Numbered from the stretch's first letter, positions 1 through 64,000 are shown. The stretch: 64,000 bases of DNA from an uncultured Pelagibacteraceae bacterium (GCA_902555665.1 CACDTF010000004.1:3834-67833); one strand, 5' to 3'. The notes: generated from the sequence alone by a model not told the origin. Translations and numbers: made by a program.

Positions 1-145
1 AACCACACATTAAAAATAGTAGTGAGTTGAATATAGCTTGAACTTCAGCAGAAACTGTTGTCTCTGCCATACCCGCACTACTCATGTTTAATAAAAATAT
101 TAAACTAAGAATTGGCGCGGACACTTTTTTAATAAATTTAGTCAT
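1..145 (-). CDS. amtB: Ammonium transporter (Amt family), N-terminal part, runs off the window edge
   Basis: Manual translation MTKFIKKVSAPILSLIFLLNMSSAGMAETTVSAEVQAIFNSLLFLMCG shows a signal peptide followed by an Amt TM1-like segment; GGAGG RBS upstream. Not in the ORF track. Confidence 0.65.
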   Translation of the reverse strand, partial: MTKFIKKVSAPILSLIFLLNMSSAGMAETTVSAEVQAIFNSLLFLMCG

Positions 146-239
146 AAGACCTCCACTTGTTAAGTGATGTCTTATAGTTTTAATTAAATTTAAAAGTAAC
201 GCTGATTAGGAAAAGTGGCTATGCATTATTTGCATATAG

Positions 240-280
240 TAACAGCCCTTAACTTATTTTTAAAACGTTAAGGGCTGTTA
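240..280 (-). terminator. 14-bp perfect inverted repeat between the HU gene and amt (terminator or mRNA-stabilising hairpin)
   Basis: TAACAGCCCTTAAC-N13-GTTAAGGGCTGTTA, 9 nt after the HU stop; no clean U-tract on the minus strand. Confidence 0.65.
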
Positions 281-289
281 AAAAAAATA

Positions 290-565
290 TTATCTGTTGA
301 ATACTTCTTTTAAAGCTTTGGCTGGTAAGAATTTTACCTTTTGAGAAGCAGCAATTTGAATTTGCTCACCTGTTCTAGGGTTTCTTCCAACTCGTGCTTT
401 TCTTTTAGCAACTTTATACGTACCGAACCCAGCAATTTTCACTGAATCATCACCTTTTAGAGCATCTAAAATAGTGTTGGTAATAGTATCAAAAGTTCGC
501 TCAGCATCTGCTTTGCTCAAATTTAATGAGCCAGAAAGCTTGGCAATTAGTTGTTTTTTGTTCAT
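290..565 (-). CDS. hup: DNA-binding protein HU
   Basis: MNKKQLI start, GFGTY and ARVGRNPRTGE motifs, 91 aa. Confidence 0.97.
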   Translation of the reverse strand: MNKKQLIAKLSGSLNLSKADAERTFDTITNTILDALKGDDSVKIAGFGTYKVAKRKARVGRNPRTGEQIQIAASQKVKFLPAKALKEVFNR

Positions 566-652
566 TTTAGCTCCGGTTTTGTTGGTTAATAATTATACTT
601 ATCATAAACGTTGATAAATCAAGCTTTTTTTTAGTGTTTAGTTTTTTAAAAC

Positions 653-668
653 ACACAATATATTGTAA
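653..668. promoter_or_regulatory. Candidate NrdR box upstream of the HU gene
   Basis: ACACAATATATTGTAA matches the consensus acaCwAtATaTwGtgt at 14/16; single copy only. Confidence 0.4.
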
Positions 669-722
669 AAACTTAAATAAACGTTGGATTTATTGACTTT
701 TTTTAACTTTTTAGAATGTGAA

Positions 723-1835
723 TTATCTAAATAAACCTAGGTCTTTCAGATCATTAAATGTAGTAAAAAACATTAAAGATAGCAACAAAAACAATCCGAT
801 TCGAAAAAAACCTTCTTGAGTTTTTTGAGACAAAGGCCTGCCTAAAACTTTCTCAAATGCATAAAACATTAAATGTCCTCCATCTAACATTGGAATTGGA
901 AATAGATTAATAAGCCCTAAACTTATTGAAATATAGGCCATCATACTAATGAATGCCAACACTCCAAATGTTGCAACTTGTCCAGAAATTTTCGCAATTC
1001 TAATTGGACCCCCTAATTGAGATGTATCCGCTTTACCTAAAATCATTCCTCCGATGTATTTAAGTGAGGAAACACTTACAAAATAAACCTCAAAACCTGC
1101 GTGATATAAAGCCTGAGCAGGTCCTAATTTAACATGGTTAACTTTATTATTATAGGCACCAAGCTTAATACCTACCATTCTTTTATTTATTTTATTCCCT
1201 AATCCATCATCACCTTCAACAATATTGGGTTTTACTTTTAGTATTAATTCATCATAAGAACGCCTAACTTTGAAATCTATAAAATCACCAGTAGACATCG
1301 TGATAAATTTAGAAACTTCCATAATACTTTTAACTTCATTACCATCTATTTCTAAAATTATATCCTCAGCTTTTAGCCCTCCTACCATTGCGGGACTATC
1401 TTTCTGAACTTCATTAATGACTGCAGGAGTAAAATCTTTACCTACAAAGGTATAGATTGAAAAAAATATTATTAAAGCTAACAAAAAATTAGCCAAAGGA
1501 CCGCCAAATACGATTAAAACTCTCTGGTATAAAGGTTTTAAAATAAATAATTTTTCTCGTTCCTCTTCATTATATTTTTCTAATATTTCTTGATGATCAG
1601 CTTGTGAATAAACATTCCTATCTCCAAAAAATTTTACATATCCACCTAGAGGAATTGCACATATTTTCCATCTTGTGCCTGATTTATCATTCCAACCAAA
1701 TAACTCTTTACCAAAACCAATTGAAAAATCTGTAACACCTACTCCATATTTTCTTGCAAAATAGTAGTGTCCATATTCATGTATAAAAACGACTACTAAG
1801 ATAAGTATTAAAAATGGAATGATATAACTAAGCAT
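723..1835 (-). CDS. rseP: RIP metalloprotease RseP
   Basis: HEYGH zinc motif, PDZ domain, NLFPIPMLDGG motif. Confidence 0.96.
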   Translation of the reverse strand: MLSYIIPFLILILVVVFIHEYGHYYFARKYGVGVTDFSIGFGKELFGWNDKSGTRWKICAIPLGGYVKFFGDRNVYSQADHQEILEKYNEEEREKLFILKPLYQRVLIVFGGPLANFLLALIIFFSIYTFVGKDFTPAVINEVQKDSPAMVGGLKAEDIILEIDGNEVKSIMEVSKFITMSTGDFIDFKVRRSYDELILKVKPNIVEGDDGLGNKINKRMVGIKLGAYNNKVNHVKLGPAQALYHAGFEVYFVSVSSLKYIGGMILGKADTSQLGGPIRIAKISGQVATFGVLAFISMMAYISISLGLINLFPIPMLDGGHLMFYAFEKVLGRPLSQKTQEGFFRIGLFLLLSLMFFTTFNDLKDLGLFR

Positions 1836-1946
1836 GTATTAAATATATTATTATTTATAATTAACTCAATAAGCTAAAATGCCTTATTATTGCTAGAATT
1901 TATATTTTAGTTTAAATTTTGATCATTAATACTGTATAATATAAAT

Positions 1947-2432
1947 ATGCCTTCATTTGATGTAATTAGTAAAATAAATTATCAAGAATTTGATAATGCT
2001 TTAGCTAATTGTTTAAGAGAAATCAGTAACCGTTATGATTTTAAAGGACTTCATATTTCAATTGAACGAAAAGATAAAACGGTGACTACCAATGTACCTG
2101 ATGAATTAAAATTAAAGCAAGTAAATGAATTATTACAAACCCATTTGGTTAGAAGAAAAGTAGATCCAAGGGTTTTAGAATTTAAAAGTTCTGAAGGAGC
2201 GTCAGGAGGATCTATTAGACAAGTCAGTGAATTAAAAGAGGGAATTAGCCAAGAAAATGCTAAAAAAGTTATTGCTGACATTAAAAAACTTAAACTTAAA
2301 ATTCAAATTAAAATCCAAGGCGATGAATTAAGAGTAGATGGCAAAAAAAAAGATGACCTTCAAGAAGCTATCGCTGCAATCAAAGCAATTGATATTGGGC
2401 TTCCAATTGATTTTGTTAATTTAAGAGACTAA
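1947..2432 (+). CDS. yajQ: YajQ family nucleotide/c-di-GMP-binding protein
   Basis: MPSFDV start, RYDFKG, IQGDELRV..KKKDDLQ. Confidence 0.96.
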   Translation: MPSFDVISKINYQEFDNALANCLREISNRYDFKGLHISIERKDKTVTTNVPDELKLKQVNELLQTHLVRRKVDPRVLEFKSSEGASGGSIRQVSELKEGISQENAKKVIADIKKLKLKIQIKIQGDELRVDGKKKDDLQEAIAAIKAIDIGLPIDFVNLRD

Positions 2433-3053
2433 TTAAACTTTTTGAATTAAGGATGCGCTATTATTAGTAGGCTTATTAACATCTTTTGAAACTTCATGAA
2501 AAATTAAATTAGGAATTTTACGTTCCTTTAAAAATGTAGAACCTTGTAATTCTAAATTTAAATAACGATTAATATCAGTTTGATTTAAAATAACCGGTTG
2601 TCTGTGATGAATTTCATTTATATTTTCTTTTGCTTCCTCTGTAATCAAACAGAACTGATCATTTTCAAAGATACCAGCAAAATAAATAGGATTAGTATCT
2701 TCACGAGTAAAATAATGAGGAGTTTTTTCTTTTTCTTCTCTTTTCCACTCATAAAAACCATCTGAAACTGCAACACATCGATTGTTTTTTATTAGTTTTT
2801 TAAATGAAACCTTTTCATCAATGGTCTCAAGTCTTGCATTAATTAAAGCTTTAAAATCTTTGTCTTTAGCCCATCCAGGAACTAAACCCCATTGTAGATT
2901 TTCTAAAGTATTTCCATTTTTATATTTTTTTATTACAGGCAGTTTTTGATATGGATGAGCATTATAGTTTTCATTATCCTCAACCTGAATTGCAGATTTT
3001 ACTAATTTATTTGTTTTTGTTACCGGATTTTTTACTACGTATCTTCCACACAT
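2433..3053 (-). CDS. SOS response-associated peptidase (SRAP/YedK/HMCES; abasic-site shielding)
   Basis: N-terminal MCGRY, WGLVP.W, INAR.ET, DGFYEW, IHHRQPVIL. Confidence 0.93.
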   Translation of the reverse strand: MCGRYVVKNPVTKTNKLVKSAIQVEDNENYNAHPYQKLPVIKKYKNGNTLENLQWGLVPGWAKDKDFKALINARLETIDEKVSFKKLIKNNRCVAVSDGFYEWKREEKEKTPHYFTREDTNPIYFAGIFENDQFCLITEEAKENINEIHHRQPVILNQTDINRYLNLELQGSTFLKERKIPNLIFHEVSKDVNKPTNNSASLIQKV

Positions 3054-3601
3054 TATATTGTTTGCTGTTTTATTAATTCTTCTATTTGCTTGATCATTAA
3101 TTTAGGTGATCTCATTGCAGGATAAATTTCTTGTGCTTGTTTATAACTTCTTATTGCTTTTTCATAATTCTTAAGCTGAATATTTACTAAACCCTGTCCC
3201 GCTAAAGCTCCAAAGTGTCTTTGTTCTAAAGCCAATACTTGATCTATATCATTTTGTGATTTTTGAAATTCTCCTAGCAAATAAAACACAGTTGCTCTTT
3301 TATTCCAAGCTTCAGCCCAACTTTGATCAAGATTAATAACTTCAGTAAAAATATCTTTTGCTTTTAAATAATTTTGATCTCTCACAAATTTAGAACCTTC
3401 TTCTAACCTAGCTGTCAATTTTTCATCTGTCGGATGTGTACTCCATAAAGCCCAAATTTCTTGTTCAATTACAAAAGCTACTTTCGATTTATTGGCCTTT
3501 AACTCATTAAATAATTGGTTTAATCTTACGTCTCTTTCATTCGCTAAACAACTAACTTGTGAAAATAAATAAAACAATATTGCTAAGAATATCTTCTTCA
3601 T
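3053..3601 (-). CDS. Secreted tetratricopeptide repeat protein
   Basis: Signal peptide; TPR helices WAEAWNKRAT, RHFGALAGQG. Confidence 0.85.
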   Translation of the reverse strand: MKKIFLAILFYLFSQVSCLANERDVRLNQLFNELKANKSKVAFVIEQEIWALWSTHPTDEKLTARLEEGSKFVRDQNYLKAKDIFTEVINLDQSWAEAWNKRATVFYLLGEFQKSQNDIDQVLALEQRHFGALAGQGLVNIQLKNYEKAIRSYKQAQEIYPAMRSPKLMIKQIEELIKQQTI

Positions 3602-3758
3602 ATTTAAATATTATCAAATATTAAAATTAGAGTCTTCAGTCTTAAGTGTCTTTGTGTTTATTTATACAACTCTTATAAGAATTATCTCTTTCTTTAAATA
3701 AATAATCGTATTAAATTCAATTGAAAATTTAATTAAATAGATATAACTAAGAACTGAA

Positions 3759-4760
3759 ATGCATATATTTATCACTGGTGTAGCAGGTTTCTTAGGATCA
3801 CATTTGGCTGATTATTATCTGAAAAAAAATTTTAAGGTAAGTGGGAATGATAATTTAATTGGAGGATATAGAGACAATGTTGATAGCAGAGTAAATTTCT
3901 ATAATTTTGATTGTGAAGATTTTTTAAGAATGGACAAACTTCTGAAAGGAGTCGATGTTGTTATTCATACAGCTGCATTTGCGCATGAAGGTTTGTCTGT
4001 TTTTTCTCCACATCTCATTTGTAAAAATATAATATCTGGATCAACTTCTGTATTTAGTGCAGCAGCGAATAATAAAGTAAAAAGAATAGTTTTTTGTTCA
4101 TCTATGGCAAGATATGGAAATATACAACCGCCATTTAAAGAAACCGATAAACCGAAACCAATTGATCCATATGGTATAGCAAAACTTGCGGCAGAAAAAA
4201 TTTTGATGAATATTTGCGAAGTTCACAACATTGAATACAATATAGCTGTACCACATAATATTATTGGAAATAAACAAAGGTATGACGATCCTTTTAGAAA
4301 TGTAGCTTCTATAATGATTAACTTAATACTTCAAAATAAACAGCCAATTATTTATGGTGACGGAGAACAAAAAAGATCATTCTCAGATATAGCAGATTGT
4401 ATTTTTTGCATAGATAAACTTGTTAGAAATTCAAAAATAAAATCTGAGATAGTAAACATTGGCCCAGATGATAATTATATTTCGATAAATGAGTTATACA
4501 AAATAATTTCAAATAAATTAAAATTTAATAGAGAGCCAAGATATTTTCCGGATAGAGCTAATGAAGTAAAATTTGCTAATTGTAGCGCTGAAAAATCAAA
4601 AAAAATTTTAGGTTATAAAAAAATTAAAAATATTGAAGAAAGTATAGATGATATAATTGCCTATATTAAACAAAGAGGTGTTAAAGAATTTAGCTATGAT
4701 TATGATTTAGAGATCTTTAACAACAAAACCCCAGATACATGGAAGAAAAAAATATTCTAA
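3759..4760 (+). CDS. NAD-dependent NDP-sugar epimerase/dehydratase (extended SDR)
   Basis: ITGVAGFLGSHL, SSMARYG, YGIAK catalytic YxxxK. Confidence 0.9.
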   Translation: MHIFITGVAGFLGSHLADYYLKKNFKVSGNDNLIGGYRDNVDSRVNFYNFDCEDFLRMDKLLKGVDVVIHTAAFAHEGLSVFSPHLICKNIISGSTSVFSAAANNKVKRIVFCSSMARYGNIQPPFKETDKPKPIDPYGIAKLAAEKILMNICEVHNIEYNIAVPHNIIGNKQRYDDPFRNVASIMINLILQNKQPIIYGDGEQKRSFSDIADCIFCIDKLVRNSKIKSEIVNIGPDDNYISINELYKIISNKLKFNREPRYFPDRANEVKFANCSAEKSKKILGYKKIKNIEESIDDIIAYIKQRGVKEFSYDYDLEIFNNKTPDTWKKKIF

Positions 4761-4794
4761 ATTATTAAAAAAAAAATATTTACCGTATTTAAAT

Positions 4795-5250
4795 TTAAGT
4801 GTTTTTGTCAATGTCTTTACATTTATAAAAAGAAATATCTTTTTCTTTTTCCTCTTGTTTTATATTGATTGTAATTTCGTGAATAAGTTCGCCAGTTTTT
4901 CTAGTATAGACTGCAGACTCAGAATAATTCCTCTCTTTATCAAATGCTTGGATTAAGAATATATCTTTATTCGAAATTTTAACCTCTAAATCAATTTTAT
5001 TTAAAAATTCTGATAAATTTTTTACATTTAGAATGTCTGGTGTTTTAGACTCGATTATTAACTTATTAATATCTTTTCTTTTAATTTGATCTTTTGTGAA
5101 AGATTCAAAGTTATGTTCTGGATTTTTTAAAATTACTTTTTCAAATTTACAATTTAAGTTCAAATCAGAATTTAGTGTAATATTTGTATTTTGAGCTTGA
5201 GCAAAACTAAAAAAACTTAATAAGCTAAATATTGATATAAAGATTTTCAT
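4795..5250 (-). CDS. Hypothetical exported protein
   Basis: Signal peptide ending AQA; two Cys; abuts tesA. Confidence 0.65.
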   Translation of the reverse strand: MKIFISIFSLLSFFSFAQAQNTNITLNSDLNLNCKFEKVILKNPEHNFESFTKDQIKRKDINKLIIESKTPDILNVKNLSEFLNKIDLEVKISNKDIFLIQAFDKERNYSESAVYTRKTGELIHEITINIKQEEKEKDISFYKCKDIDKNT

Positions 5251-5862
5251 TTAATTAATTATATTAATAATACTTTTTTTTATTGTTTCACTTACTTTAA
5301 TTGTTCCATCTTTATTGGGGTGTATACCGTCTTGTTGATTTAAACTTGGATTAAGTGCCACACCTTCAAGAAGAAATGGGATTAATACTAAATTATACTT
5401 TTTTGATAACTTTGGATAAATCGCATCAAAATCTTTTTTATATTTTTCCCCATAAGTATCTGGTGCCACCATTCCGGCTAAAATAATTTTAATTTTTTTA
5501 TTCTGAGCAACTTTTATTATTTGCTCCAAATTTTTTTCTGTTTCTTCTGGTTGGATTCCTCTGAGCATATCATTAGCTCCTAGTCCTAAAATGATTAAAT
5601 CTATTCCTGGTTCGGATAAACTCCAATCGGCTCTATTCAACCCACCTGATGACGTGCTACCAGAAACACTTCCATTAATGATTTTAATATTTAACCCAGC
5701 TTGCTTAAGATTGTTTTCTAAAACTATTGATAAATGATGTTCTTTAGGTAATCCATATCCAGCCATCAAACTATCACCAAATAAAATTACCTTTTCTATT
5801 GCACTTGCGTTTATGTGCACTAGAAAGATTATCAAAATTTTTATAAATATAGTTTTATTCAT
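5251..5862 (-). CDS. tesA: Arylesterase / acyl-CoA thioesterase I (SGNH/GDSL hydrolase)
   Basis: FGDSL, GAND, DGIHPN motifs; start moved to 5862 (MNKTIF..., signal peptide). Confidence 0.92.
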   Translation of the reverse strand: MNKTIFIKILIIFLVHINASAIEKVILFGDSLMAGYGLPKEHHLSIVLENNLKQAGLNIKIINGSVSGSTSSGGLNRADWSLSEPGIDLIILGLGANDMLRGIQPEETEKNLEQIIKVAQNKKIKIILAGMVAPDTYGEKYKKDFDAIYPKLSKKYNLVLIPFLLEGVALNPSLNQQDGIHPNKDGTIKVSETIKKSIINIIN

Positions 5863-6526
5863 GCTTACTCTTCTTAAATTAAAAAAAATAAATCTCAAAT
5901 ACCAAACTGGTAAAGATAGTATCAGTGTTTTAAAGAATATTGATTTAAATATTAAGAAAAAAGAAACTGTTTCAGTAGTTGGAGAAAGTGGCTCAGGGAA
6001 AACAAGTTTGATAATGTTAATTGGAGGTTTAGAAAAACCAACCTCTGGTAAAATAATTTTTAATGATCAAGAAATAACAGGCCTTACTGAAGATGAAGTG
6101 TCGGAGATAAGAAAGAAAAATATTGGAATAATATTTCAGTCTTTTTATTTAATTCCTAATTACACAGCAGTTGAAAATGTTGCTTTAACTCTTGAACTTA
6201 ATAATTTTAAAAATCCAGAAAAAGAAGCAAAAATTTTATTAGATCGTTTTGGTTTGAAACATCGTTTTAATAATTTACCAAGTCAATTATCAGGTGGTGA
6301 ACAACAAAGGGTTGCTATCGCTAGAGCAATTTCGATGAAACCAGAACTAATCTTAGCAGATGAACCAACAGGAAACTTAGATACTGAAAATTCTGTCATG
6401 ATTGCAAATATTTTATTTAAATATGTTAAAGAAGAAGGTTCGTCTTTAATCATGGTAACACATGACCCTACTCTTGCCGACAAAGCTAAAAGAAAAATAA
6501 AAATTAAAGATGGAAAAATTAAATAA
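5861..6526 (+). CDS. ybbA: ABC transporter ATP-binding protein (YbbA type)
   Basis: GESGSGKT, LSGGEQQR, ADEPTGNLD; tesA-ybbA-ybbP synteny; start moved to ATG 5861. Confidence 0.9.
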   Translation: MLTLLKLKKINLKYQTGKDSISVLKNIDLNIKKKETVSVVGESGSGKTSLIMLIGGLEKPTSGKIIFNDQEITGLTEDEVSEIRKKNIGIIFQSFYLIPNYTAVENVALTLELNNFKNPEKEAKILLDRFGLKHRFNNLPSQLSGGEQQRVAIARAISMKPELILADEPTGNLDTENSVMIANILFKYVKEEGSSLIMVTHDPTLADKAKRKIKIKDGKIK

Positions 6527-9044
6527 TCCTTCAGAATTTAGTTTGATATTTAAATACGCTTTAAAAGACTTAAGCAGAAATTATCATAAAATTTCCAGTA
6601 TAATTATTACACTCTTTATAAGTTTATTTATCTTAAGTGCTATTTTCACAATTGAAGATAGTCTTAAAAAAGAACTAAATGATAATGCCAAGGCTCTTTT
6701 GGGTGGAGATTTAGAGATTGATTACAATCGTAATCAAGGAAATTTAGATCTAGTTAACCAAGTAAAAGATTTTGCAACTGTTTCTCAAATGATTGAGTTC
6801 AGCACTATGCTTTCAACTACTGGAAGAGAAAAAAATAAATCATTATTTACTAGAATTAAAACTGTAGATGAAAAATATCCTTTGTATGGAAATGTTGTGT
6901 ATGAACCAATTGGTGCTTATGAAAGAATGCAAAAAGAACCTAACACTATCCTAATCAATGAAAGTTTATCAAAAACCCTGAATATAAAAATTAATGAGAT
7001 CGTAAAAGTTCAAGATCAAAATTTTAAAGCAATTGGAATTATTAAATCAGTACCAGATGTAAGTGGATTTGTTGCATTTGGCGATTGGGCTTTAGCAGGA
7101 AAACAAACTTTAGAAATTTTAAAACTAAACGGGATTGGAAGCTTTTTAAACTATGAATACAAAGTAAAGTTTAATGAAAATGATAAGCCAGAAGAAATTG
7201 AACAACGAATTGAAGAAATCTTTAAAGACGATCAAAAAGTTAAGCTTAGATATCCTGAAAATTCTGCAAGTGGAATTAAAAGAATTATTAATAATTTTTC
7301 TCAATTTTTATCCCTTGTATCTATCAGTGCAATGTTGATAGCGGGTATTGGAATAGCAAATACTCTGCTTTCTTTTATTAATCAAAACAACATGTCGATA
7401 GCTGTGCGAAAAGCGGTTGGCTTTTATTCAGGCAATATTAAAACACTATATTATCTGCAGTTATTTATACTTTTATTTATCATCACTGTTGTTGCTTATG
7501 GATCGAGTTTTTTAATTGTACCAATGGCAGATAAATACTTATCTGATGGATTGGGATTGAATGTTAATCCAGTATTTTCATTACTGAATTTTTTAAAAAT
7601 ATTTTTAGTTGGCTTATTGGTGCTGGTAATTTTTTCTATTCCAACAATCAGTTCTATTGATCAAGTTAAAGCGTCTAATTTATTTAGAAACGTATTTCAG
7701 AATCTTCACTTTTATTATTCTAAGAAATCAGTTGTTCTAAGCTTTGTTTTGTTATCTATCTTAATTTTGTTATTTACGATTGGGTCTGAACAACCTTCTT
7801 ACAGTTTGGGTTACTTTGCTGCTTTTTTTGTGTGTTTGATTGTATTTTTCTTGCTTTCAAAATTAATCATTTTTTTCCTAAAAAGATTTAAATCTAGTTC
7901 AATAATTTCATTAAAAGTTTCAATCAAAAATATTACCCAAACAAAAAGTATAACTCCTATTACTGTTATGTCTCTTGGCTTAGGTGTTACTTTGTTATTA
8001 ACATTAACTTTAGTAGGTACAAATTTTCAAAGAGAAATTGCAAAATCTATTCCTGATATTGCACCTGATTATTTCTTTGTCGGTATTCAAAAAGGAGAAA
8101 GAGAGAAATTTGAACAAGGTATTTTAAATATGGATCCTAATGCATCTATTGAAATTGTGCCGATGGTATCATCTGGAATTGTAAAAATTAATGGTGTCGA
8201 TCCTAACACTTATATTAAACCAGATAATGACAGTTACTGGGTAATTGGTAGCGAACGAAGATCTTCATGGGTGGAAAATATACCTGAAGATAATCCAATT
8301 CTAGAAGGTAAATGGTGGGATTTATCAAACCCAGATCAACTTCAAATATCTCTAGATGCAAAAGTTGCTAAAGATTTTAACATTCAGTTAGGTGATATTT
8401 TCACTTTAAATGTTTATGGACGTGAAATTGAAGGAAAAGTAATTAATTTTAGAGAAGTGGATTATCGAGATTTAAGCATCAACTTTGCAATGTTATTTAA
8501 TCCTCAATTTGCAAAAAATATTCCGCATGAATATTTAGCCACTGCAAAATTTAATTCAAATAAATTTGATGAAACTGAGATGCTTGAAATAATGCCAAGT
8601 TTATCAATGATAAAAATTGCAGATTATTTATCTAAAGTTACAGCTGTTTTAAATAAGGTATTTATTGCAGTTACTTTAATTTCAACAGTTACTATTGTAA
8701 TTGGTTTAATTGTAATTTCGAGTGCAATTATGGTTCAAGGAAAAGTTAAAGAATATCAAAATTTAGTCTTTAAAATTTTGGGTTTTTCAAAAAAACAAAT
8801 AGTTTTTTCATCGCTAATTGAGTTTATCATTATTTTTAAATCTGTAATTTTAATTGCAATATTTTTTGCAGTGATTGGTTCAAAATTTATTATAGAAAAT
8901 ATTTTTGAGCTAGTATGGATGTTTGACTTTAAAGTTTTAATTTATTTAGGATTTTCAATTGGCTTTGTTACTCTAATTTTAATATTGCTAACAAACTTAA
9001 AATATCTTAATCCTAAAGTTTATCCTCTAATAAGAAATCAATAA
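6510..9044 (+). CDS. ybbP: ABC transporter permease (YbbP, FtsX-like)
   Basis: LLGGDL and PDYFFVGIQ motifs, 844 aa, duplicated FtsX architecture. Confidence 0.9.
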   Translation: MEKLNNPSEFSLIFKYALKDLSRNYHKISSIIITLFISLFILSAIFTIEDSLKKELNDNAKALLGGDLEIDYNRNQGNLDLVNQVKDFATVSQMIEFSTMLSTTGREKNKSLFTRIKTVDEKYPLYGNVVYEPIGAYERMQKEPNTILINESLSKTLNIKINEIVKVQDQNFKAIGIIKSVPDVSGFVAFGDWALAGKQTLEILKLNGIGSFLNYEYKVKFNENDKPEEIEQRIEEIFKDDQKVKLRYPENSASGIKRIINNFSQFLSLVSISAMLIAGIGIANTLLSFINQNNMSIAVRKAVGFYSGNIKTLYYLQLFILLFIITVVAYGSSFLIVPMADKYLSDGLGLNVNPVFSLLNFLKIFLVGLLVLVIFSIPTISSIDQVKASNLFRNVFQNLHFYYSKKSVVLSFVLLSILILLFTIGSEQPSYSLGYFAAFFVCLIVFFLLSKLIIFFLKRFKSSSIISLKVSIKNITQTKSITPITVMSLGLGVTLLLTLTLVGTNFQREIAKSIPDIAPDYFFVGIQKGEREKFEQGILNMDPNASIEIVPMVSSGIVKINGVDPNTYIKPDNDSYWVIGSERRSSWVENIPEDNPILEGKWWDLSNPDQLQISLDAKVAKDFNIQLGDIFTLNVYGREIEGKVINFREVDYRDLSINFAMLFNPQFAKNIPHEYLATAKFNSNKFDETEMLEIMPSLSMIKIADYLSKVTAVLNKVFIAVTLISTVTIVIGLIVISSAIMVQGKVKEYQNLVFKILGFSKKQIVFSSLIEFIIIFKSVILIAIFFAVIGSKFIIENIFELVWMFDFKVLIYLGFSIGFVTLILILLTNLKYLNPKVYPLIRNQ

Positions 9045-9461
9045 TTAAAATTTAGTAATTTTGCTATCTAAAGAAATTAAATTTAATTCTACTTTCAATT
9101 TTGGAAATTTTTTTTTTATTTGTTTTTTAATTTTTGAGAAAGACTCTTTATGAATTTTTTTTTCATTTCCTGGGCTAAATTCTTTTTTTCCGTTAGCAAT
9201 TTTAGCGGCACCACAATCTTTATGATTAATGACAATTAATTTTTCTATTTTATGTAATTGAATAGAAGTTCCTAAATTATCATAAAACGTTTTATGCCAT
9301 TTTTTGAATTTATTATGTGTTACACCAATAGCTGCACCTGCAATTGTGAATGCACTATATTTTCCTATTAATTTTTTTTTCTTTAAATGAATATGAACTA
9401 AATGTTGAAATCTTGGATCTATACAAGATAACACCATTGCTTTAAATTTCGATTTCTTCAA
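9045..9461 (-). CDS. Small beta-class carbonic anhydrase
   Basis: CIDPR and HKDCG zinc motifs. Confidence 0.85.
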   Translation of the reverse strand: MKKSKFKAMVLSCIDPRFQHLVHIHLKKKKLIGKYSAFTIAGAAIGVTHNKFKKWHKTFYDNLGTSIQLHKIEKLIVINHKDCGAAKIANGKKEFSPGNEKKIHKESFSKIKKQIKKKFPKLKVELNLISLDSKITKF

Positions 9462-10024
9462 TTTAATTCCACTTTAAACATAGCCTCATTTCTTCTATTC
9501 ATTGGAAGTGTAAATGGACTGTCATAGGTTGCTCTAATAGGTGGGCTTATAATTGATATATTATTTTTTTGTAACTCTTTTTCTAAAATTTCTTTATGCT
9601 TAAGAAAGTTTCCATCTGATGCTCGTCCAGAATATCTTAACACCGCGTAGTGTCCTCCCTCGATATTAACAATTTTAACGTCTTCCCTGCTGGGATTTGG
9701 TGCATTTTCTGAATTAAATTTAGAGGGCAAATAAAATTGCATACTCATATTTCCATTTTTCTCAACTTGAGTAACTGGGGTAGTCATTTTAATTTTCTCT
9801 TGAGTATCGTTTCTACCTGAAATGTAATTAAATAACTTTCTAAAGTTACTATCTATTCCAGATGTCATAGTTTCAACCGCTAAACGATCAGAATATTTTC
9901 TAATCTCATAAACTTCATTTTTAGAGACTATTTCATAATTTGCTTCTTCGTAAGCCATAACTTTAGAATACGGTAAAAGAAATAAAGCACAAAATACTAT
10001 AAAATAAAGTTTAATAATTTTCAT
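9458..10024 (-). CDS. SOUL family heme-binding protein
   Basis: YEIRKY, FRKLFNYISG.N, IKMTTPV, PFTLP..RRNE. Confidence 0.92.
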   Translation of the reverse strand: MKIIKLYFIVFCALFLLPYSKVMAYEEANYEIVSKNEVYEIRKYSDRLAVETMTSGIDSNFRKLFNYISGRNDTQEKIKMTTPVTQVEKNGNMSMQFYLPSKFNSENAPNPSREDVKIVNIEGGHYAVLRYSGRASDGNFLKHKEILEKELQKNNISIISPPIRATYDSPFTLPMNRRNEAMFKVELN

Positions 10025-10026
10025 TT

Positions 10027-10581
10027 TTACATAACTTTATATTCAAAATTTTGTGTAGTTTCATTAATTTGGATTAATTTAGCGCCATTTCTTACATGAA
10101 AGTTAGTTGCCATCTCTGTTAGTGGTGAAAGAGTTACTAATCTATTTAAGTGATTAGATTTTTTTATATTTTTAAAAACTTCTTTTACAATTAATTTTCC
10201 TCCACCCTTTTTTTTGGACCAAACAGTATATGCAATTGCTATTTGACCACCTGATTGATCTCTCATTGCTGTTTGAAGAAATGCATCAGTGCTTAATTTT
10301 TCTAACTCTTCAACACTTTTTGGAATTTCATTTGTATAAGCAAAACACATTACAGCATGAATTTCTCCTTGATATTCGACACCAAAAATCTTTCTTCCAT
10401 ATCCTGTTCTAAACTTGTTATCTAATTCTGGTCTAACAGGATCCTCTTCAGGATTACATTCTTTAAGTTCAACAAGTTTTGCACCTTTAACCCATCCAAA
10501 AAAATTATCAATATTTTTACTTAAAGCTTGTCTATTTTTTCTTAATCTTGCTTTAATTCTTGGTTTAAATTTTTTTTTCAT
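10027..10581 (-). CDS. Hypothetical protein resembling the GNAT-fold core of malonyl-CoA decarboxylase
   Basis: AIAYTVWS...GKLIVKEV...RLVTLSP recalls the MCD segment AxFYSIS...GNFLIKxV...TFxTLSP. Confidence 0.55.
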   Translation of the reverse strand: MKKKFKPRIKARLRKNRQALSKNIDNFFGWVKGAKLVELKECNPEEDPVRPELDNKFRTGYGRKIFGVEYQGEIHAVMCFAYTNEIPKSVEELEKLSTDAFLQTAMRDQSGGQIAIAYTVWSKKKGGGKLIVKEVFKNIKKSNHLNRLVTLSPLTEMATNFHVRNGAKLIQINETTQNFEYKVM

Positions 10582-10635
10582 TTTTATAATAATTATTATC
10601 TAACACTTATTTTAAAATTTTAATGCGTTATTAAA

Positions 10636-11382
10636 TCATACCAGGTAATCATACAAAAGCTTTGCACTAGTAACAAAAATTAAAGCATATAAAATATTGT
10701 AAAATAATTTTTCCTCTATAATTTTAAGTAATTGATATCCAATTAATATTCCAAGTAATGCAACTGGAAACAATGTTGCTGACTGTTTAAAAGACTCAAA
10801 GTTTGTCATAGATAAACTAATGTATAATGGAAGTTTAATTAAATTTACAAAAGTAAAAAAAAATATTCTTGTACCTACATAAATTTCTTTTTTCATTCTA
10901 AGTGGAAGTAAATAAAGACTAGTAGGAGTTCCTCCCGCATGTACACAAAAACTTGTAAATCCTGCTACAACTGAGCAAGCACCACCTTTAAAAAAATTTA
11001 TTTCTGATTTTTTTTCTTTGTTTTTTTTAAAAAAAAAGTAATGACCAGCAAACAAGAAGCCCATAACTCCAATAATAAATTTAAGTAATTCCTCTGAAAA
11101 ATATGAAAAAGTTAATGATCCAATGAATATTCCAATAGCTGCAAATGGAACCATTAATTTTAAAGTTCCTAAGTCAAATTCTTTTCTATATTTATAAACT
11201 GCAATAAAATCTGAAAATATTAATATTGGTAAAATAATTCCTAAAGCTTGGTTTAATGGCATCACTATGGTCATTAATGGTACAGAAATTAAAGTCATAG
11301 AGCCACCTAGACCTGATTTTGCAATTCCATATAAAATAATGGCAGGAACAACAGTTAAGAAAAATAAGAAGTTTATTTCCAT
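10636..11382 (-). CDS. TauE/SafE (sulfite exporter) family membrane protein
   Basis: GIAKSGLGG and AGFTSFCVHAGGTP motifs, multi-TM. Confidence 0.88.
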   Translation of the reverse strand: MEINFLFFLTVVPAIILYGIAKSGLGGSMTLISVPLMTIVMPLNQALGIILPILIFSDFIAVYKYRKEFDLGTLKLMVPFAAIGIFIGSLTFSYFSEELLKFIIGVMGFLFAGHYFFFKKNKEKKSEINFFKGGACSVVAGFTSFCVHAGGTPTSLYLLPLRMKKEIYVGTRIFFFTFVNLIKLPLYISLSMTNFESFKQSATLFPVALLGILIGYQLLKIIEEKLFYNILYALIFVTSAKLLYDYLV

Positions 11383-11642
11383 CTATTTAATGATTTTAAT
11401 AATTTCGATCCTAAAGGACTAATTGGTTCTTGAAGTATTATTTCTTTTTTAGTTTTTTCTTTTACTAATTCTAATAATTTAGTTGCTAAACCATGTTTTC
11501 TAAAAATTGGATTAACAAAAATATATTCTACCTCGCCTTTCTCATTAAATCTAACAAAGCCAATTGTTGTATTTTTATTTTTAAAAGTAAAAACTCCATC
11601 TGTTTCCTTTATTTCAAAATTTGAAAAATCAAGACTGTTCAT
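11373..11642 (-). CDS. Small GNAT family N-acetyltransferase
   Basis: Motif A IFVNPIFRKHGLATKLL. Confidence 0.75.
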   Translation of the reverse strand: MNSLDFSNFEIKETDGVFTFKNKNTTIGFVRFNEKGEVEYIFVNPIFRKHGLATKLLELVKEKTKKEIILQEPISPLGSKLLKSLNRWK

Positions 11643-11647
11643 AAATC

Positions 11648-11812
11648 CTAATAATTCAGGAGCAAAAGGATTACCGCAATAGCAGCAATTATTGAGCTAA
11701 CAACAATATAATTAAGCTTTATATTGAATTTTTTTTCTACAAACTCAGTAATTTTTTCCCAAAATAAAACTATTAAAAAAATAATTATAGCTGGAAGAAT
11801 ATATTTAATCAT
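11648..11812 (-). CDS. 54-aa two-helix membrane protein (missed by the ORF track)
   Basis: Manual translation MIKYILPAIIIFLIVLFWEKITEFVEKKFNIKLNYIVVSSIIAAIAVILLLLNY; fills the gap with 2-nt and 5-nt spacing to co-oriented neighbours. Confidence 0.75.
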   Translation of the reverse strand: MIKYILPAIIIFLIVLFWEKITEFVEKKFNIKLNYIVVSSIIAAIAVILLLLNY

Positions 11813-11814
11813 AA

Positions 11815-12582
11815 TTAAGCTTTCATGTTATAACCTTTTTTAAGCAGGCTAGTAACTACACCTATACAAATAACAAGGAAAGCTATCATTAAACCTACGC
11901 TTATCCATATATTAAAGTCTGATACCCCGTAAAAAGAAAATCTTAATCCATTTATCAAATAAACAACTGGATTAAAATAAGTAACTATTTGCCAAAACTC
12001 TGGAAGCATATCTAAAGAATATAAGCTACCGCCTAAAAAAACCATTGGTGTTATCACCAAAGATGGAATAATTGACATTTGTTCAAAATTTGAACTCATC
12101 AAACCAATTAAGAAACCAAATAAAGCAAAAGTAAATGAAACTAATACTAAAAGAAATATCATCAACAATGGGTATTTAACTTCAACTTCAACAAAAAAAG
12201 TAGATGTTAAAAAAATCATTAAACCAACTATCAGTGTTTTGGTTGCCCCTGCACCAACAAATGCAAGAACTATTTCTAGAGTTGAAATTGGTGCTGCTAA
12301 AATTTCGTAAATTGTTCCATTAAATTTAGGAAAAAAAATACCAAATGAAGTATTGCTAATTGACTGTGTTAAAAGGGTCAGCATCAATAATCCAGGTACA
12401 ATGTATGATCCATAACTTATCCCATCAATTTTTTGCACATAACCGCCTATAACTGAACCAAAAACAATAAAGTATAAAGAAGTTGATAAAACTGGTGATA
12501 ACAAAGATTGCATCAATGTTCTTCTAAATCTATCCATTTCATGAAGATAAATTGCTTTGAATGCGTAATAATTAAATTTCAT
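11815..12582 (-). CDS. ABC-2 type permease (YadH-like)
   Basis: [31 protein letters not shown]; start moved to 12582. Confidence 0.9.
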
Positions 12583-13507
12583 TGTTTTCCTTAACCAAAG
12601 TAACAAATATTTTTTCTAATGTGCTTTGTTCTGTTTTTAAATCTTTTAATTTTAGTCCTGTGTCTTTTAAATCTTGAAGCAAATTTGTGATACCTGTTTG
12701 TTTTGCTTGGACATTATATGTATAATCTATCGACATATTATCTTTTCCAATTTCAAGATTATATTTTTCTAAACTCTTTGGTATTTCTAAAATTTCTTCC
12801 TGTAAGTCTACTGTAAGTTTCTTGTGACCCATTTTTTTCAATAATTCTTTAGTTTCGTCTACTACAATAATTTCACCTTGATTTATAACACCTACACGAT
12901 CTGCAATCGCTTCAGCTTCCTCTATATAATGCGTGGTTAAAATAATTGTTACACCAGTTTTTCTCAAATCTTCAACTATACTCCACATATCTTTTCTAAG
13001 CTCAACATCTACACCAGCTGTAGGTTCGTCTAAAAATAAAATGGATGGCTCATGAGATAAAGCTTTTGCAATTAATACTCTTCTTTTCATTCCACCAGAT
13101 AATTGTCTAAGGCTTAAATCTTTTTTATCCCATAAACTTAAATCTTTTAAAATCTTTTCTATATAATCTGGATTAGGTTTTTTGCCATAAAGACCTCTTG
13201 AATATGAAACATTGTTAAACACACTTTCAAATTGTTCTAATGTCAATTCTTGTGGAACTAATCCAATTTTAGATCTAGTCAATCTGTAATCTTTAATTAT
13301 ATCAAGGTCATCAACAGTTACTTTGCCTGAGGAAAGTCTAACAATTCCGCAAATGATGCTTATAAGTGTGGTTTTTCCAGCACCATTTGGTCCGAGCATT
13401 GCAAAAATTTCGCCTTTCTTGATATTTAGATTTATATTTTTTAATGCCTTAAATCCATTATCGAATACTTTTGATAAATTATTTATGCTTATTTGATCAT
13501 TTGACAT
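12572..13507 (-). CDS. ABC transporter ATP-binding protein (YadG-like)
   Basis: [30 protein letters not shown]. Confidence 0.92.
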
Positions 13508-13577
13508 GAGTTAGGCATATATAGAGACAATTTATGTTATTACAATGAATTAAAATTTGCTCTAGGTTTATGAATTT

Positions 13578-13946
13578 ATGAAAAAATTTTTAGTATTTAT
13601 CTGCTTTGTAATAACAATTAGCACTTCAGCAATTGGGAAGGAAACTACCTATAGCAAAGAATTATTCGATCAAGCTTTATCAGAAGGAAAAGTTGTTGTG
13701 GTAAGTTCTTGGATTAAATATTGCTCATCGTGTGCGGGTCAAATGAAAGTTTTAAAAAAAGCAAAAAAAGATTTTGATAATATAGAATACTTTGTTTTTG
13801 ATGTAACAAATAAAGAAATTGCTCAATTTTTTAATGTTCAATATCAAACAACGCTTTTAATTTTTAAAGATAATAAGGAAGTTTACAGAAGTATTGGTGA
13901 GACTACCAAAGAACTTATTTATGATGCTTTAAAATCTTCTATCTAA
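13578..13946 (+). CDS. Exported thioredoxin-family protein
   Basis: Signal peptide, CSSC motif, thioredoxin-like C-terminus TLLIFKDNKEVYR. Confidence 0.8.
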   Translation: MKKFLVFICFVITISTSAIGKETTYSKELFDQALSEGKVVVVSSWIKYCSSCAGQMKVLKKAKKDFDNIEYFVFDVTNKEIAQFFNVQYQTTLLIFKDNKEVYRSIGETTKELIYDALKSSI

Positions 13947-15378
13947 ATTTAATTTTTAAAATTATTGCAGGCAAGAAAGTTGCAATCAAAAAAGATAAAA
14001 ATAATAAAGATTGAGCTACAAAAGATGAAAATAAATCTGTGGGAAAAATTACTCCCACTAATAAACTTTTTGAAAAATCTGGAAATGGAAACATTAAAAT
14101 TCCAGCAACTAGACCAATTATAATTGAAACATAAGCAGTTTTTTCATCAACTTTATTATAAAAACTATAAAAAACAGTCATGACAAATGCACAACAAAAT
14201 AAATCTGCAAGTAAGAATAAATATAAAATATCAAATCCTTTTGAAGCAATTCCAAAAGCAATTACAGACAAGATTAAAATGAAATATTTAGATATTTTTA
14301 AGTAATCAGTTTTTTTATCTAAGTTAAAAGTTGCTTTGCCATCAACTACAAACAAACTGGAAATAGCATTAACCAAAGTATCAACAGTAGAAATTGTTAA
14401 TGCAAGACCAAGGATAATGACCAATAGTGATAAAATTTCTGTTTGACTTTTTAATAGTAAACTAAAAAATCCCAAATCAGGTCTAACGGATGGATCAATT
14501 GAAAATGAAACCATTCCAATAAAACCCATTAAGAAAACTATTGGAACAATAACAAAAAAAGAAATTATCAAGCTACTTTTTAATGTTTGATAATCTTTTG
14601 CTGCGAACACTCTTTGCCAATTTCCCTGATGAAATAAATTAGTTGCTGCAACTGCTATAAAGAAAGTTAATCCAGCAGTATATCCTGGAATATAATTTGA
14701 ACTAATTAGTTTAGGATTTTTCTCACTAATTAAAGAAAAAGAAAAATTATCTCCTGAAGATGAACTAATGATTGAAATTAAAACAAATAATAAAACACTA
14801 ATTACAATCATTTGAATATTATCAGTAAATATTGACGCTCTTAAACCCCCATAAAGGGTATAGCTTAAAGTAGCTACCAAAACTATTAACGCTGTAATCC
14901 ACAATTCTGTTCCAGATATATAATTGATTAATACAGCAACCGCCGTTACTTCTGCACAAAGAAAAACGAACATATAAAAGATTGTCATTAACAAAATTAA
15001 CTTAAATAGGCTTTTGCTAAATTTCTTTCTCATAAACTCAACTAAAGAAGACCCTTTTGGAAATTCATTTCTAATTTTTTTTCCAAAATAAATTAAGAAA
15101 ATCATTGGAAAAGCTGTACCTAATGCATATCCAATAACAGCACCTACTCCGCCCCATGTTGCAGCCGCAACTGGACCAAATAAAATCCAGGCTCCTAAAG
15201 CTGATGCTACAAGACTTGTGGTAAGTGAAAATAAACCAATGTTTCTATTTGCAGTTAGATAATTATTAATTCCTTTAAATTTTTTAGAATGAAAAATTCC
15301 TAAGAAAGCAAATATTAAACTAATTGTGATAACTAATATTAATGACGTTGATTGAGTTAAAAAATATGTTTTATCCAT
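13939..15378 (-). CDS. thiV: Sodium:solute symporter, ThiV-type thiamin-precursor (HMP) transporter
   Basis: SSS motifs (YTLYGGLRASIFTD.IQ, WQRVFAA) plus the TPP riboswitch immediately upstream. Confidence 0.85.
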   Translation of the reverse strand: MDKTYFLTQSTSLILVITISLIFAFLGIFHSKKFKGINNYLTANRNIGLFSLTTSLVASALGAWILFGPVAAATWGGVGAVIGYALGTAFPMIFLIYFGKKIRNEFPKGSSLVEFMRKKFSKSLFKLILLMTIFYMFVFLCAEVTAVAVLINYISGTELWITALIVLVATLSYTLYGGLRASIFTDNIQMIVISVLLFVLISIISSSSGDNFSFSLISEKNPKLISSNYIPGYTAGLTFFIAVAATNLFHQGNWQRVFAAKDYQTLKSSLIISFFVIVPIVFLMGFIGMVSFSIDPSVRPDLGFFSLLLKSQTEILSLLVIILGLALTISTVDTLVNAISSLFVVDGKATFNLDKKTDYLKISKYFILILSVIAFGIASKGFDILYLFLLADLFCCAFVMTVFYSFYNKVDEKTAYVSIIIGLVAGILMFPFPDFSKSLLVGVIFPTDLFSSFVAQSLLFLSFLIATFLPAIILKIKFR

Positions 15379-15379
15379 T

Positions 15380-15450
15380 TTATCCCTTTCTGAATTACCG
15401 GACAGGTTCTTAGGGTATGATCTCAGTCTGTTAAGACACCCCTTAAGATG
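15380..15450 (-). ncRNA. TPP-class riboswitch (compact variant)
   Basis: Minus strand AUCUUA-AGGGGUG-UCU-UAAC-AGA-CUGAGA-UCAU-ACCCUAA-GAA-CCUG-UCCGG-UAAU-UCAGA-AAGGGAU; the P1 3' strand coincides with the RBS. Confidence 0.88.
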
Positions 15451-15504
15451 ACCTTTATATTATATTAATCAATATAGCTAGTAATTTAAATTATATTTCT
15501 TAAA

Positions 15505-15798
15505 TCATTTTTGACTTTTATGATTCATTATTTCAATCATGCACTGAGTGGCGTATTCTCTCCACTCAATTGAAGTTTTGTTCTTTAAGCTATTTAGATG
15601 ATTTCTATTACTTTGAATATCATCTTTATGTTTAATGTAATCAGCTCCATTTAAGTTTTTCTCCATTTCAGACAAATTTGTTTCCATTGCTTTTATCCAT
15701 TCTTTCCCAAGCTCAATACATTTTTGATCATCTTTTTCATCACAAATTTGTTTAAAAAAATTAAAAATAACATCATCAGTATTTACTGAGGTATTCAT
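15505..15798 (-). CDS. Hypothetical helical protein
   Basis: 97-aa ORF, 3 nt from the upstream gene. Confidence 0.7.
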   Translation of the reverse strand: MNTSVNTDDVIFNFFKQICDEKDDQKCIELGKEWIKAMETNLSEMEKNLNGADYIKHKDDIQSNRNHLNSLKNKTSIEWREYATQCMIEIMNHKSQK

Positions 15799-15801
15799 TA
15801 A

Positions 15802-16311
15802 TTATTGTTTACAAGTACCAATAGACTCTGGACCACACGTTTGACCATTAGTCCAAGTAGCTCCAGTTAAATTAGCACCATCAAAATTAGCGTTAGTGAT
15901 ATTAGAAGATGTAAAGTTGGCTTCCATTAAATTTGAGTTTTGAAAATTTGCTTCGATTAAAGTTGCTCCCATAAAATCAACTCTAGTTAGGTTTGCTCCA
16001 GTAAAGTTAGTTTTTTCAAAATTTGCACCAATTGAAACAGACTCGTAAAGATTAGCTCTTACAAATGTAGATTCTGGAAACGTTCCAAATGATAGATTAG
16101 ATGTCATCATAATGCTTTTATCAAAATTCACTTGAATAAAACTTGCAAAAGAAAGATTTGAATTTGGAAGATAACTTCCTTGTAAATCTTGAGAATCTGA
16201 AAATCTACAATTAGAATAATCCACACCTTCTGTTAAAGGATCGTCACATGCAGCATTTGAATTTGTGAAAAATAATAAACTAAATAAAGCAAGTAAGATA
16301 ATTTTTTTCAT
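15802..16311 (-). CDS. Exported pentapeptide repeat protein
   Basis: Repeated ANL/ANF pentapeptides, signal peptide, terminal CGPESIGTC; start moved to 16311. Confidence 0.92.
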   Translation of the reverse strand: MKKIILLALFSLLFFTNSNAACDDPLTEGVDYSNCRFSDSQDLQGSYLPNSNLSFASFIQVNFDKSIMMTSNLSFGTFPESTFVRANLYESVSIGANFEKTNFTGANLTRVDFMGATLIEANFQNSNLMEANFTSSNITNANFDGANLTGATWTNGQTCGPESIGTCKQ

Positions 16312-16372
16312 GTAAAAAGTTAACAAATAAAATATGTCAAAACAATGAATGATTTAAATTTTAATAAAAATT

Positions 16373-17410
16373 TTATATTCTTACTTTTTTACCAGTTTTT
16401 GCACTTTTAGTTATTGCTGCAAAAATTTTGAGAGAAATTAAACCATCATTACCATTCACTTTTGGTTTAGTTTTTTTATTCACCACATCAGCAAAATGGT
16501 CAATTTGGTTTACTAATGTATTGTCGTCTTTTTTGTTTTTATCTTCATTAACAAAAATCTTGTTCCACCAGCTTCGTTCTTTTTTATAGAACCAGTATTT
16601 AAGATTAGGAAACTGTAAAGAACCTTTTGTGCCTCCAATCATATATGCAGATTGGTTTGTAATTGGGTATGCAGGATTTTCTCCGGCGGTTAATTCATAA
16701 CTCCACGGTGCAACAATTGTATCTGATAAATTTAGTGTACAAAGTGCTCCTGAGTTAAAGATCAAGCTTATGGTAGCTGTATCTTCTACTTGAAATTTTC
16801 TGGTTATATTTGTTGTAAATGCTTGAACGTATTTTATTGAACCCAATAAATAACAAATCATATCAATGTCATGAACTAAATTGATACCTAAAGGCCCACC
16901 ACCTTTACTAACTCTCCATTTTTCTTTGTAATATGCTTTATGTTTATACAACCAACACAAAATGTTTGCAGAAACAATTTTACCTAATTTACCTTTGTTA
17001 ATAATGTCTTTTACTTTAGAGACTATTGAATTGTGTCTACGATGATATCCAATTAGCAATGGAGTTTTATTCCTGTAAGCGCTACTTATAATTTTTTTTG
17101 CAGATTGAATGTTATCTGAAATAGGTTTCTCTAACAACACAGGTATTTTATTTTTTAAAAAACTTAAAGTATGTTTTTCATGCAATTGATTAGGAGTAGC
17201 AACTATTACAGCATCAAGTTTTTTTGAGTTTAAAAGCTCTGATACATTTGAATACAATGGAATTTTGTATTTATTTGATAAATTTTTAGCATTATTACTA
17301 ATATCTACAATTGAATGAAGATTTGCTTTCTTTGATTTTTGAATAGCTTTTATATGTTGTAAACCCATTAATCCTGTTCCAACGATTGAGATATTAATTT
17401 TTTTACTCAT
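16373..17410 (-). CDS. Gfo/Idh/MocA oxidoreductase
   Basis: GTGLMG, EKPI, GYHRRH, HDID. Confidence 0.9.
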   Translation of the reverse strand: MSKKINISIVGTGLMGLQHIKAIQKSKKANLHSIVDISNNAKNLSNKYKIPLYSNVSELLNSKKLDAVIVATPNQLHEKHTLSFLKNKIPVLLEKPISDNIQSAKKIISSAYRNKTPLLIGYHRRHNSIVSKVKDIINKGKLGKIVSANILCWLYKHKAYYKEKWRVSKGGGPLGINLVHDIDMICYLLGSIKYVQAFTTNITRKFQVEDTATISLIFNSGALCTLNLSDTIVAPWSYELTAGENPAYPITNQSAYMIGGTKGSLQFPNLKYWFYKKERSWWNKIFVNEDKNKKDDNTLVNQIDHFADVVNKKTKPKVNGNDGLISLKIFAAITKSAKTGKKVRI

Positions 17411-17413
17411 AAA

Positions 17414-18382
17414 TTAATTAATTTTAATTTTTGTAAAGCATGTATACCTTTTATTAGGTCTAATTAAAGTACTTGGAAAATTTTTTTTATTAGGTGCATC
17501 AGGAAAATATTGTGTTTCTAAACAAATACCTTGATAAGGAAATAATTTTTTTTTGTAATTCAGATTTTGTGCTGAATAAAGTTGGACACCAGGTAAATTT
17601 GAAAAAAAATCAACTTGAATATTTGTATTATTATTTTTTAAATTTCCAACTAAATTTCTAATATTTTTCTTTACAACAAAAGTTGTGTCAAAACCTTTAA
17701 ATTTAATATCAAGCTTTTTATTTTTAAAGTAATCTAATTTTTTACTGATGTTTTCAAAATTTGAAAAATCATAAATAGATTTTTTTACATTTTTGAAACT
17801 ACCAGTTGGGATCAGGTTTTTATCAATTTGAAGATATTTAGATGAATTTAATTTTAACTCATGATTATAAATCATATTTTTTTTATTTTTTTCTAAATTC
17901 CAGTAACTATGATTAGTTAAATTAACATGAGTAGTTTTATTAGATTTATATTCATATTTTATAATAAGAAATTTATTTCTTAATTGATAAGTACAATTGA
18001 CAACTAGATTTCCTGGAAAGCCTTGATCATTATCTATTGAATGGATTTGATATATTACTTTATCTTTTGTTTGATTTAATTTTTTCCAGGGAAGAATTGA
18101 GAAACCAACTTTACCACCATGAAGTGTATTTTTTCCCTCATTTGTATTTAAAATAAATTCTTTATTACGTATCTTAAATTTTGAATTAGAAATTCTACCT
18201 GCATATCTTCCACAAGTCGATCCGACATTTGGGTGTTTACACCGATAGTTTTCTTTTGATCCTAAATTTAAAATTAAATTTACTTTTTTTTTCTTGTGAT
18301 AAACTTCAAAAAGACTGGCACCATAATTAAGAGTTTGAACTCTTAGAAATTTATTTTGAATTGTCGAGCTTTCAACTTTCAC
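17414..18382 (-). CDS. galM: Aldose 1-epimerase (mutarotase)
   Basis: GRYAGRI, LHGG, GFPGNL, NLTNHSYWNL, CLETQ..PD. Confidence 0.93.
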   Translation of the reverse strand: MKVESSTIQNKFLRVQTLNYGASLFEVYHKKKKVNLILNLGSKENYRCKHPNVGSTCGRYAGRISNSKFKIRNKEFILNTNEGKNTLHGGKVGFSILPWKKLNQTKDKVIYQIHSIDNDQGFPGNLVVNCTYQLRNKFLIIKYEYKSNKTTHVNLTNHSYWNLEKNKKNMIYNHELKLNSSKYLQIDKNLIPTGSFKNVKKSIYDFSNFENISKKLDYFKNKKLDIKFKGFDTTFVVKKNIRNLVGNLKNNNTNIQVDFFSNLPGVQLYSAQNLNYKKKLFPYQGICLETQYFPDAPNKKNFPSTLIRPNKRYTCFTKIKIN

Positions 18383-18387
18383 CTAGA

Positions 18388-19149
18388 TCAAGTTATGCCA
18401 CCATCAACAATAAAGCTTTGTTTTGTACATCCAGATGATTGATCTGATGCTAAAAACATCACTAACTGAGCTACATCGTTAGGTTTTAACTGTCTTTTTA
18501 AAGCTTGGCTGTCCAAAATAAGCTTTTTATATTTTGGTGTTAACCAATGTTTAATTTGTCTTTCAGTTGCAATTGAACCAGGTACAACTGAATTTGTTCT
18601 AATATTGTATTTTCCATATTCTTGAGCAAATGATCTTGTTAAACCTACTACTGCAGATTTTGCTGTTTCATAAACAACTTTATCACCTTCACCTAGCATC
18701 CACGAAACTGAACTCAAATTTACAATAGATCCTGCTTTAATTTTTTTCATTCCTTTTATGACTGCCTTAGCAGCAAAAAAATAATGTTTTAAATTTACAT
18801 CCATTCTGTTTTGCCAGTATTTTTCATCAACCTGATCCGTAGAATGCCTATCATCGTTCGCCGCATTGTTGATTAAAGCATGTATAGGTCCTTTGGTAGA
18901 AATAATTTTTTTAATAATTTTTTCTAATTTATTAATATCTAGTAAATTACACTCAATAAATGTTGGTAACCTAAATTTATTTTTTTTTATTTTGTTTAAT
19001 AATTTTTTTGTTTCTTTTAAATCAATATCAACAAAATAAACTTCGCTTCCTTGCTCACAAAAATGCTCAACGATTGATGCCCCGATTCCTGAACCTCCAC
19101 CAGTTATAAATATTCTTTTATTTTTTAAATCTGAATATTTTACTTTCAT
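18388..19149 (-). CDS. SDR, D-xylose 1-dehydrogenase-like (Caulobacter XylB type)
   Basis: ITGGGSGIGA, NNAANDDRH, YETAK, TERQ..HW; start moved to 19149. Confidence 0.8.
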   Translation of the reverse strand: MKVKYSDLKNKRIFITGGGSGIGASIVEHFCEQGSEVYFVDIDLKETKKLLNKIKKNKFRLPTFIECNLLDINKLEKIIKKIISTKGPIHALINNAANDDRHSTDQVDEKYWQNRMDVNLKHYFFAAKAVIKGMKKIKAGSIVNLSSVSWMLGEGDKVVYETAKSAVVGLTRSFAQEYGKYNIRTNSVVPGSIATERQIKHWLTPKYKKLILDSQALKRQLKPNDVAQLVMFLASDQSSGCTKQSFIVDGGIT

Positions 19150-19150
19150 A

Positions 19151-20245
19151 TTATATTCTTTCCTCTGTTTGAGCGTCAAATAAAGATGCTTGTGTTAAAT
19201 CAAAGTATAATTTTGTTTCTTTCCCCAGATCTATTTTAATTGTCGATGGAAATTTAGCTAAAACTTCTTGATTTGCATAATCAAATGTCATTATTTGCTC
19301 ATGACCTATGTACTCACTAAGATCTGCTCTTAAATTAATTTCAAAATCACTTTCATTAAATTTTTTAAAGAAAATATGTTCTGGTCTAATACCAAAGAAA
19401 ACTTCTTTATTATTTAAATTTGATTTATCTTTAAAATCATAATCTTTTATTGGAATTTCTAAATTTGATCCACTCACTTTAAACAATAAATCTCCTGAAT
19501 TTTCTTTTAAGACTCCCTTAATTAGATTCATTGATGGAGATCCAATAAAGTCTGCAACAAAAGTATTGCTTGGCTTATTATAAATCTTTTCAGGAGTATC
19601 ATTTTGTTGAATTACTCCATGATTCATGATTGCAATGTTAGTACCCAAACTCATTGCCTCTGTTTGATCATGGGTCACATAAACAACTGTTGTTTTTAGC
19701 TGTTGATGAAGTTTTTTTATTTCTCTCCTCATTTCAACCCGTAGCTTTGCATCTAAGTTAGATAAAGGTTCGTCAAACAAAAATATTCTTGGCTCCCTTA
19801 CGAGAGCTCTACCAATAGCAACACGTTGTCGTTGTCCTCCAGATAATTGAGAAGGTTTTCTTTCTAACAATTGATCTACCTGTAGAAATTTAGAGACTTT
19901 TTCTAACTGTTCTTGTATTTTTTCTTTTGATGTTTTTGCCTGTTTAAGACCAAAAATCATATTCTCCTTAACATTCATAGATGGATACAGAGCGTAAGAT
20001 TGAAAAACCATAGCAATATTACGGTCTTTTGGCTCAACTTTGCTAACATTATAATCATCTATAAAAACATCACCCTCATTAATAGTTTCTAATCCTGCAA
20101 TAATATTTAATAAAGTTGATTTTCCGCATCCAGATGGTCCTAAAAGAACTAGAAAATTTCCTTCATCTATTTCTAAATTAATTTTTTTTAAAACCTCAGT
20201 CGATCCAAAGTTTTTTGATAGTTCTTCAATTTTTAACGTTTTCAT
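19151..20245 (-). CDS. Sugar ABC transporter ATP-binding protein (CUT1, MalK-like)
   Basis: GPSGCGKST, VFQSYALYP, LSGGQRQR, DEPLSNLDAKLR. Confidence 0.95.
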   Translation of the reverse strand: MKTLKIEELSKNFGSTEVLKKINLEIDEGNFLVLLGPSGCGKSTLLNIIAGLETINEGDVFIDDYNVSKVEPKDRNIAMVFQSYALYPSMNVKENMIFGLKQAKTSKEKIQEQLEKVSKFLQVDQLLERKPSQLSGGQRQRVAIGRALVREPRIFLFDEPLSNLDAKLRVEMRREIKKLHQQLKTTVVYVTHDQTEAMSLGTNIAIMNHGVIQQNDTPEKIYNKPSNTFVADFIGSPSMNLIKGVLKENSGDLLFKVSGSNLEIPIKDYDFKDKSNLNNKEVFFGIRPEHIFFKKFNESDFEINLRADLSEYIGHEQIMTFDYANQEVLAKFPSTIKIDLGKETKLYFDLTQASLFDAQTEERI

Positions 20246-20247
20246 TA

Positions 20248-21153
20248 TTATCCTTTCACTGCTCCTGAAGTTAATCCTCTAATAAAATATTTACCTGCCA
20301 ATACATAAACTATAAGTGTTGGAATGCCGGCTATAATAGCTGAAGCCATATCTACATTATATTCTTTCACACTTGTACTTGATAAAACCATATTATTTAA
20401 TGCAACTTGTATAGGTGCTGCTTCTCCAAATGAGAAAGTTGATCCAAATAAAAAATCATTCCATATTTGTGTGAACTGCCAAATTACTGTTACGACAATA
20501 ATTGGTGCTGATATTGGAAGTAAAATTTTGAAAAATATTTTAAAAAATCCAGCTCCATCTATTCTAGCAGCTTTAACTAATTCTGTTGGAACAGAAATAT
20601 AATAATTTCTAAAAAATAATGTGGTAAAAGGTATTCCATAAACTGTATGAACTAAAACTAACCCAATTACTGAATTTGAAATTCCCAATACTCCAAGGGT
20701 TCTGGCCATTGGTAGCAATATTGCTTGAAAAGGTATGAAACATCCAAATAATAAAAAAAGGAAAACCCACTGATCCCCTTTAAATCTCCATTTAGTTAAA
20801 ACATAACCTGTCATCGCTCCAATAAATGTTGAAAAAAATACTGCTGGTACAACCATCTTGATTGAATTCCAGAAATATGGTCTTAAAAAAGTATCACCAG
20901 CCCCATATCCTCGACCGCCCCACGCTACAGCCCAAGATTCCAAATTTAATCCGCTTGGCCAACTTAAAAGTGTTCCTTGACGGATCTCTTCCATTGTCTT
21001 TAAAGAAGTAACAACCATCACGTAAAGTGGAAAAATAAAATAAGAAGCAAAAAGAATTAAAATAAAATACAAAAACCATCTCAAAAACATATTTGTGTAT
21101 TTAGATTTTTGTTCTAACTGCTGATAAGAAGTGGATTTCAAACTATCTTGCAT
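20248..21153 (-). CDS. Sugar ABC permease (GtsC-like)
   Basis: EAA-loop ELVKAARIDGA, WQFTQIWNDFLFG. Confidence 0.93.
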   Translation of the reverse strand: MQDSLKSTSYQQLEQKSKYTNMFLRWFLYFILILFASYFIFPLYVMVVTSLKTMEEIRQGTLLSWPSGLNLESWAVAWGGRGYGAGDTFLRPYFWNSIKMVVPAVFFSTFIGAMTGYVLTKWRFKGDQWVFLFLLFGCFIPFQAILLPMARTLGVLGISNSVIGLVLVHTVYGIPFTTLFFRNYYISVPTELVKAARIDGAGFFKIFFKILLPISAPIIVVTVIWQFTQIWNDFLFGSTFSFGEAAPIQVALNNMVLSSTSVKEYNVDMASAIIAGIPTLIVYVLAGKYFIRGLTSGAVKG

Positions 21154-22018
21154 TTTCTCTCCTTAATTCTGAATACAAATATGGGATAATTACAGCTGCT
21201 ACAGCCATAAACATCATCATCGCACTCGCAGCAGACAAACCAACTTGGCTTTTATGAAATGCAGTTTGAGTCATATATAAAGCGGGCATAGTTGTTGATA
21301 TGCCTGGCCCACCTTGTGTAAGTGCTACAATAAGATCATAACTTTTTATAGATATATGAACTAAAATTACAAAGCTTGTAAAAAATACTGGTCTCATCAT
21401 TGGAAGTAAAATCTTCCAGTAAACTGTAAATAAACTTGCGCCATCTATTTTTGCTGCCTTAACAATTTCATCTTCGACCGACCTTAATCCAGCTAAAAAT
21501 AGCGCCATCACAAATCCTGCGGATTGCCAAACCCCCGCTATAACTATTGTATAAATGGCCATCTCCCTATCTACCAACCAATCAAAGGTAAAGTCCTCAA
21601 AACCCCAGTCTCTAAACATTTTTTGGATGCCTAAAGTTGGATTTAATATCCATTTCCAAGCAGTTCCTGTCACGATAAAAGATAGTGCCATTGGATATAA
21701 ATAAATCGTTCTTAACAAACCCTCTGCTCTGATTTTCTGATCTAAAAAAATTGCAAGAATTATTCCTATAACAACACAGAAGATTAAAAATAGTGCTGTA
21801 AAAATAAGCAAATTATCTACTGCAATTAGCCATTTTCTTGATGCCCAAAGTTTTTCATACTGCCCAAATCCCCAAAGTTCATACTTTGGTAGAATTTTAG
21901 AATTTGTAAAAGATATATATAAAGTCCAAAGTACAAACCCATAAACAAACCAGCCAATCAAACCAACTGCTGGAGCCATTACAATTTTAGGTAAATTTTT
22001 TTCTAACCACTTGAACAT
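21143..22018 (-). CDS. Sugar ABC permease (GtsB-like)
   Basis: LDQKIRAEG, YLYPMALSFIVTG, KAAKIDGA. Confidence 0.93.
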   Translation of the reverse strand: MFKWLEKNLPKIVMAPAVGLIGWFVYGFVLWTLYISFTNSKILPKYELWGFGQYEKLWASRKWLIAVDNLLIFTALFLIFCVVIGIILAIFLDQKIRAEGLLRTIYLYPMALSFIVTGTAWKWILNPTLGIQKMFRDWGFEDFTFDWLVDREMAIYTIVIAGVWQSAGFVMALFLAGLRSVEDEIVKAAKIDGASLFTVYWKILLPMMRPVFFTSFVILVHISIKSYDLIVALTQGGPGISTTMPALYMTQTAFHKSQVGLSAASAMMMFMAVAAVIIPYLYSELRRENAR

Positions 22019-22044
22019 TATAAATATTTTTTATTTTTAGATTT

Positions 22045-22078
22045 AAAAAAAAGGCCACTTTATCAAAAGTGGCCTTTT
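22045..22078 (-). terminator. Hairpin with U-tract between the binding-protein and permease genes
   Basis: AAAAGGCCACTTT-ATCA-AAAGTGGCCTTTT. Confidence 0.85.
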
Positions 22079-22090
22079 AATTTTTATGTA

Positions 22091-23347
22091 CTACATATTA
22101 GCTAAAACTGAGTCAGCTAAAGCGTTAGCAGCATCTACAGATGACATGTCAGAGTTAAAGTGCTCTGTAATGATATCTTGTAGTGCAGCTTTCATAGTAT
22201 TACCTTGAGCCATACCGTGAGCAAAACTTGGAACTAATCCACCGCTTGCACCTGCAGTTTTAATATCTGCATTAGATGTTTTTGCACACTTGTCAAATTC
22301 ATCCATTGATACGTCTAAACGCGCCGGGATAGAACCTTTGTATAGGTTGAAAACTTTTTGAAAGTTTTTACCCATCATAAGCTTAGCTAATAACTTTTGG
22401 CCAGCTTGTTTATCTGGATCGTTAGATTTGTAAAAGATAAAACTATCTACGTTATATAAGTATCCATTGTTTGAAGGAGTGGCAGCACAGTAGTAATCTA
22501 CACCTGGAACTTTTCCTGCAGCTGTAAATTCACCTTTTGCCCAGTCACCCATAATTTGGAAACCAGCTTTTCCCTCAATTACCATACCAGTAGCAACGTT
22601 CCAGTCTCTTCCTGGACTACCTTCGTCAGTAAACCCTTGTAGTTTTCTCATTTGATCAAAAACTTTAACTGTTGTTTCACTTCTTAAACAGCTTTCTTTA
22701 AGATCTACATAACAATTTTTGTAATAGTTATTTCCTCCAATACCCATAGCAACTGCCTCAAAAACTGTAGCATCTTGCCAAGCTTGTCCACCATGTGCAA
22801 ATGGAATTATGCCAGCAGCTTGTAATTTTTCAGCAGCAGCATTTAACTCATCCCAAGTACTTGGAACTGAAATACCGTTTGCATCAAATACAGCTTTGTT
22901 TGCCCACATCCAGTCAATTCTATGAATGTTTACTGGAGCAGCACAATAAGGTCCGCTATTATTTTCACACTTGTGAATTGCTGCAATCATTGGGTCTAAT
23001 AAATTGTCCCAACCTTCTGCTTTAGCAACTTCATCAATGTTATATGGAGCTACAACACCTTCTTGGTCATACTCTTGAATTGTAGGTCCTTTAATTTGAG
23101 ATGCAGATGGAGGATCTCCAGCAACGATTCTTGCTTTTAATGCAACGTTAGCAGCGTCTCCACCACCACCTGTTACAGGCATGTCCATCCATTCACCACC
23201 GTTTGCAGCGAAATCATCTTTTAAAACTTTAAGTGCAGCAGCTTCACCACCAGACGTCCACCAGTGCAATACCTCTATCTTAGGTCCTGCAATTGATGAA
23301 GTAGATGTGAACGCTAAAGTAATTAAAGCGATCATTAGTTTTTTCAT
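22091..23347 (-). CDS. Glucose/aldose-binding periplasmic protein (GtsA-like)
   Basis: EVLHWWTSGGEAAAL, APVNIHR, IMGDWAKGE, KGSIPAR. Confidence 0.9.
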   Translation of the reverse strand: MKKLMIALITLAFTSTSSIAGPKIEVLHWWTSGGEAAALKVLKDDFAANGGEWMDMPVTGGGGDAANVALKARIVAGDPPSASQIKGPTIQEYDQEGVVAPYNIDEVAKAEGWDNLLDPMIAAIHKCENNSGPYCAAPVNIHRIDWMWANKAVFDANGISVPSTWDELNAAAEKLQAAGIIPFAHGGQAWQDATVFEAVAMGIGGNNYYKNCYVDLKESCLRSETTVKVFDQMRKLQGFTDEGSPGRDWNVATGMVIEGKAGFQIMGDWAKGEFTAAGKVPGVDYYCAATPSNNGYLYNVDSFIFYKSNDPDKQAGQKLLAKLMMGKNFQKVFNLYKGSIPARLDVSMDEFDKCAKTSNADIKTAGASGGLVPSFAHGMAQGNTMKAALQDIITEHFNSDMSSVDAANALADSVLANM

Positions 23348-23537
23348 ATCTTCTCTTCCTCTTTTTATTTAGTTAACTATTTTTTTAAAACGAAACTATA
23401 AGTAGAATAATTCTCAATTGATAACTAAAAAATTTGTATTCAACTCTTAATTGAATTTATTTTTTTCGGTAAATTTTATTTGTTTTTTTAATTTAAAAAA
23501 AAAATTTATTTTTTTAATTCAATCATAAGTTGAAGTT

Positions 23538-24440
23538 CTAATATGTCACGCTTCTTCCTAGTCTTGCTGCACCTCTAACGCCACTAGCATCTCCGTATTT
23601 AGGTTTTAAAAAAACACCTTCATATTCTCTTCCAATGACAAACTTTCTTACCAATGAATCTATTTCATGTAAAAAATCAATTTCGTTTGAAACTCCCCCT
23701 CCAAATATAAAAGCATCAGGATCTAAGATATTTATAATACTTGATAGAGACATTGCTAAATTTACTTTAAAATCATCTATAAATCTTTCAGCATCTAAAT
23801 CATGTTTTCTATTTAATTCAAAAATTTCATTTGTTTTTAAATTTTTTCCATAAAGTTTCTTAAATCTTTTTGCTAAACTTAAACCAGATAAAAAACTTTC
23901 AATCTCTGCTTCTCTTGCATTACTTGAGTCAAAATTTTCTTTCTTAGCTGCAAAATATGGAATTTGGTTGTGTCCCCATTCCCCTGCAACTCCATTAGAG
24001 CCGGTAATAATTTTTTTATCTATTACTAAACCACCTCCAACTCCTGAACCTAATATAATTCCATAAACGATTTTATAATGTGTACCAGCTCCATCTATTG
24101 CTTCAGATAAAGCAAAACAATTTGCATCATTTTCACAAAACACTTCTTTTCCAAGAGCTTTACGTAGATCACTTTGAAATGGTTTTTTTTCTAACCAAGT
24201 TATATTTGGAGCATTTTTTACTAATCCAGTTTGAGGAGAATGAACTCCTGGATGACAAACACCAATTGGAAGTTCTTGTTTAAACTCTTGTTCTAATTTT
24301 CTATGGATATCTCTTATCGCAGTTACAATTTGAGTGTACTCCTTTGGACATGATATTCTTGATCTGTGTTTTTCTTGCCCATCTTTTTCAAGCACAACAC
24401 TCTCAATTTTAGTTGCACCAACATCAATACCTACTTGCAT
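23538..24440 (-). CDS. ROK family sugar kinase (Mak/fructokinase-like), no HTH
   Basis: GIDVGATK, ENDANCFALSEA, GEWGH, YGDASGVRGAA. Confidence 0.85.
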   Translation of the reverse strand: MQVGIDVGATKIESVVLEKDGQEKHRSRISCPKEYTQIVTAIRDIHRKLEQEFKQELPIGVCHPGVHSPQTGLVKNAPNITWLEKKPFQSDLRKALGKEVFCENDANCFALSEAIDGAGTHYKIVYGIILGSGVGGGLVIDKKIITGSNGVAGEWGHNQIPYFAAKKENFDSSNAREAEIESFLSGLSLAKRFKKLYGKNLKTNEIFELNRKHDLDAERFIDDFKVNLAMSLSSIINILDPDAFIFGGGVSNEIDFLHEIDSLVRKFVIGREYEGVFLKPKYGDASGVRGAARLGRSVTY

Positions 24441-24442
24441 AA

Positions 24443-25192
24443 CTAATATGTAGCTCTTCCACCACTTAAATCAAAAACTGCAGCTGTCGAAAATGAATTT
24501 TCTTCACTAGCTAACCAAGTTACTAATGAAGCTAATTCTTCAACTTTTGCAAATTTATTTCTTGGAATTTTTGATAACATGTAATTTATATGTTCTTCAG
24601 TCATTTGATCAAAAATTCTTGTTTTAGCTGCTGCTGGAGTGACGCAATTTACAGCTATATTTTTTTGGGCAAGTTCTTTACCTAGAGATTTTGTTAAACC
24701 TATAACACCCGCCTTTGAGGTGCTATATGCACTTGCATTTGGATTTCCTTCTTTACCTGCAATAGATGCAATATTTACTATTCTACCGTAGTCATTTTTT
24801 AACATGAAAGGAACAACCGCTTTGCAACAATAAAAAACTGAATTTAAATTTAAATTCATCACTTTTTTCCATTCATCTAATGGATATTCAGCGACAGTAG
24901 TATTCATGCCAGCAATACCTGCGTTGTTAACGAAAATATCTATTTTTCCGTATTTTTTTTCTACTTCTTCTAAATTTTTATTTACTATTTCAAAATTAGT
25001 TACGTCTACTACCTGATGACTTAGGTTTTCTGATTTAACTTTATCAATTGCTTCTTTGGCAGCACCTTCGTCAATATCCCAAATTACAACTTTTGCACCT
25101 GCTTGGATAAATCTTTCAGTTATTGCTAAACCAAATCCCTGGGCTCCACCCGTAACAACTGCAACTCTATTGTTTAGATCATACTTAATCAT
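24443..25192 (-). CDS. SDR, 2-keto-3-deoxy sugar acid 4-dehydrogenase-like (LRA5 type)
   Basis: ASIAGKEGNPNASAYSTSKAGVIG..KSLGKELA and C-terminal FDLSGGRATY. Confidence 0.7.
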   Translation of the reverse strand: MIKYDLNNRVAVVTGGAQGFGLAITERFIQAGAKVVIWDIDEGAAKEAIDKVKSENLSHQVVDVTNFEIVNKNLEEVEKKYGKIDIFVNNAGIAGMNTTVAEYPLDEWKKVMNLNLNSVFYCCKAVVPFMLKNDYGRIVNIASIAGKEGNPNASAYSTSKAGVIGLTKSLGKELAQKNIAVNCVTPAAAKTRIFDQMTEEHINYMLSKIPRNKFAKVEELASLVTWLASEENSFSTAAVFDLSGGRATY

Positions 25193-26667
25193 AATTTCTT
25201 TTTAAATTTTCTTGATCTTATTAAAGGAAAAGCCAAAGCAATTAAAGACAAAATGAAGAATGTTAAAGCAATTGGTCTTGTAAAAAACATCAACCAATTA
25301 CCATCAAATATAACCAGAGATTGTCTTAAAGTTCCTTCAACTAACTCGCCCAAAATTAATCCAATAATAACTGGTACTACTGAAAAGCCATATCTTCTCA
25401 TAAAAAAACCTAGCACTCCAAAAAATAACATAATCCAAACATCGATTATTGATTGATTTAAAGAATAAGTTCCACATACTGAAACAGCAAATATCATTGG
25501 CCATAAAATTTTATTAGGAACTAAAGTTATTCTTGCAAAAATTTTTGCTCCAAAAAATCCAAAAATAAAAAAGAGAATATTAGCAATTAACATAGCGCCG
25601 AAAATTCCATATAAGAAATCTGGCTGTTCTCTAAATAAATCTGGGCCAGGTCTAACACCATGAATAATCAATCCTGTAAGTATAACAGCTGTTGTTGCGC
25701 TACCAGGAATACCTAGCGCTAAAGTTGGGACCATCGCACCACCTGTTGCTGCATTATTTGCCGCTTCAGCTCCAGCAATACCTTCGATCGATCCTTTTCC
25801 AAATTCTTCTGGATTTTTTGAAAATCTCTTTGCTTCAGAATAACCAATTAAAGATGCAACTGTTCCGCCTTCTGCAGGAAGAACTCCAATAAATGATCCA
25901 ATCCCACTTGATCGTAGTATTGTTTTCCAAGTTTTCTTATAATCATCTTTGCTAGGAAGCTTAATTGCTTTTAAAGCTATTCTGTTAAATACTTGATTGA
26001 TTAAAGTTGATTGAGTTAACATTTCACTCATTGCAAAAAGTCCTACTACTACTGGTATAAAACCTATTCCTTCGGTTAATTCATTGATCCCAAAAGTAAA
26101 ACGATCAATTGAAGTCATAAAATCTTTACCAACTGTAGAAATCAATATTCCAAATGCACCTGCAATTAAATTTTTAATTGGACTACCTTCACCAATTGAT
26201 GCAAGCATTGTTAAACCAAATATTGCTAATGCAAAATATTCTGGCTGACCAAACTCATATGCAAGTTGTGCTAATATAGGTGCAAAGAAAACTAATATAA
26301 CAACACTGAAAATACCTCCCACAGTACTTGATACTGTTGCCATTCCCAAAGCTCTTCCTGCTTCACCTTTTTGTGCTAATGGATAGCCATCTAAACAAGT
26401 TGCTGCAGCTGCTGGGGTTCCAGGAGTATTTATAAGTACAGCTGTTATTGCACCACCATATGTTCCAGCACAATAAATAGATGTTAATAAAACAATTGCA
26501 GATAATGGATCTAGGGTCATTGTAAAAGGTAAGATTAATGCTCCACCTGTTGTTGGTCCTAACCCAGGCAATACACCTAATATCAAACCAAATAATGTTC
26601 CAAAAAATAAAACTAATAACAGTTTAGAACTGAAAAGTGGTGCCAGCATTAATAATAAATTATCCAT
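25189..26667 (-). CDS. tctA: Tripartite tricarboxylate transporter large subunit
   Basis: G.LPGLG, YGG.I.AVL.NTPG, DGYPLA, EAANNA, LGIPGS. Confidence 0.95.
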   Translation of the reverse strand: MDNLLLMLAPLFSSKLLLVLFFGTLFGLILGVLPGLGPTTGGALILPFTMTLDPLSAIVLLTSIYCAGTYGGAITAVLINTPGTPAAAATCLDGYPLAQKGEAGRALGMATVSSTVGGIFSVVILVFFAPILAQLAYEFGQPEYFALAIFGLTMLASIGEGSPIKNLIAGAFGILISTVGKDFMTSIDRFTFGINELTEGIGFIPVVVGLFAMSEMLTQSTLINQVFNRIALKAIKLPSKDDYKKTWKTILRSSGIGSFIGVLPAEGGTVASLIGYSEAKRFSKNPEEFGKGSIEGIAGAEAANNAATGGAMVPTLALGIPGSATTAVILTGLIIHGVRPGPDLFREQPDFLYGIFGAMLIANILFFIFGFFGAKIFARITLVPNKILWPMIFAVSVCGTYSLNQSIIDVWIMLFFGVLGFFMRRYGFSVVPVIIGLILGELVEGTLRQSLVIFDGNWLMFFTRPIALTFFILSLIALAFPLIRSRKFKKKL

Positions 26668-27174
26668 CTAGCTATAGTAAATGTTAGTAATTATTCCTGG
26701 AGGAAATCTTAAACCCAAAATCGTTTCAAAAAATATAAAAACAATAATTGGAAAAATAATCCCAACTAATAATAAATAAAATAACCTTTTTTCTCCCCAA
26801 CAATAAGAAACAAAGATAGATAAAGCTGAGATTGCTAAAAAGAAATCAAGTGTTTTAGAAACTACTACAAAAAAAACAAAACTTGATAAAGTAAGAAAAA
26901 AAGGTCTTGGTAATTTTTTTTCAACTTTCCAAGGATTTTTAGTTGCCAAATAGTAGATAAATAATGTCATTAATATTATTAGGACTAATAGTGCTTTTGG
27001 AAATGTTGCTGGTTGGATTCCTCTATTTAAAATAGGAGGAACAATATCAAAAGTAAAAGTTGTGATTAATAATGCTACAGATATCAAAATAATTACAAGA
27101 GAAACTCTAAACTCATCTCTAAAAAAAAAGGGCAAACTTTTGTTTGCCCTTTTTGATTTTTGTACATTTTTCAT
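26668..27174 (-). CDS. tctB: Tripartite tricarboxylate transporter small subunit
   Basis: PATFPK and F...LGLRFPPG motifs, about 4-5 TM, between tctA and tctC. Confidence 0.85.
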   Translation of the reverse strand: MKNVQKSKRANKSLPFFFRDEFRVSLVIILISVALLITTFTFDIVPPILNRGIQPATFPKALLVLIILMTLFIYYLATKNPWKVEKKLPRPFFLTLSSFVFFVVVSKTLDFFLAISALSIFVSYCWGEKRLFYLLLVGIIFPIIVFIFFETILGLRFPPGIITNIYYS

Positions 27175-27197
27175 ATTCAAATGTACTTTTAATTAGA

Positions 27198-28172
27198 TTA
27201 GTTAATGTAACCTAAAGCTTTAAGCTGCGCAGTCATTTCAGCAAGCATCTCTTCCATTTGCTTACCCCACTCGTCCGCACCAACTACACTCGTCTCATCA
27301 AGACCAATTTCTGTTAAGAAATTTTTATAGTAGTTATGGCTCATAGCTTTCATCATTCCAGCTTCTAATTGTTTCACTCTATCTGCTGGAGCACCTTTTT
27401 TAGTTACGAAACCTCTAACAGTAGATAAAGAAACAGGTATACCTAATTCTTTTGCTGTTGGAGAATCTCCAATTTTAGCCATTCTGTTGTTTGCTAATAC
27501 AACTGAAACACAAAGTTTACCTTCATTAATTTCAGTCAATGCTTCACCTAAGTTTAAAACACCTACATCAATATCTCCTTTGATAAGATTAGTTTTAATT
27601 GGTGCAACACCTTTATAAGCAACGATAGTTGGATCTTTTAATCCACCTTTTTTTGTAAATGCGATTGCACTAACATCATCAATACCACCAGTATGAGTAG
27701 TTCCATATTTTAGTGATTTTGATTTTTGTGTGCTAATGAATTTTTTAGCATCCTTGATATCGTTTTTACAGTTTACAACAAACAATTGAGGATCATCGGT
27801 TCCTCTTGCAAGTGGTTGCATATCGCTTAACTTAACTTTAGTTTTACCTAAAGCCATAGATACAGCATGTCCTGTAGTCCAAGTTAAAGTATGGTTACCA
27901 TCAGCTGGTAAAGACATCATGTAATCCATAGATGCTGCTCCACCACCACCTTTTTTGTTTACTAATTGCATATCCTGCTTAAGAACTCTTCTTGCTCTTA
28001 ATAACATCATTCTAGTAGTAACGTCAGTTCCACCACCAAAACCAGCGTGAGTAATTGCTTGTATTGGGTGACCATCAGCTTTAGCTGAAGTGATCATTAA
28101 TGGAAGAGCTACAACAAAAAATTCAGTTGCTAGGAAAGCAGCTGCTAAAAATAGTTTAAAGCTTTTTTTCAT
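27198..28172 (-). CDS. tctC: Tripartite tricarboxylate transporter substrate-binding protein (Bug/TctC)
   Basis: GGGTD, VNKKGGGG, PTAKELG. Confidence 0.9.
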   Translation of the reverse strand: MKKSFKLFLAAAFLATEFFVVALPLMITSAKADGHPIQAITHAGFGGGTDVTTRMMLLRARRVLKQDMQLVNKKGGGGAASMDYMMSLPADGNHTLTWTTGHAVSMALGKTKVKLSDMQPLARGTDDPQLFVVNCKNDIKDAKKFISTQKSKSLKYGTTHTGGIDDVSAIAFTKKGGLKDPTIVAYKGVAPIKTNLIKGDIDVGVLNLGEALTEINEGKLCVSVVLANNRMAKIGDSPTAKELGIPVSLSTVRGFVTKKGAPADRVKQLEAGMMKAMSHNYYKNFLTEIGLDETSVVGADEWGKQMEEMLAEMTAQLKALGYIN

Positions 28173-28252
28173 TATCTCCCTCTTATTTAGTTGTTTAGTT
28201 AATTTATATTTAATAATTTAAACATAATCTGATACAAGACGTAAAGAAAAAA

Positions 28253-29248
28253 ATGCCTGAAAACAAATCTAACATTGCTCTACTTCTTGGTGATCCAGCT
28301 GGGATCGGACCAGAGTTAATTTCAAAACTTTTAAAAGATGAAATGACAAAAAAAGCAAACATTGTCATCATCGGTGAAAAACAAGTATTTGAAAATGGAA
28401 ATAAAATTACTGGCATTTCTCATGAGATTGATATTGTTGATAATTTTAATGAAATTGATTTTAATAAAGCAAATAGGTTTCTATTAGATATCTCTAAAGG
28501 AAAAAATCATAAATATAAATTGGCTGAACCATCAAAAGAATCTGGTGAGAGTGTGTTGGAAGCTTTGGATTTGGCTTTAACTCTTGCTAAAGAAAAAAAA
28601 ATAGACGCTATTAATTTTGCACCTATGAATAAAACAAGTTTAAAACTTGGAGGAAATAAACATTCTGATGAATTACAATTAATGGCTGAAAAACTTGAAG
28701 TAAATAGTTTTTGTTGTGAGTTTAATGTTATAGACAATTTTTGGACAGCAAGAGTAACTTCTCATATTCCAATAAAGGAAGTTGCTCAACATATAACAAA
28801 AGAAAATATTATGAAGCCTATTAAATTGATTAATGAAGTTATGGAGCTTAACGGTGTAAAGAAACCTCGAATTGCTATTCAAGCACTTAATCCTCATGCA
28901 GAGTTTGGTACAGAAGAAAAAGATGAAATTATACCAGCAATAGAGGAGGCAAAAAAACTTGGTTACAATGTTGATGGTCCATTGCCATGTGATACCTCTT
29001 TTGTGGTGGCATATAAAAATAAAAATCATGATTGTATGGTTGGTATGTATCATGATGCTCTACAATCTGGTCTTAAAGCATTTGGTTTTGATAGAGGAGT
29101 AACAGTTCAAGGTGGATTAACTGTACCAGTGACTACCACAGCTCATGGTTCTGCATTTGCTATTGCAGGAAAAAATGAAGCAAATTTGGCTCCAATTTTA
29201 AATTCTTTTAAAATTGCATTATCGATGGCTGAAAATAAAAAGAATTAG
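28253..29248 (+). CDS. PdxA-family decarboxylating dehydrogenase (divergent paralog)
   Basis: GDPAGIGPE, TSHIP, LNPHA, MYHD, HGSAF.IAG; lacks the GHTE motif. Confidence 0.85.
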   Translation: MPENKSNIALLLGDPAGIGPELISKLLKDEMTKKANIVIIGEKQVFENGNKITGISHEIDIVDNFNEIDFNKANRFLLDISKGKNHKYKLAEPSKESGESVLEALDLALTLAKEKKIDAINFAPMNKTSLKLGGNKHSDELQLMAEKLEVNSFCCEFNVIDNFWTARVTSHIPIKEVAQHITKENIMKPIKLINEVMELNGVKKPRIAIQALNPHAEFGTEEKDEIIPAIEEAKKLGYNVDGPLPCDTSFVVAYKNKNHDCMVGMYHDALQSGLKAFGFDRGVTVQGGLTVPVTTTAHGSAFAIAGKNEANLAPILNSFKIALSMAENKKN

Positions 29249-29250
29249 AC

Positions 29251-30162
29251 TTAATTATTTGTTAGTTCTTTGGCAAAAGGCATTGATGAAGCGGCACCTA
29301 ATCTTGTTGTTGAAATCCCCGCAACTTTATTTGCGAATGATAAAGCTTCTTTTATATCTAGATCATTTGCTAAACCCACAGCAAAAGCTCCATTAAATGC
29401 ATCTCCTGCTCCTGTTGTATCTAGAACAGCTTGTTTTAGTTTATATGCTTCCAAAAAAAAGTTTTCTTTTCCGTTTGAGAAATAAATACCTTTTTCACCT
29501 AAAGTAATAATCACATTTTTTACACCCTTTTTTAACAACTCATTAGCTGCATTTTTTATATCTTCACTTGTTTTAATTTTTTTATTTAAATAAAATTCAG
29601 CCTCTGTTTCATTAGGAGTAAAAAAATCTATTAATTTAAAATTATCCTCATCAATTTTACGTGCTGGCGCAGGATTTAAAATAGTTATACATTTAAGTTC
29701 TTTTGCTTTTTTTAATGCGTAAAAAGTAATTTCATCAGGAGTTTCCATTTGTGTCAAAAATATTTCTGAATTTTTAATTGTTTCAATTTTATTATCTAAA
29801 TCTTCAGCAACTAGATGTTCAGCTGCTCCAGAAACAACGTTGATAGCATTGTTCCCATCTTTATCGATCATGATGCCAGCAACTCCTGTAAAAAGTTTTT
29901 CATCTTGAATAATTGAATGAGTTTTTACTCCAGCTTCCTTATAAAGATTAAATGCCATTTCAGAATGACTATCTTTACCAATTTTGGTTATAAAACTAAC
30001 TTCTCCGTTCAATCTAGCAGCTGCGATCGCCTGATTTGATCCTTTTCCACCTGGACCTACTACATGTTTTTTTCCTAAAATTGTTTGACCTTTGCTAGGG
30101 ATTCTATCTCCAATAAAACATAAATCTGCTACAAAAACTCCTAATATAGAAATAGATTTCAT
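29251..30162 (-). CDS. rbsK: Ribokinase (PfkB family)
   Basis: PGGKGSNQA.AAARL, LNPAPA, PNETEA, DTTGAGDAFNG. Confidence 0.88.
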   Translation of the reverse strand: MKSISILGVFVADLCFIGDRIPSKGQTILGKKHVVGPGGKGSNQAIAAARLNGEVSFITKIGKDSHSEMAFNLYKEAGVKTHSIIQDEKLFTGVAGIMIDKDGNNAINVVSGAAEHLVAEDLDNKIETIKNSEIFLTQMETPDEITFYALKKAKELKCITILNPAPARKIDEDNFKLIDFFTPNETEAEFYLNKKIKTSEDIKNAANELLKKGVKNVIITLGEKGIYFSNGKENFFLEAYKLKQAVLDTTGAGDAFNGAFAVGLANDLDIKEALSFANKVAGISTTRLGAASSMPFAKELTNN

Positions 30163-30172
30163 TAATTAAATT

Positions 30173-30634
30173 TTATGACCAAACCTTGCCGTCTGGTAAA
30201 ATTACACCTTTAGTTAAAACAAAACATCCAAAAGGTCTAGCATCTGTAGTTGTAACTATACAGTATGCTTTTTTTGCTTCTTCATAAAAATCTTGCCTAG
30301 ATATTGAACCAACTTTCCAATTTATTCCTGAAACATTTTTAACTACATCAATAAATTCCTTATGCGTCTCTGTTAATTCATCCGGTTTGTCATCCACTTC
30401 CATTCTCAAAGCTGGAGATCCACCCTGTGTAACAATAAAACTATCAAGAGGAAAAACTGAAAGAATTGCTGAGGCTGCTTCTTTAATCCCAACTCCGTCT
30501 AATCTTATTACTTTGTCATTAGAAGTATTTGCAGGAAAATTTGCATCAGCTAAAATTAATTTTTCTCCATGACCCATGGATCTTAGATGAAATAATAATT
30601 CAGGGCTTAAAACTGGATTAATATTTATTAACAT
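30173..30634 (-). CDS. RbsD/FucU family sugar mutarotase/pyranase
   Basis: LSPELL..LRSMGHGE...LADANFP, R..FYE.AK, LTKGV. Confidence 0.9.
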   Translation of the reverse strand: MLININPVLSPELLFHLRSMGHGEKLILADANFPANTSNDKVIRLDGVGIKEAASAILSVFPLDSFIVTQGGSPALRMEVDDKPDELTETHKEFIDVVKNVSGINWKVGSISRQDFYEEAKKAYCIVTTTDARPFGCFVLTKGVILPDGKVWS

Positions 30635-30652
30635 TAAAATATTATATTACAT

Positions 30653-30688
30653 AAAAAAAAAGGGTGGAATTAAATTCCACCCTTTTTT
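30653..30688 (-). terminator. Rho-independent terminator after the binding-protein gene
   Basis: AAAAAAGGGTGGAAT-TAA-ATTCCACCCTTTTTT. Confidence 0.88.
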
Positions 30689-30706
30689 ATTTAATTTAAA
30701 TAACGA

Positions 30707-31630
30707 CTATTTAAACTCGTTAGCGTTTTCTTTTGTTACTAATTGTGTTCCAGTATCAATATTTGGATCAATACTTCCACCATTAGCTAGTTCTAGGGCA
30801 TATTTAACTCCGTATGCACCCATGTTGTAAGAAAACTGCGCAATTGTTGCTGTCATCTCACCTTTTAAGATACTTGTAGCTGCATCTGGAGTAGCATCAA
30901 AACCTACAACAATTACATTGTTCATATCAGCATCTTTTAGAGCTTGCATAGCTCCTAAACCCATGTTGTCATTTGAAGCAAAGATTGCTTTTATGTTTGG
31001 ATTTTTTAAGATGATTGACTCAGTTACTGATCTTCCCTTAGCAGTATCCCACTCAGCAGTTTGAGTTGCTACAATATTTAATCCACAATTTTTGAAGCCT
31101 TTAATTGCACCATCTCTTCTAAGTAAAGCTGTGGATTGAGATTCAATACCAGTTAAAATTGCAACGTCAGATCCTTTTGCTGTTTTATCACAAATGAACT
31201 TAGCTGCTAACTCTGCACCATTCATGTTGTTTGTTCCGATAAAAGTTACACCTTCGTTTATTCCTTTTGTGTCAACAAACACAACTGGAACTCCACTTTT
31301 TATTGCATCATCTACGATTGGAGCAAAGGCATTTGGATCTCCTGGAGCTAATGCAATTGCATCAACACCTTTTGCAAGTTGATCCTCTACTTGGTTAATC
31401 TGAGCTTGAACATCACCTTCCTGTGGTGGTGCAACCAAAACAAGATCAACTCCTAATTTCGCTGCTTCTTCTTTAGCTCCTTTTTCTACAGATGCCCAGA
31501 AAGGATTACCTGAACCAGGTCCTTTGATACTGAATAATATTTTTTTTCCAGCAAATGCTCCTGTTGAAAAACTTGCTAATAGAAAAACAGAAGTAATAAT
31601 AACACTAATAATTTTTGTTAAGTTCTTCAT
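30707..31630 (-). CDS. Monosaccharide/polyol ABC substrate-binding protein (RbsB-like)
   Basis: NPFW, GVPVVFVD, FASNDNMGLGA, VVGFDA. Confidence 0.92.
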   Translation of the reverse strand: MKNLTKIISVIITSVFLLASFSTGAFAGKKILFSIKGPGSGNPFWASVEKGAKEEAAKLGVDLVLVAPPQEGDVQAQINQVEDQLAKGVDAIALAPGDPNAFAPIVDDAIKSGVPVVFVDTKGINEGVTFIGTNNMNGAELAAKFICDKTAKGSDVAILTGIESQSTALLRRDGAIKGFKNCGLNIVATQTAEWDTAKGRSVTESIILKNPNIKAIFASNDNMGLGAMQALKDADMNNVIVVGFDATPDAATSILKGEMTATIAQFSYNMGAYGVKYALELANGGSIDPNIDTGTQLVTKENANEFK

Positions 31631-31741
31631 TTATTTTCCCCTTAGTTGTTTTTAAAAATTAAATTTAATATAAAAATTTATTGAAATTCAACTGTTAATA
31701 AGAACAGTTCTAAATAAGATTAAACAACTTTTACGTGTAAA

Positions 31742-32755
31742 TTACTTTCTCGTTCCTATGTCTCTTCTTAGGACATCGATGTATACCGCTAACACTATAA
31801 TTGAACCAATTAATACTTGCTGCCAAAAAGAACTTACATCCATTAAATTTAATCCATTCCTCAAAATTCCCATTATCATTACGCCAGCAAAAACCCCCAG
31901 TACAGTTCCTCTTCCTCCAAAAAAACTTGCTCCCCCAATAATACAGGCAGCTATCGCATCAAGTTCTGATTGAAGTCCAGCATTTGGATAGCCAGAGTCT
32001 GTTCTCCCTGCTAAAATTAAAGCACCAATACCTGACAAAAAACCACACAAAGAATAAACAATAACTAAAATTTTGTTTACATTTATTCCAGAGGCTCTTG
32101 CTGCGTTTGGGTTGCCTCCAATTGCATAAATCCATTTTCCTGTTTTACTCTTATTTAGAAAAATCCAAAAAATTATATAAACGATTGCAATTAATACTAA
32201 GCTCACAGGTAAGTATTGTGATTTTTCTAATCCTAACCATTGAAGATCAATCCTTCCATGTCCTAAATATCTAACTTCATCTGTAAAACCACTTATGGGA
32301 GTTCCACCTGAAATCAAATTTCCTGTACCTCTAAAAATATACAAGGTACCTAATGTCATTATAAAAGGATGTGGCATCCGTAACAAAGTAATACCTAAGC
32401 CATTAAACAGCCCGCATAAAAAACCTGCAATCAGTGGAGTAAGCACTACAATGAACCATGGGGCTCCTGCTTTTGCTACGACAGCTAAAATCATTAGAGA
32501 TAACATCATTATTGAACCGACTGAGAGATCAATTCCAGCGGTGACAATTACCATAAAGACACCTAAAGCAAGCATTGACTGCCAAGATATTTGTTTAAAT
32601 ACGTTAGTAACATTTCTCCAAGATAGAAAAACATCTGGTTGCAAAATATGCATTACCAAAATCATAAGAACTAATAAAAGAAGTATTCCGTATTTTTCAA
32701 AATATGGAATTAACTTTAAGTGAAGGCTTTCTATTTTTTTGTCTTTATCTTCCAT
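31742..32755 (-). CDS. Monosaccharide ABC permease (RbsC-like)
   Basis: GIDLSVGS, PFIMTLG, YAIGGN..AA..SGI, ELDAIAA.IIGG; start moved to 32755. Confidence 0.92.
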   Translation of the reverse strand: MEDKDKKIESLHLKLIPYFEKYGILLLLVLMILVMHILQPDVFLSWRNVTNVFKQISWQSMLALGVFMVIVTAGIDLSVGSIMMLSLMILAVVAKAGAPWFIVVLTPLIAGFLCGLFNGLGITLLRMPHPFIMTLGTLYIFRGTGNLISGGTPISGFTDEVRYLGHGRIDLQWLGLEKSQYLPVSLVLIAIVYIIFWIFLNKSKTGKWIYAIGGNPNAARASGINVNKILVIVYSLCGFLSGIGALILAGRTDSGYPNAGLQSELDAIAACIIGGASFFGGRGTVLGVFAGVMIMGILRNGLNLMDVSSFWQQVLIGSIIVLAVYIDVLRRDIGTRK

Positions 32756-32756
32756 A

Positions 32757-33506
32757 TTATTTTTTACCCATAATCCAACCAATTACTTCATCTCTTGAAG
32801 TATTTGAAAGTTTAGCTTCTGCAAAATTTGTACCTTGAAACAAAGCCATTACACGATCACAAACTGTGAATATATCATCCATTCTATGACTTATAACAAT
32901 TACTCCTACTCCAGTTTTTTTTAAACTGTTAATTAGATCTAAAACTTTACCAACTTCCTTTATCGCTAATGCAGCAGTTGGTTCATCCATAATTACAACT
33001 TTTGCATTAAAGGCTGTTGATCTTGCAATTGCAACCGCTTGTCTTTGACCACCAGAAAGCTCTTCTACTTTTTGATCAGCACTTTTTACATTTATCTTTA
33101 ACTTGTCTAAGTGAGCATTGGTAAGTTCTTTTATTTTATTAAAATCTAACAACTTCAAAAAACCTAAATTTTTGGTTGGTTCTCTTCCTAAAAATATATT
33201 TTCTCCAATAGGTAAATTGCCTGCTAAAGCAAGGTCTTGGTAGACCATTTCTAGACCTAAATTTTGAGAATCTCTTGGGCTCTCTAGTGTTTCTTCTTTA
33301 CCTTGAAAAAACAAAGAACCTGAACTTGGTTTATATAGTCCAGACAAAACTTTCATTAATGTAGATTTACCCGCTCCGTTATCCCCAACGACGCCAAGGC
33401 ATTCTCCGGCATGAACTTTTAAGTTAACATTTTCTAAAGCTGTAATAGTTCCAAAATATTTTGTTATTCCTTTTGCTTCTAGAAGTAGATTACTTGTAGT
33501 TGACAT
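32757..33506 (-). CDS. Monosaccharide ABC ATP-binding protein (single domain, FrcA-like)
   Basis: [31 protein letters not shown]; start moved to 33506. Confidence 0.92.
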   Translation of the reverse strand: MSTTSNLLLEAKGITKYFGTITALENVNLKVHAGECLGVVGDNGAGKSTLMKVLSGLYKPSSGSLFFQGKEETLESPRDSQNLGLEMVYQDLALAGNLPIGENIFLGREPTKNLGFLKLLDFNKIKELTNAHLDKLKINVKSADQKVEELSGGQRQAVAIARSTAFNAKVVIMDEPTAALAIKEVGKVLDLINSLKKTGVGVIVISHRMDDIFTVCDRVMALFQGTNFAEAKLSNTSRDEVIGWIMGKK

Positions 33507-33528
33507 AAGTAATGAAATTATAAAAATA

Positions 33529-34551
33529 TCAATTAATTGCAACAGGTTTTGATGCCAGTAAACCTACTGTCTTTAGTTCAGCCTTTTTACAAAATTTTGG
33601 TTTTAGATTTTTCGAAATTAAATTCATGTCTTTTAAAACTATATCCCCCATACTAAAAAACGCTTCAGTCAATGCTCCTGCTCTGTGTGCTGAAAACAAA
33701 ATATTTTTAACTTTTCTAATTGGGTCATTTTTTCTCACTGGTTCTTTAGGGAAAACATCTGTTGCTACATAAATATCTCCTTTTTTAACTCTCTTGATTA
33801 GGTCTTTAAAATTTACAACTGCTGCTCTACTCATTAATATGAATAAAGAGTTAGGTTTCATTTTATTTATTAAACTTTTGTTTATTAAATTTTTATTTTT
33901 GGTTGTTACCGCTGCTAAAATATAAATAATTTCACATTTTTTAAACATTTGACTTAAATTAACCGGATTAAAACCGAAACTTTTAATTTTACTCTTTGAT
34001 AACCAGGGGTCATAAACATTTATATCTTTAGTGAACGGAAGTAACATTGGATATAAAGATTTCGCTAAATCACCAAAGCCAAGTAATCCAACCTTTCTTC
34101 CTGATAAAAGTGAAGCTTTTAAGTTACTTTCTAATCCATATTTTTCTCTACCTTTTACAAAATCAAAATGAGCATTATGAATGTTTCTTAATAAAGAAAG
34201 TGTCATTCCTAAAGCAATTTCAGCAACAGGTTTTGAAAATACTGGCGAAGTTGCTATAACATAAATTCCTTTCTTAGCGCAAAAAGCATAATCAACATTG
34301 TTCATAAAGTTACTCTCAACATTTATTATTGCTTTTAATTTTTTTGCTTTAGACAAAAGTTTTTTATCTAAATCAGGTTGACCCATTATAAAAGTAACCT
34401 TTTCGATATTATTTTCGTAAAACTGTCTCTTATTTTTATTCGGTGCTATTAAAACTTTATATTTTGTTTTTAATTCTTTTAGTTTCTTTTTTGTAAAAAT
34501 AAGATCTAATGTTCTTGGAAAAGGATCGGATATAACAATTGGTTTTTTCAT
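33529..34551 (-). CDS. D-2-hydroxyacid dehydrogenase family protein
   Basis: GLLGFGDLA, YDPWL, SRAAVV, DVFPKEP, SAHRAG. Confidence 0.88.
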   Translation of the reverse strand: MKKPIVISDPFPRTLDLIFTKKKLKELKTKYKVLIAPNKNKRQFYENNIEKVTFIMGQPDLDKKLLSKAKKLKAIINVESNFMNNVDYAFCAKKGIYVIATSPVFSKPVAEIALGMTLSLLRNIHNAHFDFVKGREKYGLESNLKASLLSGRKVGLLGFGDLAKSLYPMLLPFTKDINVYDPWLSKSKIKSFGFNPVNLSQMFKKCEIIYILAAVTTKNKNLINKSLINKMKPNSLFILMSRAAVVNFKDLIKRVKKGDIYVATDVFPKEPVRKNDPIRKVKNILFSAHRAGALTEAFFSMGDIVLKDMNLISKNLKPKFCKKAELKTVGLLASKPVAIN

Positions 34552-34570
34552 TAAACTTATAACAAACTTA

Positions 34571-35728
34571 TTAATTAATTATTTTTTTTATTTCTTCTAA
34601 AGTAAACGGTTTTGGTTTTTTGCATGTTGTCTTTATTTCTTGTGGTATTCCTGTCTGAGAAGCTCTCATTGTAGAATCAATTATATCTAAAACATGAAGA
34701 GATAATTCTCCATTACATCTATGCTCTAAATTATTTTCAATTGCATAAGCCATTTCTGATAAACCAGCCCCTCTGTAGTTTGCATTTGTAGGCGATTCAT
34801 TTGCTCTTGCACTCTGACTCTTTATATTAATTTTTCCTAAAGGCATCATGTCTGTTTTGTGTTCTCCCCAATTACCTCCAGCAGTAACTGAAACAAAAGC
34901 AGATCCACCAAACATATTGGGATCTGGAACAATTATTGAACCCTTGTTACCATAAAGCTCAATATGATTTCTTTGATGTGCAACAACATCGAATGATAAG
35001 GTGATTTGAATTATACAATCGTTTTCAAACTGAATTGTTGCTAAATAAGTGGTTGGTGTTTCAACTTTAAATTTTTGACCTTTTTTTGGACCAATTCCGA
35101 TTTCTCTTTCTTCAAAAACTTTTGTACATCTTCCTTGCACTTGTTTTGCTGGTCCAATTAAATTTACTAATGCAGTAAAATAATATGGGCCCATATCAAT
35201 TACAGGTCCACCTTCATTTTCTGCAAACCAACTCTCTGGATTTGGATGATAGGATTGTACACCTGGAAATGCAAATATAGCATTTCCTAATTTAATATCA
35301 CCAATTACACCGTTATCAATTAACTCTCTAGTTTTTTGAATTCCCCCGCCTAAAAAAGTATCTGGAGCATTTCCAATATAAAGATTTTTTTCTTTTGCTA
35401 GCTCAAGTAGTTTTTTTCCATCTTCAAAATTTACTGCCATTGGTTTTTCAGCATAAGAATGTTTTCTATTTTCAAGAGCCATTTTAGAAACTTCATAATG
35501 TGCTCCAGGTATCGTAAGATTTAAAATTATTTCAATTTCTTTGTCTTTTAAAAGTTCTTCTACAGTTACTGCTTCAATATTATAGTGAATTGCACACTTT
35601 TTAGCAGCTTCCATGTTTATATCTGCACATTTAACTATTCTGATATTATTAAAGTATTCCTGGGCTCTAAAATAAGTTTCAGAAATATGACCACAGCCAA
35701 TAAGACCGACTTTAAAAATTTTATTCAT
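34571..35728 (-). CDS. Gfo/Idh/MocA oxidoreductase
   Basis: GLIGCGHIS, EKPM, APDTFLG, GGPVIDMGPYY. Confidence 0.9.
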   Translation of the reverse strand: MNKIFKVGLIGCGHISETYFRAQEYFNNIRIVKCADINMEAAKKCAIHYNIEAVTVEELLKDKEIEIILNLTIPGAHYEVSKMALENRKHSYAEKPMAVNFEDGKKLLELAKEKNLYIGNAPDTFLGGGIQKTRELIDNGVIGDIKLGNAIFAFPGVQSYHPNPESWFAENEGGPVIDMGPYYFTALVNLIGPAKQVQGRCTKVFEEREIGIGPKKGQKFKVETPTTYLATIQFENDCIIQITLSFDVVAHQRNHIELYGNKGSIIVPDPNMFGGSAFVSVTAGGNWGEHKTDMMPLGKINIKSQSARANESPTNANYRGAGLSEMAYAIENNLEHRCNGELSLHVLDIIDSTMRASQTGIPQEIKTTCKKPKPFTLEEIKKIIN

Positions 35729-35734
35729 AAAGGT

Positions 35735-37579
35735 TTATACACCTTGTCTTTGTTTGCCTTTACCTTCTTTATAAAGTTTTAAAGCTTCTTCATTTTCTTT
35801 GGTAGTCGGAATTTCGAGTGTTGGGCTATCCCAAAAAGCTGATCCTTCAACCCATTTATAAGCATGAGTTTTTATTGAAATGACATAAGTTACATCAGAA
35901 GCTTTTGCTCTCTTAAATGCGGCTTCAAGATCTGAAATTGAATTAACATGTTCAGATTTAGCTCCCATACTTTCTGCATGTTTTGCAAAATCAACATCCA
36001 CTAATCCAGGTGTATTAGAACTCTTTAATAAGTTATTATATTCTTTACCACCTTTAAATAATTGAAGTCGATTAATAACTGCAAACCCACCATTATCACA
36101 AACTATAATTATTAATTTATTTTTTGTAATAACTGACGAATATATATCTGTGTTATTTAAAAGATAAGAACCATCTCCTACAAAAGAAATTACCTCTTTA
36201 TCTGGATTTGCCATTTTGATTCCAAGTGCTCCAGAAATTTCATAACTCATACAACTAAACCCCCACTCTGTTTCATGGGTATTTAGTTCTCTGGGTCTCC
36301 AAACTTGAACAACTTCACCAACTAAACCTCCTGCTGCAGTAACAGCAATATCTGTTGGGTCAGAGTTTCTGTAAATTGCGCCAATTACCTGAACATAACT
36401 TGGGATCTCTTGATTCGTAGGCGCGCTTTCTTTATCTATATGTTCATTCCATGATTTGAGTTCAGTTTGAGATTTTTTATTCCATTCATCTCCAGCTTTC
36501 CAACTACCTAAAGCTTGCGAAAGCTCAGTTAATGAAACTTTAGCATCTCCAATTACAGCTTGCGCTAAATGTTTATTAGCATCAAATCTTGATACATTTA
36601 TTGAAACTAGTTTAAAATTTTCGTTTTCAAAATTTGCCCATGAACCAGTTGTAAAATCTGCAAGTTTAGTTCCAACCGCAATTGCTAAATCTGTTTCTTT
36701 TGCTAAAGTATTTGTATTTTTTCCACCTAAACCACCAATCTGGCCTGCAAAATGAGAATGGTGTCTTTTCATTGTAGAATATCCCATTACAGTTTGAGTG
36801 ACTGGTATGTTATGTTTAATTGCAAATTGACTTAACTCATCCATTGCATCTGAGTAAAAAACTCCACCACCAGAAATTAAAATTGGATTTTTAGATGACT
36901 TAATTTTTTCTGCTGCCTCTTTGATTTGAAATTCATCTGGTCTTGGTCTTCTAATCGCATGTACTCTTTCTTTAAAAAATTCTTCAGGGTAATCAAAGGT
37001 TTGACCTTGTATATCTTGACTTAAAGCTATACATGCAGGACCGCAATCCGCAGGATCTAACATTGTTTGAACTGCTGCTGGGAATGATTGAATAATCTGT
37101 TCTGGTCTAGTTATTCGATCAAAATATCTTGTTACAGGTTTAAATGCATCATTGGCTGTTATTCCTGGATTATTAAAATGCTCAACTTGTTGTAAAACTG
37201 GATCTGGCATTCTATTTGCATAGGTGTCTCCAGGTAAAAATAAAATTGGCAATCTGTTACTCATAGCAACTGCAGCAGCTGTAACCATATTTGTTGCCCC
37301 AGGTCCAACAGAGGATGTTGCTATAAAAATTTGTTGTCTTCTTTTAGCTCTTGCATAACCAATTCCAGTAAGAGCCATATTTTGTTCATGGTGTCCTCTG
37401 TAAGTTGGAAGATCTTTTTGATTTTCTTCTAGTGCTTGACCTAAACAAGCTACATTACCATGTCCAAAAATTCCAAAGACACCTGGAAATAAAGGTTCTT
37501 TTTTACCATTAATTAATATTTTTTGAGCAATTAAATATTTAACAATTGCATGAGCACAAGTAAGGGTAATTTTCTTCAT
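35735..37579 (-). CDS. iolD: THcHDO hydrolase (ThDP-dependent inositol ring opening)
   Basis: IFGHGNV, EQNMA, TSSVGPGATNMVTAA, PDPVLQQVE, GFSCMSYEI, GDGSYL. Confidence 0.96.
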   Translation of the reverse strand: MKKITLTCAHAIVKYLIAQKILINGKKEPLFPGVFGIFGHGNVACLGQALEENQKDLPTYRGHHEQNMALTGIGYARAKRRQQIFIATSSVGPGATNMVTAAAVAMSNRLPILFLPGDTYANRMPDPVLQQVEHFNNPGITANDAFKPVTRYFDRITRPEQIIQSFPAAVQTMLDPADCGPACIALSQDIQGQTFDYPEEFFKERVHAIRRPRPDEFQIKEAAEKIKSSKNPILISGGGVFYSDAMDELSQFAIKHNIPVTQTVMGYSTMKRHHSHFAGQIGGLGGKNTNTLAKETDLAIAVGTKLADFTTGSWANFENENFKLVSINVSRFDANKHLAQAVIGDAKVSLTELSQALGSWKAGDEWNKKSQTELKSWNEHIDKESAPTNQEIPSYVQVIGAIYRNSDPTDIAVTAAGGLVGEVVQVWRPRELNTHETEWGFSCMSYEISGALGIKMANPDKEVISFVGDGSYLLNNTDIYSSVITKNKLIIIVCDNGGFAVINRLQLFKGGKEYNNLLKSSNTPGLVDVDFAKHAESMGAKSEHVNSISDLEAAFKRAKASDVTYVISIKTHAYKWVEGSAFWDSPTLEIPTTKENEEALKLYKEGKGKQRQGV

Positions 37580-37597
37580 AAATATGTATATCTTTTA

Positions 37598-37620
37598 ATA
37601 TGTATAGTGTTTATATATAA
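37598..37620. promoter_or_regulatory. Candidate operator, copy 1 (iolD / aldehyde dehydrogenase divergent region)
   Basis: ATATGTATA-gtgtt-TATATATAA; extra half-site ATATGTATA at 37582-37590. Confidence 0.65.
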
Positions 37621-37671
37621 TTCTATTTATAAATTAAAAAACCTAATTAAGTAAACTTAAAAATAAATTCT

Positions 37672-39114
37672 ATGTACGAAAAATTTGGACAATTCATTGA
37701 TGGTAAATGGCAACAAGCTGAAAAAAAAGAAACTTATGATGTAATCAACCCTGCAACTGAAGAAGTAATTGGAAAAGCATCTAAAGCTTCATCTATTGAG
37801 GTGCAAAAAGCATTAAAGTCAGCAGAAAAAGGTTTGGAAGTTTGGAAAAACACTGCACCATGGCAAAGAGCTTATATAATCAGAAAGATTGCTGATTTAA
37901 TAAGAGAAAGAAAAGATGTTATCGCTAAGTGGTTAACTTTAGAAGTTGGAAAACCATTGGCAGAAGGCGCAGGAGAGGCTGCGGGTGCTGCAGATATCTT
38001 TGAATGGAATGCGGAAGAAACAAAAAGAATTTATGGTCAAACTTTTCAAACTCGATTTCCTGAAACAAGAGGACATATATATTATCAGCCTGTTGGTGTA
38101 GTAGCAGCATTGATACCTTGGAATTTTCCAACACTTTTAGCAGCTAGAAAAATTTCGACAGCCTTAGCGGCTGGATGTTCTGTAATTTGTAAACCAGATG
38201 TAATCACACCAGGATCTGTAATGGAATTAATCAACATATGTAAAGACGCTGGTATTCCAGATGGAGTTGTGAATATGTTATCAGGAGATCCTGCTGAAAT
38301 TTCAAATGAATTAATGGAATCTGATATTGTTAAAAAAGTTTCCATAACCGGATCAACAAGAGTTGGAAAAATTATTTTAAAAAAAGCTGCTGAAAAAGTT
38401 CAAAGAGTTACTATGGAACTAAGTGGACATTCTCCGTTTATTGTTTGTGAAGATGTAGATATAAATAAAGTTGCCGATATAGCAATAACTGGAAAATTTA
38501 GAAATAATGGACAAGTTTGTATTTCACCTAATCGATTTTATATTCAAGAGAGTAAAAAAGATGAATTTGTTGGTGCTTTCATGGAAAGAGCAAAAAAATT
38601 AAAAATAGGAAATGGAATGGACGAGGGAGTTGTATTAGGTCCATTAAGTACTGCTAAAAGATTAGAGGAAATAGAAAAATTGGTCGAAACTACAAAAAAA
38701 GAAGGTGCCAAAGTACTGATGGGTGGAAAAAGACCATCTGGTTTCAATAAAGGATATTTTTATGAGCCAACTTTTTTTGATGATGTAAAGGATGATTTTA
38801 CGATAATGAAAGAAGAACCATTTGGTCCTCTTATTCCTATTTTGACATTCAAAACATTTGATGAAGTTTTGGAGAGAGCAAACAATAATAATTTAGGTTT
38901 ATGCAGTTATCTTTACACAAATTCAATGGAACAAGCACACATAGGTTCAGAAAAATTAGAGTCAGGTACTGTTGCAGTAAATACTGGTGTAGTTGCTGTT
39001 GCTGAAGCACCTTTTGGAGGAATAAAACAAACTGGTTATGGTCGTGAAGGTGGATCAGGTGCTATCAAAGATTATCTAAATGTGAAATATACTCACATGG
39101 GCTTAAAAATCTAA
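37672..39114 (+). CDS. NAD-dependent aldehyde dehydrogenase (GabD / 2,5-dioxopentanoate dehydrogenase AraE-like)
   Basis: PWNFP, GDPAEIS, TGST, MELSGHSP, KFRNNGQVCISP, EEPFGP, PFGG.K. Confidence 0.9.
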   Translation: MYEKFGQFIDGKWQQAEKKETYDVINPATEEVIGKASKASSIEVQKALKSAEKGLEVWKNTAPWQRAYIIRKIADLIRERKDVIAKWLTLEVGKPLAEGAGEAAGAADIFEWNAEETKRIYGQTFQTRFPETRGHIYYQPVGVVAALIPWNFPTLLAARKISTALAAGCSVICKPDVITPGSVMELINICKDAGIPDGVVNMLSGDPAEISNELMESDIVKKVSITGSTRVGKIILKKAAEKVQRVTMELSGHSPFIVCEDVDINKVADIAITGKFRNNGQVCISPNRFYIQESKKDEFVGAFMERAKKLKIGNGMDEGVVLGPLSTAKRLEEIEKLVETTKKEGAKVLMGGKRPSGFNKGYFYEPTFFDDVKDDFTIMKEEPFGPLIPILTFKTFDEVLERANNNNLGLCSYLYTNSMEQAHIGSEKLESGTVAVNTGVVAVAEAPFGGIKQTGYGREGGSGAIKDYLNVKYTHMGLKI

Positions 39115-39116
39115 AA

Positions 39117-39908
39117 ATGAGAAAAAATAAAGTTAAAGAAATGATGAAAGCGGGGAAACCTGTTATCAATGGTTGGCTTCAAATACCTAGTACTGTTTCA
39201 GCAGAAGTAATGGCCCATCAAGGTTGGGATTCTCTAACAATAGATATGCAACATGGCTTAGTTGATTACACTAATGCACTCCCAATGCTTCAAACAATTT
39301 CAACAACAGATGTAACTCCTTTGGCTAGAGTAAACTGGAATGAGCCAGGTCAAATAATGAAAATTCTAGATGCAGGTTGTTATGGAATTATATGTCCAAT
39401 GGTAAGTAATAAAGAAGAAGCAGAAAGATTTGTTCAAGCTTGCATGTACCCTCCTCGTGGTTATAGAAGTTTTGGTCCGGTTAGAGGATTAATCTATGGA
39501 GGTTCAGATTATGCAAAACATGCAAATGATGAAATGCTTAAACTAGCAATGATCGAAACAAAAGAGTCTTTAGAAAAATTAGATGAAATTATGTCAACAC
39601 CTGGCGTTGATGGAATTTATATTGGACCAGCTGATTTAAGTTTAGCAATAGGTGAAGAGCCTGGTTTTGATAAGGCAGAAAATACAAAGGCTTATTCGGA
39701 AATATTAAGAATATTAGAGCACGCAAAGAAGAACAATATATTTGCAGGCATTCATAATGGTACACCTGAATATGCACAAAAAATGATAGGTAAAGGTTTT
39801 AATTTTGTAACTATTGGAGCTGATCAGAGAGCTTTAAGTGCTGGTGCAAAAGCAGTTGTAGAAAAAATGAAAGGTTCTTCAAAAAAAGAAGATTCTAAAG
39901 CTTATTAA
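39117..39908 (+). CDS. HpcH/HpaI class II aldolase (4-hydroxy-2-oxoacid aldolase)
   Basis: IDMQHG, LDAG, YPPRGYRSFGP, MIET, IGPADL. Confidence 0.92.
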   Translation: MRKNKVKEMMKAGKPVINGWLQIPSTVSAEVMAHQGWDSLTIDMQHGLVDYTNALPMLQTISTTDVTPLARVNWNEPGQIMKILDAGCYGIICPMVSNKEEAERFVQACMYPPRGYRSFGPVRGLIYGGSDYAKHANDEMLKLAMIETKESLEKLDEIMSTPGVDGIYIGPADLSLAIGEEPGFDKAENTKAYSEILRILEHAKKNNIFAGIHNGTPEYAQKMIGKGFNFVTIGADQRALSAGAKAVVEKMKGSSKKEDSKAY

Positions 39909-40720
39909 TCTAGTTGATTTATAAATTCTTCAAATTGTTTTTTTTCTAAATTTGAAGATTGTTTCTTTCCTGGAAATTTTCCATTCATTGAATCTTTTTT
40001 AAAAGCCTTAAGAGCTTTTACTCTTTCTAGTTTTATTTCATTTCTAAGTTTCAATAAATTTCCATACGCTTTTGAATGTCTTGGGGGATTTTCTGTATCG
40101 CCACAGATATCTTCCATAAATAAATACATTACATCAGCATTTTTACCTGAACCTAATGAAACAGTAACTATATCTGTACGCTTTGAAATTTCACCCATTA
40201 CATTTTCAGGTATTACTTCACACTCAGCCGAAAAAGCACCCGCATCTTCTAATCTTTTAAACTTTTGAAAAAGTTCGTATGCTTCATCAGCAGTTTTACC
40301 CACAGCTCTTAAGCCACCAATCCAAGTAGATTTTCTTGGAACTAAACCTAAATGCCCCATTACTGGAACATCTTCCTTAGCCAGCATTTCAACTATATCC
40401 ATACTTCTTGGTGTCATAACTGCATCCGCACCATTCTCCAATGCTTTAAAAGCCCCACGCATAACATCCTCTGCAGTTACAAACTCATTTAAAACTAAAG
40501 CAGCTGTTAAAAATAAATTTTTTGAACCTTCTCTTACAGGAATTACATTTTTTGCATTTGATATAATCATATCAAATCCAGCCTTTTCAGCTGCCTCGGC
40601 TTCTTCAACACTATTAGCTGTAACTTGTGTAAATTTTCTTTTTCCTTTTGCTGCTTTTAAATCCCCAACAGTCAAAGTTCGGTTTGCCGGTTTAGCAGCC
40701 CAAGTATAGATATTCTTCAT
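39905..40720 (-). CDS. PanB-like (ketopantoate hydroxymethyltransferase fold) protein, divergent
   Basis: VPVMGHLGLVP, GGLRAVGKT, LEDAGAF..ECEV; lacks LVGDS, AD.PF and VK.E. Confidence 0.8.
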   Translation of the reverse strand: MKNIYTWAAKPANRTLTVGDLKAAKGKRKFTQVTANSVEEAEAAEKAGFDMIISNAKNVIPVREGSKNLFLTAALVLNEFVTAEDVMRGAFKALENGADAVMTPRSMDIVEMLAKEDVPVMGHLGLVPRKSTWIGGLRAVGKTADEAYELFQKFKRLEDAGAFSAECEVIPENVMGEISKRTDIVTVSLGSGKNADVMYLFMEDICGDTENPPRHSKAYGNLLKLRNEIKLERVKALKAFKKDSMNGKFPGKKQSSNLEKKQFEEFINQLD

Positions 40721-41136
40721 TATTTAACACCTTTATAAAGAATATCTCTCCTATCAATAAATTCCTCAAAGGTTTTAATGGTAATTACTGAAGGTAATAT
40801 AAATATAGATCTTTTATCTCGCTCATTTCTTATAATTCTAAAATATCCTTTTTTTATTGCAGTATCGATATAAACATTTGAGGTTAAATATGATTTCTCG
40901 ATCACTTTAAGTAATTGATTTTTAGTAATTGATTTATTTTTGTAATAAGCAAGCATAACCATATGCAACATTATCCAATGTTGTGGAGTTAAGGAGAACC
41001 AATTCAATAATTCATTGGCTAACCTTCCTTCAAAATCGCCAAGTGATATTTCTGCTAATTGAATTCTTTTTTGAGTAAGTTTTGGTATTTTTTTTTGTTC
41101 TTCAAAGTGCTTAGGGTACTTGAACTGTCTTTTCAT
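40720..41136 (-). CDS. MarR-like winged-helix regulator
   Basis: 138 aa, HTH-like segment then KKGYF...DKRSIFI wing (DxR motif). Confidence 0.7.
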   Translation of the reverse strand: MKRQFKYPKHFEEQKKIPKLTQKRIQLAEISLGDFEGRLANELLNWFSLTPQHWIMLHMVMLAYYKNKSITKNQLLKVIEKSYLTSNVYIDTAIKKGYFRIIRNERDKRSIFILPSVITIKTFEEFIDRRDILYKGVK

Positions 41137-41164
41137 TTAATTAAATTTAAACTCATTGAGTTTT

Positions 41165-42142
41165 CTATTCAATACTATTTTTACTTAGTAGCTCTTTATA
41201 AATGTTATTTACTCTATGTACTTCTGAAGCAGTGTTAAAATAACCTTCATATTCTATTTCTTCAGGTGTTACGTCAAAATGATAATGCCCAGCATCTCTG
41301 TCATGTTCGTAAGAATGAAAGTGAGTATGTTCACCGGACTCTCTTAGATTTAATTCTCCTCCAGTAGGATCACCAGTCCAAAGAACAGTATAACATTGTA
41401 ATTTTGGTCCAACAGGTTCATAAAATTGAAGAAAATCTTTTACACATTTCATTTGTTTTGGATCATAATACTCATGTTTAATATCTTTATAATCAGGTTG
41501 CACGTGTGATCTTATTTTTCCATTTAATACTCTAAATACTCCCGCAAGAGACAAGTGTTCATTATCTTTAATTTTTAAATTTTTTGATAAAGAAGACCTT
41601 ATTGCTTGGGGCAAAGAACCTTGTTCTCCATTTCTACCTTTGATTTTTATTTTAATAACTTTTCCTTGTTTACCATCTGTGTAATAAATGTTTCCAAGTC
41701 CACCATGTTTTTTTGCAGAATAGTTTTCAACAATACATTTTTTGTCTGGGCTTACTCTTGCTATTATTGACTTCGATTCATCCGTAATTAAATTTTCATT
41801 TATAACTAATTCTCCACAGTGACCATTTAAACATGACATTGCACCTGATCCAGCTCCTAAAGCATAAGATTTTTCTGAGTCAATCATTTTAGATATTTCT
41901 TTATAGTCAAACTCTGCACCAATAAATTTTGGATCATGCATATAAGGCTCTCCACCAACGTCTATTATTTTTTGATTTCCACTTATTCCCTCTGATGGAC
42001 AATCCCAATCTCTAAGATTAGGACACTCTACCACTTCTACTTCAACATTTTTGAAATTTTCAGACAATCCTCTTCTTAATGCATCTGAAATATCTTCTAG
42101 TGAGTAATCTTTAAAAGTTCCTTTTTCTATTCTTAATTGCAT
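41165..42142 (-). CDS. DUF1907 (C11orf54/PTD012-like) zinc protein
   Basis: GLSENF..V.VEVVECPNL, DVGGEPY, GAGSG, EHTHF, GHYHFDVTPEEIEYEGYFN. Confidence 0.88.
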   Translation of the reverse strand: MQLRIEKGTFKDYSLEDISDALRRGLSENFKNVEVEVVECPNLRDWDCPSEGISGNQKIIDVGGEPYMHDPKFIGAEFDYKEISKMIDSEKSYALGAGSGAMSCLNGHCGELVINENLITDESKSIIARVSPDKKCIVENYSAKKHGGLGNIYYTDGKQGKVIKIKIKGRNGEQGSLPQAIRSSLSKNLKIKDNEHLSLAGVFRVLNGKIRSHVQPDYKDIKHEYYDPKQMKCVKDFLQFYEPVGPKLQCYTVLWTGDPTGGELNLRESGEHTHFHSYEHDRDAGHYHFDVTPEEIEYEGYFNTASEVHRVNNIYKELLSKNSIE

Positions 42143-42186
42143 GATGTTAATAAGCTATAATTTATTTTGCATAATGTCTATAGATA

Positions 42187-42209
42187 ATATATATAATTTC
42201 TATACATAA
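42187..42209. promoter_or_regulatory. Candidate operator, copy 2 (DUF1907 / panE-like divergent region)
   Basis: ATATATATA-atttc-TATACATAA. Confidence 0.65.
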
Positions 42210-42230
42210 ATAATTTTAAATAAGGTAACG

Positions 42231-43175
42231 ATGATTAATAAAGATTTGAAAGTAGCTGTTCTTGGTGCTGGAGCAATGGGTTGCTTATTTGGCGGTTTGC
42301 TTGCTGAAAAAGGTTTAAGTGTAATTTTAATTGATGTTTGGAAAGAACATGTAGATGCAATTAATAAAGATGGTTTGAAAATGGATGGTCATGGCGGAGA
42401 TCGTATAATCAAAGTTAAAGCCACTTCAGATCCATCCTCGTTGGATAAAGTAGATGCTGTAATAGTTATGTGTAAAGCTACAGCTTTAGAACCGGCATTA
42501 AATAGTATTAAAAATATCATTGGAGACAAAACAGTATTCATGTCTTTTCAAAATGGTATTGGCCATGAAGCAATTATTCAAGGTATTGTAGGTAACGAAA
42601 AAGTAATAGGTGGAACAACTACTCAAGCTTCAAACATTCTAGGACCGGGTCATATAATGAATCATGGTTCGTTACCATCTTGGATTGGTGAGTACGAGGG
42701 GGGAATTACTGATAGAATTAAAGAAATAGCAGATACTTTTACAGCACATAATCTTGAAATGATTGCTGCAGAAGATGTAAAGAAAAGAAAATGGATGAAA
42801 CTTTTTGCTTTAACAGCAATTGGACCATTATCTGCAATTTTTGATCTTCATCATACTGATTTATACATAAACAATAAAGCAAACAAAGTATCTAGAGGTC
42901 TAGGTAAAAAAATAATTTTAGAGACGAGAGAAGTGGCGCTTGCAGATGGAGTTAATGTTTCAGAAGACGAATGCTTATTAATGTTTAATAAAATTGTAGA
43001 CTCAATGCAAACTAACAAGTCGTCTATGGCTTTTGATGTTCAATATAAGAGAAAGACTGAAATAGACTTTATTAGTGGCGCAGTTTCAAAAATAGGTAAA
43101 AAACATGGGATTAAAACACCTTTAAACGATCTGATGTATAAAATGATTAAAGTGAAAGAAGGAATGTACAGCTAA
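42231..43175 (+). CDS. Ketopantoate reductase family (PanE/ApbA-like) oxidoreductase
   Basis: VLGAGAMG, SFQNGIG, W.KL, KSSM..D...KRKTEIDFISG. Confidence 0.88.
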   Translation: MINKDLKVAVLGAGAMGCLFGGLLAEKGLSVILIDVWKEHVDAINKDGLKMDGHGGDRIIKVKATSDPSSLDKVDAVIVMCKATALEPALNSIKNIIGDKTVFMSFQNGIGHEAIIQGIVGNEKVIGGTTTQASNILGPGHIMNHGSLPSWIGEYEGGITDRIKEIADTFTAHNLEMIAAEDVKKRKWMKLFALTAIGPLSAIFDLHHTDLYINNKANKVSRGLGKKIILETREVALADGVNVSEDECLLMFNKIVDSMQTNKSSMAFDVQYKRKTEIDFISGAVSKIGKKHGIKTPLNDLMYKMIKVKEGMYS

Positions 43176-44045
43176 ATGCTCAGTACAAATAAATTAAAAA
43201 AAATCAAAAGTAACTTTCCTGTTTTAGTTGGAGACAACGTTGTTTCAAAAAATATCTGTAATTTATTAATTAAAGAAATAAGTAACTCAAAATCATTTGA
43301 TGATATGATTATGGGGGGTAGAAGCAGGATTAATAAAGGTTCTAAAAATTTTAATTTATATATTAAAAATTCAATTAACTCTGCAAAACTTTTTAAACTT
43401 TTTAATAGTAAGTCTTTTTATAAAAAAATTGAAAATCTTTTTACAAAAAATTTTAAGGACGGATCGTGGGTAAATTTACATAAACCAAAATCATTTAATC
43501 CTAAAAAGTTCACTATTAAAAAAAAATTAAATTCTAGTGAATTAGAAAAAATGTTGGGTAACAATTATACTAATCCTAAAGTAAATTTAGATATAGACTT
43601 TTCAGTATCAAAGGGAGGGTATAGATTAAGACCTCATCGAGATGATATAACTAGATTATATAATTTCTTAATTTATTTAACAGACATTCCAAAAAAGAAT
43701 GGTGGCTCTCTTACTATCTATAGAAAAAAAACAAAAAAAAATTTAAGAAAAAGTTTTAGAAGATTTCCAAAAATAACTGAGCTTGAAATAGTCAAATCTT
43801 TTACACCCAAAAAAGGAACTGTTGTTTTTTTCCAATCTACTCCAAATTCTTATCATGGAGTGAAGCGCTTTGTAGAAAAAAACTGTCCAAAGCGTTTTTT
43901 TATTTATGGAAGTTATGCATTAAATAAACCAGTTATATGGAATTACAAAGGTAACTCATATTATCCTCACATAATTAGCACCAAAAAAAGAATGTTAACC
44001 TCTTTTCATGATGCGAACTATTATACCACAGCACCAAAACATTGA
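43176..44045 (+). CDS. Fe(II)/2-oxoglutarate-dependent oxygenase
   Basis: PHRD, LIYL, GGSL, NSYHGV...R facial-triad pattern. Confidence 0.8.
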   Translation: MLSTNKLKKIKSNFPVLVGDNVVSKNICNLLIKEISNSKSFDDMIMGGRSRINKGSKNFNLYIKNSINSAKLFKLFNSKSFYKKIENLFTKNFKDGSWVNLHKPKSFNPKKFTIKKKLNSSELEKMLGNNYTNPKVNLDIDFSVSKGGYRLRPHRDDITRLYNFLIYLTDIPKKNGGSLTIYRKKTKKNLRKSFRRFPKITELEIVKSFTPKKGTVVFFQSTPNSYHGVKRFVEKNCPKRFFIYGSYALNKPVIWNYKGNSYYPHIISTKKRMLTSFHDANYYTTAPKH

Positions 44046-44073
44046 AATATTGTGAATGATAAAATAAATTTTA

Positions 44074-45060
44074 ATGATGACAAATAGTCTTCAAAAAAAA
44101 TTATATGAGAATGGGTACTTGATTGTTAAAAATGTACTTAATTTTAGAAGAGACTTAAAACCAATTCTAAATGATATGGAATTTGTTATGGATTGTCTCA
44201 TCCAAAAATATGCAAAAAAGAGAGGCATAAAAAAAGTTCTTAATTTCGATTTTAAAAAAAAATACTCTTATATTTCCAAACTTAATATTTATGATTTAGA
44301 TCAATATTTTAATACACGATTACCAAGAGACCATGTAAAAAAAGATAGTGATTATTTTGCTACTCAATCATTATGGAATTTAATTACAAATAAAAATATT
44401 TTGGATGTTGTAGAAAAGATTTTGGGAAAAGAAATAATGTCTAACCCTGTGCAAAATACTAGAATTAAACAGCCTGAAAAAAAATTACCAAAGGGTTCAA
44501 TTCATGATGGTTTAAGTGGAAGAACGCCTTGGCATCAGGATGCGGCTGTATTAAATACAAAAGGGCAAAAATTAACTGACATGGTTACTGTGTGGATTCC
44601 TTTTACTAAAACTACTAAAAAAAATGGATGTATGATTACTGTTAAAAAGATAAATAAAATAGGATTACTAAATCATATTTCAGGATACAGAGGACAAGTA
44701 CAATTAAAAAATAGTGAATTGTTAGATGATATGAAACATGTTTATTTAGAGGCTAACATTGGCGATGTGATACTTCTGCACAAACATTCAATACATTGTT
44801 CTTTACCAAATAGATCAAATGATTTTAGAATAAGTGCTGATCTAAGGTATAATGTTGCTGGACAGCCATCAGGACGAGAGCCCCTTCCCAATTTTTACGT
44901 TAGAAGTAAAAATAAAAAAAATCTTAAAATTAAAAATTTTAAACAATGGCTAGCTCTTTGGGAAAAAGCTAAAGAAAAATGTATTCCAAGAAAATTTGCT
45001 TTTAAATATCCTCTACCTACTTTCAAAAATAATAAAAGAGATTTATCTAATTTAATTTAA
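44074..45060 (+). CDS. Phytanoyl-CoA dioxygenase (PhyH) family protein
   Basis: TPWHQD, VTVWIP, NGCM, GDV, IHCS.PN.S..FRIS.DLRY. Confidence 0.88.
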   Translation: MMTNSLQKKLYENGYLIVKNVLNFRRDLKPILNDMEFVMDCLIQKYAKKRGIKKVLNFDFKKKYSYISKLNIYDLDQYFNTRLPRDHVKKDSDYFATQSLWNLITNKNILDVVEKILGKEIMSNPVQNTRIKQPEKKLPKGSIHDGLSGRTPWHQDAAVLNTKGQKLTDMVTVWIPFTKTTKKNGCMITVKKINKIGLLNHISGYRGQVQLKNSELLDDMKHVYLEANIGDVILLHKHSIHCSLPNRSNDFRISADLRYNVAGQPSGREPLPNFYVRSKNKKNLKIKNFKQWLALWEKAKEKCIPRKFAFKYPLPTFKNNKRDLSNLI

Positions 45061-45102
45061 TAATAAATATTTTATAAAACTTATATTTGTGTATAAGTGC
45101 TT

Positions 45103-46059
45103 ATGAAAAAAATATTAGTAATCCAACCTATACATAAAGCTGGGATAGAGCTTATTAAAAATAATCCAGATTACGAATTTGAGGTTATAGAAAATACAGA
45201 TATTGAATTTCTTAAAACAAAAATAAAAGACTGTGATGGCGTTTCAATTAGAACTGCAAAACTAGCTGGAGAAGTAATTGATAGCGCAAATAAACTTAAA
45301 ATTATTTCAAGACATGGTGTTGGTTATGACAATATAGACTTAGAAAGCACAAAAAAAAATGACATTACTCTTACAATAACGGCAACCGCAAATGCAGTAG
45401 CTGTAGCTGAGCATGTAATGTTTATGCTGCTAAATATTTCCAAAAAAGGAAATATGTACGATGAAACTGTTAAAAGTGGTAAATTCAATGACCGAAATAA
45501 ATTGCCCAAAACTGTTGAATTATGGAATAAAAATATATTGATTGCTGGATTTGGTCGTATTGGACAGGCTTTAATAAAAAGATGTCAGGGATTTGAAATG
45601 AAAGTTTTTGTTTATGATCCTTTTGTGTCCAAAGAAATAATTGAAAAGCACGGTGGCACAAAAGTGGATAGTTTAGAAGAAGCCTCGAAAAGCATGGATG
45701 CTATATCCCTTCATGTGCCACTAAATGAAAAAACTAAGAATATTATCAACTATGATTTACTAAAAAATATGAAAAAAAATTGTATTATAATCAATGCTGC
45801 AAGAGGTGGAGTTATAAATGAAATCGATCTAAATAAAGCTTTAAATGAAAATTTAATTCTTGGAGCTGGTTTAGACGTTTTTGAAATCGAGCCACCTGAA
45901 CTAGATAATCCTTTACTAAAAAATAATAAAGTATTTTTAAGTCCACATACTGCTGCGTTCACAGAGGAATGTATGACAAGAATGGGTAAAGAAACAATCC
46001 AAAATATTATTGATTTTTTTGACAAAAAGTTGGAAAAATCAAAGACCGTAAAATTATAA
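45103..46059 (+). CDS. D-2-hydroxyacid dehydrogenase (SerA-like, no ACT domain)
   Basis: RHGVGYDNID, VAEH, GFGRIG, INAARGG, LDVFE.EP, SPHTA. Confidence 0.9.
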   Translation: MKKILVIQPIHKAGIELIKNNPDYEFEVIENTDIEFLKTKIKDCDGVSIRTAKLAGEVIDSANKLKIISRHGVGYDNIDLESTKKNDITLTITATANAVAVAEHVMFMLLNISKKGNMYDETVKSGKFNDRNKLPKTVELWNKNILIAGFGRIGQALIKRCQGFEMKVFVYDPFVSKEIIEKHGGTKVDSLEEASKSMDAISLHVPLNEKTKNIINYDLLKNMKKNCIIINAARGGVINEIDLNKALNENLILGAGLDVFEIEPPELDNPLLKNNKVFLSPHTAAFTEECMTRMGKETIQNIIDFFDKKLEKSKTVKL

Positions 46060-46560
46060 ATGAAAATTAATTTCAAAAATTTTGGTTTTTTAGAATTTTT
46101 AGTATCAGCATCTGCAATCTTTGTAGTTGGTATGTTATTTTGGACGGCAAGCACTAGACCAGCAGTTGAAGCTAAAGCTAATTTAGTAAAAGAAAATCAC
46201 AACAAAGTCGTTGATCTAATTAATGATGAAATTAACAAATGTGGAAACAACGATGAAGGTAAATTTACTGTTTGGGGTGATCCATGTAATGGTGAATGGA
46301 TAGCTGATAAAGTTGTTAATTACATCAATGAAAATTTAAAAATAGAAAATCCATTTTCTGATGACTCAAAAGTAAAAACTGATCCTGATCCAAGAATAAA
46401 AGCTGAAGGTAAAGCTGGTCAAGCGGTTGAAATGGGAGTGATATTTGTTATGTCCTCAAATTTTTTACCTGATCCTGGTTCTGAATGGATTGTTGGTACT
46501 TGTTTCAAATCTCCTTGTGTTGCAGCAGGAAATAATGAACTTACGTCTATTTATAGATAA
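46060..46560 (+). CDS. Degenerate type IV pilin-like membrane-anchored protein
   Basis: N-terminal NFGFLEFLV plus hydrophobic helix; Cys pairs; ENPF. Confidence 0.5.
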   Translation: MKINFKNFGFLEFLVSASAIFVVGMLFWTASTRPAVEAKANLVKENHNKVVDLINDEINKCGNNDEGKFTVWGDPCNGEWIADKVVNYINENLKIENPFSDDSKVKTDPDPRIKAEGKAGQAVEMGVIFVMSSNFLPDPGSEWIVGTCFKSPCVAAGNNELTSIYR

Positions 46561-47463
46561 TCAATTTTTAAAGATCTCTATATTGCTGCTATTTAAGGTT
46601 TCAGTTAAATATTTATAACCAATCTTTGCATATTCAAAAGGATTTGCTTTTGCTGGATCTTGCTCAGCTTCAACTACCAACCAACCTGAATAATTTTTTT
46701 TTTTTAATACATCAAATAGTGGCTTGTAATCAATACAGCCATCTCCAGGCACTGTAAAAGCACCTTCTAAAAACGCTCCTCTAAAACTCAAATCTTCTTT
46801 CAAAGATTTTTCTAAAACATTTTTTCTAATATCCTTACAATGCATATGAATTAATCTTTCACTAAAATCATTTAATATTTTAAGAGAATTGCCTTGAGCA
46901 AATAGCATGTGACCAGTGTCTAACGTAAGTTTAACACTATCATCAGTATTTTCTAACAATCTTACTGTATCTTCCTCAGTTTCTACAACTGTCCCCATAT
47001 GATGATGGTAAGCAAGAGGCATTCCTTGGCCTTCTAAATATTTTCCCATCTCTGAAATTTTTGCATAGTATTCTTTGGCTTCTTCAAGACTCATTTTTGG
47101 CCTTGTAGAAAGTTTTCTATTTGGGTCGCCTTGAATTGAACCTGAAACTTCTGCAAAAACCATGCAGGGAGAGTTGCAATCTTTGAATAATTTTAGCTGA
47201 GCTTGTATTAAATTTTTCTCTTCTTTAACTGTATTTTTTCTTAAATTTGCCCCATACCAACCTGAACAAAGATTTAAATTAAACTCTTTTAATTTAGGGA
47301 TTAATTCTTCAGAGTTTTTAGGAAATTTTCCTCCAGACTCAATTCCAATAAAACCTGCTTGACTAGCTTCTGATAAACATTGTTCTAAAGAAGTATCGCC
47401 CCCAAGTTCTGGCATGTCATCATTGCTCCATGCAATTGGTGCTATTCCTAATTTTACTGACAT
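46561..47463 (-). CDS. iolE: myo-inosose-2 dehydratase
   Basis: LGIAPIAWSNDDMPELGG, YHHHMGT, LDTGH, H.KD, FTVPGDG, VVEAEQDP. Confidence 0.97.
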   Translation of the reverse strand: MSVKLGIAPIAWSNDDMPELGGDTSLEQCLSEASQAGFIGIESGGKFPKNSEELIPKLKEFNLNLCSGWYGANLRKNTVKEEKNLIQAQLKLFKDCNSPCMVFAEVSGSIQGDPNRKLSTRPKMSLEEAKEYYAKISEMGKYLEGQGMPLAYHHHMGTVVETEEDTVRLLENTDDSVKLTLDTGHMLFAQGNSLKILNDFSERLIHMHCKDIRKNVLEKSLKEDLSFRGAFLEGAFTVPGDGCIDYKPLFDVLKKKNYSGWLVVEAEQDPAKANPFEYAKIGYKYLTETLNSSNIEIFKN

Positions 47464-47491
47464 AAATATTTTTTTTGCTAAGATATATTCA

Positions 47492-48640
47492 ATGTTTAAA
47501 TCAAATAAAACTAAAAAATTAAGTTTAGGAATTGTTGGGGGTGGACCTGGATCTTGGATTGGTCATGTACATCGAATCTCATCTAGATTTGATGATCAAT
47601 ACGAAATAGTAGCTGGTGTTTTTTCTAGAAATGTAAAACTTTCAACAAAGTTTGGGAAAAGTTTAGGCATTTCATCTGACAGATGTTACTCAAATTATAA
47701 AGAAATGGCTGAAAAAGAATCTAAGAGAAAAGATGGAATTAACGTAGTTGCTATAATGACACCTCCATCGAGTCATCAAATTATTGCTGAAAAATTTATT
47801 TCAAAAAATGTAAATATAATTTCTGATAAACCTTTTGCTGGAAATTTAGAGCAAGCAAAAAAACTTTTCAAATCGATTAAAAAAAATAAAAAAATTAAAT
47901 ATGCACTTACACATAACTACTCTGCTTATCCTATGGTTAGACAAGCAAAAATTCTTGTTGAGAGAGGCAAGATAGGAAAAGTAAGAATGATAAATGTTGA
48001 GTATGTACAGGATTGGTCTGATGGATCATCTATCAATATTAGAAATGCAAAAAAGAAATTAAAATGGAAACTTGATAAAAATATTGTTGGCTCGTCGGCT
48101 GTTTTAAATGAAATTGGCTCTCATGCTTATCATTTGGCAATGTATATATCTGGTTTAAAGGGCACAAATGTTTTTGCTGATATAAAGCAAATTTCTCCAA
48201 AGATAAAAATGGATGATAATGCTCAAGTTATGATTAATTTTACGAACGGAGCAAAAGGTATGTTCTGGACTAGCGTAATGTCTAGAGGAGGAGTTTACGG
48301 ATTGAGAATAAGAGTCTATGGTGACAAAGGAAGTTTGGAATGGGTTCAAAATGATCCTGGTTACTTAAAGTTAAATCCTTCCAAAGGTGCGGTAAAACTT
48401 TTAGAAAGAGGTTTTCATAACGCAGATTTTTCGAAGAATTTTTCTAGAATTAAATTTGGACATCCAGAAGGATATTTAGATGCGTTTGCAAATATATATA
48501 AAGAATTTGCACAATCCTTAAAAAGTAAAAAAAATAAACGATATTTTTATCCTGATGAGGATGAAGGATTTGAAACTGCAAAATTTATTAATGCATGTAA
48601 GGTTTCATCAAAAAGTAAAAAATGGGTAAAAATCAAATAA
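47492..48640 (+). CDS. Gfo/Idh/MocA oxidoreductase
   Basis: GIVGGG...IG.VHR, DKPF, YSAYPMVRQ, GHPEGY..AFAN.Y; start moved to 47492. Confidence 0.9.
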   Translation: MFKSNKTKKLSLGIVGGGPGSWIGHVHRISSRFDDQYEIVAGVFSRNVKLSTKFGKSLGISSDRCYSNYKEMAEKESKRKDGINVVAIMTPPSSHQIIAEKFISKNVNIISDKPFAGNLEQAKKLFKSIKKNKKIKYALTHNYSAYPMVRQAKILVERGKIGKVRMINVEYVQDWSDGSSINIRNAKKKLKWKLDKNIVGSSAVLNEIGSHAYHLAMYISGLKGTNVFADIKQISPKIKMDDNAQVMINFTNGAKGMFWTSVMSRGGVYGLRIRVYGDKGSLEWVQNDPGYLKLNPSKGAVKLLERGFHNADFSKNFSRIKFGHPEGYLDAFANIYKEFAQSLKSKKNKRYFYPDEDEGFETAKFINACKVSSKSKKWVKIK

Positions 48641-49636
48641 ACGTAGCATTACTTGGCCTAGGTAGAATAGGTCAAATGCATGCTGAAAACTTAACAAATC
48701 ACAAAAGTTTTAAATTAAATTATACTTTTGATATCAGTAAAAAGTTAGCTAAAAAAAATTTCAAGAAAATTTAATACAATTGATATTGGTAACCCTGAAA
48801 AAGCTTTTAGAGATAAAAATATAGATTTAATATTTATTGCATCTAGTACTTCTACTCATATTAAATTTATAAAAGAGGCAGCAAGATATAAAAAAGTTGT
48901 CTTTTGTGAAAAACCTTTGGATTTAAATATTGATAAGGTTAATAAATGTTTAAAAGAAATCAAAAAGTATAAACCTAAAATACAATTAGGTTTTAACAGA
49001 AGGTACGACCCAGGACATAGTTCAATAAAACAAGAATTTAGAAAAGGAAAAATTGGAAAACTAGAAAAAATAATTATCACCAGCCGAGATCCTGCCCCAC
49101 CTTCATTAAATTATTTAAAAGTATCCGGTGGCATATTTAAAGACATGATGATTCATGACTTTGATTTATTAAGATTTTATTTGGAAAAAGATGAAATAGA
49201 AAATATTTTTACTACAGCTAGTAATATTTCAGATAAAAGATTTGATAAAATTAGAGATTATGAACTAGCTTCATGTCTTTTGAAATCAAAACAAGGTGTG
49301 CAATGTATAATTACAAATTCTAGACACTGTAGCTTTGGGTACGATCAAAGAGTAGAGTTATTTGGTTCAAAAGGAATGTTAATATCTGGAAATAAAAGTG
49401 AGAATGAAACAGAGATTTTTACAAAAAATAACACATCACAGAAAAAACCACTTTTAAATTTTTTTATAGATAGATATGTTGATGCTTACAGGCTTCAACT
49501 TGATGAATTAGCTTTATATTCAAGAAAAAAAAAGTCCCCGATTTCAAGTTTTGAGGATGGAAGAAGAGCTTTGATTATTGCTGATGCCGCATCACAATCT
49601 TTAAAACAAAGAAAACAAATAAAAATTAAGTTTTAA
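48622..49636 (+). pseudogene. iolG: Inositol 2-dehydrogenase with a +1 frameshift in an A8 run (pseudogene, phase variant or sequencing error)
   Basis: ATG 48622 gives MGKNQINVALLGLGRIGQMHA..., stop 48772-48774. Removing one A from 48751-48758 joins it to FCEKPL...GFNRRYDP...SRDP...GGIFKDMMIHDFD...GYDQRVE (337 aa). Confidence 0.88.
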
Positions 49637-49659
49637 TCCTAAATTATAATTATTCTAAT

Positions 49660-49682
49660 ATATGTATATTTTCTATACATAT
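49660..49682. promoter_or_regulatory. Candidate operator, copy 3 (perfect palindrome upstream of the inositol ABC operon)
   Basis: ATATGTATA-ttttc-TATACATAT. Confidence 0.72.
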
Positions 49683-49770
49683 TTTGCGCTGACACCTTTA
49701 CAACCTGCTTTTTTTTATGTTAACGTTCGCACTTAAAAAGTTAACTTTTATTTAAACGAGAGGGAAATAA

Positions 49771-50694
49771 ATGAAAACATTATACAAATCATTATTAGCT
49801 TTTGTTGCTTGGGTTATGCTTTCAGTTTCTGCTTTAGCAGTAGACGTGATCGTTGTATCTCACGGACAAGCTAACGACCCGTTTTGGTCTGTTGCTAAGA
49901 ATGGTGTAGATAAAGGATGTGCGGATATGGGAATATCTTGCAAGTACACTGCACCTGCTACCTTCGACATGGTTGAAATGGCTAAATTAATTGACAACGC
50001 AGTTTCACAAAAACCAAAAGGTATTGTGATTACTCTTCCGGATGCTGCTGCTTTAGGAAAATCTGTTAAAGCTGCTATCGCTGCTGGTATCCCAGTAATT
50101 TCAATGAACTCAGGTTCAGATGACTTTGCATCACTAGGTATCAGTGCTCACGTTGGACAAACTGAGTTTGAAGCTGGTGTGGGTGGCGGACAAAAAATGA
50201 AAGCTGCTGGTGGTAAAAAAGCACTATGTGTTAACCATGAAGTTGGAAACGTTGCGCTAGACAGAAGATGTGCTGGGTTCAAAAAAGGTTTTGGTGGATC
50301 TGTTGACATCTTAGGAACTTCTAATGACCCAACAGAAATTCAAAAAGCTGTTGCTGCTAAATTAGGTGGTGGATATGACACTATCCTAACTTTAGGTGCT
50401 GGTCTTGCAGGTGAAGCTGCTCTTAAAGCATTAGAAGCTGCAGGAAAAGTTGGTTCTGTTAAACTTGGTACATTTGATATGTCACCAGGAATGTTAAAAG
50501 CTGCTGCTGCAGGTAAAGTAGAGTTTTTAATTGACCAACAACAGTACCTACAAGGTTACTTACCAATAGCAATTTTTGGTCAGTACATGAGATATGGAAC
50601 TATGCCAGCTGGAGTAGTTATGACTGGTCCAGGTTTCGTAACTCCTGATAATGCTGCTAAAGTAATTAAGTGGGCAGCTCAAGGTTACAGATAA
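49771..50694 (+). CDS. Inositol/sugar ABC substrate-binding protein
   Basis: VSHGQANDPFWSV.KNG, HVGQTE, IDQQQYLQGYLP, TGPGFVT; adjacent to iol genes. Confidence 0.88.
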   Translation: MKTLYKSLLAFVAWVMLSVSALAVDVIVVSHGQANDPFWSVAKNGVDKGCADMGISCKYTAPATFDMVEMAKLIDNAVSQKPKGIVITLPDAAALGKSVKAAIAAGIPVISMNSGSDDFASLGISAHVGQTEFEAGVGGGQKMKAAGGKKALCVNHEVGNVALDRRCAGFKKGFGGSVDILGTSNDPTEIQKAVAAKLGGGYDTILTLGAGLAGEAALKALEAAGKVGSVKLGTFDMSPGMLKAAAAGKVEFLIDQQQYLQGYLPIAIFGQYMRYGTMPAGVVMTGPGFVTPDNAAKVIKWAAQGYR

Positions 50695-50704
50695 AAAATA
50701 CTTT

Positions 50705-50739
50705 AAAAGGCCTAGCTAACTTTTAGTTAGGCCTTTTTT
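50705..50739 (+). terminator. Hairpin with U-tract between the binding-protein and permease genes
   Basis: AAAAGGCCTAGCTAA / TTAGTTAGGCCTTTTTT arms. Confidence 0.85.
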
Positions 50740-50758
50740 CATAACAAAATTCAAATTA

Positions 50759-51886
50759 ATGTCAGATAAATCGAAAAGTATCGCATCTAAAAAAACTTCA
50801 GGTCAAGACGAAAGACTTAAAGAAGTATCCAAACTAAGATTGCTTTTAAATAGACCTGAATTAGGTGCTGTTGGTGGTGCAATTTTAGTATTTATATTTT
50901 TTGGAATAGTTGCAGGTGACACTGGAATGTTCAGTGCATATGGAACTCTAAATTTTTTAGATGTCTCAGCAAATTTAGGAATAATTGCAATTGCTGCAGC
51001 AATGCTGATGATTGGTGGTGAGTTTGATTTATCAATTGGATCAATGATAGGTTTTGCAGGAATTTGTATAGCAATACCTGCAATTTACTGGGGTTGGCCT
51101 TTATGGGTAAGTATTATTTTTGCTTTTGCGATGGCGGTACTAGTTGGATACTTCAATGGTATCCTTGTTGTTAGAACTGGACTTCCATCTTTTATCGTAA
51201 CTCTAGCAATGTTGTTTATTTTAAGAGGTGCTACATTAGCAATCACAAGATTAATTACAGGAAGAACTCAAGTTCCTGGTTTAAGAGTTTTAATAGAGAA
51301 TGATCCAATCGCGTGGATGTTTGCAACTGATACATTTAAATGGTTATTCACTTGGTTAGGTTCAATGAATTTAATTGCTTTAAGAACTGATGGGACTCCA
51401 TTAGCTACTGGTATTCCACCTTCAGTAATATGGTTTATTGCAGCTACTCTTTTTGCAACATGGATATTAATGAAGACTAGATATGGAAACTGGATTTTTG
51501 CATCAGGAGGAGACAAAAACGGTGCTACTAATGTTGGTGTGCCTGTTGGAAGAGTGAAAATAAGTTTATTCATTGGAACAGCAGTTGCAGCAACAATTTT
51601 TGCAACAATTCAAGTTTTAGATGCTGGTTCTGCAGATACTATGAGAGGAAATTTAAAAGAATTAGAGGCAATTGCAGCAGCAGTTGTTGGCGGTTGTTTA
51701 TTAACTGGAGGATATGGTTCTGCAATTGGTGCAGCTTTTGGTGCATTAATATTTGGAACTGTATCTATGGGAATATTTTACACAGATGTTGATACTGATT
51801 GGTTTAAAGTTTTTTTGGGAGCAATGATGTTGATTGCTGTAGTGTTTAATAATTACATAAGAAAAAGAGTAACAGAGAGTAAATAA
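50759..51886 (+). CDS. Inositol/sugar ABC permease
   Basis: [35 protein letters not shown]. Confidence 0.92.
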
Positions 51887-52677
51887 TGTTAGAGAATTTA
51901 ATTGAGTTTAATAACATTAGTAAGTTTTTTGGGAAAGTAATTGCTCTTAAAGATGTCACAATGAAATTAAAAAAAGGTGAAATCATGTGTTTACTTGGAG
52001 ACAATGGTGCTGGAAAATCTACCTTAATTAAAACTTTAGCTGGTGTTCATAAACCTGATGAAGGTGAAATAGTAATCGAAGGTAAAAAAACTGTTTTTGA
52101 CTCACCAAAAGATGCTTTGGATATGGGAATTGGAACCGTTTACCAAGACTTAGCTTTAGTTCCATTGATGAGTGTTACAAGAAACTTTTTTATGGGAAGA
52201 GAACCTTTAAAAGGACTGCCATTTTTTAAAACTTTTGATATTGAAAAAGCAAATCAAATTGCTGCAGAGAAAATGGGTCAAATTGGAATTGACGTAAGAG
52301 ATCCGTCACAGGCTGTAGGAACAATGTCTGGAGGTGAAAGACAATGTTTAGCTATATCAAGAGCTATATATTTTGGAGCAAAAGTTTTGGTTTTAGATGA
52401 ACCAACTTCTGCATTAGGTGTTCATCAAGCCTCAATGGTTTTAAAATATGTTGTAAAAGCAGCTTCGCAAGGATTAGCTGTAATTTTAATTACACATAAC
52501 GTTCATCATGCATATCCAGTTGGTAACAGCTTTACTGTTTTAAACAGAGGTAAAAGTTTAGGAACTTTTAATAAAAAAGATATTAGTCGTGAGGAGCTTT
52601 TAGGGATGATGGCTGGTGGTGAAGAGCTTGATAAGCTTGAAGTTGAACTTGAAGAAATGAATAGGATTAACAACTAA
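51886..52677 (+). CDS. Inositol/sugar ABC ATP-binding protein (single domain)
   Basis: [25 protein letters not shown]. Confidence 0.92.
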
Positions 52678-53513
52678 TCTAGAGCTTCATATAGTGTAGG
52701 GAACATTTCTCCATCAACAGGATCTCCGTTTTTATAACCTGCTTCTTGCATTGCTTTCCTATAATTAAAACTTGTCCAATCTCCATCATAACTTATTTTT
52801 GCATCCTCTTTGGAAACTCTTAATGTATATCGGCTTAAAGTTTTATCAGGAATACTCTCATTCAAACTTCCATGTAACGTTCTCATATCAAAAACTACTG
52901 CATCCCCTAATTCGCAATCCCAATGTAAAAACTCATATTTATCTTTATTTCCTAAAATATCAGGAGGTAATTCATATTTTTTTCCATTGACTAAACATTC
53001 ATTACCTTCAATTTTATGTCCATCCTTAAACAAAACTCTCAAAAAAAATTTATTCCATAAATGTGAGCCCCTAACCCAAACAACTCCCTCATTTTTCTTT
53101 GTTGGTTGCAGTGGAAGCCACAAAACACACATTGTTCCATCCATATCAAAATAACTAATATCGTGATGAAAAGGTGTTGAAGATTTTGATCCTGCCTCTC
53201 TCAAAAACCAATTATCCATTACTAAATTAATTTTTTTTGCAGACATTAATTCTGCAGCTATCTGTGCATATGGTGATTTATAAACAAATTCTTTAAATTC
53301 GGGAATTAGATGCCAAGTCCAGTAATCCTCTAAGTAAGCTGGAACATTTTTTTTAGTTGTGTGAGATTTAAATCTAGGACTAGGATTGGAAATATCTTTT
53401 TCTATACCTGTCTTAAGTTTATTAATCCAATTAATATTGAATTTATTTTTTAGAAATATTGCGCCATCTTCTTTAAATTTTTTTATTTCATTTTCGGTTA
53501 AAATTTTGTTCAT
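52674..53513 (-). CDS. Phytanoyl-CoA dioxygenase (PhyH) family protein
   Basis: TPFHHD..YF, LWLPL, RGSHLW, GDAVVF...TLHG. Confidence 0.87.
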
Positions 53514-53664
53514 AATAATAAAATTTAAGTTTTAAAGTATTTTAATGCATTAAATTGTCTAGTAATAGTTGAAATTATTATATTTAAAATACACATAACT
53601 AATATTTGATTTTTTCATTAATTATTTTTCTTCTATAATGTTATTTTATAAGAAGGAGGTAACT

Positions 53665-53991
53665 ATGGCTAAATTTATAGTAATGGGTAATTATACAGCT
53701 CAAGCTTTTAAAGGATTTATAGGTAATCCTGACCAAGATAGAGCTGCAGCAGCAACTGCTTTATCAGAGGCAGTAGGAGGAAAAATGGAATCTTTTATGA
53801 TCACAAGAGGAGCTTATGATTTTGTAGGAGTTGTGAGTGGTAGTATTGGATTTGAAGGTGCAGCAGCAGTTAAGCTAGCAGTCGAAGCTTCTGGAGCTAT
53901 AACAAATTTTACCATATTAGAGGAAATGGATATGGGTAAAGCTGCCGGCATGGCATCAAAAGCTATGGCTAATTATAAACCAGCAGGTTAA
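53665..53991 (+). CDS. GYD domain protein
   Basis: GAYDFV motif; strong AAGGAGGT RBS supports start 53665. Confidence 0.85.
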   Translation: MAKFIVMGNYTAQAFKGFIGNPDQDRAAAATALSEAVGGKMESFMITRGAYDFVGVVSGSIGFEGAAAVKLAVEASGAITNFTILEEMDMGKAAGMASKAMANYKPAG

Positions 53992-53999
53992 AGCTAGAT

Positions 54000-54054
54000 T
54001 TTAAGTTAATTCTATCATGATTAATTTTATTAATTATGATAGCTTTAACTTAAA
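54000..54054. other. Long imperfect inverted repeat filling the GYD-moaA spacer
   Basis: TTTAAGTTAA-tt-CTATCAT-GATTAAT-ttt-ATTAATT-ATGATAG-ct-TTAACTTAAA; the right arm ends on the A of the moaA ATG. Confidence 0.7.
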
Positions 54055-55046
54055 TGAAAATGCTAACAGATAGTTTTGGTAGGTCTTTTCCATATATAAG
54101 ACTTTCGATTACCGATGTATGTAATTTTAAGTGTGGGTATTGTCTACCTAATGGTTATCAAGTTGATAAGAGCGATAATAGAAAATTTCTTCACTTAGAG
54201 GAAATTAGACGTCTAGCAAAAGTTTTTTCAAAATTGGGTGTATGCAAAATTAGACTTACTGGAGGTGAACCAACGGTAAGAAAAGATTTTTTTGATATAA
54301 TCAAGATCTTAAAAAATGAAGCTGGAATAAAAAAAGTTGTAATTACCACAAACGGTTATCATTTAGATGAAAAAGCAAAGATGTTAGTAGATAGCGGCTT
54401 AAACGGAATTAATATTAGCATTGATAGTCTAGATAGAAATGCATTCAAAAATGTTACAGGTCATGATCGATTACCAGAGATTTTAAAAGGAATAAACATC
54501 CTACAAAATTTAAATTTTGAAAATATTAAGATTAATGCAGTTCTTTTAAATGGAATAAATACATCAGAAAAAGATTTTGAGTCTTGGGGAGCATTTATAA
54601 AAAAGAATAAAGTGGATTTTCGATATATAGAACTAATGCAAACAGGTGATAACTTAGATTATTTTAAAAAATATCATGTATCTTCAAAAATTTTCAAAAA
54701 ATACTTAAATAAAAATAATTGGATTTATCAAACCTTAGGTAAAGATGCTGGGCCGTCACTAAATTATATCAATCCTGAATATAAAGGGAAATTTGGAATT
54801 ATAGCACCCTACTCTAAAGATTTTTGTAAAAGCTGTAATAGATTAAGAATTACATCAAGAGGGGATCTTAGATTATGCCTATTTGGAAATACTGGAATAA
54901 GTATAAGACATTTATTACAAAAAGATGATCAAATTGAAGAATTACAAGATCTTATAATGGGTCAAATGAAATTCAAAAAAGAATCTCACCATTTGGAACT
55001 TGGCGAAACTGGTTTAACTAAAAATTTATCTACCACGGGTGGCTAA
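54054..55046 (+). CDS. moaA: GTP 3',8-cyclase
   Basis: CNFKCGYC radical SAM motif, LTGGEP, FC.SCNRLR...LCLF, C-terminal GG. Confidence 0.97.
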   Translation: MKMLTDSFGRSFPYIRLSITDVCNFKCGYCLPNGYQVDKSDNRKFLHLEEIRRLAKVFSKLGVCKIRLTGGEPTVRKDFFDIIKILKNEAGIKKVVITTNGYHLDEKAKMLVDSGLNGINISIDSLDRNAFKNVTGHDRLPEILKGINILQNLNFENIKINAVLLNGINTSEKDFESWGAFIKKNKVDFRYIELMQTGDNLDYFKKYHVSSKIFKKYLNKNNWIYQTLGKDAGPSLNYINPEYKGKFGIIAPYSKDFCKSCNRLRITSRGDLRLCLFGNTGISIRHLLQKDDQIEELQDLIMGQMKFKKESHHLELGETGLTKNLSTTGG

Positions 55047-55591
55047 TGTCAAAATTAAAAATTATAAATCAAGAAGAACTTAAAGATTGGGCGAAAGAAA
55101 TATTTCAAAAAAACTCTTTCAATATGGTTGATGTTTCCTCAAAAAAAGAAACTTTTAGAAGAGCGCTTGCTTCAGGTAAAATTTATGTTGGAAAAGAGGT
55201 TTTCGATCTAATTAAAAATAAGAAGATGCCTAAAGGAGATCCTATTACTTTAGCTGAGGTATCAGCTGTGTTGGGTGTAAAAAAAACAAGTGAACTTATT
55301 CCTCTTTGTCACCCACTTCCAATTGACCATACGGCTACTAAAATAATTATGAATGAATTAGACAGTTCATTAGAAGTATTTTGCGTAGTTTCTGCAGTAG
55401 CAAAAACAGGTGTTGAAATGGAAGCTATAATGGGTGTTAACTCTGCCTTAATCACAATTTATGATTTAAGCAAAATAGTAAATCCACATCTTAAAATTGA
55501 TAACGTAAAATTATTAATTAAAGAAGGTGGAAAAAGTGGATTATGGAAAAACCCTGATGGTCTCCCAGATTTTTTAAAAAATATTTTTTAA
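55046..55591 (+). CDS. moaC: Cyclic pyranopterin monophosphate synthase
   Basis: MVDVS.K, LIPLCHPL, TGVEMEA, K.GGKSG. Confidence 0.96.
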   Translation: MSKLKIINQEELKDWAKEIFQKNSFNMVDVSSKKETFRRALASGKIYVGKEVFDLIKNKKMPKGDPITLAEVSAVLGVKKTSELIPLCHPLPIDHTATKIIMNELDSSLEVFCVVSAVAKTGVEMEAIMGVNSALITIYDLSKIVNPHLKIDNVKLLIKEGGKSGLWKNPDGLPDFLKNIF

Positions 55592-55860
55592 TGAAAATAT
55601 CAGTTGAACTATTTGGCGCAGCTAGAGAATTTAGTACTAAATCCCATTTAGAATTTGAATTAATTGAAAATTCCTCAATAAAAGATCTTAGAAACCAAAT
55701 GATAGAGTTTATTGATATGAAATTTAAAGGAAATGAAACTTTTAAAAAAATTATTAAATCATCAGCTTTTTGTTCGTCTGATGATAAAATTGTCTCAGAC
55801 AATTATAAAATAGTTAAAAAACAAAACTTTAGCATTATACCTCCTATAGGAGGCGGTTAA
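55591..55860 (+). CDS. moaD: Molybdopterin synthase sulfur carrier
   Basis: V.LFGAARE start, C-terminal IPPIGGG. Confidence 0.92.
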   Translation: MKISVELFGAAREFSTKSHLEFELIENSSIKDLRNQMIEFIDMKFKGNETFKKIIKSSAFCSSDDKIVSDNYKIVKKQNFSIIPPIGGG

Positions 55861-56306
55861 TGCTACATACTAAAATTATTGATGCTTCAAAAAATGAGAA
55901 GATAGAAATTTCAAATGCAGAAAATTTTTTAAATCAAACGAAATTTGGTGCTGTAATATATTTTGTTGGGACTGTAAGAGATTTAAATGAAAATAAAAAA
56001 GTTACTGGTATTACCTATGATGCCAAAGAAAGTATGGTTATAAAAAGTTTTGAAGAAATTTATGAAGAAGCTGATAACAAGTTAAATATTAAAGAAAAAG
56101 CAGTATTTATTGAGCATGTTAAAGGATATGTGGGTTTAAAAGAAAAAAGCATCATTATTGGTGTAGCTTGTAAACATAGAGATCAAGCTTTTGTGTTATC
56201 TAGATATATAATTGAAGAAATTAAAAAAAGATCTCCTATTTGGAAAAAAGAACATTATGAAAATAAGGACAGTGAGTGGCTAAAAGGAATATCTCTAAAT
56301 AATTAA
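55860..56306 (+). CDS. moaE: Molybdopterin synthase catalytic subunit
   Basis: GA..YFVGTVRD, HR..AF, PIWKKEH. Confidence 0.95.
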   Translation: MLHTKIIDASKNEKIEISNAENFLNQTKFGAVIYFVGTVRDLNENKKVTGITYDAKESMVIKSFEEIYEEADNKLNIKEKAVFIEHVKGYVGLKEKSIIIGVACKHRDQAFVLSRYIIEEIKKRSPIWKKEHYENKDSEWLKGISLNN

Positions 56307-56307
56307 A

Positions 56308-57213
56308 ATGATAAAATTTAAAAATTCAGAAATTACACCGGAGAATATTTATAAAAAAAGAAGATCTTTCATTAAATCTATAGGTCTCGGTGCAAGTACA
56401 TTAGCAATGTCTACTATACCCTTTGTAAATAAATCTTTAGCAAGTGAGAGAGATAAATTAACAAGTTATAAAGACATAACGACTTATAATAATTATTATG
56501 AGTTTGGAACATCAAAGAGTGATCCTTATAGAAATTCTCAAATATTTAAAACAACTCCTTGGGATATAACTATTGAAGGTGAAGTTGAAAAACCAATAAA
56601 ATTATCTATGGAAGAAATCTCAGAAATGTTTATTTCTGAGGAAAGAATATATCGATTAAGATGTGTTGAGGGTTGGTCAATGGTTATTCCATGGATGGGT
56701 TTTTCTTTAAATAAATTACTATCAAAAGTAAATCCAACTAATAAAGCAAAATTTGTTGAATTTGAAAGTGTGTATGACCCTGCACAAATGAAAGGTCAAA
56801 GATACCCTGTTTTAAACTGGCCTTACAATGAAGGTTTAAGAATTGATGAAGCCATGCATCCTTTGACAACAGTAGTGACAGGTTTATATGACAAGAAACT
56901 ACCTAATCAAAACGGAGCACCACTAAGAATTTTTATTCCTTGGAAGTATGGTTTTAAAAGTGCAAAAGCTATTGTTAAAATTAAATTTGTCGAAAACATG
57001 CCTACCTCATCATGGATGTGGGCTTCGCCTAGAGAATATGGATTTTACTCAAATGTTAATCCCAATGTTGATCACCCAAGATGGTCTCAAGCAACTGAAA
57101 GAATAATAGGCGAAGGTGTTTGGGCACCTAGAGTAAAAACCTTAATGTTTAATGGTTATGGAGATGAAGTTGCAAGTCTCTATAGCGGTATGGATTTAAA
57201 AAAAAATTTCTAA
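56308..57213 (+). CDS. msrP: Periplasmic methionine sulfoxide reductase, catalytic subunit
   Basis: Tat signal RRSFIK, YNNYYEFG, RLRCVEGWSMV, QNGAPLR, PWKYGFKS. Confidence 0.96.
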   Translation: MIKFKNSEITPENIYKKRRSFIKSIGLGASTLAMSTIPFVNKSLASERDKLTSYKDITTYNNYYEFGTSKSDPYRNSQIFKTTPWDITIEGEVEKPIKLSMEEISEMFISEERIYRLRCVEGWSMVIPWMGFSLNKLLSKVNPTNKAKFVEFESVYDPAQMKGQRYPVLNWPYNEGLRIDEAMHPLTTVVTGLYDKKLPNQNGAPLRIFIPWKYGFKSAKAIVKIKFVENMPTSSWMWASPREYGFYSNVNPNVDHPRWSQATERIIGEGVWAPRVKTLMFNGYGDEVASLYSGMDLKKNF

Positions 57214-57219
57214 ATTAAA

Positions 57220-57801
57220 TTGAGTAGATATTCTAAAACTCTAGTTTTTTTTCTCTCTCTTTGGCCAATTTATGTAATTTCTTATCAAATAATTTTTAAT
57301 CAATTAGGTCCAGAGCCTGTTGATAGAATCATAAATCACTTTGGAGAATGGACTTTGATATTTATTCTTTTAACTCTTTCAATGACACCGCTTAAGAAAA
57401 TCACAAAATCAGCAGAGTGGATCAAGTTTAGAAGGATGCTTGGTTTGTTCACTTTTTTTTATGCATCTATTCATATGTTAAGTTATGTTGGTCTTGATTA
57501 CAGATTTGATTTTGAGCCACTGATAAACGATGTTTTAAAAAAGAAGTTTATCTTTATAGGATTTTCAGCTTGGCTGTTATTAATACCACTTGCTGTAACT
57601 TCATCTGAGAGAATGGTTAGACTGTTAAAACAAAATTGGAAAAAAATTCATAGATTAATTTATTTAATTGGGATTTTTGGCGTACTTCATTATATTTGGC
57701 TGTCAAAAACAATTTTTTTCAAACCACTTATATTTTTAATTATTTTAGTAATTCTTTTACTTTTTAGAATTAAAATTACTAGATCAGATTTTAAAATCTG
57801 A
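57220..57801 (+). CDS. msrQ: MsrQ heme-binding membrane subunit
   Basis: LGPEPV, RRMLGL..FFYA..H, W..IHRLIY. Confidence 0.95.
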   Translation: MSRYSKTLVFFLSLWPIYVISYQIIFNQLGPEPVDRIINHFGEWTLIFILLTLSMTPLKKITKSAEWIKFRRMLGLFTFFYASIHMLSYVGLDYRFDFEPLINDVLKKKFIFIGFSAWLLLIPLAVTSSERMVRLLKQNWKKIHRLIYLIGIFGVLHYIWLSKTIFFKPLIFLIILVILLLFRIKITRSDFKI

Positions 57802-58359
57802 GGCTTTATCAAAATCTTTAAAAGATTTAATACTCATAGTTTTAATAAAATTTGTTCTATTTTTGAGCCTTTTAACCATAAATTTTGCTCCAAACTGACC
57901 TTTAATATTTTTAAATTTTTTTATTAAAGAGCTGTCAAAACCAATAGGATTACCTACTCTATTTTTATATTTTAAAGCATGTATTAAAAATTTTTTAGAA
58001 TTTATAGATCTACAAATTTTATTTATATCTGATTGTTTAACAAATGGCATATCAGACTGAGCCACAATAAAGCCCTTATCGTTTTTAGATATTTTTTTTA
58101 ATCCTATTTTTATAGAAGAGGCCATCCCTTTTTTGTAATTTTTGTTGTAGGTAAAAATAATTTTTTTATTTTTTTTTATTATTTTTTTCAATTCTTTGTG
58201 TTGATGACCAAGAACTATAATAATTTTGTTTACTTTACTTTTTGTTAATACATTTATTGAATAATTTATTAACGGTTTATTTTTATATAACTTAATAAGT
58301 TTATTTTCTGATTTCAGTCTTTTTGATTGGCCAGCTGCAAGTAATATTGCTTTAATCAC
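57784..58359 (-). CDS. mocA: Molybdenum cofactor cytidylyltransferase-like nucleotidyltransferase
   Basis: ILLAAGQSKR, GMASSI, DMPFV, GNP; cox/xdhC context. Confidence 0.82.
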   Translation of the reverse strand: MIKAILLAAGQSKRLKSENKLIKLYKNKPLINYSINVLTKSKVNKIIIVLGHQHKELKKIIKKNKKIIFTYNKNYKKGMASSIKIGLKKISKNDKGFIVAQSDMPFVKQSDINKICRSINSKKFLIHALKYKNRVGNPIGFDSSLIKKFKNIKGQFGAKFMVKRLKNRTNFIKTMSIKSFKDFDKASDFKI

Positions 58360-59036
58360 TTTTTATAAGTTTCTGATACTAATTGAGCTATAATAGATAA
58401 AGCAATTTCTGAAGCAGATTTACCACCAAGCTTAATTCCAATTGGTCCGTGAATTGAATTAATTTCATCATTAGTAAATCCAGCTTCGGCTAATCTTTGA
58501 CATCTGTTTTCATGAGTTTTTTTACTACCAAGTGCTCCAATGTAATAAAATTTATTTTTTAATGCGTATTGCAAAGCAGGATCATCTATTTTTGGATCAT
58601 GTGTTAAAGCTATTAAGGCTGTACTTGAATTTGTATCAATTTCTTCAAAAGCTTCTTTTGGCCACTTGTTAATAACTTTAATATCAGGAAATCTTTGCTC
58701 AGATGCAAAATATCCTCTTGGATCTATAATACTAATCTCAAAATTTAAACTTTTTGCAAAATCAACTAAATATTGTGCAATATGTACAGCCCCAACAATA
58801 ATTACTTTTATTGGTTTTATATAAGTTTCAACAAATATCTCTGAATTTTCTATAACCCCGTTTTTTTTTGATTTAAAAAAATTTTCTATTTCAACAGCAT
58901 ATTTTGAAAATTCTCCTTTTGGAGAAGTGCCAGGTAAATAAATTTCACTATCACCATTTTCTAAATTTGTAAGTATTGCAAACTCAGTTTTTGATGATTT
59001 TTTTTTTAATATTTCTTCAAGTGTTTTAATTTTCAT
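58356..59036 (-). CDS. XdhC/CoxF family Moco maturation protein, C-terminal part
   Basis: GAVHIAQ, LTHDPKIDDPAL, YIGALGS, GPIGI.LG. Confidence 0.92.
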   Translation of the reverse strand: MKIKTLEEILKKKSSKTEFAILTNLENGDSEIYLPGTSPKGEFSKYAVEIENFFKSKKNGVIENSEIFVETYIKPIKVIIVGAVHIAQYLVDFAKSLNFEISIIDPRGYFASEQRFPDIKVINKWPKEAFEEIDTNSSTALIALTHDPKIDDPALQYALKNKFYYIGALGSKKTHENRCQRLAEAGFTNDEINSIHGPIGIKLGGKSASEIALSIIAQLVSETYKK

Positions 59037-59365
59037 TAGTGTATCTGCTCAATATATACCGCTATCTCTCCACCACATGCCAGACCCACTTCCCACGCGC
59101 TCTCGTTTGAAACTTTAAATTCTATTTTTTTACAAGGTTTGTTGTCTTTAATTAACGATAGACACTCACTTACAACTGCAGACTCCACACATCCACCAGA
59201 AACTGATCCTGAAAATTCTCCTTTTTCGTTCACAATCATTCTACTACCAACTTGTCTAGGAGATGACCCCCAGGTTTGAATTACAGTTGCTAAAACTACT
59301 TTTTGATTAGCTTTGATCCAATCTTTAGCTTCGTCTAATATTTTCTCATCAAATGAATTTTTCAT
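59036..59365 (-). CDS. XdhC/CoxI family protein, N-terminal part
   Basis: LATV..TWGSSPR, GSVSGGCVE, GLACGG. Confidence 0.92.
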   Translation of the reverse strand: MKNSFDEKILDEAKDWIKANQKVVLATVIQTWGSSPRQVGSRMIVNEKGEFSGSVSGGCVESAVVSECLSLIKDNKPCKKIEFKVSNESAWEVGLACGGEIAVYIEQIH

Positions 59366-59386
59366 CTGATAAAATATAGTTTTTAA

Positions 59387-60172
59387 CTAGCAAGCATCAA
59401 CGGCTTTTTTAGCCTGAGTGACAACTAAACTAGCTCTAAAATTTGCAGAAGCATGCATATCGGAGTTCATTTCTGAACTATCTAGATCCATTCCATCTAT
59501 TGAAGAAGAAGAAAAATTACCTGATAAAGCTTTCGACATTTCTTTATCATTATAAACACATGATTTTGCACCAGTAACTGCAACGTTTACATCTCCTTTG
59601 TGTTTAGCCACATATACTCCAACGATTGCATATCTAGATGCAGGATTAGGATGTTTTTGATAGCTAGATTTTTCTGGTATTTGAAATTCTATAGCTTCTA
59701 TTAACTCACCCTTTTTTAAAGCTGTCTCGAACATTCCTTTAAAAAACTTTGCCGCTTCAATTTTTCTTTCATTCGTATGTATTGTTGCGTTTAAAGCAAT
59801 ACAGGCTGATGGATAATCTGCTGATGGATCATTATTTGCTATTGACCCACCTATCGTTCCTCTATTTCTAACTTGAGGATCACCAATTCCTTCGGCCAAA
59901 CTAGATAATGATGGAATTGCTTTTTTTACATCTTTAGAATTTGAAACTTCAACATGTTTAGTTGCAGCTCCAATTGTAACTGTCTTCCCGCTTACTTTTA
60001 TGCCACTTAATTTTTTAATATTTTTTATATCAATTAAATCTTTGTAAGTAGCCAATCCTAATTTCATTGAAGGAATAGTGGTCATTCCTCCTGCTAAAAA
60101 AGCAGAACTAGATGAAGCAAGTTTAGATGCCTCTTTACTATCTTTTGCTGAATGATAATTAAAATCTTTCAT
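59387..60172 (-). CDS. coxM: Molybdenum hydroxylase FAD-binding subunit
   Basis: LAGGMT, IGDPQVRNRGTIGGS.ANNDP.AD. Confidence 0.93.
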   Translation of the reverse strand: MKDFNYHSAKDSKEASKLASSSSAFLAGGMTTIPSMKLGLATYKDLIDIKNIKKLSGIKVSGKTVTIGAATKHVEVSNSKDVKKAIPSLSSLAEGIGDPQVRNRGTIGGSIANNDPSADYPSACIALNATIHTNERKIEAAKFFKGMFETALKKGELIEAIEFQIPEKSSYQKHPNPASRYAIVGVYVAKHKGDVNVAVTGAKSCVYNDKEMSKALSGNFSSSSIDGMDLDSSEMNSDMHASANFRASLVVTQAKKAVDAC

Positions 60173-60179
60173 AAACCTC

Positions 60180-62558
60180 CTATGCTGCTTTTGCGTTAGA
60201 TTTTTTTAGATTTTTACAAGCCTTCCACACTTTTTCAGCTGTAGCTGGCATAGTAACCTCTTGCCCACCTAAGGCATCAATTACAGCATTCATTACAGTA
60301 GGTGGTGCTGCTATTGCTCCCGCTTCTCCACAACCTTTAACACCTAAAGGATTTGTCGTTGCATGCGTACAAGTATAACCAATGTTAAACTCAGGAAAAT
60401 TATCTGCACGCGGCATTGTATAGTCCATATAAGATCCTGTCATCAACTGACCTGTTTCATCATACTCTGCATTTTCATACAATGCTTGACCTATACCTTG
60501 AGCAAGACCACCGTGAACTTGTCCTTCAACAACCATTGGATTAATAATTCTTCCAAAATCATCACAAGCTGTATATTTTTCAAGCTTTACATGTCCTGTT
60601 TCAGGGTCTATCTCAACTTCAGCAATATGTGTTCCTGCTGGGAAAGAAAAGTTTGAAGGATCATAAAAAGAAGTTTCTTTTAAACCAGGTTCATCCCCTT
60701 CTGGCAATGGAGATTTCATTTCATCTCTTACCCCAGGTAAATAACAAGCAAAAGCTACTTCTCCTATTGTTTTCTTTTTATTTGATTTAGAAACAATAAA
60801 TTCTCCGTCTTTGAATTCAACATCTTCTGGATTTGCCTCTAACATTTTAGCTGTAACTCTTTTACCTTTTTCAACTATTTTTTTACAAGCATTTACAATA
60901 GCAATACCACCAACAGCTAAAGATCTAGAACCGTATGTTCCCATACCGAATGTTCCTTTGTCTGTGTCGCCATGAACGATATCTATATTTTCTATTGGAA
61001 CACCTAATTCATCCGCTGCTATTTGAGCAAAAGTTGTTTGGTGACTTTGCCCATGACTATGTGAACCTGTGTAAACAGTCACTTGTCCAGTTGGATTAAA
61101 TCTAACTTCTGCAGACTCCCATAATCCAACACCACATCCTAATGACATTACAGCAGCTGAAGGAGCAATACCGCATGCTTCAAAATATGAGGTAACGCCA
61201 ATTCCTCTAAGTTTTCCTTTAGCTTCAGACTCTTTTCTTCTTGCCTCAAAACCTTTGTAATCTGCCATCTGTTTTGCCTTTTCCATTCCAGCAACATAAT
61301 CACCAGAATCTACTGTATGAACTAAAGTTTGTTTAAAAGGAAATGCCGTAGGGAAGTTTTTTATTCTAAGTTCAGTTTTATCTATTCCCAATTCCATTGA
61401 AGCTTTTTCAACTAATCTTTCAATAGTGTATGTAGCCTCTGGTCTTCCTGCTCCCCTATAAGCATCTACTGGAGCTGTATTTGTATATACAGCTTTGACA
61501 TTTGTATAAGCTGCTGGAATTTCATAAACTCCAGTTGCACAAGGTCCAAATAAATAAGTTGGTGTCACTGTTCCAAATACTCGAGCATAAGCTCCAAGGT
61601 TTGCTATGGTCTCATTTTTAAAACCAAGAAACTTTCCATCTTTAGTAACTGCTAATTCTGCATGAGTAACATGATCTCTTCCATGAATGTCAGTTAAAAA
61701 AGATTCTGACCTTTCTGCAACCCACTTAATAGCTCTATTAATTTTTTTAACTGCCCAGCTACAAACAATATCTTCGTTATAGACATTTATTTTAGAACCA
61801 AAGCCACCCCCAACATCTGGAGCTACAACTCTTAACTTGTGTTCAGGAGCTACATTTCCAAAAGCAGACATTATCAATCTTGATAAATGTGGATTTTGAC
61901 TTGTTGTGTATAAAGTGATCTCTTCAGATGCTGCATTGTAATCAGCAACACATGCTCTTGGCTCCATTGCATTTGGAATTAATCTATTATTAATTATATC
62001 AATAGAAATTACTTTATCAGCCTTATCAAATGCTTCTTTAACTTTTTGTCTATCCCCTAATAACCAGTCAAAACAAAGATTTTTATCGATGCCTTCATGA
62101 ATAGTATCTCCATTCATAGCATCCGCAGTACTTGTGACTGCTTTTAATACTTTGTAATCAACTTCAACTTTTTCTGCAGCATCTTTTGCTTCTGCTAAAC
62201 TTTCAGCAATTACAACTGCAACAGGATCTCCAACAAAATTTACATTATCTTTAGCTAACGGAGGGTTTCCAGGACATTTCATTTCTGTACCGTCTTCACT
62301 TCTAATTGCCCAACCCGCAATCAAACCTCCAATTTTATCATCTGCTATTTCTTTGCCTGTAAATATGCTTACTACTCCTGATGATTTTAAAGCTTTATCG
62401 ATATTTATTTTTTTAATAGATGCTCTTGCATGCGGTGATCTAACAAAAATTGCGTAAGTTTGATTTGCTAAATTAATATCTGCTGTATATCTGCCTTTAC
62501 CAGTTAAAAATCTTTTATCCTCTTTTCTCTCAACTCTAGAACCTACTAAACTTGCCAT
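60180..62558 (-). CDS. coxL: Molybdenum hydroxylase large subunit, form II CoxL-like
   Basis: VGGGFGSK, active-site loop AYRGAGR (form II), GTYGSRS, GQVHGG..QG.G, GVKGCGE. Confidence 0.93.
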   Translation of the reverse strand: MASLVGSRVERKEDKRFLTGKGRYTADINLANQTYAIFVRSPHARASIKKINIDKALKSSGVVSIFTGKEIADDKIGGLIAGWAIRSEDGTEMKCPGNPPLAKDNVNFVGDPVAVVIAESLAEAKDAAEKVEVDYKVLKAVTSTADAMNGDTIHEGIDKNLCFDWLLGDRQKVKEAFDKADKVISIDIINNRLIPNAMEPRACVADYNAASEEITLYTTSQNPHLSRLIMSAFGNVAPEHKLRVVAPDVGGGFGSKINVYNEDIVCSWAVKKINRAIKWVAERSESFLTDIHGRDHVTHAELAVTKDGKFLGFKNETIANLGAYARVFGTVTPTYLFGPCATGVYEIPAAYTNVKAVYTNTAPVDAYRGAGRPEATYTIERLVEKASMELGIDKTELRIKNFPTAFPFKQTLVHTVDSGDYVAGMEKAKQMADYKGFEARRKESEAKGKLRGIGVTSYFEACGIAPSAAVMSLGCGVGLWESAEVRFNPTGQVTVYTGSHSHGQSHQTTFAQIAADELGVPIENIDIVHGDTDKGTFGMGTYGSRSLAVGGIAIVNACKKIVEKGKRVTAKMLEANPEDVEFKDGEFIVSKSNKKKTIGEVAFACYLPGVRDEMKSPLPEGDEPGLKETSFYDPSNFSFPAGTHIAEVEIDPETGHVKLEKYTACDDFGRIINPMVVEGQVHGGLAQGIGQALYENAEYDETGQLMTGSYMDYTMPRADNFPEFNIGYTCTHATTNPLGVKGCGEAGAIAAPPTVMNAVIDALGGQEVTMPATAEKVWKACKNLKKSNAKAA

Positions 62559-62578
62559 TTTCTTTCTCCTCCTTAAAA

Positions 62579-63040
62579 TTACATTTTCGTTGCTGCTTCT
62601 TTAACTGCTGCAACAATATTTTGATAACCAGTACATCTACAAATATTTCCCTCTAACCAGTCTCTAATTTCTGTATCTGATGGTTTTTTATTTTTTTGTA
62701 AAAGATCAACTGCGCTCATAACCATTCCTGGAGTACAAAAACCACATTGTAAACCATGAAGTTTTTTGAACGCTTCCTGCATTGGATGCATTTTTCCATT
62801 TGTTTCTAAACCCTCAATTGTTGTAACTTTTGATCCATTAACGTCAGCTGCTAAAGCAGTACAACTTTTTAAAGAATTTCCATCAACATGAACTACGCAT
62901 GCTCCGCATTGACTAGTGTCACATCCAATATGTGTACCTGTTAACTGTAAATGCTCTCTTAAAAATGTAGATAGTAAAGTGTTATCTGAAGCCTCTTTTT
63001 CGACTTTTCTTCCATTAACTTCTAGTGAAATTTTACCCAT
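62579..63040 (-). CDS. coxS: Molybdenum hydroxylase 2Fe-2S subunit
   Basis: [27 protein letters not shown]; AGGAGAG RBS supports start 63040. Confidence 0.95.
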
Positions 63041-63136
63041 AATCTCTCCTTTAATTAATATCTTTACCCACCAAGATTTAATCATTTTGGGAATGTAAAG
63101 GCAACTATCAAATTTAAACTCTAGTAAAACTAGAAT

Positions 63137-63703
63137 TTATTTTAAAAACATCCAATAAATTAAGAAAATTCCTAGAACTACTGCGGCAGTTAAATATCTA
63201 TAATTAATTTTTGACACAGGTACTTTTTGGTCGTCAGACTTGGCTATCTCACTCGATTCATTTTTTTCAGAAGAAATTAATTCAGAAAATTTACCAAAAA
63301 ATATATCTGCCATTTTTTTTGCTGTCATGTCTATAAGTCGTGAACCTACTTGTGCAATTTTACCGCCTACTTGTGCTTCAACAGAATAAATTAAATTTGT
63401 TCCATTGTCTGTATCCTCAAGTTTAACTTCAGCTTCTCCTGAAGCAAAGCCAACTAGAGAGTTTCCAGATCCTAATATCTTGTAGCTGTTAGGAGGGTTT
63501 AAATCTTTTAACTCAATATCACCAGAAAATGTTGCATTAAAAGGTCCAATTTTATTTGTGGCTTTTGCGGAAAATTCAGTATCAGATTTTTTATTAAATT
63601 CTTCACATCCTGGGATTGCTTGTTTTAGTATTTCTGGATTATTTAAAGCATCCCAAACTTTCTGTTTTTCTAAATTAATATTATAAGATCCTGTTAATTT
63701 CAT
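63137..63703 (-). CDS. coxG: CoxG (SRPBCC) membrane-anchor protein
   Basis: VWDALNNPEIL...IPGCE, VGGKIAQVGSRLID, C-terminal TM helix. Confidence 0.92.
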   Translation of the reverse strand: MKLTGSYNINLEKQKVWDALNNPEILKQAIPGCEEFNKKSDTEFSAKATNKIGPFNATFSGDIELKDLNPPNSYKILGSGNSLVGFASGEAEVKLEDTDNGTNLIYSVEAQVGGKIAQVGSRLIDMTAKKMADIFFGKFSELISSEKNESSEIAKSDDQKVPVSKINYRYLTAAVVLGIFLIYWMFLK

Positions 63704-63724
63704 AAATTAAACATATAATAAATT

Positions 63725-63970
63725 ATGGACGAAAATACAAAAAAAGAATTACAGTCTGCAGCATTTGAAAGACTTATATCTCATCTAAGAGATAGAAAAG
63801 ATGTACAAAATATAGATCTAATGAATCTTGCAGGTTTTTGTAGAAACTGTCTTTCTAAGTGGTACAGGGAAGAGGCAGAAAAAAAAGGAATTGAAATTTC
63901 TGATCCTGATGCAAGAGAGCATGTTTATGGAATGCCTTACTCTGAATGGAAAGACAAATATCAAAAATAA
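63725..63970 (+). CDS. DUF1244 family protein
   Basis: AFERL..HL..R.DVQNIDLMNLAGFCRNCL, VYGMPY.EWK. Confidence 0.92.
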   Translation: MDENTKKELQSAAFERLISHLRDRKDVQNIDLMNLAGFCRNCLSKWYREEAEKKGIEISDPDAREHVYGMPYSEWKDKYQK

Positions 63971-64000
63971 TTATTTCTCTTTAAGTCTTGGAAATAATTC
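63971..64000 (-). CDS. Probable 3' end of a convergent gene (...ELFPRLKEK*)
   Basis: Open frame from the window edge ending in TAA that abuts the DUF1244 stop. Confidence 0.4.
   Translation of the reverse strand, partial: ELFPRLKEK

Follow-up and report, generated by a model that had tools for sequence, protein, structure and literature searches.

A conserved enzyme trio probably completes inositol breakdown without a kinase in a Pelagibacter gene cluster

Introduction

On balance, we read the block at positions 33529–53513 of the window, a 64,000-nucleotide stretch of DNA from an uncultured Pelagibacteraceae bacterium, as carrying a complete route for inositol catabolism that departs from the canonical one, in the form detailed below, together with an optional insert. 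Judged from gene content and conservation, an aldehyde dehydrogenase (ALDH), an HpcH aldolase and a 2-hydroxyacid dehydrogenase quite likely replace IolB, IolC and IolJ, and this trio probably finishes inositol breakdown without a kinase. The exact order of the steps and the product pair, hydroxypyruvate and malonate semialdehyde, are put forward more tentatively.

The reference system is the canonical myo-inositol pathway (IolG-E-D-B-C-J-A in B. subtilis; iolCDEB in proteobacteria, with an IolC–DUF2090 fusion), which has been surveyed previously (PMC9430895). IolG, IolE, IolD, an inositol-type importer and an MMSDH in the genome are common to this pathway and the SAR11 cluster, as is the likely C3 product, malonate semialdehyde, but SAR11 lacks IolB, IolC/DUF2090 and IolJ. 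To be counted in the survey, a cluster needed three out of iolB, iolC, iolD and iolE, the four core genes; thus, clusters with iolD and iolE only are absent from it by design. We found no paper on such a cluster. A precedent for inositol catabolism without IolB and IolC is the IolM/IolN/IolO system of Thermotoga maritima. That pathway bypasses IolE and IolD, whereas both are present and conserved in the SAR11 cluster.

Upper pathway and importer

The source genome is that of a Pelagibacter (SAR11), 79% complete, and iolD occurs in about four in ten of the sampled species of its genus. Every gene named in the earlier, sequence-only reading of the block was located at its position, and the observation of ring-opening genes without the textbook second half is confirmed. 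The block comprises two things: a conserved core (Gfo, iolD, ALDH, HpcH aldolase, 2-hydroxyacid dehydrogenase, iolE and iolG) and an optional cassette (PanB-like, MarR-like, DUF1907, PanE-like and two dioxygenases).

Both IolD (trihydroxycyclohexanedione hydrolase; 35735..37579, minus strand; TIGR04377, 799 bits) and IolE (myo-inosose-2 dehydratase; 46561..47463, minus; TIGR04379, 401 bits) exceed their curated cut-offs of 715 and 290 bits. IolG (inositol 2-dehydrogenase; 48622..49636, plus) carries a +1 frameshift: it starts at ATG 48622, the frame changes within an A8 run at 48752–48759, and the C-terminal portion matches TIGR04380 with 260 bits. Since the frame is open at the A8 site in all 44 related loci covering iolG, we attribute the shift either to an error in the assembly or to a lesion that arose recently in this strain. 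All three enzymes match myo-inositol equivalog models. IolD is interleaved in the tree with IolDs from canonical iolBC clusters; by this placement, the IolDs of these clusters are not a separate subfamily.

Gfo/Idh/MocA dehydrogenase A (34571..35728, minus), which lies beside iolD in 63 of 64 loci, probably belongs to the upper pathway with a role in inositol stereoisomers; a 72% identical copy adjoins iolB/iolC-like genes in genome G179. Gfo/Idh/MocA dehydrogenase B (family match; 47414..48640, plus, likely start 47492) is variable and absent from G039, G055 and G090. The inositol-type ABC importer (binding protein, permease and ATPase; 49771..52677, plus) also varies among relatives. Its binding protein scores 316 bits as MocB-like against a cut-off of 420, and its sole PDB match at E ≤ 1e-25 is 4RU1 (E 4.7e-42), which has been called a verified myo-inositol transporter (PMC10747050).

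Missing lower pathway

No match to IolB, IolC or DUF2090 was obtained in a profile search of the source genome. The comparison covered 35 iolD-positive Pelagibacter genomes, namely the source genome and 34 relatives, including the single-contig genomes G042 and G090. KduI/IolB had no match in 34 of the 35 and a weak, stop-interrupted one in the other; IolC did not exceed its cut-off in any (best 105 versus 300 bits). The sole PfkB protein nearby was rejected as IolC, as it is a ribokinase above its own cut-off. The class II FBP-aldolase family of IolJ was found in none of five genomes searched. The earlier statement that iolA/mmsA is missing holds for the window but not for the genome, where an IolA-type CoA-acylating MMSDH (TIGR01722, 710 bits, cut-off 448) lies outside the cluster in a TCA operon on contig C11; a semialdehyde sink is thus present. 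Among other Alphaproteobacteria, 16 of 51 iolD-positive genomes lack both IolB and IolC.

Conserved trio

The SSADH/KGSADH-like ALDH (37672..39114, plus) is found in 73 of 73 loci, and ALDH copies linked to iol or hpcH in seven families group into a single clade (support 87/93). Next to it is the HpcH/HpaI class II aldolase (39117..39908, plus), assigned to an SwHKA-like branch from its best PDB match (SwHKA, E 5e-60, versus 1e-41 for HpaI) and active-site residues. The third member, D-2-hydroxyacid dehydrogenase 2 (45097..46059, plus), was recognized by family match and conservation, and it immediately follows hpcH wherever there is no insert. HpcH occurs in 32/34 iolD-positive versus 3/56 iolD-negative relatives, dehydrogenase 2 in 32/34 versus 4/56, and both in all ten iolD-positive genomes that are at least 90% complete. 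The set Gfo-iolD-ALDH-hpcH occurs in 63–64 of 64 loci, and in the minimal clusters of G039, G042 and G055, which lack the cassette, the trio lies between iolD and iolE.

Beyond SAR11, four further alphaproteobacterial families also have the trio next to iolD/E/G. The iolD-iolG-ALDH-hpcH-dehydrogenase set is present in G227, G505, G313 and G228 and partial in G256, G516, G299 and G248; a dehydrogenase 2 homologue adjoins hpcH in G505, G227, G313, G256, G228, G248, G444, G223, G211, G375 and G493. Core identity is 70–95% across the genus, and gene order differs in the other families. Co-occurrence of the trio with iolD is far beyond chance, with the caveat that the related genomes cannot be counted as independent samples. 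The expected linkage with iolDE therefore holds for the ALDH, HpcH and one 2-hydroxyacid dehydrogenase and, with the lack of IolB and IolC in the 35 genomes, supports the earlier proposal of a replaced, kinase-free lower pathway. Weighing against it, in IolB/IolC-negative iolD-positive Alphaproteobacteria, the linked ALDH clade is missing from about ten of 16 genomes and HpcH enrichment is weak (10/16 versus 11/35, p 0.06).

SwHKA from Sphingomonas wittichii RW1 (PDB 6R62) accepts hydroxypyruvate by means of an aromatic residue in place of a conserved Leu (PMC10099721); the enzyme is known from biocatalysis, and the text consulted yielded no link to inositol. The SAR11 aldolase has an intact active site in the alignment (W20, H46, R71, S118, E147 and D173): like SwHKA, it keeps the catalytic His, Arg, Glu and Asp and the Ser116 equivalent, and its residue at the F210 site has a ring and is not Leu. 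This residue is, however, His (His213) rather than Phe; HpaI-type rows have Leu or Thr there. His213 is not diagnostic, because it is shared by close homologues (53–56%) in galactarate and glucarate clusters, for which pyruvate is the expected product.

Optional cassette

The five or six genes of the cassette are an optional add-on, probably for a substrate other than that of the myo-inositol route itself. The PanB-like protein (39905..40720, minus; 36/59 cassette loci) was rejected as a ketopantoate hydroxymethyltransferase: it scores 110 bits against a cut-off of 272, and the acidic Mg-ligand motifs turn out to be replaced when it is aligned with E. coli PanB (1M3U). The canonical panB of the source genome is on contig C6. 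The MarR-like winged-helix protein (40720..41136, minus; Atlas feature match 0.97, no Pfam match) is present in 28/59 cassette loci, the 2OG-Fe(II) oxygenase (PF13640; 43176..44045, plus) in 54/59 and the PhyH-family dioxygenase (PF05721; PtlH, E 9e-9; 44074..45060, plus) in 59/59.

DUF1907 (PF08925; 1XCR, E 4.7e-39; 41165..42142, minus) is a homologue of the human beta-keto-L-gulonate decarboxylase C11orf54/BKGD (EC 4.1.1.34), which is paired with CRYL1 in the human pentose pathway (PMC12337341). The three Zn histidines (H266/H268/H278) and the H217 equivalent are kept. In contrast to the human enzyme, the conserved Arg equivalent to R263 is moved away from the HxH motif by an insertion of two residues, and the C-terminal Asp (D315) is not kept. 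The partner is again an NAD(P)-dependent hydroxyacid oxidoreductase, although PanE/ApbA-like (42231..43175, plus) rather than CRYL1; it occurs in 59/59 SAR11 cassette loci and adjoins DUF1907 in 8 of 13 non-SAR11 contexts.

Proposed route and alternatives

Oxidation followed by HpcH cleavage, the first option of the sequence-only reading, matches the evidence best. As supported by family membership, inositol would enter through the ABC importer and be converted by IolG to inosose (perhaps with the extra Gfo enzymes for stereoisomers), which IolE would dehydrate, with ring opening by IolD giving 5-deoxy-D-glucuronate. The ALDH would then oxidize the C1 aldehyde to 5-deoxy-D-glucarate, whose configuration at C2 is D-gluco (R); oxidation at C2 by the D-2-hydroxyacid dehydrogenase would yield 3,4-dihydroxy-2-oxoadipate. 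Cleavage of C3–C4 by the SwHKA-like aldolase would release hydroxypyruvate and malonate semialdehyde, the latter being converted to acetyl-CoA and CO2 by the housekeeping MMSDH. Neither a kinase nor a phosphorylated intermediate would be used. The label 'ATP-sparing' does not clearly stand for a net gain, since the DHAP of the canonical pathway can repay its ATP. Hydroxypyruvate may serve as a transketolase donor or transaminase substrate; the suggested serine/glycine benefit is unsupported because searches for a sink (glycerate kinase, hydroxypyruvate isomerase and AGXT/SerC-like aminotransferase) found none.

The proposed route resembles the E. coli glucarate/galactarate (GudD/GarD, GarL), Dahms and Weimberg pathways in non-phosphorylative, kinase-free conversion of an aldehyde to an acid and in cutting a 2-oxo acid with an HpcH-family aldolase. 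Those pathways, however, dehydrate to the 2-oxo acid and release pyruvate, while the SAR11 cluster has no linked dehydratase and NAD-dependent C2 oxidation is proposed instead. A kinase-free but pyruvate-forming variant, in which an unlinked dehydratase acts after C1 oxidation to give 4-hydroxy-2-oxoadipate, HpcH yields pyruvate and malonate semialdehyde, and the 2-hydroxyacid dehydrogenase has a side role only, is unlikely. The nearest annotated HpcH homologues do sit in garD/gudD clusters, iolD accompanies an IlvD/Edd dehydratase, lactonase, SDR and HpcH in G201 and G266 (with MMSDH also in G201), and G367 combines iolD, iolE and IlvD/Edd with the same ALDH clade; UxaA/GarD-family genes occur elsewhere in 5/5 SAR11 genomes tested, and, to our knowledge, pyruvate requires no special sink in SAR11. 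Yet the SAR11 cluster has no linked dehydratase in any of 80 loci and 10 genomes, and a search for SAR11 orthologues of the variant dehydratase found none (best 40–42%). G039 yielded no enolase-type dehydratase and no IlvD/Edd dehydratase for sugar acids, only biosynthetic IlvD, and G042 lacks the enolase type. Unlinked candidates are patchy. The G201/G266 genes could belong to a separate pentose route, and this variant does not account for why the 2-hydroxyacid dehydrogenase is so strictly conserved.

It is distinctly unlikely that the cluster acts on some other cyclitol (a stereoisomer, deoxy-, methyl- or amino-inositol) that gives a ring-opened acid unsuited to IolB/IolC. The trio would then form a branch for that substrate instead of replacing IolB/IolC. 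Five alphaproteobacterial genomes (G227, G505, G516, G228 and G256) hold both systems, with several iolD copies in G256 and G228, such clusters often contain additional Gfo dehydrogenases and oxygenases, and the binding protein is also similar to rhizopine MocB; against this stand the myo-inositol equivalog matches, the mixing of linked and canonical IolDs, the myo-inositol binder as nearest solved binding protein and the lack of any other route for the IolD product in SAR11. A sugar-island mosaic, in which iolDEG is half a pathway that leads nowhere or is decaying and its neighbours are hitchhikers, would suit the frameshifted iolG, the fragmented gene orientation and the several unrelated inserts accepted between hpcH and the dehydrogenase, but it is very improbable given that iolG is intact in the 44 loci and that the core is kept across the genus and reassembled in another order elsewhere. 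The second earlier option, a lower pathway of oxidation at C3 and then decarboxylation by DUF1907, has hardly any probability left, even though DUF1907 retains the Zn site, always accompanies the PanE-like enzyme in SAR11 and is nearly confined to iolD-positive genomes. It is present in 16/34 of these and missing from 18/34, including single-contig G042; among 400 other Alphaproteobacteria, a single genome has it. Moreover, PanE+DUF1907 adjoins complete iolB/iolC clusters elsewhere (L328 and L320), where it comes with a TRAP importer of its own whose binding protein is orthologous, and the cassette is thus not an IolB/IolC replacement. The genes from iolD to iolE, formerly taken as one route, must be divided: the PanB/MarR/DUF1907/PanE/dioxygenase insert is best read as a feeder module in its own right, serving another substrate.

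Flanking genes

The flanking genes once assigned to the route are not core and are patchy in relatives. The second PhyH-family dioxygenase (52674..53513, minus) is sporadic, occurring in few related loci. Within the block, a hypothetical 166-aa protein with a hydrophobic N-terminus (46060..46560, plus; no Pfam match; minority of loci) is sporadic and probably unrelated to the pathway. 2-Hydroxyacid dehydrogenase 1 (PF02826/PF00389; 33529..34551, minus) is missing from minimal clusters such as G039, G055 and L133, and travels with a ribose-type ABC/rbsD/ribokinase module at 29251–33542.

Gene content of the inositol region

The window comes from contig C4 of a genome (1.07 Mb, 79% complete, 30% GC) that has its inositol genes in a sugar-utilization island. 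Further members of this island are a ribose-type module, a sugar ABC system, a ROK kinase and a TTT transporter accompanied by pdxA. All of the genes named in the sequence-only reading were found in the window, with IolD and IolE above equivalog cut-offs, and the window aldolase shows 90-98% identity to proteins of Candidatus Pelagibacter records, which places the genome in SAR11. The iolG gene begins at 48622 and changes frame inside an A8 run (48752-48759); since the frame is open at this site in 44/44 related loci, the frameshift reflects either a slip in the assembly or a lesion of recent origin. The nearest match to the binding protein of the ABC importer is 4RU1, a myo-inositol transporter according to PMC10747050; the structure predicted for the binding protein from a single sequence was poor (pLDDT 61) and was excluded from inference. 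An Rfam cut-off search of the window returned no riboswitches and no other RNAs.

The stretch 23538-33542 comprises the ROK kinase, an SDR, the TTT transporter with a divergent pdxA-like gene and a ribokinase-rbsD-rbsABC module; in several relatives an extra 391-aa gene, missing from the window genome, lies 3' of pdxA. A 166-aa protein of sporadic occurrence (46060-46560), which has a short hydrophobic N-terminus resembling that of pilins and matches no family, abuts the iolE stop, and iolE and the second Gfo gene start divergently only ~28 bp apart (47463-47492) if a downstream ATG is used.

Absence of IolB, IolC and IolJ

The sequence-only reading saw none of the canonical lower-pathway genes in the window. 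For IolB and IolC this extends to the whole genome, in which a profile search found neither these nor DUF2090; for IolA it does not, as an MMSDH scoring above cut-off lies in the TCA operon on contig C11. IolD occurs in 34/90 genomes of the same genus and in 0/60 genomes of four other genera. Among the 34 iolD-positive relatives and the window genome, IolC never exceeded the cut-off and a permissive KduI/IolB model gave a single weak, interrupted match; as two of these relatives are single contigs of 98-99% completeness, the absence is not an artefact of incomplete assembly. A class II FBP-aldolase, as expected for IolJ, was found in none of five genomes. The neighbouring PfkB was considered as a hidden IolC and rejected: it scores above cut-off as a ribokinase, lies beside rbsD and rbsABC, and is missing from minimal clusters.

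A conserved core in Pelagibacter and other Alphaproteobacteria

Across ten mapped genomes and 80 mapped loci, Gfo-iolD-ALDH-hpcH was a near-invariant unit (63-64/64 loci); beyond it come a variable insert and then the genes for the 2-hydroxyacid dehydrogenase, IolE and IolG. In the window, the ALDH and the HpcH aldolase lie at 37672-39114 and 39117-39908, and the dehydrogenase at 45097-46059; in G039, G042 and G055 the dehydrogenase is directly 3' of hpcH. The linkage of these three genes with iolDE, for which the sequence-only reading had proposed phylogenetic profiling, is kept across the genus: HpcH is present in 32/34 iolD-positive versus 3/56 iolD-negative genomes and the dehydrogenase in 32/34 versus 4/56, counts that are not independent tests because the genomes are kin. 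The exceptions are fragmented assemblies. The insertion site is also occupied by other sets, namely a Gfo/TIM-barrel/sugar ABC set (locus L072:10794-20236) and a hydroxyacid dehydrogenase/Gfo/TRAP set (L090:10817-17719).

Beyond the genus, IolD was detected in 51/400 other Alphaproteobacteria, of which 16 are missing both IolB and IolC and none just one of them. In four genomes (G227, G505, G313 and G228) iolD, iolG, ALDH, hpcH and a related dehydrogenase are clustered in an order different from that of SAR11, parts of this set are clustered in G256, G516, G299 and G248, and the linked ALDHs and that of SAR11 belong to a single clade (support 87/93). Five of these genomes retain IolB and IolC too, and ~10 IolB/IolC-negative genomes are without the linked ALDH clade; thus, more than one alternative to IolB/IolC probably exists in Alphaproteobacteria. 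A further variant with an IlvD/Edd dehydratase in an IolB/IolC-negative iol cluster occurs in G201 (L182:1473-17400), G266 (L186) and G367 (L189), and is probably pyruvate-forming; the clusters of G201 and G266 add a lactonase, an SDR and HpcH, and G201 has an MMSDH. In G179, a 1.41 Mb single contig, hpcH adjoins iolG/iolE (L265, L266) with iolD ~115 kb away, and ALDH and Gfo genes adjoin iolC- and iolB-like genes that are both below cut-off. No special IolD subfamily for any of these clusters was seen in a FastTree tree with several weak nodes; their IolDs interleave with canonical ones, and this favours 5-deoxy-D-glucuronate, the usual product.

Proposed chemistry of the ALDH, aldolase and dehydrogenase

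We consider it likely that the ALDH, HpcH aldolase and dehydrogenase replace IolB, IolC and IolJ. 5-Deoxy-D-glucuronate has an aldehyde at C1 and a D-configured C2. The SSADH/KGSADH-like ALDH would oxidize C1, and the D-2-hydroxyacid dehydrogenase, whose nearest relatives are PGDH-like proteins and McyI, would oxidize C2 to give 3,4-dihydroxy-2-oxoadipate. This 4-hydroxy-2-oxo acid could then undergo HpcH-catalyzed retro-aldol cleavage to hydroxypyruvate and malonate semialdehyde. Judged from sequence, such hydroxypyruvate-forming chemistry is a tentative assignment, its chances a little below even. Among solved structures the aldolase is closest to SwHKA (E 5e-60; HpaI, 1e-41), which takes hydroxypyruvate via an aromatic residue in place of a conserved Leu (PMC10099721). 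The SAR11 aldolase instead has a His at this site, and the same His occurs in homologues from galactarate and glucarate clusters; His213 is thus compatible with the model and no proof of hydroxypyruvate specificity.

A rival scheme would form pyruvate by means of a dehydratase supplied in trans. Candidate dehydratases do exist, and their distribution is patchy. Outside the window, G000 contig C5 (9281-21226) carries a second sugar-acid cluster with a lactonase, an enolase-type enzyme, an FAH-like protein, an SDR, TRAP genes, a 2-hydroxyacid dehydrogenase, and IlvD/Edd and UxaA/GarD-family dehydratases. For the products of the hydroxypyruvate-forming route, the MMSDH on C11 offers a sink for malonate semialdehyde. 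In a search for hydroxypyruvate sinks, neither glycerate kinase family was found, no hydroxypyruvate isomerase exceeded the cut-off, and class V aminotransferases gave no strong match except one over 371 positions, which we read as an IscS-type enzyme. Transketolase motifs are present on C8, and transketolases accept hydroxypyruvate in vitro. Since no hydroxypyruvate sink was found, the serine/glycine benefit claimed in the sequence-only reading was overstated. Its ATP benefit was overstated too.

The DUF1907 cassette

The insert between hpcH and the dehydrogenase is a module separate from the core. DUF1907 is present in 16/34 iolD-positive genomes, and in SAR11 loci it is accompanied by PanE-like and PhyH genes (59/59) and the 2OG oxygenase (54/59), less steadily by the PanB-like (36/59) and MarR-like (28/59) genes; loci without DUF1907 are missing all other cassette genes too. 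The human homologue of DUF1907 is C11orf54, which depends on Zn, decarboxylates beta-keto-L-gulonate and is related to acetolactate decarboxylase (PMC12337341); the Zn histidines are retained in DUF1907. The PanB-like protein is without the usual metal motifs, and the genome has a canonical panB on C6.

DUF1907 was found in 1/400 other Alphaproteobacteria and had no match in viral contigs or plasmids. A PanE-like gene adjoins it in 8/13 non-SAR11 contexts, three of which have a firm inositol link: L328:207-14073, from another bacterium, joins a complete canonical iolE-iolD-iolC(-DUF2090)-iolB cluster with RpiR to a TRAP importer, DUF1907, PanE and phytase; in L320, iolB, iolG and an RpiR regulator face TRAP, PanE and DUF1907; and L333:4877-11896 has iolD and iolE flanked by two DUF1907-PanE pairs in one same-strand run. 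At four such loci the TRAP binding proteins share 47-82% identity, pointing to the import of a single specific acid; a TRAP protein linked to PanE/DUF1907 had no PDB match at 1e-35. In L330:1962-14492, which is interrupted by insertion sequences, a desaturase-type oxygenase, Rieske ferredoxin and reductase, presumably MocDEF-like, face TRAP, PanE, DUF1907, a TIM-barrel fragment and a PanB-like gene that shares 65% identity with the one in the window. Two membrane oxygenases lie near DUF1907 in G299. Of the DUF1907 proteins from outside SAR11, the one placed nearest in the tree (L358:1922-10975) is encoded near a Gfo dehydrogenase, a TRAP importer and a histidine-phosphatase/dehydroquinate-synthase-family fusion, a possible C7-cyclitol link.

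The sequence-only reading was supported in its kinase-free, replaced lower pathway, but it had merged two modules into one route. Its option of DUF1907 decarboxylation fails because the PanE-DUF1907 pair is found together with IolB/IolC, for which it is therefore no substitute; the cassette is also missing from 18/34 iolD-positive genomes. The simplest reading of these gene contexts is that PanE and DUF1907 would oxidize and decarboxylate an imported hydroxy acid, accompanying or feeding inositol catabolism. A C-branched cyclitol such as an algal C-methyl-inositol is an unlikely substrate, albeit one that would account for both the oxygenases and the inositol link: an oxygenase would act first in stripping the one-carbon branch from the C-substituted cyclitol, followed by PanE-like oxidation; decarboxylation of the acetolactate-like 2-hydroxy-3-oxo acid by DUF1907 would then yield an inosose entering at IolE. 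The combination of this feeder with a fully oxidative, phosphate-free route releasing hydroxypyruvate is quite improbable.

Distribution and significance

The variant of inositol catabolism is real, widespread and apparently undescribed; no description of the route was found in the literature, with most subscription journals outside our coverage. Taken alone, the oxidative route, with what would be the first natural hydroxypyruvate aldolase step, is given just short of an even chance of operating in ~40% of the Pelagibacter species sampled and in numerous further Alphaproteobacteria. The main survey of inositol catabolism needed three of four core genes (PMC9430895) and left out clusters with iolD and iolE only, so that it would have overlooked this capacity in ~38% of sampled Pelagibacter species and ~30% of iolD-positive Alphaproteobacteria. 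If correct, the proposal would join a kinase-free branch to the textbook inositol pathway, assign a function in nature to aldolases of a branch known from biocatalysis, and identify a substrate over which niches are likely split within SAR11, the marine heterotroph of greatest abundance. A second lead is the PanE-DUF1907 pair: tied to inositol genes, it would be a bacterial equivalent of the step that forms L-xylulose in humans. Cultured isolates positive for the cluster include HTCC8051 and the nBUS and Uisw strains.
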